Part shown: positions 1-64,000 of the stretch, piece by piece | Position numbering within the stretch: the stretch's first letter is position 1 | Layout of the letters: each line of letters starts with the position of its first letter | From: a virus | Direction: 5' to 3' (one strand) | IMG/VR virus record: IMGVR_UViG_3300045988_177309 | Span: 32,170 to 96,169 of that record | Length of the DNA: 64,000 bases | The notes under the pieces: generated by a model | Seen by the model: only the letters and a program-made list of their open reading frames with translations | Database searches by the model: none | What the model was told of the DNA's origin: nothing | Position numbers and translations under genes: made by a program

Positions 1-1
1 A

Positions 2-427
2 AATATTCAAGGAAAGGGAGGATTAAATCAAATTCCTTGGAATAAAAATAGTAAAAATACTCAGATTTCTATTGGGGAATTAGAAAATGATGGTTTAACA
101 ATTAGTGCAAAAAGAACTCTTGAGTTATTGCATTAGTTAGATTGTGAAAATATTCCAAAAAAAGATATATGGGTGAAAAATACTAGTCGAGATTATAATT
201 TAATTGCAGATTATGGATTGGCCACTAAGCTTTTTAAAGTATTGCATTTAGATAATAACTAGTATGTATTAACACCGCAAGGTTTTACTCCTTTCAGTAC
301 TAGGATAGAAACTATGATGAAAGCTAAAAACTCTCGGATAGCATTTAAAGGGCTTATTAATATTGGTGCAAATGAAAATGACGCTATGGGAAAATTAAGG
401 GCTATTTATATGCCTAATTATAAGTAA
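2..427 (+). CDS. virion structural protein, C-terminal part (putative major tail/tube protein); 5' end lies outside the window
   Basis: Frame 2 is open from nt 2 to TAA at 425-427 if the in-frame TAG codons at 134-136 and 260-262 are read as sense. It sits directly upstream of the chaperone-like gene and the tape-measure gene. Confidence 0.45.
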
Positions 428-430
428 AAA

Positions 431-459
431 TTGACGAAAAAATTTTTTTATGCTATAAT
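431..459 (+). promoter_or_regulatory. sigma-70-type promoter: TTGACG, 17-nt spacer, TGcTATAAT (extended -10)
   Basis: TTGACG is at 431-436 and TATAAT at 454-459, separated by 17 nt, with a TG at -15/-14. An AAAGGAG ribosome-binding site and the ATG at 492 follow. Confidence 0.6.
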
Positions 460-491
460 ATTTATATATAGAGTAAAAGGAGAAATATATA

Positions 492-1025
492 ATGGCAAAG
501 GTGTCTTTTACAAAACTTGGTTTAAATAAAAATCAAGATATAAAAACTTTTGATTATAATAATGAGACTATTGAAGTAAAGCAATATCTTCCAATAGCTG
601 ATAAGCTTGATCTTATTGCTACTGTAATTAATAATTCCCATGATGCGCAAAAGGAATTTTCTAATGCAGTAAAAATAGAAGTATATCTTGCACTTGAAAT
701 AGTTCGTAACTATACTAATATAACTTTTACAGAAAAACAATTAGAAAATCCTTCAAAGATTTACGATTTGCTTATTGGTTCTGGCTTTATGAGTAAGCTT
801 ATGGATTATTTGCCAACTAACGAATATTCTATACTTCTTGCAGAAATTAGTAAAATGGTTGATTCAATTTATACTTATCAAAATTCTGCGGTTGGTATTA
901 TGGATACAATTTCTCAAGATTATAGTCAATTAAATCTCGATGCTAATGAAATTCAAAAGAAGCTTGCAGATCCTAACAATCTGGAACTTTTGAGACAGAT
1001 AGCGCCTTTACTTGGTCTAAAATAA
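492..1025 (+). CDS. small acidic protein between tail-tube and tape-measure genes (tail assembly chaperone-like by position)
   Basis: Intact 177-aa ORF with no TAG, an AAAGGAG ribosome-binding site 8 nt upstream, and a TAA stop. The assignment rests on synteny only. Confidence 0.5.
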   Translation: MAKVSFTKLGLNKNQDIKTFDYNNETIEVKQYLPIADKLDLIATVINNSHDAQKEFSNAVKIEVYLALEIVRNYTNITFTEKQLENPSKIYDLLIGSGFMSKLMDYLPTNEYSILLAEISKMVDSIYTYQNSAVGIMDTISQDYSQLNLDANEIQKKLADPNNLELLRQIAPLLGLK

Positions 1026-1067
1026 TTTATTGAGTTGTCCTAATTTTTAATAAAATTAGGATATTAA

Positions 1068-1106
1068 AAGCCTTATGGTATTTAATATACCATAAGGCTT
1101 TTTTGT
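1068..1106 (+). terminator. rho-independent terminator (or attenuator) between the chaperone-like gene and the tape-measure gene
   Basis: Stem aagccttatggta / taccataaggctt with a 6-nt loop, followed by TTTTTT. A second T-less hairpin lies at 1039-1060. Confidence 0.6.
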
Positions 1107-1135
1107 ATATAGAGAGAAAGGAGCAAATTTATTAT

Positions 1136-4100
1136 ATGGCAAAACAATTAAATGTATCTTTGTCTTTTACTGCGGATGCTAATGCGGCAAAACGTGAGAT
1201 ACAATCATTGCAGTAGGCTTTAAATAATTTAGCTAAATTTGGTACTACAGATTTGCCAATAGGTAATGAAGTTTCAAAATTAAATGAAGATTTGCGCGAA
1301 GGTATGCATGCTGCGGCTGATTTACAAGCAAAACTTGAAAGCGCAGTTAATGTTAAGACCGGCAAATTGGATTTAAATAAATTTAATAGTTCTTTAAGAT
1401 AGGGTAAGACAAGTTTGCAAGATTATGCAACTTCATTGTCAAAGCTAGGCCCGCAAGGAGTAGAAGCATTCAACCAAGTGGCAAACGCTATAGTTCATGC
1501 AGAAGCTCCTATTCTTCGAGTAAATAGTAAAATAAAAGAACTCGGTGTTTCATTGGCAAATACCGCAAGATGGTAGTTATCATCCAGCATTGTTCATGGT
1601 TTAATAGGCGGGATGTAGAAGGCTTATTATTATGCGCAGAGTTTGAATAGATCTTTAAATGATATTCGTATTGTTACTGGTTATAGCGCTGATTAGATGA
1701 AAACTTTTGCACTTGAGGCTAATAATGCGGCAAAAGCTTTAAGTACAACTACGACTAATTATACTAATGCTTCTTTGATTTATTATCAATAGGGCTTAAG
1801 TGATGAAGAAGTTAAAAGGCGTACTGACGTTACTGTAAAAATGGCCAATGTTACTGGTGAAACTTCTGAAAAAATTTCCAATTAGATGACTGCAGTATGG
1901 AATAACTTTGCACAAGGATCAAATAATCTTGAATATTTTGCAGATGTATTGGTTAAGTTAGGTGCATACACCGCTTCCAGCACTGATGAAATGACTACAG
2001 GTTTAGAGAAATTCTCATCAGTCGCTCAGACTATTGGATTAAGTTATGAATATGCATCTAGTGCTTTAGCAACTATTACAGCTACTACTCGTGAAAGTGC
2101 TGATGTGGCTGGTACTGCATTGCGCACATTATTTTCCCGTATTCAAGGTTTGACTCTTGGAGAAACCCAAGATGATGGCACTAATTTAAATAAATATTCT
2201 GAAGCTTTAAGTAAAGTTGGTATAAATATTAAAGACACTTCCGGCGAATTGAAAGATATGGATACTATCTTGAATGAGCTGGGTAATAAATGGACTACTT
2301 TACGCCGAGATCAACAAATGGCTTTGGCGCAAACTGTTGCTGGTGTGCGTCAATATAATCAGTTAATTACTTTAATGAGTAATTGGGATTATTTTTAGGA
2401 ATTAGTTGGTGTTGCAAAAAATTCAACTGGTGAATTAGATAATCAAGCTAAGATTTTTGAAGAAAGTTGGCTTGGTGCCTCTAAGAGAGTGCGAGCTGCC
2501 GCGGAAGAAATTTACAATCAATTATTAAAAGACAATGCTTTTATTGCTTTAACTGACACTTTTTCAGATATGATTGGTTTAATTGCTGATGTTATTAATG
2601 GCTTGGGTGGATTAAAAGGTGTCTTATTTACTGTTGGTGGAATTGCAACTAAAGTGTTTTAGAAAGAAATTGCAAGTGGTTTAAGAAACACTGTTAATAG
2701 TATTAGGCAATTAACTCCAAAAGGACGTAAAGAATTTGAAGAAAGTAAATTGGCCGCTGTTAATATTGCTAAAGAAACGGCGAGAAAATATGAAGGTTCT
2801 GATAATTTAAAAATTTCCGCTTCATCTAAAGCGCTAATGCAGGAATTAAATATCCAAGAAACATTGGTAAAATATCAGGATCAATTAAATGATGAACAAT
2901 TGAAACAAGTACAAATTCGTTTGGATGGCTTACGTGGATTGCAAAATTAGGTTAAATCGATGGCTGATTTAGCTGAAAAAGCTAAAGAAGTAACTAAAGA
3001 AAGCGAAAAGGCCGCTAGACTTGAATTATAGAAAGAATATCAAAATAAAGAAAAAAAAGTTATTTTAACTGAAGCACGAAAATAGTATATTACTGAATAG
3101 AAAAGTACAAAAACTAAAAAAGGCAAAAAAGAGGCTATAAGAGTTGAAAATCTTGGATATGGTGAATTAGAAGATGATGTAAAATTTGATCAATGGTTTT
3201 AGGCAAAAAAAGATGTTATTAAGGAAAATGTTAAGAATAAGTTAAATCAGTTAAATTAGGAATTATAGTCTGAATTTCAAAATTTGAAATTTGATTCACA
3301 TTTAGGGGTTTAGTCGGGTCGTTTACAAGTTTTTGATAATTAGTGGACAAAAATTACTGAAGATATTAATAATCGACCTGAAGAAGAAGAAATAACTCAA
3401 GCAGATATTGACAGAGTTAAAGCTTATGGTAATGAATTAGATCAAATTATTAAAAGTTATGAAGATTTACCAGAAGAAGAATTAAAGCGCTTTTACGAGC
3501 TATTTGATGAAGCAGATAAAAATCCTTTAGAAAATTTAAAAGACATTAAAAATAGCATTTTAGAAGTTGTTAATGCGGCTGATGATTTACAAGGGGAAAA
3601 GATTGAAAAACTTAAAGAGATATTAGGATTAAGTAGTTCTAGCGCTCCTCTTGATGTAGCTGGTAATGTAAAATAGATAGTAGACTCTTCTAAAAATGGT
3701 GTTACTGATACAGAAGCTTATCAAGCTGCAGTGGAAGAAGGAAAAGCGACGCAAAATTATCGGCAAGGTCAAATAAATACTGCGCTTGAGGAAGTAGCTG
3801 CTTTAAAGATGATTAAAGAGGCTCGTGAAAATAATCTGAAGAATTGGTCTTAGAGAGTTACTGAGGTTAGCCAAGTGGTAATGGATTTAGGATCTATAGT
3901 TTCAAGCGTATAGGGAGTTATTAATGTTTTTAATAATCCTGATGCTACAGCTTGGGAAAAAGTGGTATCAGTTATCTCATTGTTGAGTGCTACTTTAGGT
4001 TCTGCGGTTAGGATATTTGATACTGCGAGTAAGTCAACTCTTCTTTTCAAATTGGCTGCAAAAAGTGCTGGCATATCTTTAAAAGAAATGGCAGAAGATA

Positions 4101-7100
4101 CAGAAAAAGCTGCGGCAGTTTAGAGTTTACTTAATGCAAAGATTATGATTGCTCTTGCAGCTATAGCTGCAGTGGTAGCAATCGCACTTATTCTTGCTAA
4201 TGCTTATAATGCTGATGCTAAAGCGGCCGAAAGAGCAGCAAAAGCATCTCAAGAAATGGCTGATTCTTCTGAAGAAGTTGCCAATCGCGCTAAAGAAGTC
4301 TAGGAAGCTTTTGATGGTTATAAGGAAGTCCGTAAAACTTTAGATGAATGTGTCAAAGGTACAGACGAATGGAATGAAGCTTTAAAGAATGTTAATGATA
4401 ATGTTATTGATTTATTAAAAAAATATCCAGAATTAAGTCAATTTTTAATAGGTCGAGATAATGGTGTTTTAACATTAGATGAAGAAAAAGTAGAAAATTA
4501 TATTAAATCTTTAGAAGGGTTTGGTTCTACTTTAAATGCAGCATCTTTAAGCGCGAGTGCTTATGCAAGTAAAGCTCAAGACAATTCTGATGCAGTAAAT
4601 TTAAGTCGTTAGATTTTTGGAGTGAAAGTTGATAATTTTCTTCAAAATATTGAAGAATTTGCTGAACCATTAACTAAAGATGAGTTTAGATAGAAACTTC
4701 TTGATTTAGGTATTGCAACAGAAAAAACCATAGATAATATTGTAAGTTATCAAGATACTGTTCAAAATTTAGCTCAAGAGACAACAACTACTGCGGCGCA
4801 GATTAAAAATGCAGGCATTATTATTGCTAATTCAAGATTAGGCGAAGAAGCGAGTAATACAGAAGTTGGTATTGCAGGAAAAGCTTATTCTGACATTTAT
4901 AATTAGAAATATGAAGAATATGTAAGCATTTTAAATGATCGCATGAATGTTTTCCAAGGGATAAATTCAACACCAGCTTATGATACTGCATCCTACCAAA
5001 ATAGTGCTATTTATGGAACAGGTATTCGTATCAATGGAGTTCAAGGCAATGCTACCTATGCTGATATTTGGAAAGTTATTCAAGAAGAAACTGGTAAAGG
5101 ACCTCTTATGTCCAATGCTTTACAAAATCATGATGGTGGAATACGATTTGCTTATCAAGGTGATGATGGTGAAATAAAATATGCTACTGCCGAATGGGTA
5201 GCAAGTGTTTTAGCAGCTAGAGAGGCTTTAAAAAATATGGAGGGCGCAGCAGCTGAAGCTGCAGCAACTTTAGAAGAAGTATCTCCTAGTAGCCTTAAGT
5301 TTGCAAATGCTATGGCCACGGCCTATCAAGAAGATGGCACCTTTAAATTTGGTAATTATACTGCAAATCTTACTCAAGCTGATTTAGCTACTCTTGCAAG
5401 CGGAGAATCAGAATCATTTTATAACATATTAGGCACTAATGCAACAGATTTTGAAAAACTCGCGGAGACTTATGGAGTTTCTGTTCAAGAATTAATTGAC
5501 TTTTTAGTTAAAAACGCAGGAACAACTAGTGATAGCGTAGCAGCGGCAAAAGAAAAATTGGATGAAGCCACTAATGTTGAAGGTCTTTCTGCATCAGAAA
5601 TACAAAGACTTGCTAATGCAAAAGAAAATGTAAAAGAAAAATCCAAAGAAGCCTTTAATGAAGTTGGCGCTCTAGAAATTGGGCAGATTGAAGAAGAAAA
5701 TGCAGATAATGCTGAAGGTCTATTGGGATTTTTTGAAGGTTTAAATAATATAGATCTTCAAAGTGAAAATGCTGAATAGCAATTAGCAGATTTAGCCGAA
5801 CAATATAATATTACTGGTAAAGGCCTTGAACTTTATATCAAATAGGTTAAAGATTTAGATAAATCTTACAATGTCTCCACAACCAATATAGCAACTCAAG
5901 CACAAGAGCTTCAAAAGATCATTGGTAATGGCTTAGACCTTGGCGATGTTATTACTCCTGAATCATTTAATACTTTAAAGCAAGCTGGAATTAATGTTGA
6001 AGAATATTTCTCTAAAAATGCTTCTGGAACTTATACTTTAACAAAACTTGCTAATGAATTTAATGAAGCTGTTAATAATATTACTTTAGATGCATTACGA
6101 CAATAGCAATAGGACTATGGCATTGCTCTTAAAGAAGTTCTTGACAATGCACATAATGAATATGGTTTTGGTAATAGCCAATTAACTCAATGGATTTTAA
6201 ATACCGATTCTACAATTGATAATAATGTAGAAAATTAGGACGTAGTTGGCAATAATGCCTAGAATTTAGGCCGTGCAAGATTAGACTATTTAAGTAGTTT
6301 TGATGCTGAAGCTTATAAAGATTTTGGATTTGAAGATATGGAAGGAGCTATGCAGCTTCTTGAAGATTATACTAAGAATCCAGAGCTTGAATTAACTAAA
6401 GAACAATTCCAGATGATAGCTGAGATGATTGGCTTAACTAATGATAAATTAGTTGAAACTTCTGGAATGATTGCTTCAATAACCAATTCTTAGGCCGAAT
6501 TAAATAGTTTATATAAACAAGGTTTAATTTCTATTGATGAATATAATCAAAATTTAGAACGCATTTAGGTTGCAAATCTGGATAAAGATGTTGACGAAAA
6601 GGCATTTTCTTCATTAAAAGATACATTAAATGAACTTTCTGGTGAATTTGGCGAATTATCTGAAAATGTTAAAGACAATGAAACTGCGTTAGGAAACATC
6701 TCAGAAGCTGTTTTACGTTTTGATGATGCAATTCAAGATGTTACTGAAAATTATGATGATTGGCTCAATATTTTAAAAACTGGTTCAATTCAAGAGGTTG
6801 CTGAAGTTACTGAAGATTTAGCTGATGCTTATGGCGATTTATTAGACATGGATAATTCGTCTTTCTCTACTGGCTTTTTAAGAGATACTGATAATCTTAA
6901 GTTAATGAAAGAAGCTGCTGAAGGTTCGGCTGAAGCTTATGAAACGCTATAGCAAAAGGCTCGTCAAGACATTGAGGCTCATATAGATTCTACTAATTTA
7001 GAAGAATTTAAATCTCAATTATCTGAAGTTGAATCTGCTATGGATGCAATGCAATTCCAAGATTTAGAAATTGGAGCTAATTTAAACATTGATGGGTTTT

Positions 7101-10100
7101 TACAAAGTTTAAGCGATATGGTTAATGCTGCAGGAATGACTGCGGCAGAAGCAGAATCTTATTTGTCATCTTTGGGCATTGATGCAGAAGTTACAGAAAA
7201 TGACACTCAATAGGAAATGGTCAAAAATGACTTAGTTCCAAAAATTGAATATAATACTCCAGTAACAGGTCCTGCTGCAGGTGATTTTGGTTAGATGACA
7301 ACGGCGAAAGTTCCAACCATTAGATATGAAGCGGTTCCACAAACTTATCAAGATACTTATAGTGCGCCCACTTTAAAAGTTATGAGTGCTACTAAAAGTA
7401 GTGGTGGTAATTTTAAATTTAAGCAAAGTTCTCATGGTGGCGGTACTAAGAATCCTAAAAAGAGTAGTGGCGGTGGTGGAGGTTCTGATAAGAAAGAGCC
7501 TAAGCTTAACAAAAATGAAATTGAGCGTTATCATGAAATAAAGAATACTCTTGAAGATTTAACACGAGAATATGATCGTGTTGCTAAAGCTCGTGATCGA
7601 GCTTATGGTATGACCAAGGTTGCTCTTATTCAAGAGGAGATAGAGAAGACCAAAGAACTTGCGGAAGCCCAAAAGCAATATATGACTGAAATCAATGATA
7701 ACCTCATTGACGATCAAAAAGCTCTTGCGGCCTTGGGCGCAACATTTGATTCTCGTGGTAATGTCAATAATTACGATTCTCTTGTTGCGGGTTGGGTTGC
7801 AGAGTTTAACGCTTCACTTACTGACGAAGCAGAAAAAGCTTATCAAGACAAAGTAGATGCACTTAATCAATACGAAGAAACTCATGATTTATGGCAAGAT
7901 GAATATGATAAACTAATTGATTATTATAATCAAATTGTTGATTTGGAGTTAGAAGCCATAACTGTTGAAGTTGATTTTAAGATTGAATTATCAGAAAAGG
8001 AAATTGAGCGAGTGGAGTATGAAATTGAAAAACTCACTCGAAGTCGCACATTAAATATTGATATACAGATTAATAAAATGGGCGACTATATTCCTGAGTA
8101 TATGAAACAATCTAAGGAATATCAAGATGCTATTCAAAAAATCTATGATAGTGCAATGAAATATGGTCTTACTGAATTAACACAAGATCAATGGGACACT
8201 ATTAAAGATTATCAATCTAAGCTTTTAGAGCTTAACCTCAAGATGCTTGATAAAGTGCAAGAGGTTGAAGAGAAATTTAATGAAGTCATTGATAAGATGA
8301 CCGAACGTTTTGATGAAGCTGAAGGTCGATTTGAAACTTATGGTAGTGTACTTGAGCATTTCAGTGATACAATGGAATTGCTCGGTATGAATACTAAAGA
8401 TTTCGTCACTTATCAAAAACTTTTACAGCAAAGAATGGATACTTCAATTGCTACGATTGATAACAATAAAAAACGCCTTGATACTTATAATCAAGCATTA
8501 GCAGAAACTAAGGAAGCTTTAGCTCGTGCGGTGGAGCAAGGTGATCAAGAAAATATTCTGTTCTGGCAAGAAAAGGTCCGTGAGCTTGAAACCGCAAGTG
8601 AAGAAGCCTATGAAGCATTTATTTCCTCTTGGCAGAGTACAATTGAAGCTGCAACAGAATTCTTTGAAAGTAAAGTCGAGGCCATTATACAGCACTTCAA
8701 AGATAATCTTTTTGTTGATGGCTTAGATGCAATGGCTGATAAACTTGATAAAGTTAATGATGTGCGTGAACGTTATCTTGATGATTTTGATCGTTGGTAT
8801 GAAATCAGTAAATTAAATCGTGAGATTGACAAAGAAATTGATGATACCAGTAATCTTTCAGCGAAACGTCGATTAGCTGATTTCCAAAAAGAAATATTAA
8901 AATATCAAGAAGAAGGCGCATTAATGAGCCAGTATGACTTAGACCATGCGCGCGCGCGATATGAATTATTACTTGCGGAAATTGCTTTGGAAGAAGCCCG
9001 TAATGCTAAGAATACGGTCTAGTTGAAGCGAGATTCTGAAGGTAACTGGGGCTATGTTTATACTGCTGACCAAGATAAAATAGCAGAAGCTGAACAAAAT
9101 TATGAAGATAAATTGCATGATATGCAAGAAGCCGCAAAAGATTACCGGAATGAAATGGAATCTCAAGTAATTGATGCTTTAAACAATATGTTTGAAGAGC
9201 TTGGCGGACTTGATAAAAATGCAGCCGATTATCAAGAAAAAGCTTGGAAGATTTATCAATTCTATTATGATAAATTACAATATCTTGCTGTAGAATTTGA
9301 TAAAGCTTTAGCCGATAGTAATTCTACTTTAGCTGATACAGTATTTGCCGATGAAGGCATTATGACTGATTTCTTAACTTATATAACTAACTTAATGAAT
9401 AGTGTTAAAGATGCGCCAGAATAGTTAATTAATCAGTATAAAAATTTACAAGATACTATCCGCAAGGCTAATGAATCTGCGGGAATTGATAGTGATAATT
9501 TCAGTAATAATGTTATTATTAATATTGATTGGGTTAATGGTAAAACTGAAGACCTTGCTAAAGATATGGATTCTTTTATGGGAGATATTTCTGATAGTAT
9601 CACTAAAGTAATTAATACTATTTAGACCTGGAAAGAAACTTATCTGAGTGCAATCAGAGATATGATGGCCGCGAATGAAAAATGGAATCTTAGTTCTTAT
9701 GAAGTACCTGCTGGATATAGTAGTTGGGAAGATTATTTTAAGGATCATCCGCCTGAAATTGATTGGAACTGGACACCTAGCTACACCGGCGAAGCTGGCG
9801 GTGAATATCGCGGATATATGGTTGGTAATGCGAGTAATAGTGGAACTAGTGGTGGCAGTGGAAGTAATACAAATACACCAAAAACACCGTATACTCCAAG
9901 AACTCCTCCGCTTGATGATGCTATAGAGTTGCCTGAGCATGATACTTCAGATGCTGATGATGTTATTGAAAAATTTTATAATCATGGAAAAGAATCTTAG
10001 TATGCGAAAGAATAGGCGCTTATTGCTGCAGCAAAGATGGCTGGTAGACGTTATTAGGGACAAGTGACTAGAGAATTAAAGAAAAAGCAGTCTAAAAAAA

Positions 10101-10477
10101 ATAAATTAACAGTTCCAAATCATTAGTGGGATGTGTTTGATACAGGCGGCTATACTGGTGATTGGGGAACTTCTGATGGTAAAGTCGCTCTTCTCCATGA
10201 GAAAGAGTTAGTCTTAAATAAAAAAGACACTGCCAACATTCTTGATTCTGTAAATATAGTACGCGATATGAATAATCAAATTAATCGCAATATTCGCTAT
10301 GCATCTTTTGCGCAACAAGTCGCGGCGTAGATTAAGGAACAACTGCAAAATGAATTAAAGCAAAATGTTGAAATTCAAGCCACGTTCCCAAGCGTAACCA
10401 ATAGTAATGAAATTGAAGACGCTTTCAATAATTTGGTTAATGCGGCGGCGCAATATGTAAATAGTAAAATTCAATAA
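1136..10477 (+). CDS. tail tape-measure protein, ~3113 aa, translated with TAG as a sense codon
   Basis: Frame 2 is continuous from the ATG at 1136 (ribosome-binding site AAAGGAG) to TAA at 10475-10477. It is interrupted only by dozens of TAG codons, with no TAA or TGA in 9.3 kb of AT-rich DNA. All ORF-track pieces (1886, 2750, 4943, 7295, 9023, 9662, 10133) share this frame. Composition is typical of tape-measure proteins: alpha-helical, Ala/Lys/Glu-rich, with stretches such as MANVTGETSEKISN-Q-MTAVWNNF. Confidence 0.85.
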
Positions 10478-10484
10478 TTCTTTT

Positions 10485-10520
10485 GAGGAATGAGTATAAC
10501 AAGCTCATTCCTCTTTTTTA
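10485..10520 (+). terminator. rho-independent terminator after the tape-measure gene
   Basis: Stem gaggaatgagtat / aagctcattcctc followed by a T-run. Confidence 0.6.
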
Positions 10521-10599
10521 TTTGGACTAATATGATTAAATAATTTATGAAAATTTTTATAATAAAATAGGATTTAAGAGAGAAAGGAGTGAATATAAT

Positions 10600-13500
10600 A
10601 TGGGTATTAACTATGAAGAAACTTTTTGCGCGGCAGTTGATGAGATCGTGAGTCAACGCATTCAAGGTTTATCATTTAACGCAACATTGATCTGTAAGAT
10701 TGTGAGTGCTGCTGATGCCGCAGAAGGTATTTATACTGTTAATGATGGTTCAGTAGAATTTGCCGCATACTCTTCAAATACTTCATATTAGGAAAATGAT
10801 TAGGTATATGTAATTGTGCCGAATAATAATCGAGAAGAACAATGTTTAATCATTGGTAAAAAAATGTATAGTGGTTCAACATCATATACATTTACATCTC
10901 CTTTTGGAACAATTATTGATATTACAGAAAATATTATTGATATACCAATCAAGAAAAAAGGGCTAATAGCTAATTATGGTATGGATGAAACAAAACAAAA
11001 CGATCATCAAGCTACCATGAGTGAAATTTGCTATGAAATTTCAGTATTAGTTGCTAATAATCGAGATATTATTAGTGATGAAATGTATGAGCAGTTAAAA
11101 GTGCTTTATAATGATTATGATAATTTGCAAAAAGAAAATAATCCTAATGCTGAAAAAGTTGCTATTGCTCAAACTAATATTTATGATTTTTATAATAAAA
11201 ATTTAAAATATATTCCAGTTCCCGAATCTTCAATATTATATGTTAGCAGTACTGAATCGAATAGTTAGAAAATTCAATCAATTACTTTATGGGAGTATGA
11301 GCCTTCTTACCCAATTGCTGGTTACGATAGGTTAGGATTAAAAGGCGAATTTTGTTCGCTTTTATAGAATCTTAATGTTGTTGAAGGGCATTATGGGTTA
11401 CGTTTATTATTAACCGCCTCACTCAACGGACCTGTCAGTAAAGATTCTCCAAAGACTGGTGTTTATGAATTAATATTAGATTCTGATGATATGAATGGTA
11501 ATAAATTTGATTTTAAAGGTTTTTATCCGTAGGAGAAGGTCTTTGATATATCAAATTTTAATGCAATTACTAAATTAGAATTACAGTTTTATCAAGAACC
11601 AGGCAGTTTTAAAAATAAAAATGGTAAAACCGTGAAACCAGAAGTAAGTGAAAATTTATTTGTTAATGATCCTTATATATGTTTTGGTTATGATATAACT
11701 CAATTTGGTACTGATAAAGTATAGATTTTCTCAGTATCTTCACAAGCATATAGCGCGGCTGCAAGCGAACAATTAAATACTAAAGTAATTAAATTGCGTT
11801 GGGTGCATCAAGATGCGAAAAAAGTCGTTCGATCATTAGATTATAGCGATATTGTTGCTCTTGGAGATGCAGAGGTGCGTTGGTACCATTATAAACGTGG
11901 TGCTGAGACAAGTGATGCATATTCTGGGTTATATTGGGAACGTATACCTGATGATGATGAAGGGTTTAAAAATAATGACTTAAGTGAATATTATTTTTCT
12001 CCTAATTTATTAGAGTCTACAGAATAGATTAAAGTAATAATACGTCAAGGCGCTTATTATTTTATTAGTAATATTTTAACTTTTTATAATGAACAAGACG
12101 TAGTTAATCCTGCAACAATTGCCACATTAACTGCCTTTTAGATAAAGCCTTTAGATGATAGTGAAGGCAATTATTATCGTTATAATGTTGGTGGCAATAT
12201 TGCTAATCTGGGAGACTCTTATGAAAAGAGAGTTATAAAAGCTTATTATAATGATGAAGAATTAAAAAATTCCATTACTTCATATATTGATTGGACAATT
12301 CCAATGACTGGAACAATGATAACTGTTTTTGATGATAGTTATTATGATTGGGAAGTAGTACCTAGTTATGTTTTGACTACTGACACGAAATTTTAGCTTA
12401 ATAAAGAATATTATATATATAGTGAAAACAGTTATTTGAAATGGAAATGCCCTGAAGAAGCTATAGGTAAAGATATTCCTCCGCGAATGTATTATACCAA
12501 TGAAGATAATCATTATTATATGGTTACTGATAGTGAGTTTAAAAAAGATAAAGAATATTACGTTCAAATAAATTATGTTCCTATAACTGTAATTGCAGGT
12601 AATACTGTAGATGACTATGGTGTTGCTATTTATGAAAGAGATTATTCTTCATTAACTGTGCGCAAACGTATTGTTAAAGTCGAAGATGGATATACTAATT
12701 ATTTTATTTATGGTATATCTCCCTTTTACTCATAGAGTTATTTAAATAATTCTATTATTGCGGAAACAACAATATCAAATGTTTCTTATGCTACGAATTA
12801 TTAGTTTCATTTTGGACTTTCTGGGACTTCGGGCAGTCCTTATACATTAACTTTGAATATTGATTCATGTGATAAGCCTTATTTAATTTATGATTATAAA
12901 GAACATGTTATTAAAGTAACAGCTAAGTTATTTAATTATGAAAATAATGAAGAAATAGAATTAAACGGCACTAATATAGAAATTAGTGCAATTCCAGAAG
13001 ATGCTGATAAATTAAGTTTGGGTGTTTATGTTGAATCACCTGGTCGGCCAAGTGCTTCAACAAGAACTGTAAGCTTAAATAAAGATTATAATTTTACTAA
13101 TAATTATTGCGGTGCAGTTTTGCAAGCAAAAATTTATTAGAATGGAATGGAATTAATTACATATTGTTCTATTCCAATTATTAAAAATTATAACAACAGT
13201 AGTAATTATTCAATGGCTGCTGTCCCAACAAGTATTATTTATGATTCTTCTGGTTATGTTTATTATTATAAAGATAAATTAAAACTTTTTAATAGTTCTA
13301 ATCAAGAAGTTGCAAGTACTTGGAGTTTATTGTATAATAATAAAGAACAATGGTTGCCAGTTAAGGAAAGTACCAAATATACTCCATAGCTTTATAAAAA
13401 TAATCAAGATGAATACTTTTTATTTCCATCAGTAATGTATGTTGATGGAATGCCAGAAGTAGTTTTAGTGGGACAAGATAAATATGGACAACAATGGTAT

Positions 13501-14703
13501 TAGAGATTAATTATTACTAAGAATCGTTATCCTTCTGCAATGATAGATCGATGGAATGGTTCTACTGTTGCATTAAATACTGCCGAAGGAAGTATTTTAT
13601 CTACTATAATTGCGGCAGGCTCTAAAAATGATTAGAATTAGTTTTCTGGTGTAATGTTGGGCGATTGGTCGGGATCTTCTGTAGAAGGTACAATTGCTTC
13701 GCAGACTGGCTTATATGGCTTTCGCGATGGTGAAATGAGTTTTGCTTTTATGGAAGATGGAACAGCATTTATGGGGCGTTCAGGCGAAGGTCGTATTTTA
13801 TTTGATGGTACTAGTGGATCAATACAGTCTGGTAATTATATGCCTGGAACTCCAGCAAGCCCAGGTGTCCCAGAAGAGCCCGGTTCAGGCATGAGAATTG
13901 ATTTAACTGAAGGCCATATTGACGCTTATGATTTTAAATTAACTTCTAAAAGTATTACTTTAAATTCTAGCCCTGAAATTATTGATGAAGATAGTGGATA
14001 GATTGGCCCTTATTTTAAAATCACTTCACCAGCTTATTTTTATGATGAAATATTGGGATGGGTTCCAAGTAGCAATGCAACAACAGATTTGGTTTATATG
14101 TCTGATCAAAAATATGAATTATGTTCAAGTAATTATCAAGCTGATTCTAGTGGGAATATAATTAGTGGAATGATTATTGACTTAATTCGAGGAACAATAA
14201 AAATAGGCAAAAATTTTGCTATCACTTCAGACGGAATCGTGCAATCTGCTAACGGCACTTTTACAGGTATTTCTTTAAGTGGAATCACAGAAGGTACAAA
14301 TATTGATTTAGGTAGAAATGATTACACTGATAAACCTACGACATTAATAAATGGTAATTTAAAAAATGGCAGTATGACCAACGGTTTTTTAAGAGAATGC
14401 ACTATCAATAAAAGTGCTTTTGCCTATTGTACTATAGATAATAATTGTAATTTGCATTTAAAAAAATTAGACAGTAATGGTGAAATAATGGATGATATTT
14501 ATTTATATTCATTAAATACTGGAATAGGTATAGCATAGCAAGTCTATTTATTATCTAAAGATAATTTAAATGTTGAAGTAGTTACTGATGTAGCCGCCAA
14601 TGGCAATGTTACCAAGAAAACATTAGCAAGTTTGTTAAAGGGTAATGTTGGTAATGTAATATTAGTAAAATCACGAAATGGGAATGGTTTTTATGAAAAT
14701 TGA
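10600..14703 (+). CDS. large virion structural protein (~1367 aa), in the distal-tail/baseplate position just after the tape-measure gene; TAG-recoded
   Basis: Frame 1 runs from the ATG at 10600 (ribosome-binding site AAAGGAG) to TGA at 14701-14703. Fragments 10600, 10816, 11794, 12436, 12853, 13147, 13654 and 14053 share this frame and are separated only by TAG. Confidence 0.7.
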
Positions 14704-15067
14704 ATTAACTAATTATGAAATACATACAAAAGCTTTGTCTTTTGATTGTTTAAAAAATAGTCCAGAATATTTTCCTGCGAAAATAATCTTTTATATACAA
14801 AAAAATATTAATCTTTTTAATTAGCTTGATATGGCAATAATTGCCGCGAAAGATTCAATCATTGAACATTATGGTATAGTCAATTCTGATTAGGGATTGA
14901 CTATACCTCAAGACAAACTTCCGATAGCTAATTAGGAATTAAATGAATTGATGTTTTTAAAACAAGAGTTAGATATTTCTTTGATACCTTTAAGTTGGAT
15001 TGAAGATATAAAATTTACTCCTGAGCAAATGTCAGTATTAGCTTTTATGATTGACGAAAATAAATAA
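14693..15067 (+). CDS. hypothetical protein (~124 aa, 3 in-frame TAG)
   Basis: The ATG overlaps the end of the previous gene (tATGaaaattga). Frame 2 is open to TAA at 15065-15067. Confidence 0.45.
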
Positions 15068-15092
15068 TATAGACAAGGAGGAAAAGGTGGAT

Positions 15093-18000
15093 ATGCCAAT
15101 AGCAAAAAAACTATATCCTCCCACTTTGGGAAAAGTTCCTGCGTTTTATGGCAATATATTAACTGTGCCTTTCACTATGAATCGTTCAGTTCATAAAACA
15201 GATATAACAGGTTTTGCTATTATTGTAAAAAATATATTAAGCGATACTTTACTTATTAACGCCTTGCCCGCAACAAGTTGGGACTTAGATAGGATGGAAG
15301 TATATTTTGATATTTCTAATATTAATATGGTGCCTGGTGAATATTATAAAATTCAATTGGCATATATAAGTGTTGCGGGAGTGGGATATTATTCTTCAGT
15401 GAGTTCAGTAAAATGCACTTCAAAGCCTAGTATAACAATCGTGGGGCTTGAGCGTCACGCTGTGAATTTGCATATGTTTCATTATACTGGGCAATATTCT
15501 CAAAAGGGTATGGATTAGGATACTACTGAAAAAGTATATAGTTATCATTTTAATGTATACGATAGTAATGAAAAACTTATTGCCACTTCTGGGGAATAGA
15601 TACACAATGGTTTAAATGATACTGTTTATCACACTTCTATTGATACTTTCGATTTTCCTAAAGATTTAAAAGTTGATGAAATTTATTATATACAATATAC
15701 AGTAAAAACAAATAATGGTTTGGTGGCATCTTCTCCTCGGTATAAATTAATTCAACATCATTCTATTGATCCAGAGATGTAGGCTGATTTATTAGTTTCT
15801 AATAACTTTGATAATGGCTATATTACTTTAACATTATCGGGTAAAATTGGTGAAAGCGGATTAGAAATTCCTGCAACCGGTTTGTTTTCTATATCGCGTT
15901 CAAGTAGTAATGATGATTTTATGATTTGGAATGAAATTACTAAATTTTCTATGCAAGCACAATTGCCTTCTTCTTGGAATTGGCGAGATTTTACTACTGA
16001 ATAGGGCGTGACTTATTAGTATAGTATTTAGCAATATAATGATGCGGGGCTGTATTCTAATAGAATTTTATCAGAAAAAATTCGCGCTGATTTTGAAGAT
16101 GCTTTTCTTTATGATGGTGAAAGACAATTAAAGGTAAAATATAACCCTAAAGTTGCAACGTTTAAATCTGATTTGCAAGAAGCAAAACAAGAAACCATTG
16201 GTAGTAAATATCCTTTTATTTTTCGTAATGGCAATATTAATTATAAAGAATTTAGCCTTTCAAGTATGTTATCTTATTATAGTGATGAAGAGGATTTATT
16301 TATTTCTAAAAATGAGTTATAGTTTGAAGGCTATACAATAGATTTAATTACTGGTAATTTATATTCTGAAAGAGTATTTAAATTAAAGGCTTATGAATGG
16401 CTTACAAATGGTAAGCCTAAAATGTTTAGATCGCCAGGTGAAGGTAATTACATTGTACGTCTTTTAAACGTAACAATGGCGCCCGTGGACCCAACTGGCC
16501 GCATGCTGCATACTTTCACTTGTTCTGCTTATGAAATTGCAGAAAGCTCTTATGAAAATTTAGATAAATATAATTTTATTTAGATTAAATAGAGTTCTGA
16601 AAAACAATTACGTTGGGAAACTATTGAGCTTTGGAAATTAGATCAAAGTGATAAAGATATTTTATTAAATAAACATCCCGCAATAATGGCTGAATTTATT
16701 GGTATGACCCCAGGAGAGAAAGTACTAATAGATGGAGTTCTGGTTACTATTGGCGCGACAGGTGGTTATTTATTAAATGATATTAAGAATGAGATATCTG
16801 AAATTAAGTTGCCAGCTTATAGTCATGGTTCAGGTCATTTAACTTATGGTTATTATGCAACCAAAGAAGTTGCTTTTGATACGGTTACAGATTTTGAAAT
16901 TGTAGATATAGCTGATAGGCAATTTATTGGTGAACACGATATTCTTAATGAAATAGTTGATGCGCGGACTGTTATTGAAAGATGGCATATTTATAATTTT
17001 TAGTTGCGACCAATTTTATCTTTATATTATCAAGATTTGGGTCGTGTAAGTGGTGAAACTGCTGCACCCTATATGCTATATTATGATTCTTTATGCACAG
17101 AAAGGGTTAAAGATTTTAGCATATTAGATCCTTGGTATTTATATGAATTGCGACCTGCAAAACTTAATTAGAATGTAATTGTATATTTAAAAGATGATAC
17201 AAAAGATATATATAAAAGAAATATACCCAGGTCTTTAACTGGATATGGCACACCTTGGAAGATTAAAAATATACAAAGAAGAAATTCTACTTATGTTTAT
17301 CTTTTAGCTGATCCAGAAAATCCTGCCTTTGAATTACCTTTAGTTAATGATAGTGCTTTTGCCGAGATAATTAGTGATATAACTCATTATTATGATTATT
17401 TTAATGATAAATTAATTAAAGTTGCAAATTATGATCCTTGTGTTTATATAGATGGTAATGCCATTTCTTTAAAAGAGATTAAAAAATATTATTTGCGCGC
17501 GCCCAGTATCCCTAAGAGTTTAACTCAAGGCAATGGTGTTGTTGGACATGTTTCTTTAAGAACTCGTATTACAACTTATCGCTTGGAAAACACTAATGAT
17601 GTTGTTAAAGAAGCTAAAGAAAAATATCTTAATGCTTTATAGACTTTAAAGAATTGGTTGTTTGGTACAGCTTATGATTTAGATTTAATCCGACGTCATT
17701 GGCACGATGATTTCAAGCCAGAAAATGAACATTGGAGTGGTATTGGCATTGGCTGTAATGAAAAATTATACGATGATTCCACTTATGATGAAAAACTAGG
17801 GTTTACTGGGGCTTTAATTTGGACTAATTTAGATGAAGGTCTTAATAGTCATTGGATGAAGTTAGGTGCTGATATCACTTATAGTGAAATTGCTTTTGAG
17901 GAACCGGTTCTCAATAATGAAGATTATACTTGGATGACTTGTTGTTCAATAATGGAAGGCGAAGAAATACCAAGTTATTATTTATCAGGATACGTATTAG

Positions 18001-18392
18001 CTGGTGCGCAATGGACAACTGAGGAACATTATTTATATGATACTCCCGCAAATTGGGCAAAAGTTTGGGTTGATTTAACTCCTAATGAGGTTACTGGTAA
18101 AAAACCTTATTTGAATGATAGTCGCTGGATGCAAGCCTATACAAATCTTGAAGGGCTTGTGTTGGGTATGTATCAAGGCGATACTGAAATTGGCTTTTGG
18201 CTTTATGACGATCCAACAGAAGAAGAATTAATGGCTCGTAGACCAATTATTAAAGAAATAAATGGTAAACGAGAGACTGATTATATAAAAGTTATTGCAG
18301 CACAACGTAAAGAGGTTTATGAGCTTTATAAAGACTATATAGAAAAATTAAAAGCTGCAATCGCGGAGGATGAGGAGGCGCGCAAATAGTAA
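15093..18392 (+). CDS. large virion structural protein (~1099 aa), tail/baseplate module; TAG-recoded
   Basis: The ATG at 15093 follows the ribosome-binding site AAGGAGGAAAAGGTGGAT. Frame 0 is continuous through ORF pieces 15051, 16686 and 17658 and is broken only by TAG. It ends ...TAG TAA at 18387-18392, a TAG immediately followed by the true stop. Confidence 0.7.
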
Positions 18393-21300
18393 TGTTTAAT
18401 CCACTATTAAATGATGAATTTTTAAACAAATTATTTACTTATACTGAACGCGAAATTTTTGCGCGAATTATTTTGTTATCCTTTGACGAAACGCATTGTC
18501 TTGAAGAAATTCAGGGGCGAGTAACCGGGGGTACCATTAATATTAATGGTACCTCGGCGGTTCGCCGCACTTGTAATTTATCATTAGTTACTACAGATAT
18601 GGACATAAACGCCTTTCATTGGGGACTGCATACTAAATTTTCTTTATCTATTGGATTAAAGAATTTTATTGATACAGAAAATTTCCCTGAAATAGTTTGG
18701 TTTCCTGCTGGAGTTTATGTTATTACAGGGCTTTCTACAAGTCAAGCATTAAATAATTTTACCATGTCCATTCAAGGTCAAGATAAAATGTGCCTTTTAA
18801 ATGGTAGTATTGGCGGCACTATTGGATAGACTGTAAACTTTGGACAATTTGTTTATGATGATATTGAACTAAATAAAGAGGTTCGAGTTGATAGATTACT
18901 TAAAAGGATTATTTTTGATTTAGTTCATACTTATGGATTAGAACCAATTTAGAATATTTTAATTAATGATGTTGATAATAGTGGTATAGAGTTATTAGAA
19001 TATCGTGGTGATACTCCTTTATATTTATTTAAAAAATATTGGGATGGTTTGAGTTCTTAGGGTAATTATTATGAAAACATGAGTACTGATGGTTCTTAGA
19101 TTGTTTATGCAATTGATGAAGACTTTGAAGGTAATGAAGTTGAACGAGAAGTAAAATTAGAAGATTTTATTAAATATTATACTTTTGATACTCTTAATGA
19201 TAAAGAAATAAACATCCCAACCAAAGTGTATCTTTTAAATAAAGATATGGTTTAGCATGGTAAAGAGCGTGATAAATATATTATTGCACGTATTCAATAT
19301 GGCGAAACTGCGGGTTATCGTCCTACAGATTTAGTTTATCCTAATGATTTTATTTGTAATCCTGGAGAAAGTGTAACTGCACAATTAGATAAAATAGTTA
19401 AAGTGCTTGGTGATTATGAATATTATTATGATGTTTATGGTACTTTTATTTTTTAGAAGAAATAGACTTTTATTAATACTCCTTGGAATGGTACTGGTTC
19501 TAGTAATAATGAGACTTATTTTAGACAAACTGGATATGAGTCTTGTTATAAATTTTCTTTTGATAATGGAACTTTAATCACCTCTTTTAATAATTCTCCC
19601 AATATTGCGAATATGAAAAATGATTATTTTGTTCATGGTATTCGTCGAGGTGTGAGTGGTGGTGAAATTCCTATACATATGCGTTACGCTATAGCTAAAA
19701 AGCCTACGGAATATACTTCTATTGCAGTAAATGCTGAAGAAGCTAAAAAATATGGTAACAATAAATCTCAAGATCATCGTACTTACACAAATGAAGATTG
19801 GGATTGGCGTGAGATTATATATCAAATGGCGCATGATTTTTATTAGTACGGAACTATGGATGATTTTTTTGCACGAGTGCGGTAGGCTAATCGTATATAT
19901 CCAGAAGATAAAGATTTATTTCCTTTTGGCAGTACTGGGTATGAAATGTTTTATACTGATTTAATGAGTTATTGGCGTGAGTTATATGATCCTTATGCTG
20001 AAGTTACTTATGAATTTATGATTTCACCATTAACGAAAACACCTATTAAAGTTATTGATGATTTAACTCGTCCTATTTATGCTCCAATAGTAGATGAAAA
20101 TGGCATGATGAGTTATAATTATCTTGAAGTTAAAATTCCGCAAGATGAATTTGACGATAGAAAAATATTAGGCATTTATTATGAAGGTTTAGCTTTTGAT
20201 TAGTATAAAAATGAAAAAATTGCAGAATATTGGAAATCTGATAATTCAGAAGGTAATTGGTATTAGTGGTCAATGACTCATCCAATTGACTTTGGTACTA
20301 AATATTATGTTAAAACAGAAGATGGCAATTTTTCTGAGTTATATTTTTCTTATGTGCGAGATTATCAATAGGTTGGCAATTGCTATAAAGATAAAAAACA
20401 TTATTGTTAGTCTACAGGCTTTATTCATTTATTGCCTTATAAGCCCATGTGGCCAAATGCAGTAAAAATAACTCCTGAAATTATTGATAGAGCAACTTCA
20501 TTAGAACCTGAAGTAGGATATGAATCTCGTCGCATTAATTGTGCTGACGAAAAATATTCTACTTATGAAGTATAGACTGAATTAGATAATAAGGTTAAGA
20601 AAAAAATATTGTCCATGCAAGAAGCTGCATTTAATTTAGAATAGCGCTCTTATCAACTGGAAATATATAATACCTTTAGAAAGTCTGCAAAAGAAATTTG
20701 GAATAATTTTGTTTAGACTTATTGGTGTCGACCTTTTAGTGTCGAGGTATCTGAAGCTTTTGGATTTTTTGATGATAATTATGATAGTGATTGGTCTGAA
20801 GGTAATAAATTAGGCTATATTGAAAAAATAAAATATTTGTATCCTAATGAGCCGAATAAATTGGTTGAGATTACTAATAGTAATATGTTTGCGCTATGTT
20901 TACAATATGATAATGTTTATGTATAGCGTACTAATATGTATTTTACCAACTTAGATTATATAGATATTGATGAAGAAGAAAAAAAGATTGATAATATAAC
21001 TTTAGAGAATTTGGCTTCTGATTCTTCTTTTGAAAATAAAAGTTTTGCTTTAGAAGATTCTAGTATTATATATAATACAGATTTAAGTTTGAGTGGAAAT
21101 GTTTCACTAACAACTAAAAACGAGCAAACTTATAATGACTTTTTCTTTCCTCCGTCAAAAAATGTTATGATTATGCCAAATGTTGAGAAGCATGTTTTTT
21201 ATATTGCTTGTCATAGTCCAAATTTTGCATCGAGTGTAAAAATAACTTAGCTCATAAATGGTATATATTATAATTATGGGTCGGCAAATATTAATTATAA

Positions 21301-23227
21301 TATTAATAATACTTGGTATGGAAGGTATTTTAAAAAAGGGTGGTATCGACATTCAAAATTAATTACTGGATCTACAAGCTATGTAACTAAGTTTAACTTT
21401 GGAATAAGCGTAGATACACCAAGCATTATTTGCATAGATGATATAATATTAATCGATTTAACAGAATCTTTTGGAGCTGGTAATGAACCTACAAGAGAAT
21501 GGTGCGATGAAAACATTCCCTTTTTTGAAAATGAATATATTTTTCATAAAATAAATAAACAAACAAAAATTGCTTCAACTCATAAATATTATATTGCAAC
21601 ACATTCTTATGCTTCTGCCACAATATTTAGAATTTTATAGGGCTTATATGCAAATGTTATTTCAGATCATAGCAAGGGATGGTTTCCGCAATTTAAAGAA
21701 TCAGAAGATTAGTTCCGATATGCGAATATTTTTATTTTAAAAGATTATGATGCACTTAAATTTATAATTACTACTTTATCTGAAAATGTTGATGGTGCTA
21801 ATGGCTTAGTCGCACCTTTTGTTATGATAGATTTAACTCGTAAGTATGGGTCAGGTCAAGAGCCCAGTTTAGATTGGTGCAATCAAAATATTCCATTTGA
21901 TGAAAATATTTATATTTTTGCTGATGCAGAGGAAGAAGAAGAGCTTGAACCTTTATATTATTATGCATTAAATGGTACATATAATACTGAATATACAGAG
22001 TATATAGATGGTCGAGAAGTCCATTTTTCAAATACATACGGTTTCTTTGCGCCAGAAAATGATAATCCTGGGATTAGTTTAATTATTGATGATAGCAATT
22101 TACTTAATGCGAAGAAAACCCACAATTGTTATATCTATCAAGATGTAAATATAGATGACAAATTTTTAAGATTAACTGAAGATAGTGTGTATGATTCTAA
22201 GAAAATCTATTATGAAAAAACTGACCATTATATTGATGGATATCATCAAACTTTTTCTGAATATACCGATATTTATGAATACGATGCTGTTCTTAAAGAA
22301 TATCTTGCGGTTATGAGTAAAGGAGCGAATGGTTTATATTCTTTCAGAAAAGATAGGGTAATATCTCCCTATTATCGTTATCCAGAAGTAAATCATACTA
22401 ATCCAAAAGATGATGAGGTGTGGGGCAGAAAAGATATTATTTTCTGCAAAATTACTAAAGGATATTATCTTAAAGAATCTACTGCAACTTTATCAGGATA
22501 TGAAATTGTGCCGACTGAATATAGTATTTATAAAGCAATTAAAACCGCGGAAGATTATGCGGCATAGCAAGCTTTAAAAAATGTGTTTGTTCAAGATGGA
22601 ATTGAAGATATTGTAATTTATGAACCTAAGAAAAATCGTTCATATTATACTAAAACTTGCCAATATTATAAGCCTATTGACGGCGTTGATAAATCATTAT
22701 ATTATTGGAATAAAAATGTAGTTAATGCTCCTGAAGTGCTAAACTATTGGTTAGATTTCTTAGATGGCGATGATTTAGAGAAGTATTCTATTAATATAGT
22801 TGGAGATAGGCCTAAAGCAATTAATGATGATAAGGTAACAGCCATCTATTATAGAGAAACTCCTACGGTGATTTTTTTAACTGATAAAAATTAGTACGAT
22901 GAACTAAAAGCGCGAGGAGAGATAAGGGACGGTTATAGTTATATATATTTAAATACTGAATATGAGAATATGTTTAGTATTAGCGCACAAGGCAAAGATG
23001 CCCATGCAGTGATAGACAATATGGTGTATAATTATTCCTATTGTGTTGAGTCTGTAACTGTAAATGCAATACCTATATATACATTAGAACCTAATACTTA
23101 GATTTCAATCTATGATGAAACAAGTAAAATTAATGGTTTGTATAATATTCAAACCTTAACAATACCATTAACTCATAATGGATTAATGAATATAAAAGCA
23201 ACTAAAGTGGTTGATCGAATTTATTAA
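18392..23227 (+). CDS. giant virion structural protein (~1611 aa), baseplate/fibre module; TAG-recoded
   Basis: The ATG overlaps the previous stop (taATG). Frame 2 is continuous through pieces 18392, 19613, 19946, 20936, 21824 and 22583, separated only by TAG. TAA lies at 23225-23227. Confidence 0.7.
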
Positions 23228-23245
23228 TTAAGGAGGATAAGGAGA

Positions 23246-23617
23246 ATGGCGAGAAAAGTAATGCAATTCCGTTATTATAACGATAGTTCTTTAGAGAATT
23301 AGCCGAATAAAACGAGCGGAATATCTGGCGCAATTACTAAAGCTAAACTTACCTCTGGTAGTATTTTTTCCGCCTATTTGCCCATAACACAATTGGGCAT
23401 TTAGACGGTTCCAGGGACTAAGTTTTATTTAAATAATGCAGATAATCCAATTATTATTGGTGCTACTGGAATTTATGAGTTAGATTTAGAAGGATTAAGT
23501 GAAATTACTGCAATTTCTTTTGATGCTTCTTCAATAGCTTCTATATCTTCTAATGATAGTGCTTATTTAATTGTTGATATAGTTTATGATCAAGATGATG
23601 AGGAGGAAACGGTTTAA
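23246..23617 (+). CDS. small virion-module protein (~123 aa, 2 in-frame TAG)
   Basis: Ribosome-binding site TTAAGGAGGATAAGGAGA, then ATG at 23246. TAA at 23615-23617 overlaps the next ATG. Confidence 0.5.
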
Positions 23618-26600
23618 ATGAGTTTTTATGGTAAAGTGGTAAATTTAGACCGCGCTCAATTCAATTTTGATAAAATATACTCTAGCCGCTATGAGATGGA
23701 TCATAACATTAAAACTGATGGTATTTATGTAAATCGTTTGGTATTGGTGGAATATGACTCTGAGGGTAGCGACGATAGTTTTAAATCTTGTTATTTAGCA
23801 CCTGATGGTAAATTATATGCAAGTTTTAAGCAAAAAGAGGGCGCAAGTATTCAAGAAGTACTTGATGGTGCAGTTGAATTTCCTGCAGCGTATAAGTTAG
23901 AAGTTGTATCAAGCTCAACGGTAAGTTTAAATTATTGTCAAGTACGACAAGGTGATGTAGTGCGCGTTCCGGCGACTGTTATTGATAAAAATGGTAAAAT
24001 TATTGAACGCTTTAATTATAATACTTTAGCTAGTTCGCATGAACCCATTGATATTGGTACTCTTAATGGTTCTGTAACTCTTTATTATTAGGCTAAATTG
24101 GTAAATGGTCAATCTGAATTTACTATTTTAACAAGTGCGAATTCTGCTTATGTGCGTAATTATGCTTTAGATACTTCTATTTATGGTAAAGGACGCGGTT
24201 GGGATTCAACTGTTTGGTAGAAGGTTTATAAAGATAATAAAGAACAATATATAATGATTGCAGAACTTAATTCCACGATGCCAGCATTTGGCATTTCTAC
24301 GGATGCGCCAAGTATCGTGCCTACAGCCCCACACTTTGATACTGATAGCACTAATAAATTTTATTAGTTACATTGGCAACCTTCATGGGGATTAAGAGTA
24401 AAAGGTGCCGAACAATTTACTGGTCCAGTACTTGATGAAAATGGTAATAAAAGTGAATTATTTACTAGTTCTACTATTTTAACTAATGATGTAAAAGATT
24501 ATCCTTCTGACGAAGAGACTTCTTGGTCTCAAATTAAGATGGATACTGAAAATAATACAAGTCAAAAACAATATTTTAATATAGAAACTAAATAGTGGCA
24601 AAATGCAGAAAGTAAGATACCAGCCGCAATTTATTATAATAAGGCGGGTTTCGATCCTGAACATATTTCTTATGCTAATGAAAATATAACAGATAAAATT
24701 TCTGTTGAGCCTACTGGATATAGTGGTCATTTATATAACCAACATGATGGTACTAATCGTTTAGCAGTAAGCGAAGATACTCAAGAAATTAGTATTATGT
24801 TGCCTTCTCTTGGCAATACATTAGCTCATGTTTGGGATTTGGTTTATGGCTCAGAAGAATAGAATGGTTCTTTGAATCGTAATCTTAATATAAATTGGGA
24901 CAATAAAGATGGTTTACGGCTTGTAAATGTTAATCCAGAAGGCAATGGATATACTTATGATACTGATAAAGTTAATACTCTTGCAGGATGTATTAATTCA
25001 GTACATGATTTAATGGGTATGATTATTGTTGCTAATAATGACAATCATATTGATTTACAAGATTTTAATAATATTGATTTAGATAAAATATATTATCAAA
25101 ATCAAAAATATTATCGTATTCGTAAGACTGATTTAGTAAAAAAATACAAAGAAGGATTACTTACAACAGTTGTTTCTATTGATGGTAAGTATAATTTTAA
25201 GCCTGATCGTAATTATTATATTGTTTATTTAGAGGATGGCTCAAATGCGCAATTTGATAAAGATTAGGCTACTTATATTAATCAGCATTTTAAAGTGGGC
25301 CAAAAGTGGAACATTGAAATTGCTGATGTAATAGATGGTATAATTCTTGCGCCAGATATTATTGATGTAAAAATTAGTGATTAGACTAGTTTATCATATG
25401 TTTTTGAACCTGATAAAAAATATTATATTGTTGATGTTGGTACAAGTGGGTTAACGATCGGTTCTGCTTGGCTCATTAGTGATACTAAGGTGCGGCAAGG
25501 AATTGAGCTTGCGGCGAACGTAGCTGAAGTTGTTGAAGTGTCGCGTTATAATATGGTCACTGGTACTCAATATCAGATTTCTGCTTTAGAAGATATAGAT
25601 GATCTTTTAGAAAAATATGTAATTGGTGATATTTGGACTGAGGGAGATAAGGTAGTTCCTGGAGTTACATTATCTCAATATGTTGCGGCGACCGATTAGA
25701 AATTATATTATGATATGCAAGATGGCATTGATTATTATATAGCTAAAGAAATTGGTAGTGGTACTAGTCTTACTGAAGAGAAAATTCAAGAGCTGCAAAC
25801 TAAATATGGTTCCATATATGAAAATCATGAAGTTTGGCCTTATGGAGCTGAATTTATTGATGGTATTGTTTTGGGCTATTATGAAGAAGGTAGTACTGAA
25901 TTAACACTTATTGGTTCTAGTTATAAGCGCGAATGGATATTCCGTGATGGTGTTATTTATCAAATTACTCAAGTCGAAAATAGTGCTGGTATGTCAAATG
26001 AAGATTATGAGAAGTTTAAAAAGCAATATCAAGTTGGTCAAGTTTGGGATACCACTAATAAAACTTATATAGAAGGTTTAACTCTTGCAACTCCTCCTAT
26101 TAATGCACTTAATAGAAATGAATATATTTTAGAAGAAAGCATTAATTATCAAGTTGTGGGCTATGACTTAACTGGACTAAGCACTGATGAGCAGACCTCG
26201 CTAAAAGCTAATTATCCTCTTGGTAAAGCTTGGACAAGTATTGTCGCAATACCTGGCTTATTGATTGGTGAAAGCCGTGCCGCAACTAAAGAAATGTATT
26301 ACTATGAGTTCATTGATGGTGTTAATTATTATATTGAAGGTATTGATAATTCTAAGACTTATGATTAGATCTATACTATTGGATAGAAATGGGACACAGA
26401 TTATAAAACTGTTGTTGACGGTTTATCAATAATCGGCTAGTAGATGGGTTATGAATTTAGTGAATTGGTTGGTTTTGCTGATGGGTTAAATACTATTCAT
26501 GGATTAATTCTTAAATTAAATAGTTTATTAGAGATTGATAATGAAACGTCTCGTGACAATAAAACAGTTTAGGGTTGTATTAATTTGATGAATGATATTT

Positions 26601-28000
26601 TAAATACATTCGATACTCTTATTCCTAAATCATTATTAACAGTTGATTAGTTTGGTAAAATAATTAGTGCTAAGATTAATACTGATTAGACAAATAGTAT
26701 TAATTTTACTAAGGAACCCCCTAAAATAAATTGTTTTAGCAAAGACAGTGATGATATTATTAATAAAGATATTTATAAGTATGAACACAGTGACCCTGTT
26801 ATGATTGATAAGCAATGGATTACTGTTAATATTAACAATGATAAAAATAATAATATTCTAAGCATTCATCATAATTATCATAAACTTGAAGATATTAAAC
26901 CTTCATTAGAAAACAATCCTAATGCTTATGATCTTTATAATATGACTTATACTGATGATAAGTATAATGGAAGTATTTTATTGCGCGATTATCTTATTGA
27001 TGAAACTGGGCATGTTGTTGGTAAACAAAATAAGATTGCGCCGCTACCCACTCATTTTAAAGATATAATAATTAATAATTTAAATTATTAGCCTTACTTT
27101 AGCAGAATGCTTGAACTTTCTTATCAAGGTGCAATATTTAATCTTGATAATCCAAAAGTGATAGAAAATAAAGATGCTTTACTTGCAGCTTGGCTTGAAG
27201 AAAAAAATAGTGGTAATCTTACTGATACTGAATATAATTTATACCTGCGATGGATAGCTGAGTTTGAAAATAGTGTAACCGCACGAGGTGATAGCAATCC
27301 TTATGAAACTAGTCATCCGCGCGATATATTTACGGCAATTCCTGAGAATAGTATAATTTACAGTGCGCCAATTGCTGCTGAAGTGCCAGTGCGTGGCAGT
27401 ATGACCTTCGGTGGTTTACTTAAAACTACTTCAACATAGAAACCTTTAGAAATAACTTCAGTTAATAAATGGATTCAATTAAGGGGTGTATTTGTTCCTG
27501 TTGGAGGTAAGCGCGAACCGCACTATTATAATGAATTACTTTCTTTTGGAGCAACATTCACTGAAGGCACTTTAGAATTGACTAATGCAGCCGAATTAAT
27601 TTCTAAAGCAAATGCTTTGGCAGGTCCTGAAAAAACAATGTGGTTAAGTCGTATTCAAGAATATCAAAGCGATTGGACGTTACCACGTACTGTTAATGAC
27701 CAATTATAGGTTGCACATAAAATTTCTGTAGTTGATACAAGTGATAAGCCCAATACAGAAGAGCCTGTGTTGTATGATATAGAATATGATGAAGCTGGTC
27801 ATATCATTGGAAAGCATAAGTATACTAAAGGCATAAGTGCTGATGTTGGTTCAAGCACGGTTAAAGGTTATGCTAATGAAATTACCCATAGTATTATTGA
27901 GCCTACAGGCGAAGCTACTTTAAATAATTATATTAAACGTTTATGGAATAAAATAAATAGTTTAGAACAAAGAATTGCTGTTTTAGAAAGTAATACTTAA
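23618..28000 (+). CDS. giant fibre-like structural protein (~1460 aa) with a C-terminal coiled coil; TAG-recoded
   Basis: Frame 2 is continuous through pieces 23618, 24872, 25490, 25715, 26801, 27107 and 27767. It contains a tandem TAG TAG at 26438-26443. The C-terminus reads ...IKRLWNKINSLEQRIAVLESNT, and the gene ends with TAA at 27998-28000. Confidence 0.7.
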
Positions 28001-28010
28001 TTTTTATAAG

Positions 28011-28044
28011 AACGACTTGGTCTTAATAAGGCCAAGTCGTTTTA
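28011..28044 (+). terminator. rho-independent terminator
   Basis: Stem aacgacttggtc / gccaagtcgtt followed by a TT-rich tail. Confidence 0.55.
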
Positions 28045-28105
28045 ATTAATAAGCAGTAAATTTGACTATTATGTGAAGAATTTAAAAGAAAAGGAGTGAA
28101 TTTTA

Positions 28106-28834
28106 TTGACTCAGTATGTAAAATTCTTGCGCGGTCTATATGATAATTATGCCAAGTTGGCAGTAAAAGATAAGGACACTTTATATTTTACTACTGCGGC
28201 AGCCGACTCTCAAACCGGTCGTTTGTTCTTAGGTGATATTGAAATTACTGGTTCTACCAGCTCTGGTGGTGTGGTCCCCAGTGAAATTTCTCTTGGTGAA
28301 TTAGGTAATATTAATCTTTCTGAAACTCTTGGCACTAATGATGTTCTAGTTTATGATTCAACAAGCGAAAAATGGGTAAATAAGCCTATATCTGACCTTG
28401 TTAAAATCGAAACAATGATTGGTGCTAAGTCTGATACGGCTGGTAAAGCTGGCTATGTTCCTGCTCCTGCTGCAGGTGACCAGACTAAGTTTCTGCGCGG
28501 TGATGGCACTTGGGTAACTGTTGATGTTGGTGAAATCGACGGTATATTAGACACTCTTGAAGAACGTTTAACTACTATGAATACTACTGTCGGCAATTTG
28601 CAAGATACAGTTAACAAAATTCAAGAACATCCTACACTAGAGCTAAACACTCGCGTAAAGGCTCTTGAAGATATTATCAATGATACTACAACTGGTGAAG
28701 GCGAAGGATAGGTAACTACTCTCGGTCTCAAGAGTGTTGTATCTAATTTAAAAATTTCTGTAGAAGACCACGAAACTCGTATTACTACTATAGAAACCGC
28801 TTTACAGTGGGCCGATATTCTTGCTGGTGAATAA
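28106..28834 (+). CDS. fibre-type protein (~242 aa) with the conserved fibre N-terminal domain; 1 in-frame TAG
   Basis: TTG start after the ribosome-binding site AAAGGAGTG. N-terminus is MTQYVKFLRGLYDNYAKL...TLYFTT...GRLFLGD. TAG at 28709; TAA at 28832-28834. Confidence 0.6.
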
Positions 28835-28860
28835 TCTAATTAAAAGGAGATATTTAATTA

Positions 28861-30864
28861 ATGGCTAATGTTGGATTTTTAAGGGGTTCTCAGGCTAATT
28901 TAAATACCTTGATGACCGGTAAAACTGGTATCAAAGAGGGCTCTTTCTATTTAACTAATGATACTAATCGTTTATACTTTGGTAAATCCGCTACTGAGCT
29001 TGTTGCTCTTAATGAGGGTGTAATAACTGTTGCGGCTATAGCCGATTTGCCTTCGGGTGCCGATCTTTCTAATGAAATCGGTCACTTTTATTATGCTACT
29101 GCTGAAAATATTCTTTGTGTTTATAATGGTAGCCAATGGGTACAAATTAATCCTGATACTGATACTCAGGTTTCTTCTGTAAATACTGCTGTTGTTGTGG
29201 CTGAAAACGCTGCGACTGCAACCACAACTCTTAAGTTTTCTCGTGATGGTAAAGATCTTGATGCTGCTGAAAACAAGTCTGCTACTTTGAAGTTTGTTGG
29301 TGCCGACCTTGTTTTGACTGCCAATGGTGCTGATGGTATTAAGCTGACTGGCGATACCTATTCAATCGGTTCCAGTGCTATTGCTGGTGGTGTAGCGATT
29401 GATTTAAATCGTGATAATGCTGCAGATACCACTCGCAAAGGTAAAATTGGTTCAGTCAATTTAAAGGCTGGTAATGCAATTAAGTTAGTGCGTGACACTA
29501 ATGGTGATATTACTGTTAATGCTACTACTGAAGTTGGTTCTGTTGAATCCACTACTTTTACGGTTTCTCAAACTGGTCAAGTTGCTACTATTGAAAGCGC
29601 AGTTAAAGATAGTCTTTCAACTGATCCTGTAAAGGATAGTTTCAAGCTTGCTGCTGATGGTAATGATATTAGCCTGAGCACTGATACTGAGACCAAAACT
29701 GTTAAAATTAAGGGTAGTCACTTCTCTTTAAGTGGTGAAACCAAGGAAACTGATAATACTGCCAAGATCACTTTAAAATCTGACCTTACAGGCAGTGCCA
29801 GTTCTGATTTTAGCATTGCTGGTGGTGATAATGTAACCGTTACTCAGAATGGTTCTGCAATTAGCATTACTGCAATCGATACAACCTTAGATAGCGTTGC
29901 TGTTGATGCTCAGGCTGCAGGTTATAAGGTAACTGTTAAGGACACTACTACAACTGATGGTGTAACTACTACTTTTGATCCTAAGATTCAACTTGCTGGT
30001 GGTGAATCTGTTTCTTTCGTAAATGGTATCGCTACTATCCCCACTAAGGTTATTGATGATAAGATTACTGCCGCCAAGCAGAGTATGGATGCCATGGTAT
30101 TCAAGGGAGTTGCTACCGCCGTTCCTACTGGCACTCAAGAGATTGGCTGGACTTATAAAGCTACTGGCGACTTCACCATTCCTGCTGGCAGTGTTGAGGG
30201 TAGTACGGCTGCAGCCAATGTAAAGACTGGTGACTTAATCGTTGCTACTGGTATTGAAGTCGGTGGCGTTATTACAAGTAACTTAAAGTGGTATGTTGTC
30301 CCCTCTGGTGATGAAGAAAATACTACTTATAGTTTTGCTCGTGTTGAAGACGGTGGTAAAGTTGGTATTAAACTTGCTCCCGATGGTATGGCCGCTAATG
30401 TTGTTGGTCAGATGACCGTTGAAGCTGGCGATAATATTGCTATTGCTGCTAATAATGCTGATGAGGATGGTAAATATCAGAATGTAAAAATTAGCCATGG
30501 TGCGGTTGGTACTGCTGTTGCAGCTCCTACTGCTACTAAGGTTAGCCAAAAAGTTGATGAGGCTCTTGTCATTACTGCTCATGAAGTAGCTTATGATAAA
30601 TATGGTCATATCACTGGCGTAACTGCTAAAGAATATACTCTGAAAGATACCGATACTCATAATGATATCGATACTTTTGCTGTTGCAGCTTCTGAAAACG
30701 GCCAGGGCGTCGTACATTCTGTAAAAACTAAAGACAATACTAACGCTATGACCGCTCAGGTTAATTATGTTGCGGCCACCGATAATCAAAATATATCCAT
30801 TAAGACCACTTCTGTTGCTGGTGTTGCTACTGTAACATTTGATCTGGTTTGGGGTACGTTTTAA
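28861..30864 (+). CDS. tail fibre / appendage protein, 667 aa, contains no TAG codon
   Basis: Intact ORF with ribosome-binding site AAAAGGAGAT. It has the same N-terminal FLRG...LYFG domain as 28106. The body is rich in Thr/Ala/Gly/Val repeats. It is noticeably GC-richer than its neighbours. Confidence 0.75.
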   Translation: MANVGFLRGSQANLNTLMTGKTGIKEGSFYLTNDTNRLYFGKSATELVALNEGVITVAAIADLPSGADLSNEIGHFYYATAENILCVYNGSQWVQINPDTDTQVSSVNTAVVVAENAATATTTLKFSRDGKDLDAAENKSATLKFVGADLVLTANGADGIKLTGDTYSIGSSAIAGGVAIDLNRDNAADTTRKGKIGSVNLKAGNAIKLVRDTNGDITVNATTEVGSVESTTFTVSQTGQVATIESAVKDSLSTDPVKDSFKLAADGNDISLSTDTETKTVKIKGSHFSLSGETKETDNTAKITLKSDLTGSASSDFSIAGGDNVTVTQNGSAISITAIDTTLDSVAVDAQAAGYKVTVKDTTTTDGVTTTFDPKIQLAGGESVSFVNGIATIPTKVIDDKITAAKQSMDAMVFKGVATAVPTGTQEIGWTYKATGDFTIPAGSVEGSTAAANVKTGDLIVATGIEVGGVITSNLKWYVVPSGDEENTTYSFARVEDGGKVGIKLAPDGMAANVVGQMTVEAGDNIAIAANNADEDGKYQNVKISHGAVGTAVAAPTATKVSQKVDEALVITAHEVAYDKYGHITGVTAKEYTLKDTDTHNDIDTFAVAASENGQGVVHSVKTKDNTNAMTAQVNYVAATDNQNISIKTTSVAGVATVTFDLVWGTF

Positions 30865-30931
30865 TTGATGATTGGACGAATTCCAATAAATAAATAAGTA
30901 TAATTTTTAATTTCCTTAGAGGAATAATAAA

Positions 30932-30967
30932 AGGGAAAGGGGCTTTTGTTCCTTTCCCCTTTTTTTA
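30932..30967 (+). terminator. rho-independent terminator
   Basis: Stem agggaaagg / cctttccct followed by TTTTTTT. Confidence 0.65.
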
Positions 30968-31005
30968 TTATGTTACGAAATGATAGAAAGGAGTTAAAAA
31001 ATATA

Positions 31006-34000
31006 ATGGCAACTGCATTTAGACCCGTCCGCACAACTAAAGATAGGCTAAATATTGAAAAATATAATGAAGGCTATATTTATATGGTAAAAGATAGCGG
31101 CCAAATTTTTATGGATGCTGATGGGAAACGTATATTATTAGGTAATAATGGTGTGTCATTATTTTATGGTACTGACGAAAAACCAGTAGAAGATCCAGAT
31201 TTAGAAACTGGTTATATTTTAGTATTAAGTAAAATAGAAAATTATGAAAATTGCCATGAAGGTGATTTAATTTTAAATAAAAACGATGGTGCTTTTTATC
31301 AAATATTAACTATTGATGAACCAAATGATTAGATATATTGTGCGCGTTTATCTATAAGTGGCGGTGGTGGAGGCAGTGGAGATAATCCTGGCGGTGGCCG
31401 CAATATGACTTTTAAAGTTGAAGGTTTAACACACTCTACTGTTATTAATGGTACAGAAGTTTCCACTTATGTGACTGCGACCGCAAAACAAGATGCCAAT
31501 GGTGATTATGAAGATGATGTTTTAACCATTAATTGGGCTTTATATGAAGGCATTAAAGATGAAGGCACTCCTTATATGCGCGGTACATTTGAAGTTAATA
31601 ATGGCGAAAGGACACAATTTGAATTTGGTAAACGATTAAAAGCTAATACCACGAGTTCATTGTGGATGACCGCTTCCGGTGTTAATAGTGGTATTTCTAT
31701 AAAACGTAATATTCAAGTTACGACTGTTGATTTGATTCTTAGCCGCAGTTCCAAATTTTCACCTTTAACTTTATATAGTTCTACGGTTAAACCTATTATG
31801 TATTGTAACGTGTCTGGCGCAATTACTAAACAATTATTATTTTATGTAGATAATGAATTGGTAAATGAGCAGATATTAGATTATAATAATAATGGTGAAA
31901 AATCTTATACAATAAATACCGCAACATTAGAGCATGGCACTCATATAGCTCGTTTTGAATTATATTCTTATGAAAATAACAAACAAGGTGCTGGCCCAGA
32001 ACCTATTGAATTTGAATTTGCTTATAATAGTGGCTCAAATAATTTGCCAATTATTTGGATTGGTTCTTATAAGAATGAATACTATAATTATGATAAAATT
32101 CAAATTCCTTTCTTGGCTTATGATCCAAAAGTTCCAACCAATACAATTGTTAATTTTTATAAAGATGCAAAAATACTTGAATCTAAACAGTAGGTAATAA
32201 ATTTTACTTCTACTTCAGAATATAAAATTTTTGAAATTACTGATGTTACTACCGATGAAGAAAATCTTTACTATATTTCTTGTGGTGAAGGCGAACGTGA
32301 AGTGCGCCGCGAAATCGCATTTAACGTAAAGACTGATCCTAATCGTGATATGAACATCATTGCTGAAAACTTAATGCTTTCATTTGACGCAACTGGCCGC
32401 TCAAACAGTGAGTCGGCCGCAAATCGTGAAAAATGGCAGTATAACGATTATAAAGCAACTTTTGAAAACTTTAACTGGTATAATAATGGTTGGCTCCTAG
32501 ATGAAAATAATAACACTTGTTTACGTATAAGTAATGGGGCGAAGTTTTCAATTCCTATTGGCCCAATGACATTAAATTCTAATGTTAGTGGTATTAAAAA
32601 ATGTACCTTTGAATTTCAATTTAAAGTTAAGAATATTAGTAATTATAATAAATTAATTAAAGAAATTACTCGTTATTCTGACGACTAGGCTGCTTATGAT
32701 GCATTTCTTGCACAAGATAAGTATGATAATTATGATGCCTTCTTACATGATAAAGCATTAGAACTGTTAGGCAAAGAATATGATGATTTAGTCTTTAGTC
32801 AAGTTTATAAATAGATATCCACGGCAAATGCATTTTGTAAGTACATTACTGGCACTACTGGATTGTGTTTAGGACCATAGGGTGCTTTTTTTAGTGACGG
32901 TACTGATACTGTTAATGTGGCCTATGTTGAAAATTAGTTAGTTAATTTAAGTATTGTATTCTCTCCTAATTCTAATTTAATTTTAATTTATATTAATGGT
33001 GTTTTAACGGGGGTTAATAAGATTACAGTGGACAGTGCAGTTAATATCACAAGTTCAGCTATTGAATTTAATTCAAGCAATTGTGATATTGATTTATATA
33101 AAGTGCGTGTTTACTCTGAAAGCTTAGATCTATTAAATATTTTAAAGAATTATGCCGTTGATTTTAAGGATGTTTTAATTTATGATCAAAATAGCATTGC
33201 TTCTCTTGACACTAGTGTTGGTAATGAGCCTAGACTGCGCTATGAAGACATGATTCTTTATAATCAGACTCATCCTGATGATTATTTAATGCCTTATTTG
33301 ATTTTTGATGTAACTAATACTTCGTTGAAGAATATGCCTTATAAAAAAGCAGTTAAGGTTAATGGTGCAACCATTACTTTTGTTAATACTGGTTTAGATA
33401 GGGCTTATGAAAATGGCGAGTTACTTACTAAAATTAAAGAGGATAAAGAAATCGCTGGCATTCTTGCTGAATAGGGTGAAATTGCGGCAATTGAAGAATA
33501 TTATAAACATCATTGTCCAAGCTTCACTTCTACTGCCTATGAAGATTTAAATAATACTGGCGTAACGCTTTAGGTTCAAGGCACTTCTTCTGAATTCTAT
33601 CCTCGTCGCAATTATAAAATAAAAACTAAGGGTTCAGATAAGAATATCAATATGTATATGAATGCTGGGCCTTTTAAAAGTGCTTATAAAAATAAAGAAG
33701 ATAAGTGCCATCTTGATGCATTCTATTATGATAACTATACGGTAGGTACTACTAAATTTACTGTAAAGATTGATTATATGGAATCTTCCGGTACTTATAA
33801 TATGGGTATGGCTAATTTTGTTGCTAATGCCTATACAAAACATCCTATTAATGATTATAATAGTGTTGGCGCTTTTACTGAATCAAAAGAAAATTATGAA
33901 GTTGCAACCTCTTATGATGAAAACGCCACCTATTATGAACTAAATGAGGCTGGTAAATATAAGAAATTAACCGATCAAACTATTGTAAATGCTGAAAATG

Positions 34001-37000
34001 TTGGTAATTATTATATTGCAGTTACCACTTATAAAGCATATGATTGGCCGAATATAAAAGATTATCGCACCAGTGTACAAGGTTTTCCCGTATTAGGTTT
34101 CTGCAAAAATGGAGAAACCTATACATTTTTAGGTCGCTTCAATCTACTTTTGGATAAAGGTTCAGATGAAGCTTATGGATTTAAACCCAGTGAAAAAATA
34201 AGCCAAAAATTTTTAGGTAATAAAGCCGTACGTAAAATGACTGAGTGCTGGGAATTCTCAGATAATGGCCGCACATTCTGCTCATTCAGAGATCCTTTAA
34301 AGCGTAAAGAATTCAGTTTTAGTATGACTCAAGATGAAATGCGTCGCGCTGGAATGAATACTGAAGGCCTTGTGTTTAATGGCAATGAGCGCGCAAACTC
34401 TAAGGGTTGTGGCCCAATAGTAACGGATAGCTACGAATATCGTTATCATACTGATTCTGATCTTTTGGATTATATTTATGATATAACTGGTGGCGGTGTA
34501 ACTACTGAAGATTTGGCTGATGGTGGTTATGCTCCCGAAGAATATTCTACTCCTGAGAATAGAAATGCCTCTTTGTTTAAGAAGATGAAAAACTGGGAAC
34601 GTGCTTGTAAATGGGTTTGGAGTACTTGTGTTGATTATGTTGGTAAAGAAGACGATTTAATTAATAAGTATGCGATAAAACAATATGGCAAAAATGCTAC
34701 ATTCGTTCATACTAAAAAATATTCTGCGGCAAAAATTCCTACTGTTGAAGAGACAATTTTATTTAATCCAACAGAAGTAACAATGGCTTATGATAACGTT
34801 AAGAATAATTTAATTCAAGCCGGATTAACTGAAGATATTTTAAAGAGCGCTGAATGGGGTACTGTTGATGGCACTGATAGTAGCGGCAATATTATTTATA
34901 CATTTTCTGATAGTGATGTATTCCGCGCTTATGCTAAAATTACTGGTTATGTTTATGTACAAGATCTTGATAAAGTTGGTACTTATTAGACTGGTACAGT
35001 TGAAGCTTATACCAATGTATTTAATACAATTAAACAAACTCCTGAAGATTATGCAACTGATAATATTGAAGTTCTTAATCCCGCAGTTACCATTAATAGC
35101 GTTACTCATTATTTTGATACTCAAGAATATCGTTTAGCCAAATTTAAGAAAGAGCTTCCTGAACACTTCGATTTAGAATATTGCTTAGTGTATTTCTTAA
35201 TTACAGAAATTTTCCTTTGCTATGATAGTCGTGGAAAGAACTGTATGATGGCGTCCTGGGGTCCGCAAAAAGAAGGTGGCGATTATATTTGGTATCCTAT
35301 TTTTTATGATATGGATACGCAGTTGGGTATTAATAATACTGGTATTCCTTCTTTCGAGTATTATGTAAATGCCCAAGAAGAAGGTTGTTTCTCTACTAAT
35401 GATAGCGTATTATGGGCAAATCTTTATACTTGTTTTAAAGATGCTTTAAAAGCTAAGTATTTCCAGATGCGCGGGGATGGTAGTGGTATTATAAACATTA
35501 ATACTAAAAAAGCTACCACTCCTTTGCTTGGTTCTTCTACTGGCGATAATGACACTCGTTCGGCATTGCAGCGTGATGTTGACCATATTGAAAAATGGTA
35601 TTTAGCTGACCCTGACGAATGTGACTCTATTGCGATGAGAGGTATTCGTCCTTTAATGGCTTTAAATTTAGATGAGTATTGGAAGTATATTTCTATTACT
35701 AATGCCGCAGGTGATGGTTATCAAAATCAAGATGGCGATAAAGCGATTGATGGCGATGGCACTTATTTCTATGCTTTGCAGGGCGACCGCAGTTTATCAC
35801 GTTAGCAATTCTTAATGAATCGTATTAATTTTTATGATTCAGTCCAAGGCTGGGGCGAATATGCGCGTGCAGGTACCTCAATACAAGGTCGTATTATTGC
35901 TAATGATATAAATCAAACTTCTGATAAATATATTGATAATAATACTACTACATTACCAGATGGATTTGTATATTCACCATATTATGTTATGGAAAATGGT
36001 GTTGAAAAGAAAGATGCCAATGGCAATCCTATTAAAACCAATTATTTAGATGCCGATTTGGCAGTCAAAATAATTCCTTATCAACGTCAATATGTTACTA
36101 TTGGCGGTGATAATAGTTCAATGGAACCGTAGTTATATAAGGGCGATAAAGCTGTTTATATGCAACTTCCTGGTAATATGCCTATTGGACGTCGTAGCGG
36201 TGCTAAATATGGCGAACAATTGTTTTATATTTATGGCGCGAGCTTCTTACAAGATATTGGTGATATGAGTACTCTTTATTGGCGTGAATTCAAAGCATTA
36301 GGTGCGTCACGTTTATAGAGATTATTACTTGGTTCAGAATATCCTGGATATTTCTTAAAGACTAATCCGCCCAGTTTTGATGCTTCCAAGAATAGCGCAA
36401 AAGGTAAGCCAATGTTAAAAGAAGTAAATCTTACTGGTGTATTTATTGAAAATGTGCAAACATTAGACTTCTCCAGTAGTGAAAAATTACAATCTTTCCG
36501 CGCAGTACGTTCTAATATTTAGAATATTGTATTCGCGGAAGGGGTTGCACTTAACACTTTACATATACCTAAAACATTAACAAATCTTAATTTAGTTGAA
36601 GCTTCGCAATTGAAAGGTTTGGTTACTTCTTATGAAGCACCTACAGAAGAGAATTTCTCTACTTGGACTCCTCCTGTAGGATTATATATTGAAGATTTAA
36701 CTAATAATTTAGATACTGCGACTGAAACTGGTTTGAATGTGTTAAGCATTAATGGTGATTACTTTGGTTATGATAGTTATAAATTATTAAAAGCTTTAAC
36801 TCGTATTAAGCTTTAGCCAAACCAAGGACAGCTTTAGATATCATTGCGTGGTGTAAATTGGATGCCTTATGAAAAATTAACAGAAGGTTATACTTATAAT
36901 GCTTCTGAAGAATATTATAAGGATAATGGTCACTATGGTTTAGACGCTTGGACTTGGGATGCCGCAGAATGGGATAGTTTGCTTATTGATGGTAAATTAT

Positions 37001-38535
37001 TCAAGAAAGTTATCAATAAGTATGAATCTATTGTTGACATAAACATGTTAAAGGATTATATTGAAAAATATAGCTCTATTTTTAAGGGTACGGCTACCGC
37101 AATGCCTGAGATTACTGGTTATATCTATATTGAAAATAGTGATATAATTGATGAAGGCTATATCCGCAATACTTTATAGAACAATAATTATTATCCTAAC
37201 CTTAATTTCTTCTTTAAGAATGTAAAGCCCGGTTATTCTGGCACATTTTTATAGATAGATGAAGATGGTAAGAAAAATGTTGTTGGTATATAGAAGATTG
37301 CTGCGGATGATTTTGAATCTAATACTATTGTACGATTCTCTAATCCTTATACTATTTATACTCCAAAACCAAAGCCAAACTATGACTTCCTTGGTTGGGC
37401 AACTGATGCCGCAGGTGAAAATATAATTACTAATGAAGCTTGGGAAGAATGGTCTTGTACACAAGGTGTTATGGATTATACCTTCTATGCTATTTATATT
37501 AAACATAAATATAAGATGTTTTTCTATAATGATGATGATACATTAATTGATGAGATAGAGGTTACTTACAATGAGAAGCTTTATCCTCCTACGATCGTTC
37601 CTCATAAAGATGAATCAACATTGCCATTAGAAAGCACTTATAAACATGTTGGTTATTCGACTAGTAAGGGCGGTCGTAAAGTTGATTTAGAGTCTATGCG
37701 CTCAATCAAAGATTATAAGTTCTATGCGGTTTATGAAATTGCTAATGTTTATGATGCTCCATTTGATGAAAAATTCTTTGATTTCACTTCTGGAACATAT
37801 CATGAACAAAGTGGTTACTATATTAGTGTTAAATCTGGGTATTCATTATCTGGTAAAGTAACATTGCCAACTCGTTATAATAATCAACCTGTTATTGGTA
37901 TATTGGGAGCTTCAAGTCAATCAGACAGTAGTTTTGTTAATGGCTTTAGAAATAATAATGATATTACTCATATTTTCTGGTATAAAGACTCTGCTGGAAT
38001 GAATATAATTGATTTTGCAATGCGCTGTTTTGAAGGAATGGGTTCATTACAATATATTGAAATTCCTGGCACTATAGAGCGCTTTGGAGCTTATTGTATG
38101 GCTTCAATCCGTAAGAATAATGAGGTTAATGTACCAGTATTAAAGTTAAATCGTATTGATATTAATCCTGATAAGATTTGTCGTTTTGATGCTTATGCAT
38201 TTAGTGGTTCGCCAGTTGATAATGAATCATTTACAATTACAGGCCGCTTTGATTTTATTGGTAATCAGGCATTTGCTTATCAAACAAAAATATCAACTTT
38301 TAATTTCGGTGATGCAGAAAAAGGCTGTTATATTACTAGTATGCGTAGCAGCAATTAGTATTATCAGGTACTTCGTTAGAATCCTTCTGATCGTACTATT
38401 ACAACAGTAAATATGTATTCTGACCAAGAAAATATTAACAAATATAGTGCGCCTGAATCTGACGACTATCTGCCCAATCTTACTGGTCTTACTACTGCTA
38501 GTGTTAATGTTACTTATAATTATACAGTTATATAA
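31006..38535 (+). CDS. giant multi-domain fibre/adhesin-like protein (~2509 aa) with a C-terminal BspA-type leucine-rich-repeat region; TAG-recoded
   Basis: The ATG at 31006 follows the ribosome-binding site GAAAGGAG. Frame 1 is continuous through 11 ORF-track pieces (30946 to 37471), separated only by TAG. TAA lies at 38533-38535. The N-terminus shares the fibre N-domain. The C-terminal ~300 aa carry a repeating I.IP..V..IG..AF pattern like LRR_5/BspA. Confidence 0.7.
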
Positions 38536-38546
38536 GGAGAAGTAAA

Positions 38547-38756
38547 ATGAGAAAGTCTACAGTTTATAGATACTTAGGCACTAATGGAATAATAGATAGC
38601 CCTATTCATATCGAGGGTGCATATTCAGTGCGCTATTACTCCTTATTTGCCGATGAAGGAAAAGTTCTTACTAAAGACCATAAGAGATTCGTCGAAATGG
38701 TAACTGTTCCAGAAGCAGATTTAAACTTATGGGTAGAAATAGATAAAGAACAATAA
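38547..38756 (+). CDS. hypothetical small protein (69 aa)
   Basis: Intact ORF with ribosome-binding site TAAGGAGAAG and no TAG. Confidence 0.45.
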   Translation: MRKSTVYRYLGTNGIIDSPIHIEGAYSVRYYSLFADEGKVLTKDHKRFVEMVTVPEADLNLWVEIDKEQ

Positions 38757-38772
38757 GAAACATTAAAATAAA

Positions 38773-38808
38773 GTGAGTTAGGAAATTTGTTTCCTAACTC
38801 ACAATTTT
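38773..38808 (+). terminator. rho-independent terminator
   Basis: Stem gtgagttaggaaa / tttcctaactcac followed by AATTTT. Confidence 0.55.
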
Positions 38809-38831
38809 AATAGAAAGGAAGTTAAAAGCTA

Positions 38832-40646
38832 ATGATTACTTATGTAAATAGTGAAAATACTGTTAAATATCGTAAGCTATTTGAAGAAGCTAATAAAATC
38901 TTGAAAAAGAATGGTGATATGCAAGATGGTGCAGAAATCACCACTTTAGAAGATTATTTTGGTTATATTACCAAATTGGCCAAATATGACCATGATGATA
39001 CCTCTAATAATTCACCAGTTTATGACCCTTCAAAGAATAGGCAATTTAAATATACTATTTTACCAGTAGATGAGGAAGTATTTTTGATTGATGCAAATAC
39101 AAGAACTATTACTGTGCCGCCTAGTTTTAAGAAGAACGGTATTTCAGTAAAAGGCGATGAAATTGCAGAAATACTTTATTTTGAAATTGATCGTTATTTT
39201 GATGCTACTGATTTAAATACTAAAGAAATTTATATATAGTGGGAAACCGCCCCTGATGCTAAAGGCGTTACTGAAAAGAACGTTTCTATCCCTTGGGTGC
39301 GTGATATTGTAAGTAAGCCCGGAAAACTTATTTTTGGTTGGCCTATTTCTTCTGAAATTACTGACCGTGCGGGTACAATTAAATTTTCTGTGCGCTTTAT
39401 TAGTAAGACTAATGAAGAAAAGCCTAAAATTACTTATAGTTTTAGTACTTTAACTGCAAGTGCAGCAATTAACCCTGGTCTTGATTTAGATATAGAAAAT
39501 GATAGTGCAATAGAAATTGTGGATCGCAATGATTTAATTCTTAGTCGTTTTGTTGATACTAATCCTGTTGGTGGTCAAACTGCAGAAAAACCCATACTGT
39601 TTAAAGATTTGCCCGCAACGATTAATCTTGAGGGTGAAAGGGATAATCAATCTCAAGTTCTTCGAGTACAAGCTGAAAGTCAAGATGCTGGCGTTATTTC
39701 TATTTCTTGGACTCACATGCAAAATGGTCATATTGTACCTAGTGCTAATAGCAAACTTATAGTTTTACCAGATGAATATATATTGAGTACTGATGGTAAT
39801 TTTGTAAAAGGTAAAGCTTATTATACTAAAGTAGAAAATGACAATAACATTTCTGGTTATCAGATTGCGGAAGTTACTGATGGAGATCCGATTCCTGCAA
39901 ATACTTATTATGAAAGGTTCTATGCTTGTACTATTTCTGAGACTGGCACTTATTTTGCAACTATCACCAATCGAGTACAGATTAGTTCTGATACCATAGA
40001 TACTACTAAATGCGTAGTTCCCGCTGCAAGCAAACCTATAATTAATAATTTTCCCACGAGTTCATTGTTTGATGCAGATATGACTCCTGTATCATTAATC
40101 TGTCTTGCGCAAAGTCCTGATGGCGGCGAGCTCACTTATCAATGGTATTCTAAGGAAAATCTTATTGAGAATGCTAATAAGAATGAGTATACTACAAATG
40201 AAGAAGGTAGTTATAGCGTAATCGTTACTAATCATTTAAATAACAGTATAATGACTACATAGTCTGAGGTTTGCCGCGTTACTAAATTGGCTGAAAAGCC
40301 CCGCATCTTAAAACCTTTGCCTGCTTCTGAAAGCGACATGGCTGAAATCGAGATGGAAAATGGTTCTGCTATATTAGAAGTTACTCTTGACTCCACTGTG
40401 GCTACTGATGGATATACTTATCAATGGTATAAATGTGATTATAAGAATGATTATGCGGAAAGTGGAAAATAGCATCCTCATGAAAATGATGAAGCTCTCT
40501 TGCCTGAGGCTGTTCAAACCACTGATCTTGCTATTCGTTATACAGTTAATGCTTCAGGCTATTATTATGTTAAAATTACTAATAATCTTAATGGTAGTCA
40601 ATCTGAACCCACTTATAGTTTATTATTCAAGGTTGCGCAAATCTAA
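38832..40646 (+). CDS. structural protein (~604 aa) with C-terminal Ig-like repeats; TAG-recoded
   Basis: Frame 0 is continuous through pieces 38832, 39297 and 40287. The motif TYQWY.KEN / TYQWYKCDY recurs in ~90-aa units. The N-terminal ~130 aa are paralogous to the gene at 40665. Confidence 0.65.
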
Positions 40647-40664
40647 TTAAAGAGGTAACAAACG

Positions 40665-41261
40665 ATGATAACAACTGCCGCGGAATATGAAAAATATTTG
40701 TCATAGATTTATGACGTAAATCCTCCCACCTTGGCAGTTTTACTCCCTAGCAATGAACCCATTTATAAAATTGATTTAAACAAAAGAACTGTTGAAGTAC
40801 CAGATTTTTTAAGTGTGGAAAAAGATCATAGGGCAGAATGTTTATATTTTATTGTAGATAGATTTTTTGATAATATCGATTTATCTACTACAACTTGTGT
40901 AATACAATATATAAATGCTGGTGGGGAATCGCGGGTATATGCTGTCCCATATTATGACGTAACCACTTATAATAATCCCGATTCGCCTAAGATGCTCATT
41001 CCTTGGGCTATTGGAGGCGAAGCAACTAAGTATGCCGGCGATGTTACTTTCTCATTTAGATTTTATAAACTTAATAAAGTTTTAGATGAAAAAAATCCAA
41101 GATATTTTACTTATAACTTAAGCACTCGACCGACAAAAGGTAAGGTGTTATATGGCTTAGATATTAAAGATTTAGAAGCTAGCAACTATTTAGCTGATAA
41201 AGAAGAAGAAATCTATGCTCGTATAGCCGCATTAGAAAGTTTAAGTTGGATTGATTTATAA
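40665..41261 (+). CDS. structural protein (~198 aa), paralogue of the N-terminal domain of the 38832 gene; 1 in-frame TAG
   Basis: ATG at 40665 follows the ribosome-binding site AAAGAGGT. The shared motif is T.TVP.F...AE.LYF..DR.FD..DL.T. Confidence 0.55.
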
Positions 41262-41270
41262 TAAAAATTA

Positions 41271-41298
41271 AGGGAGAATATTTTTCTCCCTCTTTTTT
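41271..41298 (+). terminator. rho-independent terminator
   Basis: Stem agggagaa / ttctccct followed by TCTTTTTT. Confidence 0.55.
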
Positions 41299-41377
41299 AT
41301 TTTATGGACACTTTTTATTAATGCAATTTAATAAAAAAAGAGATATTTATAGAAGATAAAAAGGAGGAAAATGAGTT

Positions 41378-42178
41378 TTGGCAAATGAATATGTAAAAAC
41401 ACTCAAGACCTCTGATGGTGCAATTATTATTTATCCTGAAACAATGGCGAGTGGCGTGTTTTATGTTGACCCTAATAATAGCGAATAGGGCAAAGGTGTT
41501 GTCATTCGTGAGGGTGTGAATAAAAATAAAACCGTCCAAGAGAAGCTTGAAGAATTAGAGGCTATGTGGTCTAAAGCATCTTTTTCAGGAACTTTGACTA
41601 CTGAAAATATAACCATTACTGGTATTGTTAAAATAATTACCAGTGAACATTTATATAATAATAGACCCGGAAAGGTTGGGCCTTTAACTAGTGGTCTTAA
41701 TAATGCAAAGGTTTTAATATTAAATAATAATGATGTTTTATATTATACTACTGTGCGGAATTTGCTTGAAGGCGATATGAAAAATTATCTGTCACTTAAT
41801 GGTGGAAAAATGCGCGATAATGCGACTATTAGTATTTCTGCACCCATCACAAGTGCAGCTCATGTAGTAAATAAAGAATATTTAGATTTTAATATTGTTA
41901 ATAATTTATTAAAAAATTATGTAGAAGGGGATTTGGGCTTTGAATTTTACCCACAAAATACCCCTGCGCAAAGTTTGCCAGCACCTAAATCTAAACTTGT
42001 TACAACAACAGTAGTAAAGGATTCTATTGGTAAATTAATTACTGTTTCTGCAACTCAACCTGCAGGTAGTAATTTTTAGGTTGGCGCACTTTGGATTGAT
42101 ACTGGCGGCAAGAAAAATAATTTTTTGCGCTATTGGACAGGAACAGGTTGGGCGGCTGTGCCAGTTGCCTGGACTTAA
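41378..42178 (+). CDS. hypothetical virion-module protein (~266 aa); 2 in-frame TAG
   Basis: TTG start 10 nt after AAGGAGG. In frame with ORF piece 41516, and continues through TAG at 42077 to TAA at 42176-42178. Confidence 0.5.
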
Positions 42179-42188
42179 TATATTTATA

Positions 42189-42214
42189 GGGGAAGTTTTT
42201 AACTTCCCTTTTTC
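42189..42214 (+). terminator. rho-independent terminator
   Basis: Stem gggaagtt / aacttccc followed by a T-run. Confidence 0.55.
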
Positions 42215-42302
42215 TTTTTATAAACGGCCGAATTAAAATAATGAAATTAATTAAAAATTTATATAATAGTAGTGAATTTGACAAGAAAGGAGTCTTTTAA
42301 AG

Positions 42303-43247
42303 ATGGCAACAGAAAAAACTCCATTAAAAATTTATAGAGGTATTAATGGCACTAATACATCAAGTGGTTCTGTACCAGCATTGCAAGCTGGTACTTTAAT
42401 TTTTAATGAAGGACTTGGATTTTTTACTTTAGATGTAAATACCAGTAAAGCAACTGTCTCAGACGCGGCAAAGACATTATTAAACGATACTGTAAACTTT
42501 ATAAACGAAAGTCTTTCTAGTGCTGACAGTTTTAAAATATTAAGTTCTAATGATAATAATAATATAATGCGCTTGCCTTTATTAGCAAGTGGCGCTTTTT
42601 ATGCAACTTATGCAGATCGTGCCACCCAAGCGAATATGGCTAATTATACATAGCTTGGGCAAGAAGATGAATTAAACTCACGTATGCATCATATTGGCAG
42701 TTCTTTTTTACGTACTGGTGCAGAGTATAATTTATTTACAGGTTTTTATAATGCTTTTAATATTAACGGCTCTAATTATTCAGATAATATGGGAGTCTTT
42801 AGTCCAGAATTTGCAGAAGCAATATCTGAAGAACAAAATATCAATTTACCAGTAAAATTTTATAATAGTGTTTATATTTCAAGTGATGTGGCTCAAAGAA
42901 TACCTAATGGTTTAGAGGAAAGTTTATGGACTTTAAATATAATCAATCCAATTTTAAAATTAGGTAGATAGGTTAAATTTGAAACTGGTGGAGATATTAA
43001 GTTAATACCTGAAGAATCAACCGATGATTTATCTATTGTATTAGAAAAATATTTATCAGCTTCATAGCAAGAAAATGGTGAAGAACCTGAGCAAATAGTC
43101 CATATTAATAATTATTATAAAAGTACCTTTATTAAAGGTATTACCACTTCTTCATCTTATATTCCAAATGAAGATTATGATTTAGTAACAGTTGCTTATA
43201 TGCGCGATAATGCTGGCGGCAAGGCCATATTTAGAAGGTGGGCATAA
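42303..43247 (+). CDS. fibre-type protein (~314 aa) with the conserved fibre N-terminal domain; 3 in-frame TAG
   Basis: Frame 0 pieces 42303 and 42684 are joined by TAG. TAA lies at 43245-43247. The N-terminus reads LKIYRG...GTLIFNEGLG. Confidence 0.55.
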
Positions 43248-43250
43248 TTT

Positions 43251-43673
43251 ATGGGTAAAGTTTATTTAGGCGGACAATAGATTAGTGGAATGCACATTCT
43301 TGTAGGCCCCACTAATACACAAGATGCTAATTTAACTGATGCGAAAATGTTGCCTGAAGGTTATAGTGCATACGGTCCCAATGGTAAAGTTGTAGGTACT
43401 GCACATAATATTCAAGCAAATGAAATTACAGCTGCAATGTCGCCTAATGCTGTTAAAAATGGTGATAATTATTATGCGGTATTTAATATTACTATGCCTG
43501 CTGGATATTATGATGGTGGTCCAATAACTGTAAATTCTCTTATAGAGGGATTTAATCCAGCTTCTATACCTTCAACTGTTACATTTTTAGGTATTAAGGG
43601 TACTAAAGTTTATGGAGTTACTGAAACAACAGATAGTAATGGTTATGTAACATTAACTATTACTACAAAGTGA
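43251..43673 (+). CDS. hypothetical protein (~140 aa; 1 in-frame TAG)
   Basis: ATG at 43251; in frame with ORF piece 43290. Confidence 0.45.
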
Positions 43674-43688
43674 TAAAGGAGTGAAATT

Positions 43689-43919
43689 ATGGCTAAAAAT
43701 TATAAGAAAGCGATAATGGATGGAACTGTTTTATTTGATTATAGTGATTCAAATGCAACAGCAAGTGATTTAAGAATAGGAAAAGTGGCCTATGTTAAAG
43801 GTGCTAAAGTAAATGGTTCTATAACTTTTAGAGATGTTTATTTTGGTAATATTACAGAGCCTCCAACAGACATAGGAGAAGTAGGTGACATTTTTATTGT
43901 TACTGAAGCTACTGAATGA
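43689..43919 (+). CDS. hypothetical small protein (76 aa)
   Basis: Intact ORF. Its TGA stop overlaps the next ATG. Confidence 0.4.
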   Translation: MAKNYKKAIMDGTVLFDYSDSNATASDLRIGKVAYVKGAKVNGSITFRDVYFGNITEPPTDIGEVGDIFIVTEATE

Positions 43920-45211
43920 TGGCTGCAATTAAATTAGTTAATGTCGCAACAGTATTTCCAAAAAATCATGATTCAGTTTATTATATTGATAATAAAAACT
44001 ATATAACATTAGAATCTTATGATTTATGTGCTCAAGACTTTAGTATTGAATGATGGGAATATCCTATTGTTAATACTTGCGGCACAAGATTTACATCTAT
44101 CTTTCCTGATGCTTATAATAATGGTAGTGGAGGTTTGTTATTAGGCTCTGTAAGTACAGCTCCTAATATTTAATTATATGGTAGTTATGGAATAGCAAAT
44201 GGTTCTAACTGGACAATTTGGTCTTAGAAAGCTATGACAGCAAATACTCTAAATACTTGGACACATCGTCGTTATGAACGCATAGGTACTGTTATGTATG
44301 AGTATATTAATGGCACAAAGACTAATGTGTATACTTGTAATAATTATGGATTTTGGGCTTCTTCTGCATTTCCGATGGCTATTGGATATTAGGCAAAAGA
44401 TAGTACAAATGTTGGTTCTTATTTTTAGGGCTATATGCAGAATTTCCGCATTCATAAGGGAGCAATAGGCAATGGCACTACTGCACCAATAGATGATTTA
44501 ACTATCCCACAACTGGACGTTACAATTATCGATAAAGGCGAAGGAAATAAATTACCAATACCTAAGAGAGAATATAGCTTTAATGGTGTGTTTTATGAAT
44601 CTGGCGATGGAAATATTATTAATAATAACACTTATATAGCTTATGGCAATGGCGCAGTCACTGATGAAAACAATGTTTTAAATAGTAATTTTCCTTCTTC
44701 ACTTAAATTTGATGGTGAAAATTCTGGCGACGGCTGTTCAGTTGAAATTCCAATAAATTTATCTAAAGATTTTACTATTGAAACCTGGCTAAATGTTTGG
44801 GCAGTCCCAACATAGCCATCAGCTTTATTATCTTTGCAAGATTCTAATAGTACTAATACAGTTACATTATTGCATGGAGTGAATTATGGTACATTATATG
44901 TTGATTCTACTGACAGTAATCGAATAACTATAACACCCAATAACTGGCATCATTATGCCATTATGAAAAAAGGCGATCGAATATCATGGTTTTATGATGG
45001 AGAATTTGTTGATGTCGTTAAACAAATTACTTTGCCTAATACTATTTCAGCTATTTTATCTATTAATGGTAATGGTTTTGGTGATAATTTTACTGTTAGT
45101 AGTTCTGGTATTTATATAAATGATTTATATGTAACCAATAAAGCTATTTATAATGATAATGGTTTTACACCTCCAGAAGAGTACAGAGAACTTATTTTTT
45201 ATGATTTTTAA
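43919..45211 (+). CDS. tandem LamG (concanavalin-A-like lectin) domain protein; its first domain carries in-frame TGA and TAA (possible pseudogene or partly decayed gene)
   Basis: A single frame runs from 43919 to 45211. Two LamG_3-like domains are present. The first reads DFSIE-x-WEYP...WTHRRYERIGTVMYEYINGTK...GYMQNFRIHKG and the second DFTIETWLNV...WHHYAIMKKGDRISWFYDGEFV...IYINDLYVTNKAIY. TGA at ~44051-44053 and TAA at ~44171-44173 lie in-frame inside the first domain. Four in-frame TAG codons are also present. Confidence 0.4.
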
Positions 45212-45213
45212 GC

Positions 45214-45433
45214 TTTAGCTTTATGACGCAGTCTTAACAAAATCTTAACAATTTTTAATATAATTTAACAAAATTTTTATGGGCAAAAAGAATTTATATT
45301 CCTATAAGAACTTTCTTATAAAATAGAGGAAAAAAGACAAATAAATAAACCTTTTTCTTTTTGGCCATATTTGATTAATTCTAAATAAATAAAAATTAAA
45401 TAATACAGAGAGAAAAGGGGGAATAAACTTTTT
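45214..45433 (+). promoter_or_regulatory. largest +strand intergenic region; direct repeats of TTAACAA(AAT) plus a TATAAT box
   Basis: The repeats are tcTTAACAAAATcTTAACAATtttta, then TATAAT, then tTTAACAAAATtttt. No ORF is present. A ribosome-binding site GAAAAGGGGG precedes the ATG at 45434. Confidence 0.35.
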
Positions 45434-46003
45434 ATGGCAAATGATTATACTGATCAATAGGCACAATTAGTTCTTAATATATTAAATAAGTCTAAATATA
45501 ATTAGTTAAGTGAAGGCTCTGCATTAAATGCTAATGAGCTATATTTAGTGCCTGATGACGTATCTGACTTAAATGTTAATGTTGAAAAATGCCAAGTTTA
45601 TTGCCGAGTAAGCATTATCATGGTGCCTAGCACTGCCACAGATACTGAGCTTGTTAGCAAGTTTTTAGCTTTAACCCCTGCTGCTTTTACTGACCCAAAT
45701 GGCAAGTCCAGTTATTTTTTGAAAGGTGGTTCAGGCTTTGGTACTGCGTATACAGCACCAAGTGATAGTAATAAGACTGATAATGACTGTTTTGTTTTAC
45801 AAGGTCGGCAAATAATACTTAGGTATAATGATGCAAAGGGTTTTAGAATTTTTACTTATACTGGAGGCGTATCTTCAACAAGCGAAATCTTTGGCGGTTA
45901 TAGTATCAGTAATCCTCCTCCAATAGCATTAAGAACTGATGAAACTGAATGTTCATTCACTATAGGGACAGACATTGTAGTTTTTATTAAAGTAGATACT
46001 TAA
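45434..46003 (+). CDS. hypothetical protein (~189 aa; 2 in-frame TAG)
   Basis: In frame with ORF piece 45548; TAA at 46001-46003. Confidence 0.5.
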
Positions 46004-46028
46004 AAGCTAAGAAAGGAGAATAGAATTA

Positions 46029-46838
46029 ATGCCTTATACAATTAATACATCTGGTGCTGTTACCAGTTTAACTATAGTAAAATTAAACGCAATTGATTAC
46101 GCACAACGCTCACAACAATCTGGTTTTGATAATGATTTAAGCCGTATCTTTATTGTTGAAGGTGGCGTTGGTGGAGGTAGTTCTTTGGGCGGTGGTGGTT
46201 CTGCGGCCATTGATATAGCAACTACTTCTAAAGCTGGTATAGTCATGGTTCCTGCAAGTGGAGGTCTTGTTGTTGATAGTGATGGCTCGATTGGTATTGG
46301 TGCAAATAAAGTTAGGATCACAAATGCCACAGCTTCTACAAGCACTACTTCTGGCGCCCTTACTGTTTCTGGCGGCGTTGGTGTCGCTGGCAATATATAT
46401 GCTGCAAAAGTATATGGTGCTGTTTGGAATGACTATGCTGAATATCGTGTAAGTAATAAAGAGATAAATCCTGGTCGAGTAGTTTATGAATTAGGTAATG
46501 ATGCAGTAGAGCCCTCTAAAACAAGACTTATGTATGGTTGCTCTATAGTTTCTGATACTTATGGTTTTGCTATTGGTGAAACCAATAAAGCCAAAACTCC
46601 TTTAGCAGTTTCTGGTCGAGTATTAGCATATACTTATGAAAATCGTGATGAATATAGAACACATATTGGTGATTTTGTTTGCTCAGGCCCTAATGGTACA
46701 GTTTCTATTATGACCAAAGAAGAAATTCAAACTCATCCATAGGCAGTGATAGGTTCTATTAGTGCTGTTCCTGATTATGAGTCTTGGGGTAGCAATAATG
46801 TCCTTGTTGATGGTCGAGTTTGGATTAAAGTGAGGTAA
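46029..46838 (+). CDS. Gly-rich fibre-like protein (~269 aa; 1 in-frame TAG)
   Basis: Contains GGVGGGSSLGGGGS tracts and the motif GAVWNDYAEYR. Confidence 0.5.
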
Positions 46839-46845
46839 AAAAAAT

Positions 46846-47244
46846 ATGGATTGGTTAGAATTATTAAACCAAATATTTCAGGTATGCATAATACCTTTGC
46901 TGGGTGTGCTGACAGCTTTCCTAGTAGCTTATATCAATAAGAAAAAAGAGGCTTTAAAGACGCAAGTTGATAATACTTTATATCATAAATATATTGATCT
47001 TTTAAGTCAAACTATTACAGATTGTGTAATAGCGACTAATCAAACTTATGTAGATTCTTTAAAAGCTTCCGGTACTTTTGATATAGAAGCACAAAAGAAA
47101 GCTTTTGAAGATACTTGTAATAATGTATTGGCAATATTAAGTGATGATGCCAAAGAATACTTGTCTATGGCTCTTGGAGATTTACAAACTTATATTGCTA
47201 ATAGGGTTGAAGCAGAAGTTAAGTTAAATAAACCACAATTATAA
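46846..47244 (+). CDS. holin-like small membrane protein (132 aa)
   Basis: Intact ORF. The N-terminal hydrophobic helix IFQVCIIPLLGVLTAFLVAYI is followed by a charged tail. It lies at the end of the virion module. Confidence 0.5.
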   Translation: MDWLELLNQIFQVCIIPLLGVLTAFLVAYINKKKEALKTQVDNTLYHKYIDLLSQTITDCVIATNQTYVDSLKASGTFDIEAQKKAFEDTCNNVLAILSDDAKEYLSMALGDLQTYIANRVEAEVKLNKPQL

Positions 47245-47254
47245 ATAAAAACAA

Positions 47255-47296
47255 AAAGGGGAAACTACCTATACAAATAGGTAGTTTCCCCTTTTA
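47255..47296 (+). terminator. strong rho-independent terminator
   Basis: Stem aaaggggaaactacct / aggtagtttcccctttt, 16 bp, with an 8-nt loop and a T-run. Confidence 0.7.
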
Positions 47297-47455
47297 TTTG
47301 TATACTCTATCTCTATTGAATAGGGTATACTTTAAAAAATTTTACAAAGAAATGCTTGGACAAAGGTAATTAAGATTATTAGTCTTAATTTTCAGATATT
47401 AATGAAGAGTATGGGGACTTTTCATTTTTAAAAATAAAAAGAAAGGATTAATGGT

Positions 47456-47827
47456 ATGCAAACTCAATATACTTATTACCCCTAGTCGCCAACTATGCGA
47501 CCATAGCAAACAGCAATACCAATATAGCAATAGCAACCTTTGTTTTTAAAAGGGCGCCCAGTTGCTTCATTAGAAGAGGTAAGAGCTTTGCCAATCGATT
47601 TTGATGGAACGGTATTCTTTTTCCCCGATTTAGCACATGAGCGAATCTATACTAAATAGATTGGTTTAGATGGCAGTCCATTGTTTAATATGTATGTATT
47701 ACAATAGATACCTTCTGAAACTCCAGCAAACTATGTTACTAGGGAAGAATTTGAAAAAGCTATTGATTCACTAAAATCATCTTTAACTCCAATAGTAGAG
47801 CAAACCGCAGAAGAGTTTAAATTTTAA
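47456..47827 (+). CDS. small protein (~123 aa) with a Gln-rich N-terminus encoded largely by TAG (7 TAG)
   Basis: Ribosome-binding site AAAGGA, then ATG at 47456. The N-terminus decodes as M-Q-T-Q-Y-T-Y-Y-P-Q-S-P-T-M-R-P-Q-Q-T-A-I-P-I-Q-Q-Q-Q-P. Confidence 0.45.
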
Positions 47828-47844
47828 GAAAGGAGACAAAGATC

Positions 47845-48084
47845 ATGCAAGTAAATCCTATGCAATTTATTCAAATGATAAAGGGCGGCCAAAATCCACA
47901 ACAATTAATGATGAATTACATGTAGTCAGAAATAGGGAATACTCCTATGGGCCAGAATTTGTTATAGCTTGCGCAAAACGGTAATACTCAACAAATTGAG
48001 CAAATTGTACGCAACTTAGCCGCACAAAGAGGAGTAGACTTTGATAGTGAATTTAATGCCTTTAAACAGAGTTTAGGGCTTTAA
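47845..48084 (+). CDS. small hypothetical protein (~79 aa; 2 in-frame TAG)
   Basis: Ribosome-binding site AAAGGAGAC, then ATG at 47845. Confidence 0.45.
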
Positions 48085-48115
48085 ATAATATAATATTAAA
48101 GGAGGAACATTTAAT

Positions 48116-48913
48116 ATGTTCAATTATGGTAATGGTTATAGCTTGTCTGATATCGCTGCTGCGAGTGGTAATCGTAATGGCGATGGGTTTAGCGAAGGTA
48201 ATGGCGCTTGGTGGATTATAATACTCTTCCTGTTCTGTTTTATGGGCGGTTGGGGCAATAATCGTAATGGCTGGGGCGGAAATGATTCCGGTGCTGGCAC
48301 AAATGGCGCTTTAACTCGTGACGCTATAACTTATGGGTTTGATATGAATGCTTTAAGCAATCAGATTGCCAACACTCATAATGCAGTAATCAATGCCACA
48401 GAGGCCACAAATAGCGGCGTAAGAGTCTTACAAAATGACCTCTGTGGTATTGGCATGACTAATTTATAGAACACAAATGCAATCACTTCTGCGATTACTA
48501 ACGGCACGTTCTCACTGTCCAATCAGTTACAAAATATGGCCGCAGTTAATGCGCAGTGCTGCTGTGATAATAAAATGCTTGTGTCCTCAAATTTTGCAGA
48601 TCTTAACTACAATCTTGCAACTCAAGCTTGTCAAAATCGTCAAGTTGTTTCTGATAGTACTCGTGATATTATTGATGCGAACAATAATAACACTCGTCAG
48701 ATACTTGACTTCTTAGTCAATGATAAGATTAGTTCTTTAACAGCAGAAAATGCTTCTCTGAAAGGTCAGATCTCTCAGAGCGAACAGAATGCTTATTTGA
48801 TTTCCAAGCTTTCTCCTTCTGCAACTCCTGCTTATATCGTTGCTAATCCTTATACTGGTAATACTTATACAACCTATGGTTGTGGGTATGGCTGTGGTTG
48901 CAATAATAATTAA
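48116..48913 (+). CDS. membrane-anchored protein (~265 aa) with a Gly/Asn-rich N-terminus and a Cys/Gly-rich C-terminus; 1 in-frame TAG
   Basis: Ribosome-binding site AAAGGAGG. A transmembrane segment AWWIIILFLFCFMGGWG is present. Pieces 48116 and 48536 are in one frame, joined by the TAG at 48467. Confidence 0.5.
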
Positions 48914-48932
48914 AGAAAGAGGTTAAAAAATT

Positions 48933-49352
48933 ATGGAGATAACAGCGAATGCTTTATAGTCAGTTAATTCTGGCTCTAATGTAGTGTTTACTGATACTGC
49001 TGTATCTGGTAATTGCTCAATAATCTATCGCGAAGGTAGTGGGCTAGTTACTTTAAAAGGCGCGACTAATCAAAGACGCGCTCGTTTTAAAATTTCTTTT
49101 GGCGCTAACATTGCGATTCCTACTGGTGGAACAGTTGGTGCTATTTCATTAGCTCTTGCAATCAATGGTGAGCCTGTTTAGGCCACTCAAATGATTCAAA
49201 CTCCTGCAGCAGTTGCTGAATTCAGTAACGTATCACGCACTCTGTTTTTAGATGTGTTAAGTGGATGTTGCACTCAAATTAGTATAGAAAATACTAGTAC
49301 TGGAACAATCTCTGTTCAAAATGCGAATTTAATTGTTGAGCGTGTTGCTTAA
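48933..49352 (+). CDS. hypothetical protein (~139 aa; 2 in-frame TAG)
   Basis: ATG at 48933 in frame with ORF piece 48984; TAA at 49350-49352. Confidence 0.45.
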
Positions 49353-49369
49353 TAAAGGAGGTCTTATTT

Positions 49370-49810
49370 GTGGATTGTTTAGAAAAAATGAGAGATACCT
49401 TTATAGAACAAGTTCAAGCGCAATTAGGGCATTTAGAATGCGTTGATACTAAAGAAATGGGCGAAGTAATAGATATTATAAAAGATTTAGAAGAAGCTAT
49501 TTATTACTGCACCATTACTAAAGCAATGCAGGAAAAAGACGAAAATGAAATGTATTATTATACTGAACATGAACATCTACGGACTTAGACAAGGGATAAA
49601 CGCGAAGGAGCTAGTCCCTTATCCCGAAAACACTACCTTGAAGTAAAATCTATGAATGCCGACAAAGTTACACAAGTAAAAGAATTAGAAAAATATATGA
49701 ATGAACTCACTAGCGACATAGTAGAAATGATTCAAGATGCTTCTCCAGAAGAGAAACAATTATTGCATAAAAAAATGTAGATGTTAACTTCCAAGATTGA
49801 ATAGATCTAA
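49370..49810 (+). CDS. hypothetical coiled-coil protein (~146 aa; 3 in-frame TAG)
   Basis: GTG start after the ribosome-binding site AAAGGAGG. Confidence 0.45.
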
Positions 49811-50125
49811 GTGATTAAAATAAATGGGGAGAGATGGATAATTAAGTTCGTCTCTCCTTATCATCCAAAATTAAAAACTCCTAATCATTCTTACACTCTT
49901 GGATCTTGTGATAATATTACATAGACTATTTATATTAATGAATACATAGCTCCTAACCAAATAATAAAAGTTCTCCGTCACGAACTTACACATGCGGTAT
50001 TCAAAAGCTATAATATTCGACTAGAACCAAAAATAAAAGAAGAGGTTGCTGATTTTATAGCGACTTATAATGATGTTATAACAGAAAAATTAAATGAGAT
50101 ATTAAAAGAAGAGGGTATAGTATAA
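49811..50125 (+). CDS. small HExxH-motif protein (~104 aa), a putative Zn-metallopeptidase-like protein; 1 in-frame TAG
   Basis: GTG start. Contains the motif VLRHELTHAV. Confidence 0.4.
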
Positions 50126-50146
50126 ATTACTATACCCTTTTTTTTA
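50113..50146. terminator. bidirectional rho-independent terminator where the + strand late module and the - strand module converge
   Basis: Stem gggtatagta / tactataccc flanked by TTTTTTTT. Confidence 0.6.
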
Positions 50147-50648
50147 TTTTAAAAATGAAATTGAAGAGGTCTAGTCTTGATATTTTTCTTTTACTATTTC
50201 AAAGTTTCTATCTCCATCGTGATTTCCTCCAAGACTATTATATATTTCATGTTCTTTAGAAATATTCTAAAATTCATCATAAGTAATAATATGACTTGGA
50301 TCTAATAAAATTCGGCAATTAGCTATAAAATTTTTTTTATACATACTTAATAGACCAGATTTTATTTTTTTTAATTCTGCGACAGTAACTTCAACCTTTT
50401 CATCTAAAATTTTTCTTTTAGTATTCGAAGCTTCAATATGGATTTGTAATTTTTCTAAAAGATCTTTATTACCAACAGTAATTGCATCTGCTATTTTTTC
50501 ATCAATATTAGTTAATTCGACATTATGCTGGCGCTATTTTTCAGCTTTATATAAACTATAATAATGTTTAGCTAAACTACTAACCCCTAAAGCAATTAAG
50601 CCAAATACTACTTCTAGCCAATATTTTACTATAAAATCAATCAAAGGT
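50144..50648 (-). CDS. membrane protein (~167 aa; 3 in-frame TAG)
   Basis: TTG start after AAAGAAAGGAG. An N-terminal transmembrane helix IVKYWLEVVFGLIALGVSSLA is present. Confidence 0.45.
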
Positions 50649-50726
50649 AGCACTCCTTTCTTTAAAAGCTCTCCGTCATTTACTTTTAAAGTTAAAGTGT
50701 TTTGATTAATATATATCGGCCAAAGC

Positions 50727-51224
50727 TTATTCCCAGATTAGCATTTGCTTACTATGTTTAATGCCGTATTCACCAATACAAATAGCATCACAAGCGTCTT
50801 GTGCAACTTTTATATTATATTTATTCTATATATATAACTAAGCATTTTTCTTTTGAGTTGCACGATCACGCCCCTTAATGCCACAAAGAGATTTCCAGGA
50901 GCTGGCAGAAATTATTTGATAAGGTATATTAATTTCAGTGCATAATTCTTCTAGTACGCCAAAAACTTCTGCTAGCTTTTGGAAGGTATCAACATTTGCA
51001 ATTTTTGTTTCACGATTTTCCTATAACTGTATATCTTCGAAAGCTATTTCATTAATTTCATATTCTTCAATTAATGAAAGAACTTTTTTTCTAATTTTAA
51101 CTAAGCGATCTCCCATTTCATTATCAGCAAATGTAAAAGTACCAACTTTATATAATTGCTAATTTTTAAAAACCGCATAACCTGTCGTTCGTGTAGCCTA
51201 ATCTAATGCTAAAAGATTACCCAT
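50727..51224 (-). CDS. ruvC: RuvC-like Holliday-junction resolvase (~165 aa; 5 in-frame TAG)
   Basis: Decodes as MGNLLALD-Q-ATRTTGYAVF... The ATG overlaps the dut stop (ATGGGTAA). The ORF track shows only spurious fragments here because of the TAG codons. Confidence 0.65.
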
Positions 51225-51762
51225 TCACTGAGGTACTACCGAAGCCACCCCCCCGTGAAGTTGTCACATTATCATCAGTGACAGTATCATAGGTGCAAAT
51301 AATGCCTTGGCAAATTTTATCTCCACGTTTTATTTGAATAGGAAATGGACTAAAATTAATCACTTGGAAAAATACCTCGCCTTCATTACTCTCATTATCT
51401 ACGTAATCAGCATCAATAATACCGACTGAATTAGCGCAAACAAGCCAGTATTTAAGAGGAGAAGAACTGCGCGATACTAATTTTAAATATTGATTAGAAT
51501 TTAAATATACTTTAACACCTGTGGAAATTAAAGTGGGTTTAAGCCCACTTTGTTTAGTCCAACAAGTAATATTGTCTAGGCTAAGAACTTTTGATTGCGG
51601 AAAATCTTTATATCCGCGGATCATATCTATATAAGGTTGAATAACATAATCCTCAGCTGCAACCATATCATAGCCTGCGCTTTGAGCCGTAGCACGCTTA
51701 GGAATTAAATCATTTTGACCCTAATATTTTTTTACGGTTTCAAACCTTACTTTTGAGGTCAT
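51217..51762 (-). CDS. dut: dUTP diphosphatase (~181 aa; 1 in-frame TAG)
   Basis: ORF 51217..51666 extends upstream through a TAG to the ATG at ~51762, with ribosome-binding site GAGGTGGAATA. Contains dUTPase motifs RSS...GIIDADY and RGGGFGSTS. Confidence 0.75.
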
Positions 51763-52004
51763 TATTCCACCTCATAAATTATATTTACCGTAGTTTCAGG
51801 CTCTTTTTCAAGATTAAAACTCTTTTTTACAGTTACAAGCTGATACTCATCAATTATTTCACCATGATCTTTAATGGGCTTAGTCTTATACCCAAAAGAA
51901 CTCAAAGTAAAACTGGAATCGTTTTTGAGTTCTTCATGAAAAGCTTCAACTTCATTTACTGTATCTATTCTATAAACATCGGTACTTGATATAAGATATT
52001 TCAT
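51762..52004 (-). CDS. hypothetical protein (80 aa)
   Basis: Intact ORF. Confidence 0.4.
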   Translation of the reverse strand: MKYLISSTDVYRIDTVNEVEAFHEELKNDSSFTLSSFGYKTKPIKDHGEIIDEYQLVTVKKSFNLEKEPETTVNIIYEVE

Positions 52005-52005
52005 A

Positions 52006-52260
52006 TTAATTTATTTTAACCTCTAAATTATTATAGTTATATTCTGTTTTTGCTAAATCTATTAAACCTTCAGCAAATGTTTCACAATAAGGCTCCGCGC
52101 CAATAAGATGAACTTTATTGTCATTATATTTATCAACTGCGTACATAATTGCAGCCATACAATCGTCTGTTGAAGAAGTCGCAATGGGGTCTTGCTTATT
52201 TCCATCAACATGAAGAATATGATGATTATAAGTAAATAAATCCATAGTACAAACTATCAT
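52006..52260 (-). CDS. hypothetical protein (84 aa)
   Basis: Intact ORF with ribosome-binding site GGAGGTTTAAAATAAT. Confidence 0.45.
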   Translation of the reverse strand: MIVCTMDLFTYNHHILHVDGNKQDPIATSSTDDCMAAIMYAVDKYNDNKVHLIGAEPYCETFAEGLIDLAKTEYNYNNLEVKIN

Positions 52261-52261
52261 A

Positions 52262-52795
52262 TTATTTTAAACCTCCAAATGCAATAATACCTCTATCATA
52301 AGGGAATAAATAGCCGCAAACAATTTCATCATTATAATTTTTAATCCATATTTCAAGAAGGCCAGGCATAGTACATTCATCTATTACTTTTACCTCTTGG
52401 GCAATATCAATAAGACATTCTGCAATTGAGTCAGAAAGATTTTCATTATAATAAAAAGTGTCTTTCCGTCGTGCAAAAATAAAATCACTTATAAAAAGTG
52501 TATAATATTCCATCTCTTTAAACAAAAGCATATAGGTCTTATCTTTTTCATTGAACTTTGAAATAGCCTCACCTAATTTTCCTTTTATTTCTTCTGGAGT
52601 CAGCGAAGGTAATTGTGAAATTATTTGTTTATTCATATCATATATTGAAAAAGAAAGCGTCGCATCATTATCTATTTCTATCCAGTTATTATTTTGTTCA
52701 TTCCAAATATAATAAGCATCAGTTTCTTTACAATAAACTTGATGTGATTTATCAGCAGTTTCCAATTCTTTTAAAGTGTCAATTTGCGGCACCAT
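52262..52795 (-). CDS. hypothetical protein (177 aa)
   Basis: Intact ORF with no TAG. Confidence 0.45.
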   Translation of the reverse strand: MVPQIDTLKELETADKSHQVYCKETDAYYIWNEQNNNWIEIDNDATLSFSIYDMNKQIISQLPSLTPEEIKGKLGEAISKFNEKDKTYMLLFKEMEYYTLFISDFIFARRKDTFYYNENLSDSIAECLIDIAQEVKVIDECTMPGLLEIWIKNYNDEIVCGYLFPYDRGIIAFGGLK

Positions 52796-52803
52796 ATTAA
52801 ATT

Positions 52804-53325
52804 TTACTCCTTTTCAATATTTTCTATAGATATGATATCATATTTTTTGCGTAAAGTCAAATCTATTATTCTTTGATTAGAACTTCCGCGCATAGGAAGA
52901 GTAATATCGCGCAATTCATCTATATAAGGGCCATCTATTAAATAATCTATAGTATGCAATATATACTTTATTTTATAATCAGAGAAGTCCTTTAATTCTT
53001 CATATGTATATCCAGTCCAAACATAAATTTTTATATAAGGCATACGTTTTTTAACTTCTTTAATAACTAAAGTAGTTAAAAAAAGATTTTCTGGGCAAAG
53101 AGGCTCTCCTCCCATGATACAAAAATTATGTTGTATGCCATGCGCCATTAAAGCTTCACATATATCATCTATTACTTTTGGAGTAAATTCTTTGCCACCA
53201 TTAAAGTCCCAAGTCTCAGGATTTTGACAATTCAAACAATGATGAGGACAGCCCTAGGTAAAAAAGCTTACGCTTAAACCTGGAGCCGCAGCCAAATCTT
53301 CTTTTATAATTCCTGCGTATTGCAT
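52804..53325 (-). CDS. nrdG: anaerobic ribonucleotide reductase activating protein (~173 aa; 1 in-frame TAG)
   Basis: ORF 52804..53235 continues upstream through TAG to the ATG at ~53325, giving MQYAGIIKEDLAAAPGLSVSFFT-(TAG)-GCPHHCLNCQNPETWD. FF-Q-GC...C..C.NP is the radical-SAM activase (PflA/NrdG) signature. Confidence 0.8.
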
Positions 53326-53356
53326 TTATACTTTATTTCCTCCACAAGATTACATT

Positions 53357-54304
53357 TCATTCTAAATTACCAGCGTGTTTTACGCGTGCTTCAACTTCAG
53401 CTTGCTTGCCTTTATTAAAGGCTGACTTGTAGTCGCCAGTAAGATAGCCTGTCACACGTCGAAGTTGCTGTATATTATGACTATGGCATTCGGGGCATTC
53501 ATCATTAAATTCATCAGTATATCCACAATCTAAGCAAGTATCATTTGGAACATTAATAGCAAAGTAAGGAATATCTTTATCCATTGCATAATTTACTATT
53601 TGTTCTAATGCATCCAAATTATTTTTTACCGAAGAGTCTAATTCGATATAGGTAATACATCCAGCATTACTATATCCAGTAAGTTGACTTTCAAGATCGA
53701 TTTTATCAAAAACATCAATCTTTTCCCAAACTGGAATGTGTATAGAATTGGTGAAATATTCATGATCACTAACCTTGGGAATAACTCCATATTTTATTTT
53801 AAACTTTTTCATGGCTGTATAACATAAATTTTCAGCAGGAGAAAAATATACACCAAAATTAAGTTTATATTTTTCTTTAAATTCAGCGCAACGAGTTTTA
53901 AAAAGTTGTTCTATACGTTTAGCCAATTCCATTCCCTTTGGATTGGTATGATTGCAACCAATTAATAATTCTAAAGTCTCCGCGAGACCAAGTTGACCTA
54001 TAACGAGCGTACCATGCTTTAATGCACTCCTTATGCCTTCTTCCGGCTTATATCCTGCCATTAGCCCATTTTCATACATAAATTTGGCACTATCAGGACT
54101 TTGTGAACAAATCCATTCAAAACGTTCAAGAAGCATATCTTTTGCTTCATGAATTTTAGTATCCAAAAGAGCCATAAACTCTCCAACATTTCTACCTGCT
54201 TCCATAGCCAAAGTGGGCAATATAATTGTAACAGGGCAAATATTTCCACGGCCATCTTTTTGCTGACCAAGGCCATTGATATCCATGCCATTAGATGTTC
54301 TACA
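53357..54304 (-). CDS. nrdD: anaerobic ribonucleoside-triphosphate reductase, exon 3 (C-terminal part with Zn ribbon and glycyl-radical motif)
   Basis: Contains ...CRTSNGMDINGLGQ...GNICPVTIILP...CLDCGY...CPECHS...RRVTGYLTGDY... The exon start was placed at the Cys codon that completes the conserved MGCR-like junction. Confidence 0.8.
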   Translation of the reverse strand, partial: CRTSNGMDINGLGQQKDGRGNICPVTIILPTLAMEAGRNVGEFMALLDTKIHEAKDMLLERFEWICSQSPDSAKFMYENGLMAGYKPEEGIRSALKHGTLVIGQLGLAETLELLIGCNHTNPKGMELAKRIEQLFKTRCAEFKEKYKLNFGVYFSPAENLCYTAMKKFKIKYGVIPKVSDHEYFTNSIHIPVWEKIDVFDKIDLESQLTGYSNAGCITYIELDSSVKNNLDALEQIVNYAMDKDIPYFAINVPNDTCLDCGYTDEFNDECPECHSHNIQQLRRVTGYLTGDYKSAFNKGKQAEVEARVKHAGNLE

Positions 54305-54817
54305 CGTATAATTCCAATATCCCTATTGGTACTGACTATATCTTCAATTCTTTTTTGAATTGTCTTCCGCTTCGAGCGAGTGCTTATCTCTCACCCTACT
54401 CCCTTACATTCATCAGGGATAGTCGATACAGATTTTTAAATATTATAAATGAAATTCTACTTCTCCATAATCACCAGTACAATATCGAACAATATTCTCT
54501 TCAGGAATTGTATATTCTTTAATTGTGCAATTTTCATTTACGCCAAGCTCTTTAGAAAAATATTTTTCTAAATATTCAAGAGAAATGCAGCCATACAAAG
54601 TATTAGGAGGATTTTTGATAGAGCACTCAGGGTCAAATCTACAAATGCCTTGTAGAGTAAACCAAGGTCCCCCGCCATCTTCTTTTTCATATCTGTAAAC
54701 TTTTATCATAATATTTAAACTTTCCACGGTCTCATCTGTTCTAGACCTAACCGTTAGCAGCATTATCAATGCCACACCTGCGAGCGCAGTTCAAAAGATT
54801 TTAAATGAGCTGAGTTT
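54305..54817 (-). mobile_element. group I intron 2 in nrdD (~513 nt)
   Basis: It separates the exon ending ...TYFSTMG from the exon starting CRTSNG... Its 3' core carries CGACTATCC...GGAGTAGGG, elements shared with intron 1. Confidence 0.6.
54443..54775 (-). CDS. intron-borne ORF of unknown function (110 aa, GTG start)
   Basis: Lies inside nrdD intron 2 and has no recognisable nuclease motif. Confidence 0.3.
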   Translation of the reverse strand: MALIMLLTVRSRTDETVESLNIMIKVYRYEKEDGGGPWFTLQGICRFDPECSIKNPPNTLYGCISLEYLEKYFSKELGVNENCTIKEYTIPEENIVRYCTGDYGEVEFHL

Positions 54818-55078
54818 TCACTTACCCATTGTTGAAAAATATGTCCGTGGATCTAAGCGGTCATATCCTTCATTACCGCTCCAATCTACATTAGCATAAT
54901 TAGGATAAAGTCTTGTTGAAGTAGACTTTAATGCTAATTTAAATAAATCATAATTAGGATCACCAGGTTCACGATTTACTCCTCGCATACATTGGAAAAT
55001 GCCGCAAGGAAAAATTGAAGTTCTATGATGTTTACCAGTACCTTCAATAGATACTTCAAGCATTGCTTTTGTAATCAT
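54818..55078 (-). CDS. nrdD: anaerobic ribonucleoside-triphosphate reductase, exon 2
   Basis: Contains ...GKHHRTSIFPCGIFQCMRGVN...LYPNYAN...TYFSTMG. The true 5' exon boundary is probably slightly inside this ORF. Confidence 0.7.
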   Translation of the reverse strand: MITKAMLEVSIEGTGKHHRTSIFPCGIFQCMRGVNREPGDPNYDLFKLALKSTSTRLYPNYANVDWSGNEGYDRLDPRTYFSTMGK

Positions 55079-56164
55079 ACGCCCTTCTGGAAGAGTGCAA
55101 GTGCCGTAGTTAACGCTCGTAAAAGGTAATTGGTTTCCACTTCGACTTTGTAAAGTATTCCTTTAATATTCAACTGAGTTCGTTAATCTCAGCCCGATAA
55201 AATAAGTCGATGATTTTATCTGCTATATGTCGCCATATAGAATAGACTATATCTTCATCCTCTATCGAGGAGCCTATCATTTCGATTTAAGGGGTTCTCA
55301 CCCACCACTTGGCCCTACTCCTGTAGACGAATTTCACGTCCTATATGGATAGTCGTTAGGCATTTAATAATATGTGTGTTTGTTCTTCTGTTGCGTATTG
55401 GAAATGATATCCACCAGTTGTTTCCAATCTTTGTCCTTTACAAACTTTAGAAATATTTGTAGCATAAAGATTTAGTTGTCTAGCACATTCTTGTATTGAC
55501 TCATAAACAGTATCTAATTCAACACAATATACCGGTTTTTTATCTTTTTTAGCAGCAATAATATGTTGGCGTTTTTCTTCCGAACAAGAGCCTGTTGATT
55601 TTCCTCTTTTTGCTTCAGAAATGTGTTGTTTATGTTCTTCGGTAAATTTTTTTCCTTTTAAAGCTAATCGAATTTTTTCTTTAGTCTCTTCTGAGCATGG
55701 ATGTGCGCCATTGGTATTATTTTTCATATTATTGGAAAGTTTTTGTCTTGCTTCTTCTGACATAATCGTCATTTCTCCGCCAGTTGTTAAATTATATCCA
55801 TTTGGAGACAAAGAATTAAACTTTTTAATGTAATATTGCTCTTTTTCACAAGCCTCATCTTTAGTAAGGTTAGTTTCTAATATCTTGTGTTCAAAGTTAT
55901 CCCAACCATATTTTTGAATAGCTGCATAAAATTTTGGACTCGTTGAATATTTTTGACCATTTAATCCCCAGCGTTCTTCTGGTTTTCTTTTCGTTATTCC
56001 AATATATTGTTTTCCATTTATTTTATTTATATGCTGATAAACTAAATAACATTCTTCCATATAAGCTACCTCCTTTCCTTAAAAAATTCACATATTATAT
56101 TTAGCACGGGATTGTCTACTTGAAATTTTCCCCGTTTAGATAGGTTAGGTTCTTAATATTACTA
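55079..56164 (-). mobile_element. group I intron 1 in nrdD (~1.1 kb) carrying a GIY-YIG homing endonuclease gene
   Basis: Exon 1 runs into the TAA at 56165-56167. The intron contains an ORF with its own ribosome-binding site. Its 3' core carries CGACTATCC...GGAGTAGGG, matching intron 2. Confidence 0.7.
55356..56060 (-). CDS. GIY-YIG homing endonuclease (I-TevI-like), intron-encoded; contains no TAG
   Basis: Starts VYQHINKINGKQYIGITKRKPEERW and contains NGYNLTTGG. Ribosome-binding site AAGGAAAGGAGG. Confidence 0.8.
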   Translation of the reverse strand: MEECYLVYQHINKINGKQYIGITKRKPEERWGLNGQKYSTSPKFYAAIQKYGWDNFEHKILETNLTKDEACEKEQYYIKKFNSLSPNGYNLTTGGEMTIMSEEARQKLSNNMKNNTNGAHPCSEETKEKIRLALKGKKFTEEHKQHISEAKRGKSTGSCSEEKRQHIIAAKKDKKPVYCVELDTVYESIQECARQLNLYATNISKVCKGQRLETTGGYHFQYATEEQTHILLNA

Positions 56165-57136
56165 TTAAGCCGCCCAAATACTTAGGTTATGGTAAAGACC
56201 TTCGACCGCTTGGTGAACTTCACGAACAGTCATATCCATAGCATATTTATAAGCTTTATCAAAATCTCCAGAATCATCTACTTTATTTGGATAAGCTGAA
56301 TAATCATTAATTGGAATATCTATAATTTTTTTATAGATATCACTATCCTCTAAATAATTATCTAAATTCCAATTACAATTACATAAATACTTCATACCAT
56401 CACGATAATGCTTATAAAAAGATTTACGCACATAAGGAACCATAGTCCAATCAAGATGGGTCGCACTTACGCCACCAAATTGCTGAAGACTCTAAAGCTG
56501 AAAAATTACTGCGACAAGTTGCATTGCAGTATTTACAGAACCTGCAGGGCGCACATCTGCTTGCCGAGTTGTAAATCCATTTGCGAGAAGATCATCGAAT
56601 GGAACGCTTAAGCAATTATGGCTACCAACAAAGTATGCATCTAGATCATGAATGTAAATTTCATTATTTAAATGATTATTTTTTGCCATTGAAGATACTA
56701 TATAATCAAGAGCTAGTGTACGTGTTACTAAACTTGCAGCTTCACCAGTACGACCGCCGAAAGAACGTTCATCAACATTGGCATTTTGATTTTGAACATC
56801 ATCGGCTTGAAGCTTTTCTTTAATAGCTTCAATAAACTCATTTTTATATTTTCTTGCGGTTTCTTGCTTATATCTAAAACGTATATAGGCTCTTGCAACA
56901 TCAGGTCGCTCAGAACGCATCAAATATTCTTCGACCCAATCTTGTATATTTTCTACAGAAATATTTTTTTCTTTGGATAACTTTTGAGCCTTTTTTTCTA
57001 TGTCATTTGCAATATCAATAGCAGTATCAAGTTCATAAACCTGGCCATCAACTTCTAAAAAAGCTTTTAAGATAGCTGCAACAATTTTAGTCTTATCAAA
57101 AGGAACTTGAGTGCCATCTCTTTTTATTATATACAT
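56165..57136 (-). CDS. nrdD: anaerobic ribonucleoside-triphosphate reductase, exon 1 (ATP-cone plus N-terminal catalytic region; 1 in-frame TAG)
   Basis: ATG at ~57136 with ribosome-binding site AAGGAG gives MYIIKRDGTQVPFDK (ATP-cone). ORFs 56492..57223 and 56165..56443 are in one frame, joined by the TAG at 56492-56494, reading ...AVIFQL-Q-SLQQFGG... Confidence 0.8.
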
Positions 57137-57219
57137 AAAATTGTATTTCTCCTTTACTTTAATATAAAAGTTTCTACTATATTTAGAGTTTTTTATATAA
57201 TTATAAACAAAATCTGCCC

Positions 57220-57810
57220 TCAATTTTCTTTTGTGCCAAATTCAGAAATTTTTTGTTTCATTATTGAAAGAGCTTTTTTATAGTCTTCAGTAGTATCATT
57301 TTTAAGCACTACACACTGTTCTAAAAATTCATCTTCAAAAGAAGCAAAATCTAATCTATCACTTTGATAACGTCGCACAATTTCATTAACGTCGGGGTCA
57401 ATTTCTCGATTTAGTTGCCGTAACAAACGAATTTTATCAGTGCTAGTTTTAATATAAAAAATCAATAAATCAACATTAGGATGAGAAAGAATTGCACGAA
57501 TTGCATCAGGGTCAAATACTCCAATATTAATATTAGTTACACGTAAACTATCATAACTAGTGCCGTAACACCAATTATTAAAAACAGTTGCTTCAATAAA
57601 TTCATCATTTAAAAGCTTTTCCGCAAATAGTTCAGGTATAATAAAATAATAATTTAATCCATCTACTTCCTTATCCCTCTTGGGTCGAGTGGTTGTTCTT
57701 ATAATTTCATGATAAGAAGGATTATTTTCTATAAATTTATGAAGCAGAAAGTCTTTTCCACTTCCTGCTTCACCACAAAGAGCAACAATTTTATACTTAG
57801 GCAGTTTCAC
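57220..57810 (-). CDS. gmk: guanylate kinase-like nucleoside monophosphate kinase (196 aa)
   Basis: Contains GEAGSGKDF (P-loop) and IRTTTRPKRDKEVDGLNYYFI (guanylate-kinase signature). No TAG. Confidence 0.7.
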   Translation of the reverse strand: MKLPKYKIVALCGEAGSGKDFLLHKFIENNPSYHEIIRTTTRPKRDKEVDGLNYYFIIPELFAEKLLNDEFIEATVFNNWCYGTSYDSLRVTNINIGVFDPDAIRAILSHPNVDLLIFYIKTSTDKIRLLRQLNREIDPDVNEIVRRYQSDRLDFASFEDEFLEQCVVLKNDTTEDYKKALSIMKQKISEFGTKEN

Positions 57811-60800
57811 TACTATACCTCTCGCTTATCAAATTAATTTCTCCTTTATCATTAATTGAATCAATTTTATAAAGAGTATGGCCAGGAGTTGAATTATATT
57901 TTTTAACCAAAAAAATATCATCAATCCTCACTCCAGTAACAACAATCATGCTGCCGCGATTAAACCAACCTTTTTCCTTTACATGTTTACAACCATCAGC
58001 TCCACGTTCGGAAATTTGTTTGTCAAATAACGCAAAAAATTCTTTACGAAATTTTAGTTCAACAACGCCAGAAGTAGTTAACAGTGTAACGGTACTTTTT
58101 GTTTTATTCTTTGCAATACAAGTACCACAAATACGTGATAATTTGAATAAAGGAATTTCACGGCCATTACGCTTAAAAGTCTTATCTACTATTGGAGTGG
58201 TAGGTAATTTTGCAAAATCACTAATTCCATATTTAGTGATGGGTAAATGCGCTAATTCATGTTCATGATAATAGAAACATAAAACTTCCATTTCCCAAGC
58301 AGAAATTGTACCTTGAGCATAATTTTTCCAATCTTCTACAAAAATAATTTTATTAAGGGAATTTAAAACTTCATTCTGGTTTTTAGTAATATAATCTCTA
58401 ACTACATTCATTTCGGATTGATAAAATTTATCCCAGAGTAAAGTATTTATAATAAATTGTCCGCAATATTCAACTGCATTAAAAGAAATAACACCTATAT
58501 CATGCAGCTCATTAATAAAATTAATTGCTCTATCATCTAAAATATAAAATTCAACTTGTTTATTAACAATTCGCAATGTTATTTTTTTACAGACTTTTTT
58601 CAAATATCTTGTAAATTCATAAACTCGGCTTGCTAAAACTATTGAATCGTCTTTTGGAAGTATATCATATTTAATAAGACTGGCCATATTTTGCAAAGTA
58701 ATACGGTTTTTCTTATCACAGGTTTGCCATATGTACCAAGCCATTGCAAACTTCCTATTTTCCATTGAATCAAAAGCACCGCTTTTAATTAATGAAACCA
58801 TCGCGCGACGGCCAATTTTTACCTTTGCAAGAAAATCTTTTATTGAAACGTAGGGGCGATTATTAATTATATCTTGTACTATATCATCACCAACATTTAG
58901 AATACCTTTAAGACCGAAAAGAATTTGATTATTTTCAATGTCTGGCGCAAATCCAAAAGCTGAACGATTAATGTCTGCAAGACTTACTTTAATTCCCGCA
59001 CTTTGGATATCACCAATTGCGCGGGCTATTTTCCCATAATCGGTGGCAGCTCTGCGACGCTTTTTCTTACCACTGCGGTCAGGCAAATCTTCATATTCAT
59101 ATTCTGAAAAATCTTCAGGCTCATATATATTTACAATTTCTTCTTCTTCTGGAAGTTGTTCCAAGCTGCCACTATTAACTATTAAACATGCAGTATCCCA
59201 ATAAATAGGGTTAAAATTAATAGCGAGATAAATCATTTGTATACCAACAAATGAATAGGGGAGCGAATGATTCAGTGAGAACGCATAACCTAGGGACGGC
59301 GCCACCACGACCTCCCACACGTATTCGGCAACCCTAACATCATCAAATCGTGAAAAGAGTTGCTCTTTAAGTGCGGGGATTTTATCCATTTGTTTTTTGG
59401 CGACAACCTTCCTAGCAGCATTAGACTCAGCCAATGAAAATCCAGCAACGTCCATCAAAATTTCCATCATTTGTTCCTGCAAGGCGCAGCAACCATAATA
59501 TCTATCACAATGTTTGTGGAGTTTTTGAATTATATCTTCAGGAAGATTGTGTTGTCGCATTTCATCATCAAAAGCTTTAATGCCAGCTTTTTGAATACGA
59601 CAATATCTATCTTGCTGACTTTCCTGGCCCTTTTCACTCATTAACCTCATTAATGCGTTTGCGGCAGTCATCTCAATAGGATCTTGAGGTTTAAGCTTTT
59701 TCGCAACTGCCAAACCCACTCCGGTGGAAAACTGAAATACATCAAGCACATCTCCTGCACTCAGATGATCCCAGATGCGCTGATCTTTTGTATTAAGCAC
59801 TTCTGGATGTAAATATTGGTTATAAAAATCTCTTAATCCCATTTGTGGAATTTCATTATACTTACTCAGAAGATTGTAGCACTGGATAATTTTATCACAG
59901 GCTTCAGTTACAAGGAAGTCATACTTGACATCACCGGCGCTTTCAGCCCGATGGAGATCATAACATGTAATCAATTCGCCACTAGGCGCGCGCATTACAC
60001 TTGCAGTTTCAAAAATATGATTTTTATCATAAAGAATAACGCCAGAAGCATGAATGGTTCTTTTATTTACTACACCTTCTATATTAAGCATAATATCTAA
60101 AAGACCTGGGTATTGTTCTACCTCATGAATAAAAGGCTTTACCGGAGCTCTATCCTCTTCAGGATTGCCATAAATAACATCTTTTAGGGGCCATAAAAAT
60201 CCTCGATGTTGAGGTATAAGCGAACTCATATACTGAGCTGTGTCAACATCAATGCCTTCAGGAAAATCTTCAGTACGATAACCACGGCATGCGGTCAGAA
60301 TTGCAGACTTCGTGCCCTCTGTACCGAAGGCTGCAACTTGAACCAAACCGTATTCTCCACGCTCCTTACGAATCGCTTCGAAGATAGCCGGTCGGCGCGA
60401 GGGGGCTAGATCTATATCGATGTCTGGAAGTTCAACGCGCTCGAGGTTCAGGAACCGCCAATACTATAAACCCCATCTTACGGGTTCAAGTTGAGTAATA
60501 CCCAATAAATAATTCGACAAAAAGCCCGTAGCGCTACCTCGGCCAGGGCCAACAATTGATCCACATTCCCAAAATAAATCAATATAATGCTTAAAAGTGT
60601 TAAAATATGCAAAAAGACAATCATGCAATTTATTTCCAATAGTCAAAATTACGTTGGCCTCTGTTTCAAGCCTTTCATAATAAATCTTATCAGTTAATTT
60701 TTTTTCATGCATCGCCATAACGCACTCATTTACCCAAGCTCTTTCTTGCAGGTTTTCACTCATAAAGAGCTGATGCAAAATAGGATATTCTTCACATTGA

Positions 60801-61760
60801 TTTTTTTGAGGATAAAATACAACCTCTACTTTTGGAATGCTTTGAGTTTTTTCTAATGAGTAATCTTGAATTTTATCTTTAATTTTTAAAGTATTTTGAA
60901 AAATCCAATTAATTATTTCATCATTATTAAATGATTTATTTAATAACTCTCGACATTCTTTTTCATCCATTAAATAGGTAAATTCATAAAATAAATCAAC
61001 TTCTCTATCGCCATCTTTTGAATTAAGATAAGCTTTATGAATAGGACGATCTGTGCGAGTCAAGTAATGTGAGTCTGTGGCCACAACCATAGGAATATGA
61101 TAATTTTGTGCAATTTTAAACAATTTTTGATTTACTGTTATTTGATCTTGTTGAGTAGAAGGAGCGCATTCAATATAAAAATCATCACCAAAAATATCTT
61201 TGCAATATTGAATAAAAGTACATATATCTTGATAAGCAAGAGTTGCAGTTTCTATATCATCTTTTTTTTGGGCATTTACCATTGCCAAAGCTTTAGTTGA
61301 TAATTCACCACCAATACAAGCTGTAGTTGCAATTATATGGCCTTTATACTTTTGCATAATGTTTTTAAGTTCACTTTTTAATAAAGGAACTCTATCCATA
61401 TTGCGATCATTATACATGCCATACCAAGCTGCTGAACTAAGTTCATGTAAACCTTGATGTCCATATAAATCTTTTGCAATTAGTATAAAATGATAGTATT
61501 TTTGTCCAGACTTTCTTTCATCAACTAAATATATCTCATTTCCCAATGCAATTTTAAAATTAGGATATTTTTCATGGATTTTTTTTGCATATTGATTTAC
61601 TTCCATATGAGCACTTAAACATTCATGATCTGTAATTGCTATTCCCTCAAGACCCAATTCAATTGCTTTATCAATAAGTTTCTTTGGGTCATTTATACAG
61701 TCAAAGCAAGCGAATATTAGAGTACCAAGTATGATTATGACAATTAAAATATGAACTCAC
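57797..61760 (-). CDS. dnaE: DNA polymerase III alpha subunit (~1300 aa); needs a +1 frameshift at CTT TGA C (~61700-61706) and reads one in-frame TAG (60464-60466)
   Basis: GTG at ~61760 with ribosome-binding site AAAGGAGGG gives MSSYFNCHNHTWYSNIRLL in frame X. This ends at CTT TGA, and the +1 frame continues DCINDPKKLIDKAIELGLEGIAITDHE... (PHP domain). TAG joins ...EPVRWGL-Q-YWRFLNLERVELPDIDIDL..., the conserved DnaE motif. Downstream are the HhH and OB regions. Confidence 0.75.
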
Positions 61761-61792
61761 TATTCTCCCTCCTTTCATTTCTTTCTATATAT

Positions 61793-61821
61793 ATTATACT
61801 ATATAACATTTTATATATCAA
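61793..61821 (-). promoter_or_regulatory. sigma-70-type promoter for dnaE: TTGATA, 17-nt spacer, TATAAT
   Basis: The minus-strand sequence is TTGATAtataaaatgttatatagTATAAT, ~30 nt upstream of the dnaE ribosome-binding site. Confidence 0.55.
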
Positions 61822-61829
61822 CATATATA

Positions 61830-62633
61830 TTATCTCTAATAATATTGTTCTTCATTTTCAGGAGTTAACAAAAACCTTGTTGTTTCAAGTTTTAAATCAT
61901 TTAAATTATATTCTATATTATAAGGAATTCGAATCAAAGGAATATGATGTTCAAAACAATATTTATTTTTTAATAAATCATTTTGATGAGTTTTTTCAAA
62001 GCGCTCTTTAGTATGCCATCCAATATCATTATAAGAAAAATGCTATAAACCATCATATTCAATTAAATATAATAAAATATCTGTATTATAAACAGCAATA
62101 TCAAACATTAATTCATCACAAGTTCGACCAGTAGATGTTAAACCTTTAAACTTTTGCTATGTTACATATTTAATTCCTAAATCTTCTAACATTTTTTGAA
62201 TACGAACTTCATGATAACTTGTTAAACATCCACAACTTTTAGTGTCGCCATTTCTTAAATAGTCTCCACGAACAATAACATTTTTTTTACCACAATTTAA
62301 ACAAGTGCAATTCCAATAAACGCTTTGGGTATCTTTTCGAGGTTTCTCCTCTTCAGTAGCCATACGATTTACAAGCAAAAAACCGTAAGTTTTTTCTTCT
62401 TCGTGTTTAATGCTTGCCTAACGTATTTTTTCCATACGAATACATCCACAGTTAGTAGAATGACCGCTTCTTAAATGGCTCCCATCTACAACTTTTATTG
62501 TTCCACAAGCTGTACATTTGCATTTCCAGCGAGCTCTTCCATAAGAATTATTTTCTGCTCGTTCTAATACATGCCAATAGCCAAAATCTTTATTTGTTAA
62601 ATCTATTAATCGGCTCATCTTTTTTACCTCCAA
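61830..62633 (-). CDS. free-standing homing-endonuclease-like protein: tandem Zn-ribbon motifs plus a C-terminal Vsr/DUF559-like nuclease domain (~267 aa; 3 in-frame TAG)
   Basis: ORFs 62418..62633 and 62157..62378 and the downstream stretch are in one frame, joined by TAG. It has two copies of YW.C.C..CG...........G.T.SCGC, then ...CDELMFDIAVY...ILLYLIEYDGLQHF. Confidence 0.5.
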
Positions 62634-62694
62634 GTTTATTCTCCTATTTATTATAAACTTTGTGAGAAGTAACTTATATGCTTATGTCTAGAAA

Positions 62695-63897
62695 TTACCA
62701 TCGTTTAACCCATACTAATTTTTTGGAGGCTCGAGTAATTGCCGTATATATAGCTTTAAGATGTGTTTCTTTATCGAAAGGATGGCCTTCTTCAAGAGCT
62801 AACACTTTATCCCATTGGCTTCCTTGTGCTTTCCAATAAGTAATTGCATAAGCATAAGCAAAATCATAGGGGGGGCCATAGGGGAATCTCTTGCTTTTCT
62901 TCATCATCATTAATTGTCTGTCAGTTAAAGTACGTTGTCCAGTTTTTAGATAAGGATAATCTATCGGAATGCTCTTAAATATAGAGCCATCTTCGGCATT
63001 CATATTAGTATACATATATAAATAAGGAAAGGAACTAACATATTGTGGCAACCAAATTGACCTTTTTCTAAAAGAAGTAATAGTACCAATAGTTCCATTA
63101 GTTAATGGCATATCTCTACCATCTCTGGAGCAAAATTCCCAACGATTATGTAAGCCGATAATTTTATCTCCAATTTCAGGCTCTACTCCAAAACCTCGAT
63201 ATTCTCTAAATAGAGCATTTATTTCTGTACGTTTCTCATTTGTTGCACATAATACTTGATCGGCCCATAAATAAACATCTTTATACAAGTCTTTAGGAGA
63301 TAAAATCATGACTTCTTTATTATCAGCCTGATAACTTGAAACACTTTTACCCTCTCGGACATGCATTGAAAAGCGAATGATTTCACTTTCTTGCGCCTGC
63401 CGCATTATTTCATCAAGAAAGACGTGAGGATGATCTAAAATATGATTATCGTCATTTTTTGAAATCGGCGGAAGTTGAAATGGGTCTCCAAGAGCTAAGA
63501 CATACACATGATGACTTAGTAACTGCTCCCACATTCCAATAGGTAACATTGAAACTTCATCAACTACAATTACTTTAAAATCATTATCTAATTCATCTTT
63601 TGGAATAAAGATATAACTTCCATCAGGCTGCTGACAGGCTTGATATAAAAGCTTATGTGCAGTAATGGCATTAGGACAACCTTTTTGGGCAAGCACGGTT
63701 GCAGCTTTACCAGTAAATGCAACATAGGCTACATCTTCATGAGGATCAACCCCAAGCGCTGCAATAATAAAGGTTACAAGCGTAGATTTACCACTTCCAG
63801 TTAAGCGTAGCCAGCGATACAAGTGTAAGGCTCATTACTCTTATATCGGGCTACGGCGATCTTCAATCCTTCCTCTTGTTTTTTTGTTAATATCATT
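62695..63897 (-). CDS. dda: Dda/RecD-like SF1 DNA helicase; its N-terminal 31 codons lie in a different frame (5-nt disruption at ~63803-63807)
   Basis: The 375-aa ORF carries TGSGKST, VVDEVSML, GDPFQLPPI, KAQGSQWD and YTAITRA. Upstream, ATG...MILTKKQEEGLKIAVARYKSNEPYTCIAGYA matches the Dda N-terminus up to the P-loop and then hits TAA; the main ORF lies in the -1 frame. Confidence 0.65.
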
Positions 63898-64000
63898 TAT
63901 ATTAAATCCTTTAAATCAGTTTTAAAAATCTCATCATTTAAAATTATATCTTCATTTGATATTGGATTTTTTACTCCAAAAATTTCCAAGGGGTCTTTTT

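Follow-up and report, generated by a model that had tools for sequence, protein, structure and literature searches.

The window, i.e. the whole stretch of 64,000 nucleotides analysed here, is a 100% match to the ENA contig ERZ28661244 scaffold_29 (162.5 kb) and covers 39% of this ~162.5-kb genome, which comes from a human gut metagenome; the identical sequence is present in independent assemblies. The plus strand carries the tape-measure gene (1034-10477; 3147 codons from stop to stop, with 45 TAGs and a TAA end), which the source record calls at 3113 aa and assigns to Pfam PhageMin_Tail. Four genes for giant virion or tail proteins follow, at 10540-14703 (1387 codons, 18 TAGs), 15051-18392 (1113 codons, 13 TAGs), 18374-23227 (1617 codons, 23 TAGs and a single CAG) and 23618-28000 (1460 codons, 18 TAGs), then a virion gene of 668 codons without any TAG (28858-30864), and a gene for a giant tail- or fibre-like protein (30931-38535; 2534 codons, 20 TAGs) with weak CotH and BspA-type LRR domains. 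When the giant tail genes were searched against Pfam in TAG-free pieces, hardly any matches were obtained. A block of 16 smaller late genes, mostly with 1-6 in-frame TAGs each, lies on the same strand (38826-50125).

The early/replication module lies on the minus strand (50144-63831). It contains a RuvC-like resolvase gene (50727-51224; 165 codons, 5 TAGs), at three TAG sites of which relatives have Gln or TAG, the radical-SAM activase gene nrdG (52804-53325), nrdD (53357-57241) and a gene for a YorL-like DnaE-type polymerase (57797-61756; 1319 codons). The nrdD gene consists of three exon pieces (57241-56165, 55162-54818 and 54343-53357) with one coding TAG (56492-56494), and is interrupted by two group-I-intron-like insertions, the first of which bears a GIY-YIG endonuclease gene (56078-55356); an Rfam search of the window gave no match. 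The Pfam tables of the source records list the SPbeta-type families YonD (YonD_N), YonB, YomU (YomU_Tube), YomV, YomW, YorF and YorH. The YorL-type DnaE is found together with SPbeta-type virion and replication families, the combination looked for in the SPbeta-like group, and the phage, a siphophage, is shown to be SPbeta-like.

TAG as a sense codon for glutamine

TAG is a sense codon in this DNA, and TAA and TGA terminate. The standard code yields a total of 15,592 aa in stop-to-stop open reading frames of at least 100 aa, against 24,228 aa with TAG as sense, and the longest frame grows from 888 to 3147 aa. When TGA or TAA was freed instead, the longest frame was 888 and 897 aa, respectively, and recoding of either of these codons was rejected since neither gave such a gain. 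If just TAA and TGA are taken as stops, 44 frames cover 61,995 of the 64,000 nt and hold 194 in-frame TAGs; 38 of them end in TAA and 6 in TGA, in line with the first-pass annotation, which had all true gene ends as TAA or TGA, and the tape-measure frame is indeed free of in-frame TAA and TGA. The gene calls of the source record already run through TAG, with 1269 aa for DnaE as well as the long tape measure. The TAGTAA at 18387-18392, in which TAG is the last sense codon of its gene, and the tandem TAG at 26438-26443 within the gene at 23618-28000 were likewise confirmed to be in frame. Within the final three codons of genes TAG occurs 3 times, compared to an expectation of 1.2 (p = 0.13); this is not a significant excess, so that relic TAG stops find no support.

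Some of the earlier wording needs to be narrowed. Not all long genes are chains broken by TAG, for the 668-codon gene has none and dnaE only one, and the interruptions are exclusively TAG for the chains of reading frames but not for nrdD, which is also split by the two insertions. The description of the whole region as recoded holds for the meaning of the codon, but hides a five-fold gap in TAG use between early and late genes.

The fragmentation of the late region under the standard code is what one would also see if the in-frame TAGs were true stops, in pseudogenes, assembly errors, separate fragments or genes subject to rare read-through. To this explanation we assign a negligible probability. 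All 194 frame interruptions are TAG and none is TAA or TGA, TAG is kept in some relative at 59 sites, and the same sequence was recovered in independent assemblies, on which grounds pseudogenes and assembly errors were rejected; rare read-through could not pass 45 TAGs in one essential tape-measure gene. The sense reading also matters for annotation. The standard code loses ~40% of the coding capacity of the window and makes the virion genes resemble debris, while a code-15 translation gives the picture of a normal SPbeta-like phage.

The amino acid at TAG was estimated from codon-level alignments to metagenomic relatives, with each of the 141 TAG sites weighted equally in the likelihood. Glutamine is by far the best fit, 74 lnL units ahead of the runner-up Glu and 85 ahead of Lys, which supports the earlier suggestion that TAG most likely encodes Gln; Gln also won an earlier comparison with 55 sites. 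Among well-conserved TAG sites Gln is the top residue in 30 of 49, and the columns that are entirely Gln include ones with 78/78, 71/71 and 63/63 relatives. Several TAGs of the smaller late genes, for instance in those at 47438-47827 and 48927-49352, fall in columns that are nearly all Gln. The closest relative, IMGVR_UViG_3300045988_175607, has TAG at 29 of the compared window TAGs, CAA at 7, CAG at 1 and another codon at 8.

The TAG of nrdG (53254-53256) lies within FFT-TAG-GC, opposite the Gln of FFQGC in E. coli PflA, and 32 of 40 relatives also have Gln here. The other 8 have Ser, so that the position is not invariant as had been claimed. Close relatives have Gln at the TAG sites of both nrdG and nrdD. 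The single TAG of dnaE (60464-60466) stands in a conserved block, VRWGL-TAG-YWRFLNLERVELPDIDID, where solved DnaEs have Leu and the residue is variable among relatives. The statement that the conserved motifs of dnaE and nrdD continue across TAG is borne out, both alignments to solved homologues being gapless at this codon.

A reading of TAG as Glu or another amino acid, for instance by a suppressor tRNA that is charged by a non-discriminating GluRS and not amidated later, is given a very small probability. Glu comes second in the likelihood comparison and is the most frequent residue at 15 of the 141 sites, and in many Bacillota Gln-tRNA is made by the indirect GluRS/GatCAB route. The tRNA(CUA) found in a relative of this lineage (see below) is moreover unlike tRNA-Gln; it agrees with the neighbouring tRNA-Gln(UUG) in 42 of 85 alignment columns and is not obviously derived from a tRNA-Gln. 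Against Glu stand the difference of 74 lnL units, the many TAG columns that are 100% Gln among 40-78 relatives with no Glu, and the exchange of TAG with CAA and CAG in the closest relative. Pyrrolysine decoding was rejected on the Lys profile, which falls 85 lnL units short of that for Gln. No Pyl-type family was found in two Pfam scans of part of the window's proteins or in the Pfam tables of the records, and the ARAGORN label "tRNA-Pyl" means a CUA anticodon and nothing more.

Uneven use of TAG and a putative suppressor tRNA

The share of TAG among Gln-type codons is 27.2% for the late genes, compared to 6.9% for the early/replication genes (odds ratio 5.0, p = 5e-14), the latter from 19 TAGs in 7,480 codons of the module with its 10-kb flank. 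The partition is not clean, because some genes of the early module carry TAG, i.e. the RuvC-like gene (5), the gene at 61830-62681 (4) and that at 50144-50737 (3). Within the late genes the use is also uneven. The giant gene at 18374-23227 has a TAG share significantly above the late-gene average, and CAG is nearly missing from the TAG-rich genes. The capsid-like, tube and 668-aa proteins together have no TAG in 37 Gln-type codons, compared to a late-gene share of 0.271; the 668-aa protein, with 8 CAA, 9 CAG and no TAG (0/17, P = 0.005), had no tblastn match among GenBank phages and is a case of TAG avoidance in a probably abundant protein.

The asymmetry between early and late genes fits the published code-switch model, in which an early-made suppressor tRNA opens the late genes (10.1101/2021.08.26.457843). 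We consider it very likely that the window belongs to a gut SPbeta-like code-15 siphophage in which TAG is scarce in early genes and common in late virion genes, apart from those for the most abundant proteins, and in which a suppressor tRNA would gate the late genes. The early genes, which suit the standard code of the host, would be translated first; an amber-suppressor tRNA(CUA) from the phage genome, which host enzymes would charge with Gln, would then build up and open the TAG-containing late genes, so that recoding would act as a timing gate, and possibly as a dosage gate, for virion production. It is tempting to speculate, though only tentatively, that TAG serves in this lineage as dosage control besides the early/late gate. 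In the capsid-like, tail tube and 668-aa proteins, the most abundant of the virion, TAG is completely avoided and CAG preferred, while the low-copy giant tail proteins have swapped almost all CAG for TAG, and this contrast is unusually sharp in the present lineage. If the dosage reading were true, suppression would be deliberately inefficient and would set the virion stoichiometry.

Neither a tRNA gene nor a release-factor gene was found in the window and its 10-kb flanks (84 kb of the ~162.5-kb genome). This agrees with the earlier statement that the window has no suppressor tRNA or release-factor gene, and the tRNA(CUA) to be looked for outside it was not found in the flanks. The scan of the closest relative over ~135 kb (contig positions 7.2k-142.7k, minus gaps at ~28-36 kb and 57-93 kb) gave a tRNA-Asn nested within a tRNA-Lys gene and a tRNA-Met, and no tRNA(CUA). 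A second relative, ERZ10544639 NODE_48, has tRNA-Gly, tRNA-Ser and a truncated tRNA-Ala, and likewise no tRNA(CUA). The third relative, ERZ1035037 NODE-2 (L352), which is tied to the window solely via a chain of 83-93% nucleotide identities, carries a tRNA(CUA) at 14960-15034, amid the scattered tRNA genes of an early-gene region. A pattern made from the long-arm tRNA(CUA) of the phage phAss-1 matched 23 other contigs, none of them in this lineage.

The phage's own suppressor may be missing from this genome altogether. Decoding without it, for example by a near-cognate host tRNA-Gln(CUG) after inactivation of RF1 by the phage or by a suppressor supplied by the host or a co-infecting helper, has a small probability in our estimate, although somewhat larger than that of the Glu reading. 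It would be in line with the lack of a tRNA(CUA) in the 84 kb and in the scan of the closest relative, with the near absence of CAG from TAG-rich genes, and with the detection of suppressor tRNAs in just ~40% of TAG-recoded phage genomes (10.1101/2021.08.26.457843). However, the tRNA(CUA) of the third relative sits in a genome sector outside the 84 kb read here, the tRNA genes run on past the ends of the relatives' contig pieces examined, and a release-factor-related gene or candidate inhibitor was not found. We therefore retain a phage-encoded suppressor as the preferred reading; the phage's own suppressor tRNA, its charging enzyme and the temporal switch are inferred, the suppressor itself having been seen only in the relative.

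Host and relation to known recoded phages

AGGAG or GGAGG precedes 19 of 38 first ATGs, compared to ~1% of random windows, while sigma-70-like matches are about as frequent (97) as in shuffled sequence (100 +/- 10). Of the two signals from which a Firmicutes host had been proposed, the strong Shine-Dalgarno use is therefore upheld and the sigma-70 promoters are at chance level. The MAG bins of capsid homologues are mostly Bacillota; a host call from these bins alone was rejected, as the Methanobrevibacter and Treponema bins are clearly spurious because whole phage contigs get binned. Taken with the SPbeta-type families and the kinship of DnaE, a Firmicutes (Bacillota) host is plausible on indirect evidence.

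The lineage is widespread. One of its proteins was found identical in 41 blocks of a public-assembly index, in at least 23 contigs, and TAG recoding is apparent in 58 of 78 portal relatives. The published code-15 gut phages include a group of SPbeta-like ones whose tape measure has ~3150 aa (10.1101/2021.08.26.457843; PMC10607447; PMC9523058). The best DnaE match among GenBank phages is phAss-1 (39% identical), of the proposed Phassvirus of Babkin et al. 2023 (PMC10607447; GenBank OQ749652, placed by NCBI in the "Caudoviricetes code 15 clade"). Both phages come from the human gut, are predicted to infect Clostridia/Bacillota, use TAG for Gln mainly in virion genes and share a tape measure of ~3150 aa, a YorL-type DnaE, nrdD/nrdG and a dUTPase. 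In contrast, phAss-1 has a genome of 136 kb compared to 162.5 kb here, and 36 tRNA genes, among which are three for tRNA(CUA), with two of these just upstream of nrdD, whereas no tRNA gene occurs in the window and flanks. Membership in Phassvirus was rejected, since its members share 80-86% nucleotide identity, while megablast of positions 50000-64000 gave no nucleotide match among GenBank phages, DnaE is 39% identical and the gene order of the replication module differs.

With Bacillus phage SPbeta and SPbeta-like Enterococcus phages the phage shares YonD, YonB, YomU/V/W, YomO, YorF, YorH and the YorL-type DnaE, as well as the great length of the tape measure and a genome of more than 125 kb. 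Their DnaEs, including SPbeta yorL, are with that of phAss-1 the nearest ones, at just 38-39% identity, and Enterococcus phage EF1 showed no stop-codon recoding in the study of phAss-1 (PMC10607447). The code-15 crAss-like phages, in which metaproteomics proved that TAG is Gln (Peters et al. 2022, PMC9523058), and the Lak phages have the same reassignment but are unrelated lineages on Bacteroidota, as opposed to the strong Shine-Dalgarno sites and SPbeta-type proteins of the genes in the window.

The reassignment of TAG to Gln in gut phages is thus already well documented, and the window is a clear but ordinary example of it, which leaves the existing knowledge of recoding unchanged and enlarges the Firmicutes-associated code-15 phages by a well-resolved lineage from the human gut. 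It resembles the clades of Borges et al. in its low GC, in recoding (of TAG, or TGA) concentrated in structural and lysis genes and in replication genes with variable or little recoding (10.1101/2021.08.26.457843), and is compatible with the large, Firmicutes-associated Agate clade (154 +/- 27 kb) in genome size and host phylum only. A further detail of the present lineage, beyond these clades, is the lack of TAG and the leaning to CAG in the proteins that are most abundant in the virion.

Reading frames and the residue at TAG

Code 15, in which TAG is translated as Gln and TAA and TGA terminate, is the correct reading of the window (32.7% GC). Stop-to-stop ORFs of ≥100 aa sum to 15,592 aa under the standard code, with a longest ORF of 888 aa, and to 24,228 aa with TAG as sense, when the longest reaches 3147 aa; if TGA or TAA is read as sense in its place, no ORF exceeds 888 or 897 aa, respectively. 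With TAA and TGA as the only stops, 44 non-overlapping ORFs span 61,995 of the 64,000 nt (2 to 50125 on the + strand, 50144 to 63831 on the − strand), and these contain 194 in-frame TAGs and terminate in TAA (38) or TGA (6). This bears out the first-pass annotation, which had described frames open except for TAG, gene ends at TAA or TGA and a long tape-measure gene interrupted by TAG only; the latter is an ORF at 1034-10477 (+ strand) with 45 in-frame TAGs. The TAGTAA at 18387-18392 and the TAGTAG at 26438-26443 that it listed are both in frame, and the dnaE and nrdD motifs do continue across TAG, the alignment to solved homologues being gap-free there. The gene calls of ENA record ERZ28661244, whose contig ZEEV15-1_SAMEA3664668 scaffold_29 (162,542 bp) is 100% identical to the window, already translate across TAG. 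A second assembly, of 162,465 bp, has an identical stretch around helicase, dnaE and nrdD.

To assess the amino acid, we took related loci (several hundred, from MAG collections and IMG/VR) and translated them with TAG masked; residues aligned to each TAG of the window genome were scored by lnL comparison with equally weighted sites. Gln was already the top-fitting amino acid in a 55-site comparison, and over 141 sites (2,199 aligned residues) it is ahead of Glu by 74 lnL, with margins of 85 over Lys and 221 over Tyr. It is the plurality residue at 42 of these sites and the top residue in 30 of 49 well-conserved ones. Many of the latter 30 columns are purely Gln (78/78, 71/71, 63/63, 60/60 and 59/59; inside the window 22/22, 20/20 and 13/13). 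In the closest relative (IMGVR_UViG_3300045988_175607; 88-93% nucleotide identity) window TAGs are matched by TAG in 29 cases, CAA in 7, CAG in 1 and other codons in 8. The nrdG TAG, proposed earlier to occupy an invariant Gln, does align with Gln in the FFQGC motif of E. coli PflA, and since relatives have Gln in 32 cases and Ser in 8, Gln is predominant there rather than invariant. The nrdD column is Gln in closer relatives. The dnaE position is variable, with Leu in solved DnaEs, and is evidence for frame continuity only.

Uneven TAG use and its decoding

TAG is used unevenly between the modules. The late virion set (window + strand plus 10-kb flank; 40 genes, 19,415 codons) has 209 TAG, 458 CAA and 102 CAG, so that TAG makes up 27.2% of Gln-type codons, compared with 6.9% (19 TAG, 197 CAA, 60 CAG) in the early/replication set (window − strand plus flank; 27 genes, 7,480 codons; odds ratio 5.0, p = 5e-14). 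This asymmetry fits a published model where standard-code early genes come first and recoded late genes open after suppression is established (10.1101/2021.08.26.457843). Within the late module, the capsid-like protein (CAA 1, CAG 11) and the tail tube (CAA 3, CAG 5) have no TAG, nor has a 668-aa protein at 28858-30864 (CAA 8, CAG 9); jointly this is TAG 0/37 (0.729^37 ~ 8e-6). The giant tail proteins have 13-45 TAGs each and CAG is nearly absent from them. The probable high-copy virion proteins (window 28858-30864, and 2311-3420 and 7422-8420 of the related locus L083) are TAG-free and favour CAG over CAA, with a GC3 of 0.25-0.34 versus ~0.2, while CAG is nearly absent from the TAG-rich genes adjoining them. 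This suggests that abundant proteins avoid TAG as a less efficient codon.

Neither the window nor its 10-kb flanks contain a tRNA gene; no Rfam match was found in the window and no release-factor GGQ motif in any fetched locus, in agreement with the earlier statement that the window has no suppressor tRNA or release-factor gene. The closest relative has only tRNA-Asn/Lys and tRNA-Met between contig positions 7.2k and 142.7k, minus two gaps, and a second relative (ERZ10544639 NODE_48) has tRNA-Gly, tRNA-Ser and a truncated tRNA-Ala. A third (ERZ1035037 NODE-2), 83-92% identical to the second, has a 75-nt tRNA(CUA) gene that follows a small group of tRNA genes within an early-gene region (L352 14960-15034); the lineage thus has a suppressor tRNA. 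Suppressor tRNAs are detected in only ~40% of TAG-recoded genomes (Borges et al., 10.1101/2021.08.26.457843).

A family of long-variable-arm tRNA(CUA) genes of 85-95 nt, often adjoining a normal-length tRNA(CUA), is common to phAss-1 (L245 12445-12532) and 23 IMG/VR contigs (family loci L245, L014, L042, L057 and L247-L269). In the closest relative (L340 ~19306-19459) a tRNA-Asn(GUU) gene interrupts a tRNA-Lys(UUU) gene within the anticodon loop of the latter, and removal of the inner tRNA leaves a perfect Lys cloverleaf; two other relatives do not have this arrangement. In the early region of relatives (L341/L346 ~10700-12800 and 18400-20300, from the second relative) the genes for several radical-SAM-type proteins (420, 448 and 487 aa) form a cluster, and individual tRNA genes are scattered between them.

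Interrupted genes and hairpins

The RecD-like helicase gene (62695-63831, − strand) is broken at ~63801-63806: its first 31 codons (ending ...CIAGYA-TAA) are out of frame with the Walker-A body (LTGSGKST...), and a −1 shift would fuse both parts. The gene appears to need a −1 frameshift. The break is identical in two independent assemblies, while relatives have one uninterrupted ORF; the gene may be disabled, or the shift may be programmed.

nrdD (53357-57241, − strand) consists of three exon pieces and two insertions, which can be described as group-I-intron-like. The first (~55163-56164) carries a GIY-YIG/NUMOD homing-endonuclease gene (56078-55356) and the second (~54344-54817) a 106-aa ORF and, at 54393-54425, 33 nt that are identical to T4 nrdD. 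Their Rfam group I intron scores, 30.3 and 22.5 bits, respectively, are both sub-threshold, and relatives L002, L003 and L025 are without either insertion.

A perfect 19-bp hairpin with T-runs on both strands (47254-47295) lies downstream of the gene at 46834-47244, and a second hairpin (50112-50138) at the convergent late/early junction. Both are likely terminators, in a window where terminator-like and promoter-like matches overall are not above shuffled expectation.

Host and relationships

AGGAG or GGAGG is present at −18 to −4 in 19 of 38 first in-frame ATGs, compared with ~1% of random windows and 0-16% of frame-shifted or internal controls. Of the host signals named in the first-pass annotation, strong Shine-Dalgarno sites therefore stand, whereas sigma-70-like matches in the window show no excess over chance. 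Capsid homologues are mainly in Bacillota MAG bins, on contigs that are entire phage genomes, though some bins are plainly wrong. Because of the Shine-Dalgarno use and the bins, a Bacillota host is likely.

The phage is SPbeta-like, on the evidence of its Pfam families (YonD_N, YonB, YomU tube, YomV, YomW, YomO, YorF, YorH and PhageMin_Tail in window and flanks) and its DnaE, whose top matches among GenBank phages, all at 38-39% identity, are phAss-1, SPbeta-like Enterococcus phages and Bacillus SPbeta yorL. No nucleotide match to GenBank phages was found for 50000-64000. By a crude measure, TAG-type ORF gain is also seen in 58 of 78 portal-relative loci. Phages that recode TAG are well documented, among them a published code-15 group that is SPbeta-like and related to ours; the present phage is a new member of this known kind and of modest significance. 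It can be compared to phAss-1, a TAG-recoded human-gut phage that NCBI classifies in the 'Caudoviricetes code 15 clade' and that has three tRNA-Sup(CUA) genes and a predicted Clostridia host (PMC10607447); the phAss-1 tape measure is 3149 aa and the ORF of our phage 3147 aa, while their DnaE proteins are 38-39% identical.

Follow-up and report, generated by a model that had tools for sequence, protein, structure and literature searches.

Absence of the reassigned stop codon TAG from a fibre-like gene of a recoded gut phage: association with the codon usage of probable capsid and tail-tube genes

Introduction

Why should a virion gene contain no TAG when its neighbours on both sides read TAG as an amino acid? 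The question is raised by a gene of 667 codons in a 64-kb stretch of phage DNA (the window), which lies within a string of giant virion genes rich in this codon. Uneven usage of a reassigned stop codon among phage genes is an established phenomenon, and the present case is a nuance of it. In code-15 gut phages (crAss-like, Agate and other clades), recoded codons occur chiefly in late genes for structure and lysis and are avoided in integrases, a distribution viewed as a switch of timing or of lysogeny (Borges et al., bioRxiv 10.1101/2021.08.26.457843). The features considered here are listed in Table 1.

Table 1. Features of the window and, where indicated, of a close relative.
Feature	Coordinates (strand)	Length	TAG usage	Other properties
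Tape-measure-like giant gene	1136..10477 (+)	3113 codons	45 TAG, share 0.25	
Giant virion ORF	10600..14703 (+)	1367 codons	18 TAG, share 0.37	
Giant virion ORF	15093..18392 (+)	1099 codons	13 TAG, share 0.38	TAG-TAA tandem end
Giant virion ORF	18392..23227 (+)	1611 codons	23 TAG, share 0.46	Top share among large genes
Giant virion ORF	23618..28000 (+)	1460 codons	18 TAG, share 0.30	
Upstream gene	28106..28834 (+)	242 codons	1 TAG / 7 Gln codons	TTG start, Shine-Dalgarno, GC 0.394
667-codon gene	28861..30864 (+)	667 codons	0 TAG, 8 CAA, 9 CAG	ATG to TAA
Intrinsic-terminator-like hairpin and T-run	30933..30968 (+)			11 bp stem, 6 GC pairs, ~70 nt past stop of 667-codon gene
Giant virion ORF	31006..38535 (+)	2509 codons	20 TAG, share 0.26	Directly downstream of 667-codon gene
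Ig-domain (Hoc-like) virion gene	38832..40646 (+)		3 TAG / 19 Gln codons	
Holin	46846..47244 (+)		0 TAG / 8 Gln codons	phrog_13712, E=1e-30
Membrane protein	48116..48913 (+)	265 codons	1 TAG, 5 CAA, 7 CAG	GC3 0.33, capsid/tube-type codons
RuvC-like resolvase	50727..51224 (-)		5 TAG / 12 Gln codons	
GIY-YIG endonuclease ORF	55356..56060 (-)		0 TAG / 13 Gln codons (12 CAA)	In nrdD insertion, AT-rich codons
Guanylate kinase (gmk)	57220..57810 (-)		0 TAG / 4 Gln codons	
DnaE-type DNA polymerase III alpha	57797..61657 (-)	1286 codons		Single gene
Dda/RecD-like helicase	62695..63822 (-)		0 TAG / 15 Gln codons	
YonB-like gene (relative)		369 aa	1 TAG, 4 CAA, 7 CAG	GC 0.42, GC3 0.34
YomU tail tube (relative)		332 aa	0 TAG, 3 CAA, 5 CAG	GC3 0.33
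Head gene (relative)		254 aa	0 TAG, 3 CAA, 7 CAG	
Neighbouring gene (relative)		432 aa	15 TAG, 11 CAA, 1 CAG, share 0.56	GC 0.28

Results

TAG is a glutamine codon in the window

When TAG was read as a sense codon, the ORF total of the window reached 73 kb, compared with 47 kb otherwise, and fused ORFs of 3148, 2535, 1618, 1461, 1388 and 1114 codons appeared; the same read-through test with TGA gave no ORF gain. Genes of the window gene set end with TAA (39) or TGA (6) and none needs TAG as a terminator, the sole seeming TAG end being an internal codon of dnaE. This codon (60464-60466), the one in-frame TAG of a gene that has 53 other Gln codons and encodes PHP, DNA_pol3_alpha, finger and HHH_6 domains, lies in the conserved motif GL-Q-YWRFLN, and a relative with 99.5% identity has CAG at this place. 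The TAG of NrdG aligned opposite the Q of the FFQGC motif of the PFL-activase. In comparison with three relatives, Q was the residue most frequently aligned with TAG, and in codon alignments of four genomes the TAG columns swap nearly exclusively with CAA or CAG. In conclusion, TAG is a sense codon for Gln in the window (code 15).

The window belongs to a TAG->Gln recoded siphovirus-type gut phage of the SPbeta / phAss-1-related group. In ~97% identical relatives, the genes just upstream of the window form the SPbeta-type set YonD, YonB, YomW, YomV, YomU and YomO (precomputed Pfam matches), which is followed by the tape measure, whose orthologue has a precomputed PhageMin_Tail match; homologues of the capsid gene are present in phAss-1 and in Enterococcus, Bacillus and Brevibacillus phages. 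The capsid and tube genes used below come from the 10 kb that precede the window, as read from a ~97% identical relative. The tRNA search found none in the 64-kb window or in flanking loci, hence no suppressor tRNA (CUA) there; a degenerate pattern of the phAss-1 Sup tRNA had no match in the contig of a close relative and matched two other IMG/VR contigs. Neither a tRNA-Gln(CUG) nor a release-factor gene was found for the window phage in the regions searched.

TAG usage differs between modules and between genes

Virion genes contain 176 TAG in 16,076 codons, that is 1 per 91, with a range of 1 per 69 to 1 per 125 in the giant ORFs, which is sparser than the 1 per 30-50 codons first estimated from this DNA. 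Replication genes contain about 4 TAG per 1000 codons. Expressed as a share of Gln codons, TAG amounts to 27.8% in virion genes vs 9.6% in replication genes (OR 3.6, p=2e-7); the general picture of a TAG-rich virion module and a TAG-poor replication module, as originally proposed, is thus right and matches the model of Borges et al. TAG usage was heterogeneous over all genes (G=117.9, permutation p=2e-4), and modestly so inside the virion module (p=0.024).

The genes for the GIY-YIG endonuclease, Dda, Gmk and the holin are TAG-free, as had been noticed, and so is a 177-aa gene that precedes the tape measure. Most of the listed TAG-free genes have too few Gln codons for significance when taken singly: the probability of zero TAG was 0.07 for the holin (0/8), 0.27 for gmk (0/4) and 0.05 for the 177-aa gene (0/9). 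Replication genes had been described as carrying 0-1 TAG each except RuvC; the count of five for RuvC stands, but four TAG were found in 61830-62618 and three in 50144-50644. A virion-like TAG share was thus observed on the replication arm for RuvC and two further genes. In-frame TAG codons are present in DnaE (1), NrdD (2), NrdG (1), dUTPase (1) and RuvC (5), and early genes are not wholly readable in the standard code here. DnaE, dda, gmk and NrdD all lack TAG in a near-identical relative. Group I intron models gave no Rfam match on the nrdD insertions, even at E<=1.

The 667-codon gene is borderline when the window is considered alone

The gene at 28861-30864 was confirmed as TAG-free and GC-richer than its surroundings (GC 0.406, compared with ~0.32 for the window; GC3 0.247). 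Its product is a beta-rich, fibre-like virion protein and a candidate tail fibre or receptor-binding protein, for which the comparison class is that of phage fibre and tailspike proteins with an N-terminal domain of the Mtd / DUF2793 / HylP type. The hairpin that follows it is the best terminator-like site between 22 and 41.5 kb. A hairpin (-16 to -28 kcal/mol) with a T-run was found 68-113 nt past the stop of the homologue in 38/38 relative loci, and the stem sequences vary between lineages. A transcription unit would end at this conserved predicted terminator, which would be compatible with a separately dosed transcript. The 242-codon gene upstream has a codon class near the capsid/tube type; a common N-terminal anchor of the 242-aa and 667-aa proteins was considered and rejected, as the similarity at the FLRG...YFT motif was not significant (E=0.28).

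The probability of finding zero TAG in the 667-codon gene was 5e-4 under a per-codon null and 0.0033 when conditioned on its 17 Gln codons (family-wise 0.013). It was 0.053, with 2.9 TAG expected, when calculated from the positional composition of the gene itself (T1=0.12, A2=0.30); the gene is therefore borderline from the window alone. The original prediction had set TAG-free genes against chance expectation given length and composition: for this gene chance is disfavoured per codon and per Gln codon, and the result is borderline by composition. Of the G-ending Gln codons, TAG makes up 0/9 in this gene vs 76% elsewhere in the module (P=3e-6, a post hoc comparison). The orthologue in a close relative (L006, 93-94% identical) carries three in-frame TAG codons derived from CAG, and the idea that the gene is obligatorily TAG-free was rejected for this reason.

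The gene shares its codon usage with probable capsid and tail-tube genes

The YonB-like 369-aa gene sits at the expected capsid position and has a weak, sub-threshold NCBIfam match to an HK97-fold major capsid protein (E=2e-4); from this match, its Pfam name YonB and gene order, it probably encodes the major capsid protein. The tube gene is labelled just 'virion structural protein' in PHROGs. On the identity of capsid and tube, PDB sequence searches returned no matches and the literature on YonB/YomU was not informative.

Each gene was given a codon-class score, the log-likelihood ratio of its synonymous codons, Gln left out, under the usage of capsid, tube and 254-aa genes vs that of the giant ORFs, with leave-one-out. 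The 667-codon gene ranked 4th of 56, right behind the three reference genes, with a score of 0.10 compared with 0.20-0.32 for capsid/tube and about -0.3 for giant ORFs. Six genes only have a positive score: the probable major capsid, tail tube, 254-aa head, 667-aa, 242-aa and 265-aa membrane genes. This small class has a raised GC3, prefers AAG, GAG, CTG/CTC/CTT, TTC, CCC and TCC, encodes Gln as CAG and avoids TAG. Its six members use TAG for 3 of their 67 Gln codons, vs 152/480 in the giant ORFs (Fisher p=4e-7). The giant tail/baseplate ORFs have AT-rich codons and 25-55% of their Gln codons as TAG, and the replication genes encode Gln as CAA, with ordinary AT-rich codon usage and low GC3.

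Inside the late module the relation between codon class and TAG share is a correlation: Spearman -0.74 (p=1e-6) for virion genes, and -0.65 (p=0.001) for the non-reference genes. A logistic model fitted without the 667-codon gene predicts for it a TAG share of 9.6%, i.e. 1.6 TAG, and P(0)=0.18. Since this gene resembles the probable genes for capsid and tail tube in codon usage, we favour the view that its lack of TAG is a matter of codon bias and not of foreign origin or early expression; it would probably be a codon-class effect, due to selection against TAG in abundant late proteins.

Some observations lie outside the codon-class rule. The Hoc-like family is TAG-poor with just a mild codon shift, and is TAG-poor across recoded lineages too. 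The tape-measure-like gene contains a TAG-free stretch of 575 codons (7295-9019) with CAA-type usage.

TAG depletion recurs in other recoded lineages

In 9/10 recoded lineages, the family of the 667-codon gene has a TAG share below that of its flanks (Mantel-Haenszel OR 0.34, p=1e-5; without the window lineage, OR 0.39, p=1.6e-4); these statistics handle the 10 lineages as independent and ignore kinship. The homologues of the other recoded lineages carry 1-7 TAG. The extent of depletion follows the GC3 excess of the homologue over its flanks (rho -0.84, p=0.002). No depletion was observed in L018, where the homologue has 7/19 Gln codons as TAG vs 0.35 in the flanks.

A similar distribution was observed in phAss-1. 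The capsid homologue of the window clade is 50.6% identical to that of phAss-1, both phages encode a DnaE-type polymerase and a class III RNR, and the phAss-1 group is monophyletic and includes recoded and standard-code members together. phAss-1 is nevertheless a separate genus-level lineage, with a GC content of 44.5% vs ~32% in the window clade and a genome of 136 kb vs contigs of ~160-175 kb; megablast of window positions 28-40 kb gave no nucleotide match to phAss-1, and tblastn detected no homologue of the 667-aa gene there. The phAss-1 paper reports TAG in TerL and the tape measure, and the capsid protein and DnaE are not among the recoded genes that it lists. The annotation of the phAss-1 record describes every product as 'hypothetical protein'. 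In our own count on OQ749652.1 the same dichotomy of TAG-rich and TAG-free genes was found: the capsid homologue has 0 TAG, 0 CAA and 15 CAG (GC3 0.58), and the 3150-aa tape-measure-like gene has 110 TAG for 249 Gln codons (share 0.44). TAG share in phAss-1 was negatively correlated with the G-ending share of Lys/Glu codons (rho -0.69, p=0.0015). Its tRNA array comprises three Sup(CTA), Gln(CTG), Lys(CTT), Glu(CTC), Leu(CAG), Pro(GGG) and Ser(GGA).

These results bear on chance as an explanation, namely that a gene poor in Gln and in T-first/A-second codons would lack TAG by composition. The small number of Gln codons, the compositional probability, the family-wise value of 0.013 together with the modest heterogeneity of the virion module, and the three TAG of the close orthologue all agree with it. 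The depletion nevertheless recurs in other lineages with the window set aside, it is tied to a codon class scored on other amino acids, and G-ending Gln codons in the gene are never TAG, so that we regard chance as unlikely.

TAG in the giant genes does not exceed a simple neutral expectation

The inverse relation of TAG share to codon class could also arise from the opposite side, if selection raised TAG in the giant, low-copy genes for tail and baseplate so as to cut their output, abundant genes being left alone. Such a throttle predicts the same relation, and the top TAG shares are indeed those of very large or low-copy genes (the 432-aa gene, 0.56; the 1611-codon ORF, 0.46; the phAss-1 tape-measure-like gene, 0.44). 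By a simple mutational argument, however, AT pressure would move CAG to CAA or to TAG, and the change of CAA to TAA would be lethal, so that a neutral level of TAG would be about that of CAA. The giant ORFs have 152 TAG vs 290 CAA, at or under the neutral level, and positive selection for TAG is therefore unnecessary. We consider a throttle of this type quite improbable.

Timing of expression

It had been suggested that TAG-free genes, the 667-codon gene included, are expressed before or independently of TAG suppression, like replication genes. The gene is translatable under the standard code, a predicted terminator of its own lies downstream, a gap of 100 nt precedes the 242-aa gene, and there is a precedent in integrases, which are needed in the standard-code state and avoid TAG in a family-specific manner (Borges et al., 10.1101/2021.08.26.457843). 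Several observations oppose this suggestion. The gene is part of the late virion string and is flanked by TAG-rich virion genes of the same strand; its close orthologue and the other recoded homologues contain TAG; and its Gln and general codons are like those of capsid and tube genes (CAG, high GC3), unlike those of replication genes (CAA, low GC3). Furthermore, an early role is not obvious for a lone fibre-like protein, and DnaE, NrdD, NrdG, dUTPase and RuvC themselves require TAG read-through. Early or suppression-independent expression is thus a very unlikely cause of the lack of TAG.

The 667-codon gene is a resident of the phage group

A homologue of the 667-codon gene was found at the same position in several metagenome contigs as well as in 40 IMG/VR loci, and most loci with a homologue in the conserved position use the standard code. 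The conserved order is the homologue, a ~2500-aa gene and a ~69-aa gene, the ORF 31006..38535 being the conserved neighbour in all relatives. In three close relatives, nucleotide identity was 0.85/0.92/0.91 for the gene vs 0.86/0.94/0.95 for the next gene; in distant relatives, the amino acid identity of the protein was 41/31/30%, level with its neighbours or lower. The divergence of the gene equals or exceeds that of its neighbours, and slow evolution was rejected as a cause of the few TAG. Neither megablast of 28-40 kb nor tblastn of the 667-aa protein found a match among 50,697 phage records.

Its composition is not that of a foreign gene: the GC of the homologue is above that of the flanks at every locus, standard-code loci included, and its synonymous codons are like those of the probable capsid and tube. 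Judged from synteny and from pairwise divergence compared with the flanks, the 667-codon gene is a vertically inherited, syntenic virion gene.

The other proposal of the original prediction, a recent horizontal acquisition of the fibre gene from a standard-code source (to which exchange of a cassette with standard-code relatives of the phage group may be added), could draw on the higher GC of the gene, on its CAG codons where neighbours carry TAG, on the existence of donors, since the standard code is that of many syntenic relatives, on TAG usage that is patchy even within the tape-measure gene, and on real mosaicism, as the nrdD allele differs sharply among near-identical relatives, but it is countered by a gene order kept in all relatives, by co-divergence with the flanks at close and distant range, by the family-wide GC excess, by a codon usage common to the gene and to resident core genes and by the lack of a match among cultured-phage records, and is the least probable of the explanations considered.

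Discussion

We propose that two factors act on TAG share. The first would be module or timing, with replication genes that use CAA and almost no TAG, which is the known pattern; the second would be the codon-usage class among late virion genes. The class to which the 667-codon gene belongs may reflect a high demand for the protein, as suggested by the company that the gene keeps. TAG would be selected against in high-demand genes because its decoding by a suppressor tRNA would compete with release factor 1 and lower the yield, and CAG would be readable by an ordinary tRNA-Gln(CUG), which the phage itself may encode.

The finding reveals no new system. Expression-linked codon bias, to which Borges et al. 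refer in their discussion, exists in T4-like phages with tRNA arrays, where abundant late proteins use distinct synonymous codons. The present case is similar in that, in the relative phAss-1, many preferred codons have a phage-encoded cognate tRNA, and it differs in that the bias extends to the use of a reassigned stop in place of a canonical Gln codon.

The comparison of TAG with CAA/CAG per family is the approach of Borges et al., and the window phage shares with their phages a sense TAG, relatives that include standard-code phages, a TAG-rich virion module beside a replication module that is nearly compatible with the standard code, a low GC content and the lack of a TAG terminator. It departs from their model in that the holin is without TAG, that several replication genes contain TAG and that the gradient inside the late module tracks codon class, the capsid, tube and 667-aa genes being TAG-poor. 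The part of their text that was accessible does not describe a capsid or codon-class gradient and does not mention the capsid.

A more speculative extension, which we find doubtful, is that the reassigned stop acts beyond an early/late switch as a graded dosage dial, purged from high-copy genes and tolerated or exploited in giant low-copy proteins. Capsid, tube and other high-copy proteins would then use CAG via a phage tRNA-Gln(CUG), and TAG in giant low-copy tail and baseplate proteins would help to set virion stoichiometry. If this were true, the TAG share of each gene would be a proxy of protein demand, obtained from sequence only, in uncultured recoded phages.

In any case, a gene of a recoded phage that is rich in GC and lacks TAG need not be foreign or early; here it belongs to the capsid/tube codon class. 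The inverse relation between TAG share and codon class in the late module of the window phage, its relatives and phAss-1 suggests that TAG decoding has a cost that is visible to selection. Such a cost bears on the completeness of the code switch during infection.

TAG is a glutamine codon of the phage

Read in the standard code, the + strand breaks into fragments, which join into ORFs of 3148, 2535, 1618, 1461, 1388 and 1114 codons when TAG is taken as sense; reading TGA as sense gave no comparable ORF gain in the window. Terminators were TAA (39) or TGA (6), and no gene required TAG as a stop. In three relatives, the residue most often opposite TAG was Q, at about the frequency with which CAA and CAG codons align to Q, and in a codon alignment of the window with three relatives (85–96% identical) TAG columns alternated almost exclusively with CAA or CAG. 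The TAG of NrdG aligned with the Q of the FFQGC radical-SAM motif (pyruvate formate-lyase activase). These comparisons identify TAG as a glutamine codon in this phage. A 1099-codon ORF closes with TAG-TAA, apparently an ancestral stop at TAG that is read as sense today, translation ending at the TAA after it.

The window has a GC content of about 32% and Shine-Dalgarno motifs at gene starts; tRNA genes were looked for in the 64 kb and none was found. The + strand encodes the genes of the first 50.1 kb or so and the - strand the remainder, and the junction of these convergent modules coincides with a change of GC skew from positive to negative. Rfam group I and group II intron models did not match the two nrdD insertions, even at E<=1. 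The near-identical relatives L052 and L054 hold an uninterrupted NrdD of 649 aa, only 30–42% identical to that of the window, which indicates that the nrdD allele was swapped.

For the genes immediately upstream of the window, sequences of relatives with about 97% identity were used. Precomputed Pfam annotation matches them to the SPbeta families YonD, YonB, YomW, YomV, YomU (tube) and YomO. The YonB-like protein shares 50.6% identity with a protein of phAss-1, a TAG-recoded gut phage, and 42% with proteins of Enterococcus phages EF1, EF5 and VRE9. These matches place the phage, by sequence, in the phAss-1 group, which contains both recoded and standard-code members (PMC10607447).

Features of the window and of the genes upstream of it (codon counts are TAG/CAA/CAG)
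Feature	Position	Strand	Description
YonB-like 369-aa gene	upstream of window		1/4/7; GC 0.423; GC3 0.339
254-aa gene	upstream of window		0/3/7; GC 0.413
YomU tail tube gene	upstream of window		0/3/5; GC 0.416; GC3 0.331
432-aa gene	2-427 (partial; complete in related locus L050:8638-9936)	+	15/11/1; GC 0.281, in contrast to its neighbours
Tape-measure-like gene	1136-10477	+	3113 codons
TAG-free stretch of tape-measure-like gene	7295-9019	+	575 codons, 31 Gln; 0/26/5
TAG-TAA end of 1099-codon ORF	18387-18392	+	
242-aa gene	28106-28834		
667-codon gene	28861-30864	+	0/8/9; GC 0.406; GC3 0.247
Terminator-like hairpin and T-run	30933-30968	+	after the 667-codon gene
Five further giant ORFs, Ig-domain (Hoc-like) protein, smaller virion genes, holin		+	
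123-codon gene	47456-47827	+	6 TAG among 13 Gln codons
265-aa membrane protein	48116-48913		
Replication-arm gene	50144-50644		3 TAG among 6 Gln codons
NrdD	53357-57136	-	three reading-frame pieces, split by two insertions
106-aa ORF	54443-54763	-	within one nrdD insertion
GIY-YIG endonuclease ORF	55356-56060	-	within the other nrdD insertion
DnaE-type polymerase	57797-61657	-	
In-frame TAG of DnaE	60464-60466	-	
Replication-arm gene	61830-62618		4 TAG among 9 Gln codons
RuvC-like resolvase, dUTPase, NrdG, guanylate kinase, Dda-like helicase		-	

Distribution of TAG among modules and genes

On the virion side, 16,076 codons include 176 TAG, i.e. 1 per 91, and the giant ORFs (1099–3113 codons) have 1 per 69 to 1 per 125; the density of one per 30–50 codons in the original prediction was too high. 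On the replication side 16–17 TAG were counted in about 4,210 codons. Expressed as TAG share, the fraction of glutamine codons (TAG, CAA and CAG) written TAG, the two sides differ significantly (27.8% versus 9.6%, OR 3.6, p=2e-7). The genes previously listed as TAG-free are so by codon count; the holin (0/8), gmk (0/4) and a 177-aa gene (0/9) have too few glutamine codons to be informative alone. Four genes are depleted, each taken singly, relative to the virion share: DnaE (1/54, P=5e-7), NrdD (2/31), dda (0/15) and the GIY-YIG gene (0/13). The RuvC-like gene (5/12) is not the sole exception in the replication arm, as two other genes there are also virion-like in TAG share (see table).

Could the absence of TAG from the 667-codon gene be due to chance? 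The answer varies with the null model. A uniform per-codon null predicts 7.6 TAG (P=5e-4); given the 17 glutamine codons of the gene, P is 0.0033 (0.013 family-wise, by permutation); and its own positional base composition (T1 0.12, A2 0.30) predicts 2.9 TAG (P=0.053). Taken alone, the gene is thus only marginally within chance expectation.

TAG is also patchy inside a single gene: the tape-measure-like gene has 45 TAG outside its TAG-free stretch (permutation p=0.003), which could be a differently constrained domain or a recombined segment. The highest TAG density in the window, 49 per 1000 codons, was that of the 123-codon gene, which has no family match and directly follows the holin; it recalls the published preference of recoding for lysis-cassette genes, although the holin itself has no TAG. 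The highest TAG share (15 of 27) was observed in the 432-aa gene, which has the tail-tube gene on one side and, on the other, the 177-aa YomO-like gene that comes before the tape measure.

TAG depletion in relatives of the 667-codon gene

A search with the protein returned 361 relatives in three sets: proteins 85–100% identical and always of 666–668 aa, proteins 30–42% identical over their full length, and proteins of about 530 aa with the N-terminal part in common. DNA from 40 IMG/VR loci and from several metagenome contigs was examined, and in each the homologue precedes a gene of about 2200–2600 aa, after which comes a gene of about 69 aa. The standard code applies in the majority of these phages, and about ten separate lineages are TAG-recoded. 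In nine of ten recoded lineages the homologue had a lower TAG share than its flanks (22 TAG observed, 47 expected; Mantel-Haenszel OR 0.34, p=1e-5; without the window, OR 0.39, p=1.6e-4); therefore, TAG depletion is a quantitative trait of this gene family. Homologues in other lineages have 1, 4, 7, 1, 7, 1 and 1 TAG, and the orthologue of the close relative L006, in the same clade as the window (93–94% identity), has three. These three sites face glutamine in other clade members: two are CAG in all three relatives, and the third is variously CAA, AAG or CAG. In the Hoc-like family, TAG is no commoner than in this one. The set of genes that have taken up TAG varies among recoded lineages: in one (L020–L022), the gene of about 2230 aa after the homologue has no TAG among 67 glutamine codons, against 5/37 and 5/34 in the giant genes upstream.

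The gene belongs to the codon-usage class of the probable capsid and tube genes

Three genes that lie no more than 10 kb upstream of the window share the signature of the 667-codon gene: the YonB-like, YomU and 254-aa genes. The YonB-like protein has a weak NCBIfam match to the HK97-fold major capsid protein (E=2e-4), and its gene follows a YonD-like gene, possibly the portal, and the 254-aa gene, a location that suits a capsid gene. A codon-class score was calculated from synonymous-codon tables of these three genes versus the giant ORFs, with glutamine left out and leave-one-out. The 667-codon gene ranked fourth of 56, directly behind the three reference genes; only two others, encoding the 265-aa membrane protein and the 242-aa protein, scored positive. 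It shares the preferred codons of the class (AAG, GAG, CTG/CTC/CTT, TTC, CCC, TCC, AGC, TGC, CAC, TAC), with an AAG share of 0.51, compared with 0.23 in giant ORFs and 0.75 in reference genes.

Among virion genes, TAG share decreased with the score (Spearman -0.74, p=1e-6, n=32; non-reference genes, -0.65, p=0.001). When the 667-codon gene was withheld from the fit, a logistic model predicted for it a TAG share of 9.6%, i.e. 1.6 TAG, with P(0)=0.18. TAG share also dropped as CAG share grew (window alone, rho -0.80, p=0.001), and in recoded lineages the depletion of the homologue followed its GC3 excess over the flanks (rho -0.84, p=0.002). This class, with the probable capsid and tube genes among its members, writes glutamine as CAG and not as TAG.

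Phage phAss-1 provided an independent replicate as a complete genome (OQ749652.1). Its capsid homologue has 0 TAG, 0 CAA and 15 CAG (GC3 0.58), and four other codon-biased virion-side genes also lack TAG, whereas its 3150-aa tape-measure-like gene has 110 TAG among 249 glutamine codons. TAG share correlated inversely with the G-ending share of Lys and Glu codons (rho -0.69, p=0.0015); the relation between class and TAG thus holds across genes, lineages and another recoded genome. Phage phAss-1 encodes about 36 tRNAs (L060, i.e. OQ749652.1 96.6–114.6 kb, and L064:11353-11518), including three Sup(CTA) suppressors, two of which adjoin nrdD, C34 tRNAs for favoured G-ending codons (Gln-CTG, Lys-CTT, Glu-CTC, Leu-CAG), and Pro-GGG, Ser-GGA and Phe-GAA. 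The codons served by these C34 tRNAs (CAG, AAG, GAG, CTG) are those preferred by its TAG-free capsid-class genes.

The gene is neither early nor foreign

Expression of the 667-codon gene early, or independently of suppression, had been proposed from its lack of TAG. This does not hold: the gene lies inside the late string, and natural orthologues tolerate TAG. TAG-poor replication genes write CAA and ordinary AT-rich codons (DnaE, 44 CAA/9 CAG; GIY-YIG gene, 12/1) and score -0.26 to -0.64, whereas the 667-codon gene scores positive and uses CAG; there are therefore two kinds of TAG-poor gene, and it is not of the early kind. Moreover, TAG must also be read through to make DnaE, NrdD, NrdG, dUTPase and RuvC. 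The single in-frame TAG of DnaE lies within a conserved GL-Q-YWRFLN motif, and the standard code splits the protein into 397 and 849 aa. This codon is CAG in the 99.5% identical L052, hence a recent CAG to TAG change, and the TAG form occurs again in another sample (L053/L063); the change leaves the polymerase dependent on suppression.

Recent acquisition from a standard-code source, the other proposed explanation, is made unlikely by four observations. First, gene order around the homologue is universal among loci. Second, nucleotide identities to three close relatives (0.847/0.920/0.907) resemble those of the next gene (0.861/0.936/0.953) and of the previous giant ORF (0.877/0.945/0.905), and amino acid identities to distant relatives are 41/31/30%, where the next gene has 55/34/31%. 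The 667-codon gene has thus kept pace in divergence with its surroundings and does not evolve slowly. Third, the homologue exceeds its flanks in GC by 0.01–0.09 in every locus, all standard-code loci included, so that the excess belongs to the protein family (Ala-, Gly-, Thr- and Val-rich). Fourth, its synonymous codon usage is common to resident core genes. In conclusion, this is a vertically inherited virion gene. Sequence-family searches with the protein, and Foldseek with its AlphaFold model, gave no match; the model (29-sequence alignment, pLDDT 69, pTM 0.26) is nearly all beta and elongated, making a fibre-like protein a reasonable but unproven assignment.

Proposed mechanism and relation to known recoding

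The codon class may reflect high protein demand. Suppressor decoding would compete with release factor 1, each TAG lowering the yield, so TAG would be selected against in high-demand genes, and CAG would be decoded by an ordinary tRNA, possibly one supplied by the phage. By a simple mutational argument, AT pressure would convert CAG to CAA or TAG, and CAA to TAA would be lethal; the neutral TAG frequency should therefore approach that of CAA. The most TAG-rich genes are close to this (the 432-aa gene; a 1611-codon ORF, 23 TAG/26 CAA). The 667-codon gene has no TAG despite nine CAG, the largest proportion of CAG substrate, which points to selection within it.

A strong hairpin with a T-run was found 68–113 nt past the stop of the homologue in 38 of 38 relative loci, recoded and standard-code (L001–L042 without L003, L009 and L040), with stem sequences that vary between lineages. 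The gene thus appears to end a conserved transcription unit midway through the tail genes; this predicted end is compatible with separate dosing of the gene, without proving it.

Borges et al. (bioRxiv 10.1101/2021.08.26.457843) described how the reassigned codon is unevenly used, late genes being recoded and replication genes mostly keeping to the standard code, and such unevenness was also noted in the phAss-1 group (PMC10607447). The phage is a further case of this known pattern. We found no prior statement in the literature examined that TAG share falls with the capsid/tube codon class inside the late module; this gradient, modest and correlational, is the only nuance that appears new.

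What the first reader, a model, noticed from the sequence alone, without database searches (positions are those of the whole stretch)
43919..45211. Tandem-LamG gene with in-frame TGA and TAA in addition to TAG
One frame encodes two LamG_3-like domains with matching motifs. The first domain is interrupted by TGA at ~44051 (DFSIE-TGA-WEYP, aligning with DFTIETWLNV of the second domain) and by TAA at ~44171. Elsewhere in the window TAA and TGA are used as genuine stops.

Possible explanations are:
- a recent pseudogene;
- a decaying N-terminal domain with re-initiation downstream;
- context-specific readthrough.

The 220-nt repeat-containing non-coding region lies directly after this gene.
Basis: seen in the sequence. 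Interest (0 to 1): 0.55.

Follow-up and report, generated by a model that had tools for sequence, protein, structure and literature searches.

The report
Broken remnant of a tail-fibre-like gene
The in-frame TGA and TAA are real, but eight related phage contigs all carry ordinary Trp (TGG) and Gln (CAA) codons there and a much longer intact gene, so this is a recently inactivated pseudogene rather than a new kind of stop-codon decoding.

Summary
The frame 43919..45211 encodes two Laminin_G_3 (LamG) domains. It contains TGA at 44051-53, TAA at 44171-73 and four TAG codons. TAG is read as Gln throughout this phage's structural genes.

I recovered eight independent related contigs. All have TGG (Trp) at the TGA site and CAA (Gln) at the TAA site. 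The closest, L081, is 99.2% identical in DNA. It encodes an intact 1118-aa protein: a short N-terminus, 687 further residues including a third LamG domain, then LamG1 and LamG2.

The window copy is that gene with three lesions:
- an in-frame 2061-nt deletion at 43942/43943;
- TGG>TGA;
- CAA>TAA.

Across 17.5 kb of window sequence compared with relatives, no other gene has an in-frame TAA or TGA. TAA ends 24 and TGA ends 3 of the 27 plus-strand ORFs in 1..50125. No in-frame start with a Shine-Dalgarno sequence follows the stops. No SECIS-like element is present.

Verdict: a recent pseudogene remnant of a variable, lectin-rich tail-fibre-like protein at the end of the tail module. It is ordinary and of low interest. 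The raw reads could not be checked.

The parts
43916..44053 (+). The only reading frame still translatable from the native start. ATG ATG overlaps the upstream gene's TGA stop (ATGA coupling). It runs 44-45 codons and then meets TGA.
   Evidence: The start context is conserved in L081 and L001.
43942..43943 (+). Junction of an in-frame 2061-nt (687-codon) deletion relative to the 99%-identical relative L081 (L081 positions 377..2437 after reverse-complementing the stored locus). It is flanked there by the imperfect direct repeat TAGTTAAT / TAGCTAAT.
   Evidence: BLAST coordinates and junction sequences; intact 1118-aa orthologue.
43991..44467 (+). LamG1: a Laminin_G_3 domain (residues 25-183), interrupted by both stops.
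   Evidence: 43.7 bits, model positions 3-145 of 151.
44051..44053 (+). Nonsense codon TGA. It is TGG (Trp) in all eight related contigs, so the change is a G>A transition at 44053.
44171..44173 (+). Nonsense codon TAA. It is CAA (Gln) in all eight related contigs, so the change is a C>T transition at 44171.
44225..44815 (+). Four in-frame TAG codons (44225, 44390, 44426, 44813), read as Gln as in the rest of the structural module.
   Evidence: At 44426 (codon 170) three relatives have a standard Gln codon and L001 has Arg; the other three TAGs stay TAG in every relative that covers them. CAG/TAG swaps in neighbouring genes are shown.
44753..45043 (+). Core of LamG2: the Laminin_G_3 match in the second half. 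The domain probably extends to about 45190. This C-terminal module is present only in the window and in L081.
   Evidence: 28.0 bits. Searches show its absence from L001 and L078 and a different module in L080.
45212..45433 (+). Intergenic region after the gene. It contains TCTTAACAA x2 and TTAACAAAAT-like boxes and is conserved in relatives. It is not part of the pseudogene. It probably holds regulatory signals for the next genes.

Best explanation
The region is a recently inactivated remnant of a large modular protein with several LamG (concanavalin-A-like lectin) domains. That protein sits at the end of the tail module of a phage that reads TAG as Gln.

In close relatives the gene encodes 900-1120 aa, in this order:
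- a short conserved N-terminus (MMAAIKLVN);
- a variable N-terminal domain;
- a first LamG domain;
- a further domain;
- LamG1;
- an optional, exchangeable C-terminal module (LamG2 in the nearest relative).

In the window's lineage three lesions accumulated. An illegitimate, microhomology-flanked in-frame deletion removed 687 codons. Two transition mutations turned Trp-TGG into TGA and Gln-CAA into TAA inside LamG1.

Translation from the native start, which is coupled to the upstream gene, should therefore end after 44-45 residues. The two LamG domains are not made.

Shown here: the lesions, the intact orthologues, and the uniqueness of the stops to this gene. Inferred: the stops actually terminate translation, the intact protein is a virion-borne carbohydrate-binding or host-recognition protein, and the phage tolerates its loss.
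For: 1. All eight related contigs have TGG and CAA at the two sites, and the flanking DNA is identical. The contigs are L001/L077, L078, L079, L080, L081, L082, L083 and L084.
2. L081 is 99.2% identical to window 43567..52345. It carries an intact 1118-aa ORF that contains LamG1 and LamG2. The window differs from it by the 2061-nt in-frame deletion and the two nonsense substitutions.
3. Three independent disabling lesions fall in one gene. Two of the nine substitutions in this gene are nonsense. Only 1.7% of transition sites can give TAA or TGA, so P(>=2 of 9) is about 0.009. None of the 27 substitutions in the neighbouring genes is nonsense.
4. Across window 32620..50125, compared with relatives, no other real gene has an in-frame TAA or TGA.
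5. TAA (24) and TGA (3) terminate the plus-strand ORFs in 1..50125. The stop-delimited ORF layout around this gene is the same in L001.
6. There is no SD-preceded in-frame start after the TAA, whereas nearly all real genes have AAAGGAG or GGAGG.
7. Rfam gives no SECIS or other RNA hit.
8. Context: a tape-measure protein lies at 1136..10477, a holin at 46846..47244, and the intact orthologue has three Laminin_G_3 stretches.
Against: - No reads were available, so base-call or consensus errors at 44053 and 44171 cannot be excluded directly.
- The excess of non-synonymous over synonymous changes in the gene (6:3, against 8:19 in neighbours) is not significant (Fisher p=0.11).
- There are no frameshifts, the deletion is in frame, and LamG2 is undamaged. 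The decay is therefore very young, and a residual function of a C-terminal fragment is not formally excluded.
- The window covers only about 64 kb of a roughly 147-176 kb genome. Suppressor tRNAs for TGA or TAA could lie outside it.
Confidence: 0.9

Rival explanations
1. Sequencing, consensus or assembly artefact. The true genome would have TGG and CAA, and perhaps the full-length gene. The stops or the deletion would come from errors, damaged DNA (both changes are of the C>T deamination type) or a minority defective variant picked up by the assembler.
For: Both changes are single transitions away from the sequence found in every relative. No reads could be inspected.
Against: - Three separate lesions fall in the same gene, while the other 27 coding differences from L081 are ordinary, mostly synonymous changes. 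This looks like biology, not random error.
- The repeat at the deletion junction is only about 8 nt. That is far shorter than assembler k-mers, so a repeat collapse is unlikely.
- Random errors would be spread over the 8.8 kb compared, not concentrated here.
Confidence: 0.04
2. The N-terminal part is dead, but a C-terminal fragment (part of LamG1 plus LamG2, or LamG2 alone) is still made from an internal start and keeps some function.
For: From 44174 to 45211 the frame is open (345 codons, TAG as sense). LamG2 has no nonsense codon or frameshift and still passes the Pfam threshold. In-frame ATGs exist at 44234, 44294, 44375 and 44435.
Against: - None of these starts has a Shine-Dalgarno sequence, unlike nearly all genes of the module.
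- The same sequences are present in intact relatives, so no new start has evolved.
- A product from 44234 would contain only the C-terminal half of LamG1 (protein 3).
- The fragment would lack the whole N-terminal 690 residues present in every relative, and so probably any attachment to the virion.
Confidence: 0.04
3. Context-specific readthrough or incipient reassignment. TGA would be read as Trp and TAA as Gln, the ancestral residues, in addition to TAG as Gln. A 430-aa two-LamG protein would then be produced.
For: - The residues replaced are exactly those of the known reassignments: TGA>Trp (code 4) and TAA/TAG>Gln (from general knowledge; Borges et al. preprint).
- The deletion kept the frame, and no frameshift has accumulated.
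Against: - TGG>TGA and CAA>TAA are also the standard one-transition routes to these stop codons, so the identity of the residues carries no weight.
- TAA and TGA end all 27 plus-strand ORFs in 1..50125.
- No other conserved gene in 17.5 kb has such codons.
- Both stops are followed by T. In E. coli this is an efficient termination context (general knowledge, not tested here).
- The flanking sequence is identical to that of relatives with sense codons, so no readthrough signal has evolved.
- No suppressor tRNA was found in the window or in the related loci, and there is no SECIS hit.
- The phage survey reports TAG>Gln or TGA>Trp reassignment, not a combination with TAA.
Confidence: 0.02

Closest known systems
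Nonsense-mutation and deletion pseudogenes of phage tail-fibre / receptor-binding / accessory carbohydrate-binding genes
   Same: The gene lies at the end of the tail module, just before the lysis genes. It is modular, and its N- and C-terminal domains are swapped among close relatives. It was inactivated by a deletion plus point nonsense mutations while the rest of the module stayed intact.
   Different: No function has been shown for the intact protein. It has no annotated phage homologue beyond distant 'concanavalin A-like lectin/glucanase' proteins of Rhizobium phages (24.6-27.1% identity). PHROG matches are to families of unknown function.
Genetic code 15 phages (TAG read as Gln; Borges et al. 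2021 preprint 10.1101/2021.08.26.457843; Peters et al. 2022, PMC9523058)
   Same: The genome has low GC (32.7%). There are many in-frame TAGs in structural and lysis genes (45 in the tape-measure ORF). TAA is the preferred stop. CAG and TAG interchange between strains.
   Different: The TGA and TAA in this gene are not part of that recoding. They are unique to one strain and one gene.
Laminin_G_3 (PF13385) concanavalin-A-like lectin domains
   Same: Both halves score above the Pfam gathering threshold, and the DF(S/T)IExW motif is present.
   Different: LamG1 cannot be translated intact here. The two domains are only distantly related to each other.

Membership tests
Laminin_G_3 (PF13385) domain protein | Sequence scores above the Pfam gathering cut-off (27.6 bits). 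| tested here: met
   LamG1 scores 43.7 bits and LamG2 28.0 bits when scanned separately. The whole conceptual protein scores 61.4 bits.
Laminin_G_3 (PF13385) domain protein | The domain is encoded by an uninterrupted reading frame. | tested here: not met
   TGA at 44051 and TAA at 44171 lie within the part of LamG1 that matches model positions 3-145.
Pseudogene (recent inactivation) | Orthologues in close relatives are intact and have sense codons at the stop positions. | tested here: met
   Eight contigs have TGG and CAA. The ORF is complete and intact (902-1118 aa) in L001/L077, L078, L080 and L081, and open to the end of the stored sequence in L079, L082 and L083. For L084 only the two codons and the regional alignment were checked.
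Pseudogene (recent inactivation) | Several independent disabling lesions confined to this gene. | tested here: met
   A 2061-nt deletion plus two nonsense substitutions. No other gene is broken in window 32620..50125.
Pseudogene (recent inactivation) | Relaxed selection, seen as raised non-synonymous relative to synonymous change. | tested here: inconclusive
   6 non-synonymous to 3 synonymous in the gene, against 8:19 in neighbours. Fisher p=0.11. There are too few substitutions.
Pseudogene (recent inactivation) | No full-length product is made. | not testable with these tools
   Needs proteomics or ribosome profiling of this strain.
Code 15 (TAG>Gln) recoded phage | In-frame TAG codons in conserved genes that align with Gln in relatives. 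| tested here: met
   Reading TAG as sense raises plus-strand ORF coverage from 50% to 83%. CAG>TAG swaps occur at 46740, 47525 and 49179. TAG and standard Gln codons alternate at one position (codon 170) of the LamG orthologues.
Code 15 (TAG>Gln) recoded phage | A phage-encoded suppressor tRNA(CUA). | tested here: inconclusive
   No tRNA was found in the 64-kb window or in the related loci. Most of the roughly 147-176 kb genome is outside the data.
TGA (code 4/25) or TAA reassignment | Recurrent in-frame TGA or TAA in several conserved genes, and the codon no longer used as a terminator. | tested here: not met
   Only these two codons were found, in one gene of one strain. TAA ends 24 and TGA ends 3 of the 27 plus-strand ORFs in 1..50125.
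Selenocysteine insertion at TGA | A SECIS hairpin immediately downstream of the UGA. | tested here: not met
   Rfam gives no hit at E<=1. The 11 nt after the codon that the search pattern fixed are identical in all relatives, which have TGG.

The most novel reading that the evidence does not exclude
In this strain TGA and TAA are decoded at low level as Trp and Gln, the ancestral residues, alongside TAG as Gln. On that reading a shortened two-LamG protein is still produced, and the phage is a first step towards reading all three stop codons as sense in late genes.
Probability: 0.02. Interest if true: 0.8.

Novelty: already known. Interest (0 to 1): 0.1.

Why it matters
It matters mainly as a caution. 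In a phage that really does read TAG as Gln, further in-frame stops invite the idea of a wider code change. Comparison with close relatives shows plain gene decay instead.

It also gives a dated snapshot: less than 1% divergence from an intact allele. It shows how a modular, lectin-rich tail accessory gene is lost through an in-frame microhomology deletion plus two transitions. The gene's N- and C-terminal modules are also exchanged among strains.

For annotation, the region should be marked as a pseudogene. It should not be annotated as a 430-aa protein or used as evidence for a new code.

Tried and rejected
- A protein-based locus search in IMG/VR with the conceptual protein found nothing. 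The six peptide seeds are listed there; two contain a Gln written for a TAG codon and YYIDNKNY differs from L001's YYIDNRNY, which probably explains why even L001 was missed.
- The word-indexed protein search found no homologue at E<=0.001. One possible reason is that proteins of recoded phages are stored as fragments.
- Blastn of 42000..47000 against the INPHARED phage collection gave no match.
- The route that worked was to search with the neighbouring 269-aa protein, which led to L001. I then searched exact DNA patterns with NNN at the stop codon.
- I tested whether other same-frame adjacent ORFs (23227/23228, 23617/23618, 43247/43248, 49810/49811) are also genes read through TAA. They are ordinary gene boundaries: the first three have an ATG, with or without an RBS, at or just after the stop, and 49811 opens with GTG. 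The same stop-delimited ORFs are present in L001.
- I first read a second roughly 797-nt 'deletion' at 48212/48213 as further decay. It is the insert-free allele of an HNH-endonuclease-carrying, intron-like insertion present in relatives. Rfam did not recognise a group I intron there.
- A DGR-type explanation was rejected. The changes are G>A and C>T, not changes at template adenines, and the non-coding region downstream has no copy of the gene.
- I considered whether the deleted 2 kb had moved elsewhere. Only a 75%-identical paralogous domain at 21020..21532 matches within the window. The rest of the genome could not be checked.

Full report
**Observation**

The window is AT-rich (32.7% GC). 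On its plus strand, from 1 to about 50 kb, it carries a phage structural module in which TAG is a sense codon. Treating TAG as sense raises plus-strand ORF coverage from 50% to 83%. The 3113-aa tape-measure ORF alone contains 45 TAGs.

In the frame that starts at ATG ATG 43916/43919 the sequence reads through to TAA 45209-45211. It contains TGA at 44051-53, TAA at 44171-73, and TAG at 44225, 44390, 44426 and 44813.

Pfam Laminin_G_3 matches both halves above its gathering score. LamG1 (residues 25-183) scores 43.7 bits, and that match spans both stops. LamG2 scores 28.0 bits.

**Finding relatives**

Direct protein searches with the conceptual translation failed, and so did blastn against deposited phages.

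Searching IMG/VR with the neighbouring 269-aa protein (46029..46838) gave one close relative, L001. It comes from a 176-kb contig and is about 88% identical in DNA.

Exact DNA patterns flanking the TGA, with NNN at the codon itself, recovered more:
- six metagenome contigs, L078-L083;
- a 174,861-bp contig binned into a 'Clostridium sp.' MAG, L084.

The window's own sequence is in none of these collections.

**What the relatives show**

All eight independent contigs have TGG (Trp) where the window has TGA. All have CAA (Gln) where the window has TAA. The bases on either side that the search patterns fixed are identical in all of them.

In the relatives, LamG1 is not the start of a gene. It is a C-terminal domain of a 900-1120-aa protein. 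That protein begins MMAAIKL(V/I)N and continues with:
- a variable N-terminal domain, of which two types are seen;
- another Laminin_G_3 domain;
- a further domain;
- LamG1.

After LamG1 the relatives differ. L001 and L078 have nothing, L080 has an unrelated module, and L081 has LamG2.

L081 (ERZ1035037 NODE-2, 146,667 bp) is 99.2% identical to window 43567..52345. It encodes the intact 1118-aa version ending in LamG1-LamG2.

**The lesions**

Relative to L081 the window gene has three lesions.
1. An in-frame deletion of 2061 nt (687 codons). It joins codon 8 to the residues just before LamG1, at window 43942/43943. In L081 the deleted segment is flanked by the imperfect direct repeat TAGTTAAT/TAGCTAAT, the signature of an illegitimate, microhomology-mediated deletion.
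2. TGG>TGA at 44053.
3. CAA>TAA at 44171.

The gene shows nine substitutions against L081 in all: 3 synonymous, 4 missense and 2 nonsense. The neighbouring genes show 19 synonymous substitutions (counting three CAG>TAG swaps) and 8 missense, with none nonsense.

Only 1.7% of transition sites in the gene can produce TAA or TGA. Two nonsense hits among nine substitutions is therefore unexpected under purifying selection (P about 0.009). The excess of non-synonymous over synonymous change is itself not significant (p=0.11).

For the one LamG1 missense difference (44403), the relatives L001, L078 and L080 agree with the window. In LamG1 the window lineage has therefore acquired essentially only the two stops. 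The decay is very recent.

**Is it a code change?**

I aligned every long ORF of the relatives against the three forward-frame translations of the window, covering 32620..50125 of the window. The only in-frame TAA or TGA codons inside real, high-identity genes are these two. The other hits are off-frame shadow ORFs or lie upstream of a start codon.

The other evidence points the same way.
- TAA ends 24 and TGA ends 3 of the 27 plus-strand ORFs in 1..50125. The same-frame neighbouring ORFs are ordinary gene boundaries, and L001 has the same stop-delimited ORFs.
- Both stops are followed by T. Their surroundings are identical to those of relatives with sense codons, so no readthrough element has evolved.
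- No SECIS or other Rfam family matches.
- No tRNA is present in the window or in the related loci. Most of the genome is outside the data, so this is weak evidence.
- That the lost residues are Trp and Gln carries no weight. TGG>TGA and CAA>TAA are the standard single-transition routes to these stops.
- The published survey of recoded phages reports TAG>Gln or TGA>Trp reassignment, with TAA as the preferred terminator.

**Downstream re-initiation**

The real genes of the module almost all have AAAGGAG- or GGAGG-type Shine-Dalgarno sequences. None of the in-frame ATG, GTG or TTG codons after 44173 has one. These sequences are unchanged from intact relatives.

A product starting at 44234 would contain only the C-terminal half of LamG1. 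It would also lack the 690 N-terminal residues present in every relative.

**What the intact gene probably is (inference)**

- It lies after the tape-measure protein and a run of very large tail proteins. Two genes further downstream is a holin.
- It carries three ConA-like lectin domains.
- Its N-terminal domain is 62% identical to an internal domain of the window's 1611-aa tail protein.
- Its terminal modules are exchanged among strains.

This is the pattern of an accessory carbohydrate-binding or host-recognition tail protein. No annotated homologue exists beyond distant ConA-like lectin proteins of Rhizobium phages. PHROG matches are to families of unknown function.

**Verdict**

This is a recent pseudogene. 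It is the C-terminal remnant of a modular multi-LamG tail protein, inactivated by a 2-kb in-frame deletion and two nonsense transitions. Translation from the native start should stop after 44-45 residues.

The remaining uncertainty is whether the three lesions are real in the reads. It is unlikely that errors would cluster like this, but I could not test it. The finding is ordinary, and interest is low.

**Side observations**

- CAG/TAG swaps between the window and L081 give direct evidence that TAG is read as Gln.
- The relatives carry a roughly 797-nt insertion with an HNH endonuclease ORF inside the homologue of gene 48116..48913. It looks like an intron. The window is the insert-free allele. 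Rfam does not recognise a group I intron there.
- The 222-nt intergenic region after the pseudogene holds short TTAACAAAAT-type repeats. It shows no convincing RNA structure or terminator.

Noticed in passing
window 48212/48213 (inside gene 48116..48913); L081 positions 6706..7502 after reverse-complementing the stored locus; L001 12173..12969: Relatives L081 and L001 carry a roughly 797-nt insertion that interrupts this gene's reading frame. It encodes an HNH endonuclease (phrog_59, E=4e-49). The upstream exon ends in T and the insert ends in G, as in group I introns. The window is the insert-free allele. Rfam found no Intron_gpI match, so the intron class is unconfirmed.
   Followed up: partly
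window 46740, 47525, 49179: At these three codons the 99%-identical relative L081 has CAG (Gln) and the window has TAG. This is direct comparative evidence that TAG is read as Gln in this phage lineage.
   Followed up: yes
window 45212..45433: A 222-nt intergenic region with TCTTAACAA x2 and TTAACAAAAT(C/T)TT x2 boxes, plus a long-range inverted repeat (45278-45292 / 45355-45369). It is about 88% conserved in L001. The fold z-score is only -1.7. There is no Rfam hit and no terminator-like site, and promoter-like matches are not above chance. It is probably regulatory for the following genes.
   Followed up: partly
window 20996..21538 (within the 1611-aa ORF 18392..23227): This internal domain of a large tail protein is 62% identical in protein (75% in DNA) to the N-terminal domain of the intact LamG protein of relatives, which is the part deleted in the window. 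Both share the motif LIDLTESFGAGNEPTREWCDENIP. This suggests domain shuffling among tail genes.
   Followed up: partly
L084 (JALFQD010000409.1, 174,861 bp): A contig of the same phage group (93% DNA identity to the window) is deposited as part of a MAG labelled Clostridium sp. SUG910. Its length matches the roughly 175-kb phage contigs (L001, and OLGE01000017.1 = L083). It is probably a whole phage genome binned with, and possibly infecting, a Clostridium-like host.
   Followed up: no
relatives L001, L078, L080, L081 (orthologues of the window gene): The module after LamG1 differs between strains: none in L001 and L078, LamG2 in L081 and the window, and an unrelated domain of about 115 aa in L080. 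The N-terminal domain comes in two types. This is cassette-like variation typical of host-recognition proteins.
   Followed up: partly

Follow-up and report, generated by a model that had tools for sequence, protein, structure and literature searches.

Among phage ribonucleotide reductase (RNR) genes, nrdD is the one most often split (PMC3653736). Of 104 genomes of gut 'Jug' phages, 95 have an nrdD fragmented by group I introns, and metatranscriptomes show its splicing (PMC12880540); split nrdD genes in gut phages are a documented phenomenon. Several group I introns within one RNR gene, at conserved catalytic positions and often carrying HNH or GIY-YIG genes, are also found in Twort nrdE, SPbeta bnrdE/bnrdF and Brochothrix A9. 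The locus described here resembles these systems, but the phage belongs to another lineage than the Jug phages: it is a TAG-recoded gut phage with relatives of about 160-200 kb. In the window (the whole stretch of 64 kb that was analyzed), two T4-type group I introns cut nrdD into three exons on the minus strand, and very probably both are excised from one pre-mRNA, restoring a class III reductase of 745 aa.

Exon 1 (56184-57136, minus strand) starts with the ATG at 57136, encodes the ATP-cone and the N-terminal catalytic part, and ends in CAT AAC CT. Exon 2 (54824-55160, minus strand) runs from G AAT ACT to ACA ATG GGT, its product ending in TYFSTMG at 54824, while exon 3 (53357-54304, minus strand) opens with TGT AGA (CRTSNG), contributes the catalytic cysteine, the Zn ribbon and the glycyl-radical motif, and closes with a TGA stop codon (53359-53357). 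The joined exons have a length that is a multiple of three and encode 745 aa, with no frameshift and with a recoded TAG (56492-56494, minus strand; codon 215) as the sole in-frame stop before the end. This codon is read as Gln: it is CAA or CAG in 79 of 83 nrdD homologues, and TAG is recoded throughout the window. The spliced protein matches the Pfam NRDD profile at 1.4e-148 (residues 118-740, profile positions 2-562 of 562), together with ATP-cone and Gly_radical, and its residues 3-743 align to PDB 8p23 with no gap at either exon junction. The three blocks of NrdD homology named in the initial annotation are thereby recovered as exons, and the product has the hallmarks of class III NrdD, that is, an ATP-cone, an NRDD domain with the MGCR cysteine, a Zn ribbon and a glycyl-radical motif, the C-terminal sequence showing CxxC...CxxC and RVTGY. 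Downstream, the ORF at 53235-52804 is the counterpart of the radical-SAM activase (nrdG) called in relatives.

The junctions are fixed by alleles that lack the intervening sequences, and both intron-less and ORF-less alleles exist. In 80 intron-less homologues (67-74% amino acid identity), the exon 1/2 junction is continuous as YHN[L]NT[L] and the exon 2/3 junction reads [ST]MGCR[TS] without a break. Moreover, in allele L218, which has no intron 2, position 54824 is joined exactly to 54304. The alignment with intron-less nrdD sequences that had been recommended at the outset is colinear with the predicted junctions.

The first intervening sequence (55161-56183, minus strand; 1023 nt) follows U56184, which is paired to G in P1, and ends in G55161; it is a td-like group I intron of the IA2 type. 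It had initially been placed at 55079-56164 because ORF ends were used, and the bounds were corrected, as NrdD homology (NTLQSRSGNQLPFTSVNYGTCTLPEGR) extends 82 nt upstream of the ATG taken as the start of the middle block. Without its ORF, the core is 82% identical to that of T4 td over an alignment from P1 to P9.2. On the minus strand, the predicted helices are P1 (56186-56182 with 56177-56173), P2 (56169-56152), P3 (56144-56139 with 55278-55273), P4 (56135-56130 with 56111-56106), P6a (56098-56089 with 55376-55367), P7 (55354-55349 with 55250-55245), P8 (55272-55257), P9 (55240-55223) and P9.2 (55192-55174). Across nine sequences, canonical pairing reached 100% in P3, P4, P7 and P9, 96% in P9.2, 92% in P2 and 91% in P6a, but only 77% in P8; slid controls gave 6-69%, and many changes in the helices occurred on both sides, in a compensatory manner. 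The U.G pair at the 5' splice site is present in 9/9 members, every one of which ends in G. P1 is short: exon nucleotides take part in only 3 of its 5 bp. A 5' splice site placed 4 nt farther downstream would likewise form a P1 of 5 bp, but it clashes with P2 and adds a Ser absent from all homologues.

This intron houses, in its P6a loop, an intact gene for a GIY-YIG homing endonuclease of 234 aa (55356-56060, minus strand), preceded by a Shine-Dalgarno sequence, AAGGAGG (56075-56069, minus strand), in agreement with the initial description of such a gene with its own ribosome-binding site. The product matches the Pfam families GIY-YIG (35 bits, cutoff 22.6), NUMOD3 and an I-HmuI-like NUMOD, as well as PHROG 314 'homing endonuclease' (3e-46), and its N-terminal, catalytic domain is 34% identical to that of I-TevI. 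It thus combines a catalytic domain with a C-terminal DNA-binding module inside a predicted self-splicing element, as expected of a GIY-YIG homing endonuclease. At E<=1e-10 the endonuclease has 1572 homologues, and the eight whose contexts were fetched (8/8) all lie inside nrdD at the site of intron 1. The last codons of the gene (LNA, stop) fall within the 3' strands of P6a/P6, as do those of I-TevI (INA, stop). The remark that this gene, unlike its host, has no TAG is accurate for in-frame codons, but the absence is not statistically meaningful, given about 13 Gln codons and only one TAG in 745 nrdD codons.

The second intervening sequence (54305-54823, minus strand; 519 nt) follows U54824, again paired to G in P1, ends in G54305, and has a sunY-like core. 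It lies exactly between the Gly codon and the catalytic Cys codon (MG/CR, the slash marking the insertion point). Of the bounds first proposed, 54305 was kept and 54817 was moved to 54823. The predicted structure (minus strand) comprises P1 (54830-54824 with 54810-54804), P3 (54798-54793 with 54368-54363), P4 (54753-54749 with 54731-54727), P5 (54746-54734), P6 (54726-54723 with 54432-54429), P6a (54716-54708 with 54446-54438), P7 (54424-54419 with 54339-54334), P7.1 (54418-54401), P7.2 (54396-54374), P8 (54362-54345) and P9 (54329-54314). Two extra hairpins, A (54789-54778) and B (54773-54759), stand between P3 and P4; they are supported by covariation in the family, and we know of no such peripheral element among described group I introns.

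More than 70 distinct members of the intron 2 family occur in viral contigs. In 68 distinct cores, 66 pairs were 97.8% canonical, compared to 82.6% in shuffles, and 35 pairs showed changes on both sides, values reached by none of 500 shuffles. The 3' domain was 97.3% paired (slid controls, 32-40%), with a covariation of 0.513 against 0.174 when shuffled (0/500 reaching it); canonical pairing stood at 96% for P7.1 and 99% for P7.2, with 18 extra pair types. A U.G pair occupies position -1 in 66 of the 67 scorable sequences (68 in total), and the Gly codon is GGT in 67/67 scorable intron-containing alleles, whereas intron-less alleles use GGT, GGC, GGA and GGG. In addition, exon nucleotide -7 covaries with the internal guide (C-G 27, G-C 18, A-U 15, U-A 3). 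The terminal G of this family is not an independent test, because it was a condition of sequence extraction. A copy of intron 2 with 96.7% nucleotide identity occupies the same codon boundary in L085, even though the NrdD proteins are only 34% identical, and its guide-proximal nucleotide is altered to fit the different exon, a hallmark of mobile elements. Between the two copies, loop L1 aside, just 2 positions of the ribozyme parts are changed, against 13 in the ORF, which indicates that the RNA is the more constrained part.

That ORF, intact and of 88 aa (54443-54709, minus strand), occupies the P6a loop and had gone unmentioned when this gap, correctly sized at about 0.5 kb, was first described. 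Its product is not a homing endonuclease but one of a family of small free-standing phage proteins (motif YRYE..DGGGP), and its structure model is confident, with a weak resemblance to ADP-ribosyltransferase/RES-toxin folds. In most other relatives inspected, the same loop holds an endonuclease-like ORF. As an unrelated gene fills the usual slot, intron 2 of this phage is probably unable to home by itself.

Both introns share CGACTATCC (55355-55347 and 54425-54417) and GGAGTAGGG (55321-55313 and 54402-54394), the 3' motifs that had drawn attention to their relatedness; together, these correspond to P7 and the start of P7.1/P7.2. In the core comparison, each intron is nearer to a T4 intron than to the other, and the 3' core of intron 1 gave blastn matches to SPbeta bnrdF and Staphylococcus phage introns. 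Both retain the group I core (P3-P4-P5-P6 and P7-P3'-P8-P7', with the P3/P7 pseudoknot), with U.G in a P1 formed by an internal guide and a terminal omega-G. In the Michel-Westhof classification, subgroup IA2 is defined by two additional helices, P7.1 and P7.2, that lie between P7 and P3'. They are found in the intron 2 family and in the relatives of intron 1 (CTCC/GGAG, CCAC/GTGG and GAGTC/GACTC, GAATC/GATTC), the window copy of intron 1 carrying insertions, putatively extra hairpins, in both.

To obtain an independent covariance model, R1, 19 metagenomic sequences were combined with T4 sunY and td, leaving out the sequence of the window. Run over the window, R1 gave exactly two matches, one per intron: 54430-54305 (131 bits, E 8.6e-28), ending at the predicted 3' splice site of intron 2, and 55360-55215 in intron 1 (37 bits, E 1.6e-6). 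The search with the Rfam group I model that had been suggested as a check was negative: RF00028 matched neither intron even at E<=10 nor, at E<=0.1, an intron 2 family member that lacks an ORF. This miss is uninformative here, since the same model also missed the proven T4 td intron and scored SPbeta bnrdF at 42 bits, below the threshold of 50, while T4 sunY reached 105 bits. Altogether, homology to proven self-splicing introns and conservation and covariation of the ribozyme structure, as read from sequence, support the assignment of both intervening sequences to group I introns of the T4 (IA2-like) type, as initially suspected.

It could be argued that nrdD is truly split, with three separately translated fragments that assemble, a free-standing endonuclease gene and no splicing. 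Phages do have split RNR genes without splicing elements (PMC3653736). Aeromonas phage Aeh1, whose nrdA is split by mobE, offers a precedent, and gene callers return separate ORFs both here and in relatives. However, coding sequence is conserved up to both 3' splice sites: exon 2 has an in-frame stop one codon upstream and a conserved stretch of 27 first residues without a start codon, and, for exon 3, the stretch from the preceding stop to the Cys codon holds no in-frame start. The second break would, moreover, part the Gly from the catalytic Cys, and a full ribozyme core is kept under covariation in both intervening sequences, which would be pointless without splicing, making a genuinely split enzyme highly improbable.

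Introns that have decayed and no longer splice, with nrdD reduced to a pseudogene, would account for the missing endonuclease gene of intron 2 and for the failure of Rfam to recognize either core. Nevertheless, every core helix is intact, the exons are open but for the recoded TAG, the ribozyme of intron 2 has changed less than its ORF in the comparison with L085, and its 3' domain scores highly with R1, so that such decay seems very unlikely. Finally, the initial annotation had named homologues carrying these segments as protein-coding insertions as the finding that would speak against introns, and inteins are known in RNR genes and in dnaE of a relative. Yet the segments are absent from all 80 close homologues and have no intein match in Pfam, and the nrdD frame meets a stop 5 codons past exon 1 (SIWAA, stop) and 1 codon past exon 2 (MGK, stop); the reading frames already refute inteins or domain insertions, removed or kept at the protein level, and we consider them practically excluded.

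Splicing of both introns is thus by far the favored reading. By homology to T4 td and sunY, nrdD would be transcribed as a single pre-mRNA from which the two ribozymes would excise themselves in vivo by guanosine-started, two-step transesterification. The first event would join CAUAACCU to GAAUACU and the second ACAAUGGGU to UGUAGAAC, giving predicted spliced junctions (56184/55160 and 54824/54304) of CATAACCTGAATAC and CAATGGGTGTAGAAC, and the joined exons would yield the 745-aa enzyme, of about 85 kDa. Intron 1 is a mobile td-type intron whose endonuclease, translated from its own ribosome-binding site, would cut intron-less nrdD near HNL/NT and so promote homing during co-infection. Intron 2 represents a very widespread family targeting the MG/CR codon boundary, with its 5' splice site set by a 7-bp P1 between exon NAUGGGU and the internal guide GCUCAUN'.

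It is conceivable, though rather doubtful, that intron 2 is more than a routine homing intron, a notion resting on its passenger gene, its two-site ribozyme lineage and the P3-P4 hairpins. If so, a self-splicing intron would serve as the vehicle for a conserved, non-endonuclease accessory gene. The sunY-type lineage occurs at two nrdD sites, UAUGAGU/ in T4 and NAUGGGU/ here, with a practically identical internal guide, as would be expected had it moved by guide-directed (reverse-splicing-like) relocation and not by homing of the endonuclease kind.

Overall, the finding is real but ordinary, as it concerns a well-known type of mobile element in a gene where such elements are already common, and it leaves knowledge of the group I mechanism unchanged. 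Its value lies in the fact that ordinary gene prediction splits this nrdD into at least four ORFs, owing to two introns and the recoded TAG, while recognizing both introns restores one intact enzyme. The locus also adds to the view that the RNR genes of phages are hot spots in which self-splicing elements sit at catalytic residues: in one phage group, introns occupy at least four nrdD positions, including two sites 4 nt apart beside the catalytic cysteine, and the same intron is found in nrdD alleles only 34% identical. The intron 2 family, missed by Rfam, could usefully seed an improved model.

Among cultured phages, the closest nrdD is that of Thomasclavelia phage TR-TP1/TP2 (PQ571309/PQ571310; 73% nucleotide identity). 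It has a single intron, td-like and with an HNH gene, beside the catalytic Cys at AT/G GGT TGT, 4 nt upstream of the intron 2 site, and none at site 1. The public annotation shows two NrdD CDS and the HNH gene instead of an intron, a similar fragmentation.

Intron 1 aligns helix by helix with T4 td from P1 to P9.2, with identical P7, J6/7 and P4-P6 sequences, and, like td with I-TevI, it has a GIY-YIG ORF in the P6a loop whose stop lies inside the P6/P6a 3' strand. The two differ in host gene (thymidylate synthase in T4), in the P1/guide, P2, P3, P6a, P8 and P9 sequences, by compensatory changes, in the P7.1 and P7.2 insertions present here, and in the C-terminal DNA-binding part of I-TevI, which is unrelated to the NUMOD3 and I-HmuI-like domain of our endonuclease.

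T4 nrdD (sunY), with I-TevII, shares the host gene, but the sunY-like arrangement initially proposed is only loosely right: the sunY-like ribozyme is intron 2, the intron near the T4 site is td-type with a P6a ORF, and there are two introns here against one in T4. The T4 site (gag t/at gaa) is 7 nt upstream of the intron 1 site (AAC CT/G AAT). Unlike T4 sunY, whose ORF follows P9, toward the 3' end of the intron (in a loop we take to be P9.1), intron 2 carries a non-endonuclease ORF in P6a, two extra P3-P4 hairpins and no P9.1/P9.2. Still, its core is nearest to sunY, with an identical 33-nt stretch over P7-P7.1 (CGACTATCCCTGATGAATGTAAGGGAGTAGGGT) and nearly the same internal guide (GCUCAUG in T4, GCUCAUN in the family), the ribozyme standing here at another site, MG/CR, about 112 codons downstream.

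The nrdD gene, which the initial annotation had described as three blocks of homology at 53357-57136, was borne out on the minus strand. Colinearity with NrdD homologues, combined with the group I splice-site rule, places exon 1 at 57136-56184, intron 1 at 56183-55161 (1023 nt), exon 2 at 55160-54824, intron 2 at 54823-54305 (519 nt) and exon 3 at 54304-53357, all on that strand. The joined exons have a length that is a multiple of three and encode a 745-aa protein with a single internal TAG, which matches the Pfam family NRDD across the entire profile (1.4e-148), as well as ATP-cone and Gly_radical. Residues 3-743 of this protein align to the solved structure 8p23, and both junctions are gap-free, reading ...EGLYHNL|NTLQSRSGNQLPF... 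at intron 1 and ...YFSTMG|CRTSNG... at intron 2; the predicted ligated exon junctions are CATAACCT-GAATACTT and ACAATGGGT-TGTAGAAC. Moreover, the nrdD frame runs into a stop 5 codons past exon 1 and 1 codon past exon 2, and just upstream of the conserved residues that open exons 2 and 3 there is a stop but no start codon. Therefore, the nrdD pieces are neither inteins nor independently translatable genes. As to the surroundings, nrdD is followed by the radical-SAM activase gene nrdG (52804-53325, minus strand, with one in-frame TAG near its start) and preceded by a guanylate-kinase-like P-loop gene (57220-57810, minus strand) and a DnaE-type polymerase, an order that is the same in every relative fetched.

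The best 80 IMG/VR relatives (67-74% amino acid identity) are all uninterrupted, with YHN[L]NT[L] and [ST]MGCR[TS] continuous across the two intron sites. Partial states were found as well: relative L218 has intron 1 and lacks intron 2, its DNA alignment placing window position 54824 directly before 54304, and relative L217 has both introns, with an intron 2 devoid of internal ORF (41 nt replacing 285). At the intron 2 boundary, the Gly codon is GGT in all 67 scorable intron-bearing alleles, one of which does not pair with G; in intron-less alleles all four Gly codons are used.

TAG is a sense codon across the window, where its read-through doubles the ORF content. Plus-strand ORFs then reach 1113-3147 aa, each of them containing 13-45 in-frame TAGs (e.g., 1034-10477, 10540-14703, 15051-18392, 18374-23227, 23618-28000 and 30931-38535), and the minus-strand replication genes hold 0-5 TAGs each. 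Of 83 homologues, 79 have Gln at the position of the nrdD TAG (56494-56492); no tRNA genes were detected within the window. The endonuclease gene of intron 1 does lack TAG, unlike its host gene, as had been pointed out initially, but this absence is not significant, and its interpretation as a regulatory signal was rejected on that ground. In TGA-recoded Agate phages the opposite has been described, with the intron endonuclease being preferentially recoded (bioRxiv 10.1101/2021.08.26.457843).

We then focused on the structure of intron 1. A blastn comparison of the locus with phage genomes matched the 3' core of known introns, namely that of SPbeta bnrdF and those of Staphylococcus and Bacillus phages and T4-like phages. 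DNA patterns specific to intron 1 gave no matches in viral contigs, and relatives were recovered via the endonuclease protein instead. In the resulting alignment, which comprises the core without its ORF, seven relatives that all occupy this same nrdD site, and the T4 td intron, P1, P2, P3, P4, P5, P6/P6a, P7, P7.1, P7.2, P8, P9 and P9.2 correspond one-to-one. Canonical pairs amount to 100% in P3, P4, P7 and P9, 98% in P1, 96% in P9.2, 92% in P2 and 91% in P6a; the count also includes two less clean elements, P8 (77%) and the 3-bp outer stem of P7.1 (100%). Both-sided pair changes are numerous, as in P3 (CCUAUC/GAUAGG, CUGUC/GGCAG and UUACC/GGUAA) and P7 (GACUAU/AUAGUC versus GACCAU/AUGGUC), while slid controls are 6-69% canonical. 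P1 has 5 bp, with the U at the 5' exon end facing G, and the last intron nucleotide is G. A 5' splice site located after AGT, giving a 5-bp P1 with GCUUA, was rejected: it would insert a Ser that none of the homologues has, would be incompatible with the covarying P2 and would disrupt the td-like spacing.

Intron 2 belongs to a family found by two IMG/VR pattern scans at more than 80 loci, always at the same place, ATGGGT|TGY(AGA/CGN), with sizes of about 680-1135 nt for ORF-bearing and 243-355 nt for ORF-less members. Across 68 distinct cores, the 66 proposed pairs are 97.8% canonical, versus 82.6 +/- 0.3% in column-preserving shuffles (n=500), none of which reached the observed value, and 35 of the 66 show both-sided changes. 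In addition, the guide nucleotide following GCUCAU covaries with exon position -7 (C-G 27, G-C 18, A-U 15, U-A 3), demonstrating P1 across the exon-intron boundary. The alignment of the 3' domain is 97.3% paired, with slid controls at 32-40%, and its covariation of 0.513, against 0.174 when shuffled, was reached in 0 of 500 shuffles. The alignment of the family cores gives P7.2 as GGGUGAG/CUCGCUC, in place of GGGUG/CACUC plus a CGCU/AGCG mini-hairpin. Two covarying hairpins, 90% and 93% canonical, lie between P3 and P4 (window 54759-54789, minus strand; loci L091-L216), a position for which we know of no described group I peripheral element. Hairpin B shows complete sequence variability, and in two loci (L105 and L151) it contains another small ORF (MFSYIQYFP...).

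The Rfam search proposed in the initial annotation was negative: the window gave no group I match at the gathering threshold, nor did the 4-kb region at E<=10. This result says little, because the proven T4 td intron, with its ORF in P6a like intron 1, has no Rfam match either, and that of SPbeta bnrdF is recovered as two fragments of 42 and 37 bits, both below the cutoff of 50. A good score (105 bits) was seen for a single control, the T4 nrdD intron, which has an uninterrupted core; Rfam likewise failed to detect an intron 2 family member without ORF. After these controls, the Rfam miss was set aside as a refutation of group I identity. A covariance model built from the 3'-domain alignment of the intron 2 family and containing no window sequence (model R1) yielded exactly two matches on both strands of the entire window. 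One, at 54430-54305 (131 bits, E 8.6e-28), ends at the predicted 3' splice site of intron 2, and the other, at 55360-55215 (37 bits, E 1.6e-6), is the P7-P9 domain of intron 1. Altogether, the two group I introns in nrdD, one with a GIY-YIG gene, are real and had been correctly interpreted; both are predicted to splice.

The P6a of intron 2 (9 bp) closes off an 88-aa ORF (54709-54443, minus strand) absent from the initial annotation. Its single close homologue cluster (92%) occurs in L085-type contigs only, L085 being a relative of the window. The protein family retrieved by a full HMMER scan numbers about 56 small members of 85-100 aa, with 35-53% identity and the motif YRYE..DGGGP; the one relative with known placement is a regular gene flanked by two large ones and labelled PF26820 Phage_T4_Y00F. 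AlphaFold with the family alignment gave a pLDDT of 91.9, and no catalytic Glu is conserved in that alignment. We call the ORF a putative non-endonuclease passenger, a role that we infer. Between the window and L085, it differs by 5 synonymous and 7 conservative non-synonymous codons, and the ribozyme outside L1 by 2 differences.

The two contigs also bear on mobility. Their dnaE and nrdG-side genes share 87-91% nucleotide identity, with NrdD proteins just 34% identical, and intron 2 of L085 is nonetheless 96.7% identical to the window copy at an identical codon boundary, its guide-proximal base being switched to match L085's own exon. Such near-identity within a divergent nrdD is, at the sequence level, a signature of mobility. 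Intron 1 is missing from L085, where a third intron, of td-like type, interrupts nrdD further downstream. Additional nrdD introns thus occur at other positions in the relatives (L085 6037-7140; L088 and L220-L222): one is td-like, located at SYH|VPV and bearing an ORF of 198 or 234 aa, and another, at yet another site, has an HNH_3/NUMOD1 ORF. No intron is found at the equivalent position of the window (about 53760, SIH|IPV, exon 3). The L085 polymerase gene holds a 1.17-kb insertion (L085 460-1629) with a 272-aa GIY-YIG ORF, absent from the window at this point (59272-59298), and an intein (Pfam Intein_splicing/LAGLIDADG).

Among RNR genes, nrdD is the one most often split in phage genomes (PMC3653736), and IA2 accounts for over half of the group I introns of viruses (PMC11835236). 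Of 104 gut Jug phage genomes, 95 have an nrdD fragmented by group I introns, whose splicing is observed in metatranscriptomes (PMC12880540). For Thomasclavelia phage TR-TP1 (PQ571309, L001 4018-4907), an HNH endonuclease and two NrdD CDS have been annotated, but the sequence reveals a td-like group I intron, which interrupts AT|G GGT TGT 4 nt upstream of where intron 2 is inserted in the window.

The 234-aa ORF of intron 1 has a strong SD and GIY-YIG, NUMOD3 and I-HmuI-like domains, and its product probably cleaves DNA. It shares 34% identity with I-TevI in the catalytic domain, and both ORFs end inside the 3' strand of P6a/P6. The protein alignment places the T4 nrdD intron (sunY) site, gag t|at gaa, 7 nt upstream of that of intron 1. 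Intron 1 is nearest to T4 td in its core (82%), whereas intron 2 is nearest to sunY (79%), with the two window introns forming the most distant pair (70%), so that the T4 sunY-like arrangement suggested initially is only loosely right: intron 1 is near the T4 site, but the sunY-like core is that of intron 2. Indeed, it is the T4 nrdD intron that the 3' core of intron 2 resembles most, and a 33-nt stretch over P7-P7.1 is identical in both. The T4 guide GCUCAUG pairs with UAUGAGU (T4 nrdD, L004 2100-2135) and the family guide GCUCAUN with NAUGGGU (window 54804-54830), both sites having AUGRGU in common; the guides being near-identical, two sites of a single gene are served by one guide. This would be compatible with a guide-directed relocation of a sunY-type intron between nrdD sites.

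Follow-up and report, generated by a model that had tools for sequence, protein, structure and literature searches.

The dnaE gene of this phage is probably read through a real ribosomal +1 shift at CTT TGA C, which would give a full-length Pol III alpha; from the sequence comparisons below, we put the probability of this reading at about 0.8. The gene lies on the minus strand of the window, the 64-kb stretch of DNA that was analyzed, and has the following features.

61765-61773, minus strand: RBS of dnaE, read as AGGAGGGAG, with an anti-SD duplex energy of -12.1 kcal/mol
61704-61760, minus strand: frame-0 segment of dnaE, GTG plus 18 codons, V/M-SSYFNCHNHTWYSNIRLL, containing the first PHP metal-binding motif (HxH…YS)
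61700-61706, minus strand: the shift site CTT TGA C, identical in 30 unique contexts of other phages
61701-61703, minus strand: the in-frame TGA that closes frame 0 of dnaE, made by an extra T at 61703
57797-61702, minus strand: the +1-frame body of dnaE, 1301 codons plus a TAA (57799-57797), encoding the remainder of PHP and the Pol III alpha catalytic, fingers, and C-terminal domains
60464-60466, minus strand: an in-frame TAG within dnaE, read as sense (Gln); a close relative (L001) has Gln there (…GLQYWRFLN…)

Frame 0 begins at a GTG (61760-61758) with a strong RBS ahead of it and runs for 19 codons (…CHNHTWYSNIRLL), the last of which is the CTT at 61706-61704, followed by TGA. From the GAC at 61702-61700, the +1 frame reads DCINDPKKLIDKAIELGLEGIAITDHE.... 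Joining the two by reading CTT, skipping T, and resuming at GAC gave …HNHTWYSNIRLLDCINDPKK…, which ~70 in-frame homologues matched residue for residue. The join is the exact family consensus (…YSNIRLLDCIN…), with zero residues gained or lost. In-frame relatives, for example L039-L041, read …CTT GAC TGT…, that is, without the extra T of the window, which follows the second Leu codon of …YSNIRLL|DCIN… and makes CTT TGA C out of CTT GAC. The joined DnaE is 1320 amino acids long and matches Pfam PHP (1e-23, residues 7-198), DNA_pol3_alpha (5e-43), and the finger domain (1e-19). Since its alignment to Thermus Pol III alpha (PDB 2hpi) begins at residue 6, the frame-0 segment corresponds to the first PHP motif. 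The predicted product is a Pol III alpha homologue (DnaE, YorL-like) with a PHP domain bearing HxH and with catalytic and finger domains. A preliminary description of this DNA had placed the GTG start at a strong RBS, the PHP HxH…YS motif in frame 0, and the change of frame at CTT TGA C. We confirmed all three, the heptamer lying at 61706-61700; the ~1280 downstream codons that it assigned to the +1 frame came close to, but fell short of, the actual 1301.

The bare heptamer is nothing out of the ordinary in the window, where there are 5 copies versus 6.4 expected. What goes beyond chance is the combination of a break exactly on the heptamer, an exact consensus join, and recurrence over many genomes. 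A pattern scan of IMG/VR located CTT TGA C at 33 true dnaE N termini, and a looser scan added 6 with CTT TGA T. Three MAG contigs also carry the site, one of them a third relative of the window, so that the identical CTT-T-GAY site is present in ~40 IMG/VR contigs and 3 MAG contigs. These carriers represent 30 unique contexts and at least 17 lineages (17 to 19 clusters at 90 to 95% amino acid identity), and their DnaE proteins diverge by up to 63%. The assemblies that share the site are independent and come from more than 25 metagenomes. Mapped by parsimony onto a tree of 134 unique DnaE segments, the +1 allele requires at least 18 changes of state. When the scan was opened to any inserted base and any Leu codon, it returned CTT-T-GA alleles only.

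The lineage of the window itself has three distinct members with the site (the window, L001/L097, and L308), and these differ in synonymous neighbors (TTG versus TTA, ACT versus ACC). An all-+1 clade (L081, L083, and L120-L122) has kept the site through 18% amino acid divergence, with GAC and GAT varying. The 1301-codon body was intact in all carriers examined. Every carrier is metagenomic: no near-identical DNA to the window was present in 50,697 phage records, and no isolated phage was found to carry the site, the closest isolates being <60% identical and in-frame. In the literature, we found no description of a dnaE +1 site or of natural short hops.

We compared the 30 unique +1 contexts with 106 in-frame contexts. 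CTT was present in 30/30 +1 contexts versus 35% of in-frame contexts (p = 8e-12), C after UGA (GAC) in 26/30 (87%) versus 34/106 (32%) (p = 1e-7) or, against in-frame alleles already having CTT, in 87% versus 24% (p = 4e-7), and the E-site codon TTA in 90% versus 42% (p = 2e-6), and all of these p values overstate significance because the unique contexts are not phylogenetically independent. The Arg codon AGR occurred in 0/30 +1 contexts versus 28/106 in-frame contexts. Upstream of the site, the synonymous/nonsynonymous counts of the +1 alleles were 61/35 in frame 0 versus 20/90 and 4/98 in the other frames; downstream, they were 184/56 in frame +1 versus 39/196 and 14/208. Exactly at the shift site, the constraint on codons passes from frame 0 to frame +1. 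The two properties expected of a conserved recoding site, presence in divergent, independent genomes and right-frame constraint on each side, are both found here. These data establish the DNA sequence, its recurrence, the enrichment of its contexts, and a constraint that is specific to frame. The claim of the preliminary description that dnaE needs a +1 shift at this heptamer is supported by the lineages, the context enrichment, and the constraint switch at the site; conservation of CTT TGA C in relatives, which it had proposed as a check, was found in the 30 contexts and at least 17 lineages.

The phage of the window is TAG-recoded: ORF coverage of the window rose from 66% to 96% when TAG was taken as sense. 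The preliminary description had tied the shift to rewired termination. This tie was not borne out, as +1 alleles showed no enrichment in loci where TAG recoding was detectable (5/35 versus 27/132), in a test on local 5- to 14-kb loci, which classify the code poorly because early genes have few TAGs. We also considered TGA as Trp (code 4), but frame 0 was not rescued, since a TAA is met after a few codons. The only coding-strand ORFs without any RBS-backed start codon in the 64-kb window are dnaE, the adjacent helicase, and one late gene. No random frame breaks were seen elsewhere in the window. Two possible nonsense mutations are present in a late gene.

How closely does the site resemble that of prfB? 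The conserved core of the prfB +1 signal is CTTT, TGA, and C (PMC12421855). The window has the slippery CTT_T element (61706-61703), an in-frame TGA in the A-site position, as does every +1 allele, and a C after the stop (UGAC, a weak terminator) at 61700. The fourth element, an internal SD-like stimulator (consensus AGGGGG, 3 nt upstream of CTT), is absent, and the corresponding slot of the window reads ATTCGC. The label "prfB-like" given earlier is therefore apt for three of four elements and fails on the stimulator. Across the 30 +1 contexts, the slot has a mean anti-SD duplex energy of +1.0 kcal/mol versus -10.6 for the prfB reference, and a purine fraction of 0.29. RNAalifold found zero conserved pairs around the dnaE site in 19 divergent alleles. 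The minimal signal is (H-T-C) CGY TTR CTT TGA Y. As it has no SD-like stimulator and no conserved RNA structure to replace one, its efficiency is probably well below that of prfB.

The two sites share their core, with CUU in the P site, UGA in the A site, C next, and a shift to GAC (Asp); both lie ~20 to 25 codons into the gene, and at both the outcome would be expected to vary inversely with RF2 activity (PMC12421855). Other features set them apart. The dnaE gene encodes a phage replicative polymerase, so there would be no autoregulatory loop; AGGGGG is hyperconserved in prfB but absent at dnaE; and prfB sites are clade-wide, whereas the dnaE site is a patchy polymorphism. In RECODE, every CUU-stop +1 entry is a prfB gene (PMC10885494).

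We infer the shift by the ribosome, along with its efficiency, its dependence on RF2, and the purpose it serves, as follows. Ribosomes would start at the GTG at 61760, decode 19 codons, and then pause, the CUU in the P site being paired with peptidyl-tRNA-Leu and the A site being occupied by UGA. No stop context terminates more weakly than UGA before a C. RF2 would probably release most ribosomes at this point, and a 19-residue peptide would result. In some ribosomes, tRNA-Leu would slip one base forward, from CUU to UUU, with GAC then next and read as Asp; after this shift, 1301 further codons would yield full-length Pol III alpha with its PHP domain intact. Because the signal is minimal, with neither an SD-like stimulator nor structure, the site should act as a translational attenuator, the output of which would rise as RF2 activity falls.

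Most relatives are in-frame, the +1 allele accounting for ~30 of 136 unique contexts. The two alleles coexist at 93 to 96% identity, as in L061 and L002 and in L111 with its seven in-frame neighbors. The preliminary description had named a continuous frame in related phages as grounds for rejecting the shift. Taken literally, most relatives do have such a frame, one of them 93% identical to a +1 allele, but the site is not thereby spurious; the pattern is that of a patchy, recurrent allele. These comparisons show the +1 allele to be a variant that recurs in phage dnaE with a patchy distribution, not a feature fixed long ago, and a mutation that is tolerated and keeps recurring would also suit this patchiness better than a regulatory device that has been finely tuned. 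The allele belongs to a wider habit of this phage group, that of stop-led micro-insertions (1 to 9 nt) at catalytic-motif codons of replication genes, which appear to be read through slippage of the P-site tRNA or through short hops. Such insertions lie at two positions of the DnaE PHP motif, 15 nt apart, and in the helicase Walker A motif. The helicase and the gene between it and dnaE are laid out in the window as follows.

63804-63896, minus strand: N-terminal segment of a helicase (SF1, RecD/Dda-like; AAA_30, UvrD_C_2), MILTKKQ…CIAGYA, to the take-off Ala codon GCT
63799-63803, minus strand: TAACT, a 5-nt insert that opens with a stop and separates …GYA from GSGKST (Walker A), a candidate hop
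62695-63798, minus strand: helicase body, Walker A (GSGKST…) to stop, in another frame than the N terminus and with no RBS-backed start
61830-62633, minus strand: free-standing homing-endonuclease-like gene between helicase and dnaE, matching PHROG HNH/homing endonuclease families (E ~1e-24)

The helicase is a candidate for a +5 ribosomal hop, in which GCT would give way to ACT and reading would resume at GGA. Its in-frame homologues have an uninterrupted …GYAG(T/S)GKST. In IMG/VR, inserts at the same boundary were found in 58 unique contexts with 33 distinct combinations of take-off codon and insert; all begin with TAA or TGA, as demanded by the TRA search pattern. In the 25 combinations with inserts of at least 6 nt, the landing triplet was GCN in 14, GTN in 6, ACN in 4, and TCC in 1. 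The phage group also has stop-led inserts after the dnaE Tyr-Ser (YS) codons, where the landing triplet is TCT or TCA in 7/11 contexts and matches at 2 of 3 positions in the others. At both the helicase Walker A site and the dnaE YS site, the last triplet of the insert usually repeats, or nearly repeats, the preceding codon, which is what re-pairing of the P-site tRNA would predict. On sequence grounds, these repeated triplets look like natural short ribosomal hops. Known bypass sites have a stop directly 3' of the take-off codon and a matching landing codon, and both were found at the helicase and YS sites. The sites do not match the other marks of T4 gene 60 bypass, a gap of ~50 nt with a take-off stem-loop and a nascent-peptide signal: the gaps are 5 to 9 nt, and folding, which covered the surroundings of the dnaE site, gave no conserved structure. 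Recoding of dnaE and a helicase insert did not co-occur significantly in the same genome (6/16 versus 23/75, p = 0.57).

Perhaps the purpose of the same +1 decoding is immunity? The extra T and the inserts would then destroy the target of a homing endonuclease or intein, and frameshifting would merely rescue expression (a "savior indel"), as with the T4 gene 60 bypass cassette and MobA. There is precedent for such an arrangement (10.1101/2022.08.31.505936, PMC5009743), and the replication module is rich in mobile elements: the window has a homing-endonuclease gene immediately upstream of dnaE; GIY-YIG endonucleases occupy the helicase-dnaE junction in three loci that all have helicase inserts (L014, L031, and L073); L029, L038, and L061 have inteins in the helicase P-loop, 12 nt away from the insert site; and NrdD is split by an endonuclease ORF. 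The patchy, fast-turnover distribution would also suit a conflict of this kind. However, the +1 allele showed no significant association with a recognizable endonuclease within 2.5 kb upstream (5/26 versus 14/89, p = 0.76); a p value of 0.03 arose only in a post hoc subset, window-type HNH endonucleases, on weak partial hits at variable distances. Homologues of the window endonuclease occupy the same position only in L029 and L034 among the first 80 loci, and L001 and L061 have the site but no endonuclease next to it. We therefore rejected the adjacent endonuclease as a simple explanation of the site, and we consider immunity as the purpose possible but rather unlikely.

Alternatively, the extra T could be a genuine inactivating mutation, with dnaE a pseudogene in defective phages or with another polymerase in use. 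The allele is patchy and often very recent, given in-frame relatives at 93 to 96% identity, and a late gene of the window has two possible nonsense mutations. Against this stand the intact body in all carriers examined, the frame-specific purifying selection on both sides of the site, and the +1-only clade that persists through 18% divergence. Moreover, inactivating indels would be expected at random positions, but all of these lie at one codon boundary in the one known shift context. We judge this explanation very unlikely.

Termination followed by re-initiation is common in phages, and a TTG (61657) lies 48 nt downstream of the site in the +1 frame. Frame 0 could then be a 19-codon leader ORF, with re-initiation or internal initiation, for example at this TTG, producing a truncated DnaE that lacks HxH. 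But the internal TTG has no RBS, the supposed leader is the conserved PHP motif I and is under amino acid constraint in the carriers, and the enrichment of CTT, the following C, and the E-site TTA would be left unexplained. Such a route is, we think, highly improbable.

The inserted base is always a T after CTT, as would be the case if a special tRNA-Leu decoded CUUU as a quadruplet or if the RNA were corrected through transcriptional slippage or editing. Phages of 130 to 200 kb often encode many tRNAs, but no tRNA gene was found within the 64-kb window, and selection for C after the stop or for the E-site codon would not be expected from a quadruplet reader. A run of three T's is too short for polymerase slippage, and the 5- to 9-nt inserts in the same genes would be unreadable by either means. 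This, too, has little chance of being correct. Lastly, the preliminary description had allowed for a sequencing or assembly error, an extra T in a short T run (TT to TTT) of a gene that is truly in-frame, as CTT GAC alleles are; this is effectively excluded, for a homopolymer of 3 bases is not error-prone, the same single form recurs in independent assemblies of highly divergent phages, including three window-lineage members with differing synonymous neighbors, the window has no other random frame breaks, and the same split in at least 17 divergent phage lineages makes a real +1 frameshift almost certain.

We conclude that a ribosomal +1 shift at CTT TGA C probably accounts for dnaE expression, and several known systems bear on how it would work. 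Synthetic "shifty stops" and "stop-hops" were made in E. coli (Weiss, Dunn, Atkins and Gesteland 1987, summarized in PMC5009743). There, a peptidyl-tRNA held by a slow stop slips +1 or re-pairs on a matching codon a few nt downstream, a pattern shared by the dnaE CTT-T site, the dnaE TCT-stop…TCT site, and the helicase GCY-stop…GCN site. Those sites were engineered and of low efficiency, whereas the phage sites are natural, recurrent, and in essential genes. As of a 2016 review, no natural in-frame stop-hop was known (PMC5009743).

T4 gene 60 is likewise a replication-related phage gene with a noncoding, stop-led insert right after the take-off codon, with matching take-off and landing codons, and with a homing endonuclease setting; its insert protects against cleavage by MobA (10.1101/2022.08.31.505936, PMC5009743). 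It differs in that 50 nt are skipped (20 nt in one clade), while the gaps in the phage group described here are 1 to 9 nt. Gene 60 also needs a take-off stem-loop and a nascent-peptide signal, whereas the dnaE site has no conserved structure, and the gene 60 bypass lies physically within the MobA cassette, whereas the dnaE site has no demonstrable endonuclease linkage. In "savior" indels, such as that in the G run of herpesvirus thymidine kinase (PMC5009743), an indel is similarly kept because low-level frameshifting supplies enough product, and the indel itself brings another advantage. The dnaE shift site differs in being a stop-dependent heptamer and not a homopolymer run.

In its broadest form, our proposal is that a large, uncultured phage group, probably infecting Firmicutes, routinely interrupts its replication genes with 1- to 9-nt stop-led insertions that would be decoded by +1 slippage of the P-site tRNA or by +5 to +9 hops to a landing codon that matches. 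These would be the first natural stop-hops and the first use of CUU UGA C outside prfB, and they could serve as a gate, sensitive to release factors, on the synthesis of replication proteins, as a defense against homing elements, or both. We hold this proposal as a whole to be evenly poised between right and wrong.

CUU UGA C has so far been treated as essentially private to prfB, and dnaE, if the reading is true, would be its second natural use. A bare shifty stop without an SD stimulator would then be enough in nature, and for an essential phage polymerase. The many natural variants offer material for dissecting how the E-site codon, the nucleotide following the stop, and the Arg codon upstream contribute. 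The inserts in the helicase and at the dnaE YS site would represent the first short stop-hops of natural origin. Catalogues of metagenomic phages misannotate such genes as truncated or split, and the rule derived here allows them to be corrected. For the phages themselves, the sites suggest either that release factors control the replication proteins or that homing endonucleases are escaped in a new and very cheap way.

The preliminary description placed a frame break at CTT TGA C near the N-terminus of the phage Pol III alpha gene, dnaE, behind a GTG start led by a ribosome-binding site (RBS). This arrangement was confirmed, with 19 codons in frame 0 and the rest in the +1 frame:

61773-61765, minus strand: dnaE RBS, AGGAGGGAG (anti-SD duplex, -12.1 kcal/mol)
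61760, minus strand: GTG start, downstream of the strong RBS
61703-61701, minus strand: TGA that ends frame 0, SSYFNCHNHTWYSNIRLL
61706-61700, minus strand: frame switch, CTT TGA C
57799-57797, minus strand: TAA that ends the +1 frame, DCINDPKKLIDKAIELGLEGIAITDHE…, 1301 codons

The joined DnaE has 1320 residues, with PHP (residues 7-198), DNA_pol3_alpha and finger domains, and its alignment with Thermus Pol III alpha begins at residue 6. Hence, the frame-0 segment supplies the first PHP motif rather than being an ORF that arose by chance. The heptamer by itself is unremarkable in the window (5 copies versus 6.4 expected); its weight comes from its position, not its presence.

Could the break be a 1-nt homopolymer sequencing error, as the preliminary description had allowed? 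We compared 80 IMG/VR loci with relatives of the DnaE N-terminus. About 70 read without interruption through …HNHT(M)YSNIRLLDCINRPK…, so the window's +1 join recovers the family sequence without adding or dropping a residue. The CTT TGA CTG break is also found in one close relative, L001 (96% identical), and in loci L037, L038 and L061 (65% identical); L002, a close relative of the latter group (93% identical), is in-frame. A pattern scan of IMG/VR yielded 33 genuine dnaE N-termini carrying CTT TGA C, and a second scan, open to every inserted base and every Leu codon, contributed just six more, all CTT TGA T; the in-frame pattern gave more than 120 alleles among the matches listed. MAG bins from gut or rumen (Lachnospiraceae, Erysipelotrichaceae and 'Clostridium sp.') supply three further carriers, among them a third window relative that has TTA instead of TTG. 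In total, the +1 allele occurs in 30 unique contexts and 17-19 clusters (90-95% identity) with amino-acid divergence up to 63%, and parsimony on a tree of 134 unique DnaE segments gives at least 18 state changes. This recurrence in divergent lineages in practice rules out a sequencing artefact. Nor is the assembly full of indels, since the only coding-strand ORFs without any RBS-bearing start (TAG taken as sense) are dnaE, the adjoining helicase and one late gene. The +1 allele is distributed patchily and has in places been gained or lost very recently (L061 versus L002; L111, which has seven in-frame alleles within 4%), and one clade of +1 alleles only has kept the site through 18% divergence, with GAC and GAT varying.

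Codon choice around the site differs between the two allele types.

Codons at the site in unique contexts, 30 +1 versus 106 in-frame (in-frame among the matches listed). The p-values are optimistic because unique contexts are not independent contrasts; the carriers nevertheless span many lineages.
P-site codon CTT: +1, 30/30; in-frame, 37/106; p = 8e-12
Asp codon GAC (C after UGA): +1, 26/30; in-frame, 34/106; p = 1e-7
Asp codon GAC, versus in-frame alleles already with CTT: +1, 26/30; in-frame, 9/37; p = 4e-7
Preceding (E-site) codon TTA: +1, 27/30; in-frame, 44/106; p = 2e-6
Arg codon AGR: +1, 0/30; in-frame, 28/106

Among +1 alleles, synonymous/non-synonymous changes upstream of the site number 61/35 in frame 0 and 20/90 and 4/98 in the other frames; downstream they number 184/56 in the +1 frame and 39/196 and 14/208 in the others. 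The frame-specific synonymous excess on each side indicates that both halves of dnaE are kept as protein in their own frames. Given this constraint and the context enrichment, the core claim of the preliminary description, that dnaE needs a +1 ribosomal frameshift, describes what is probably the route of dnaE expression and is the best-supported one (probability roughly 0.8).

The conserved core of the prfB signal is CTTT, TGA and the following C, UGAC being a weak terminator (PMC12421855). The dnaE site was called prfB-like, and it does have these three of the four prfB elements, with a predicted prfB-type shift; the fourth, the SD-like stimulator, is absent at +1 sites (mean anti-SD duplex, +1.0 versus -10.6 kcal/mol for prfB). 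RNAalifold likewise found zero conserved pairs from -51 to +79 nt. Hence, the signal is a minimal shifty stop, which, from what is established for prfB, should have an efficiency considerably below that of prfB and would act as an attenuator. The CUU-stop +1 cases in RECODE are all prfB genes (PMC10885494). Lacking the SD element and lying in another gene, the dnaE site falls outside the prfB family, as an SD-less variant in a new gene. It is undescribed in the GeneTack survey, in phage recoding papers and in the T4 gene 60 and Streptomyces phage bypass papers.

The window's SF1 helicase (62695-63896, minus strand) is split as well, with MILTKKQ…CIAGYA running into TAA and GSGKST… encoded in another frame.

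63803-63799, minus strand: helicase insert TAACT (GCT TAACT GGA), whose deletion in silico restores Walker A, GYAGSGKST
L029:5975-6020, L080:5974-6020, L253, L270 and L313-L337: relative loci with dnaE Tyr-Ser inserts

At the same helicase codon boundary, IMG/VR held 58 unique contexts and 33 distinct combinations of take-off codon (the last before the insert) and insert, 5-8 nt long; all start with TAA or TGA, as imposed by the search pattern. Every 5-nt insert reads T[AG]AC[CTG]. Those of at least 6 nt end in GCN (Ala) in 14/25 combinations (chance, 1/16), the take-off codon also being Ala, and the others finish with GTN, ACN or TCC, which all differ from GCN at a single position. The 6-nt inserts keep frame with an in-frame stop, e.g., GCT TAA GCT GGA. 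In one clade the insert persists while its form varies among TAACT, TGACT, TAAGCT and TAAGTT. A second dnaE hot spot, 15 nt upstream of the +1 site, has 11 contexts with stop-led inserts of 6-9 nt, some in-frame, directly 3' of TCT (e.g., TCT TAGTCT AAT and TCT TAACTCT AAT). Their last triplet is TCT or TCA in 7/11; in the other contexts, two of its three bases match. Judged from sequence, both sets look like the signature of P-site tRNA re-pairing, making them candidate short natural hops over a stop; the +1 site would be the one-nucleotide member of the same series. A 2016 review knew short stop hops from synthetic constructs only (PMC5009743). Within genomes, the +1 site and helicase inserts showed no association (p = 0.57).

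In L029, L038 and L061 (about L061:3780-4850), the helicase P-loop is interrupted, 12 nt beyond the micro-insert site on the downstream side, by an insertion resembling an intein (…VTHN|T), which marks P-loop DNA as a target for homing elements. The window's replication module itself holds mobile elements:

Between helicase and dnaE: homing-endonuclease-like gene

The helicase-dnaE junction (window 61761-62694; same region in L001-L080) is a gene-content hot spot, with a gap of ~70 nt in about half of lineages and one or two inserted ORFs in the others. The inserted ORFs encode a homing endonuclease (HNH-like or GIY-YIG), a DNA methyltransferase or a protein from a family of 15 members whose function is unknown. 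NrdD (anaerobic ribonucleotide reductase; minus strand, 53357-57241) appears to be in at least three pieces (56165-57241, 54818-55162 and 53357-54343). The ORFs between them, a GIY-YIG homing-endonuclease ORF (55356-56078) and another (54443-54790), probably sit within group I introns. The +1 site showed no tie to an adjacent homing endonuclease (p = 0.76; post-hoc subset, p = 0.03).

The window phage is TAG-recoded: ORF coverage climbs from 66% (standard code) to 96% once TAG is taken as sense, with ORFs up to 3148 codons, and the single in-frame TAG of dnaE (60464-60466) aligns with Gln in L001. No tRNA genes were found within the 64-kb window. In a late gene (~43921-45211, plus strand), one frame runs through TGA (~44054; context GAA TGA TGG GAA, with matching GAA codons on both flanks) and TAA (44171-44173). 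L310, a close relative, encodes Trp (TGG) and Gln (CAA) at the two positions. The window's stops would be either a pair of nonsense mutations or codons decoded leakily (TGA to Trp, TAA to Gln) late in infection. The suggested link between the dnaE shift and rewired termination found no backing, as the +1 site showed no tie to stop-codon recoding in local loci, a weak test.

The site may serve as an RF2-sensitive attenuator, a compensated 'savior' indel or anti-homing immunity. For the last purpose, T4 gene 60 and MobA (homing-endonuclease immunity) are the nearest conceptual parallel, by analogy only. One CTT TGA C carrier, L110 (IMGVR_UViG_3300026522_000022), looks TGA-recoded locally, with ORF coverage rising from 0.78 under the standard code to 0.97 when TGA is read as sense; were that the case, a TGA suppressor expressed late would shut down DnaE synthesis. 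The dnaE site is a variation on a recoding mechanism that is already known; taken with the hop-like inserts, it points to a habit, not described before, in a large group of uncultured phages.
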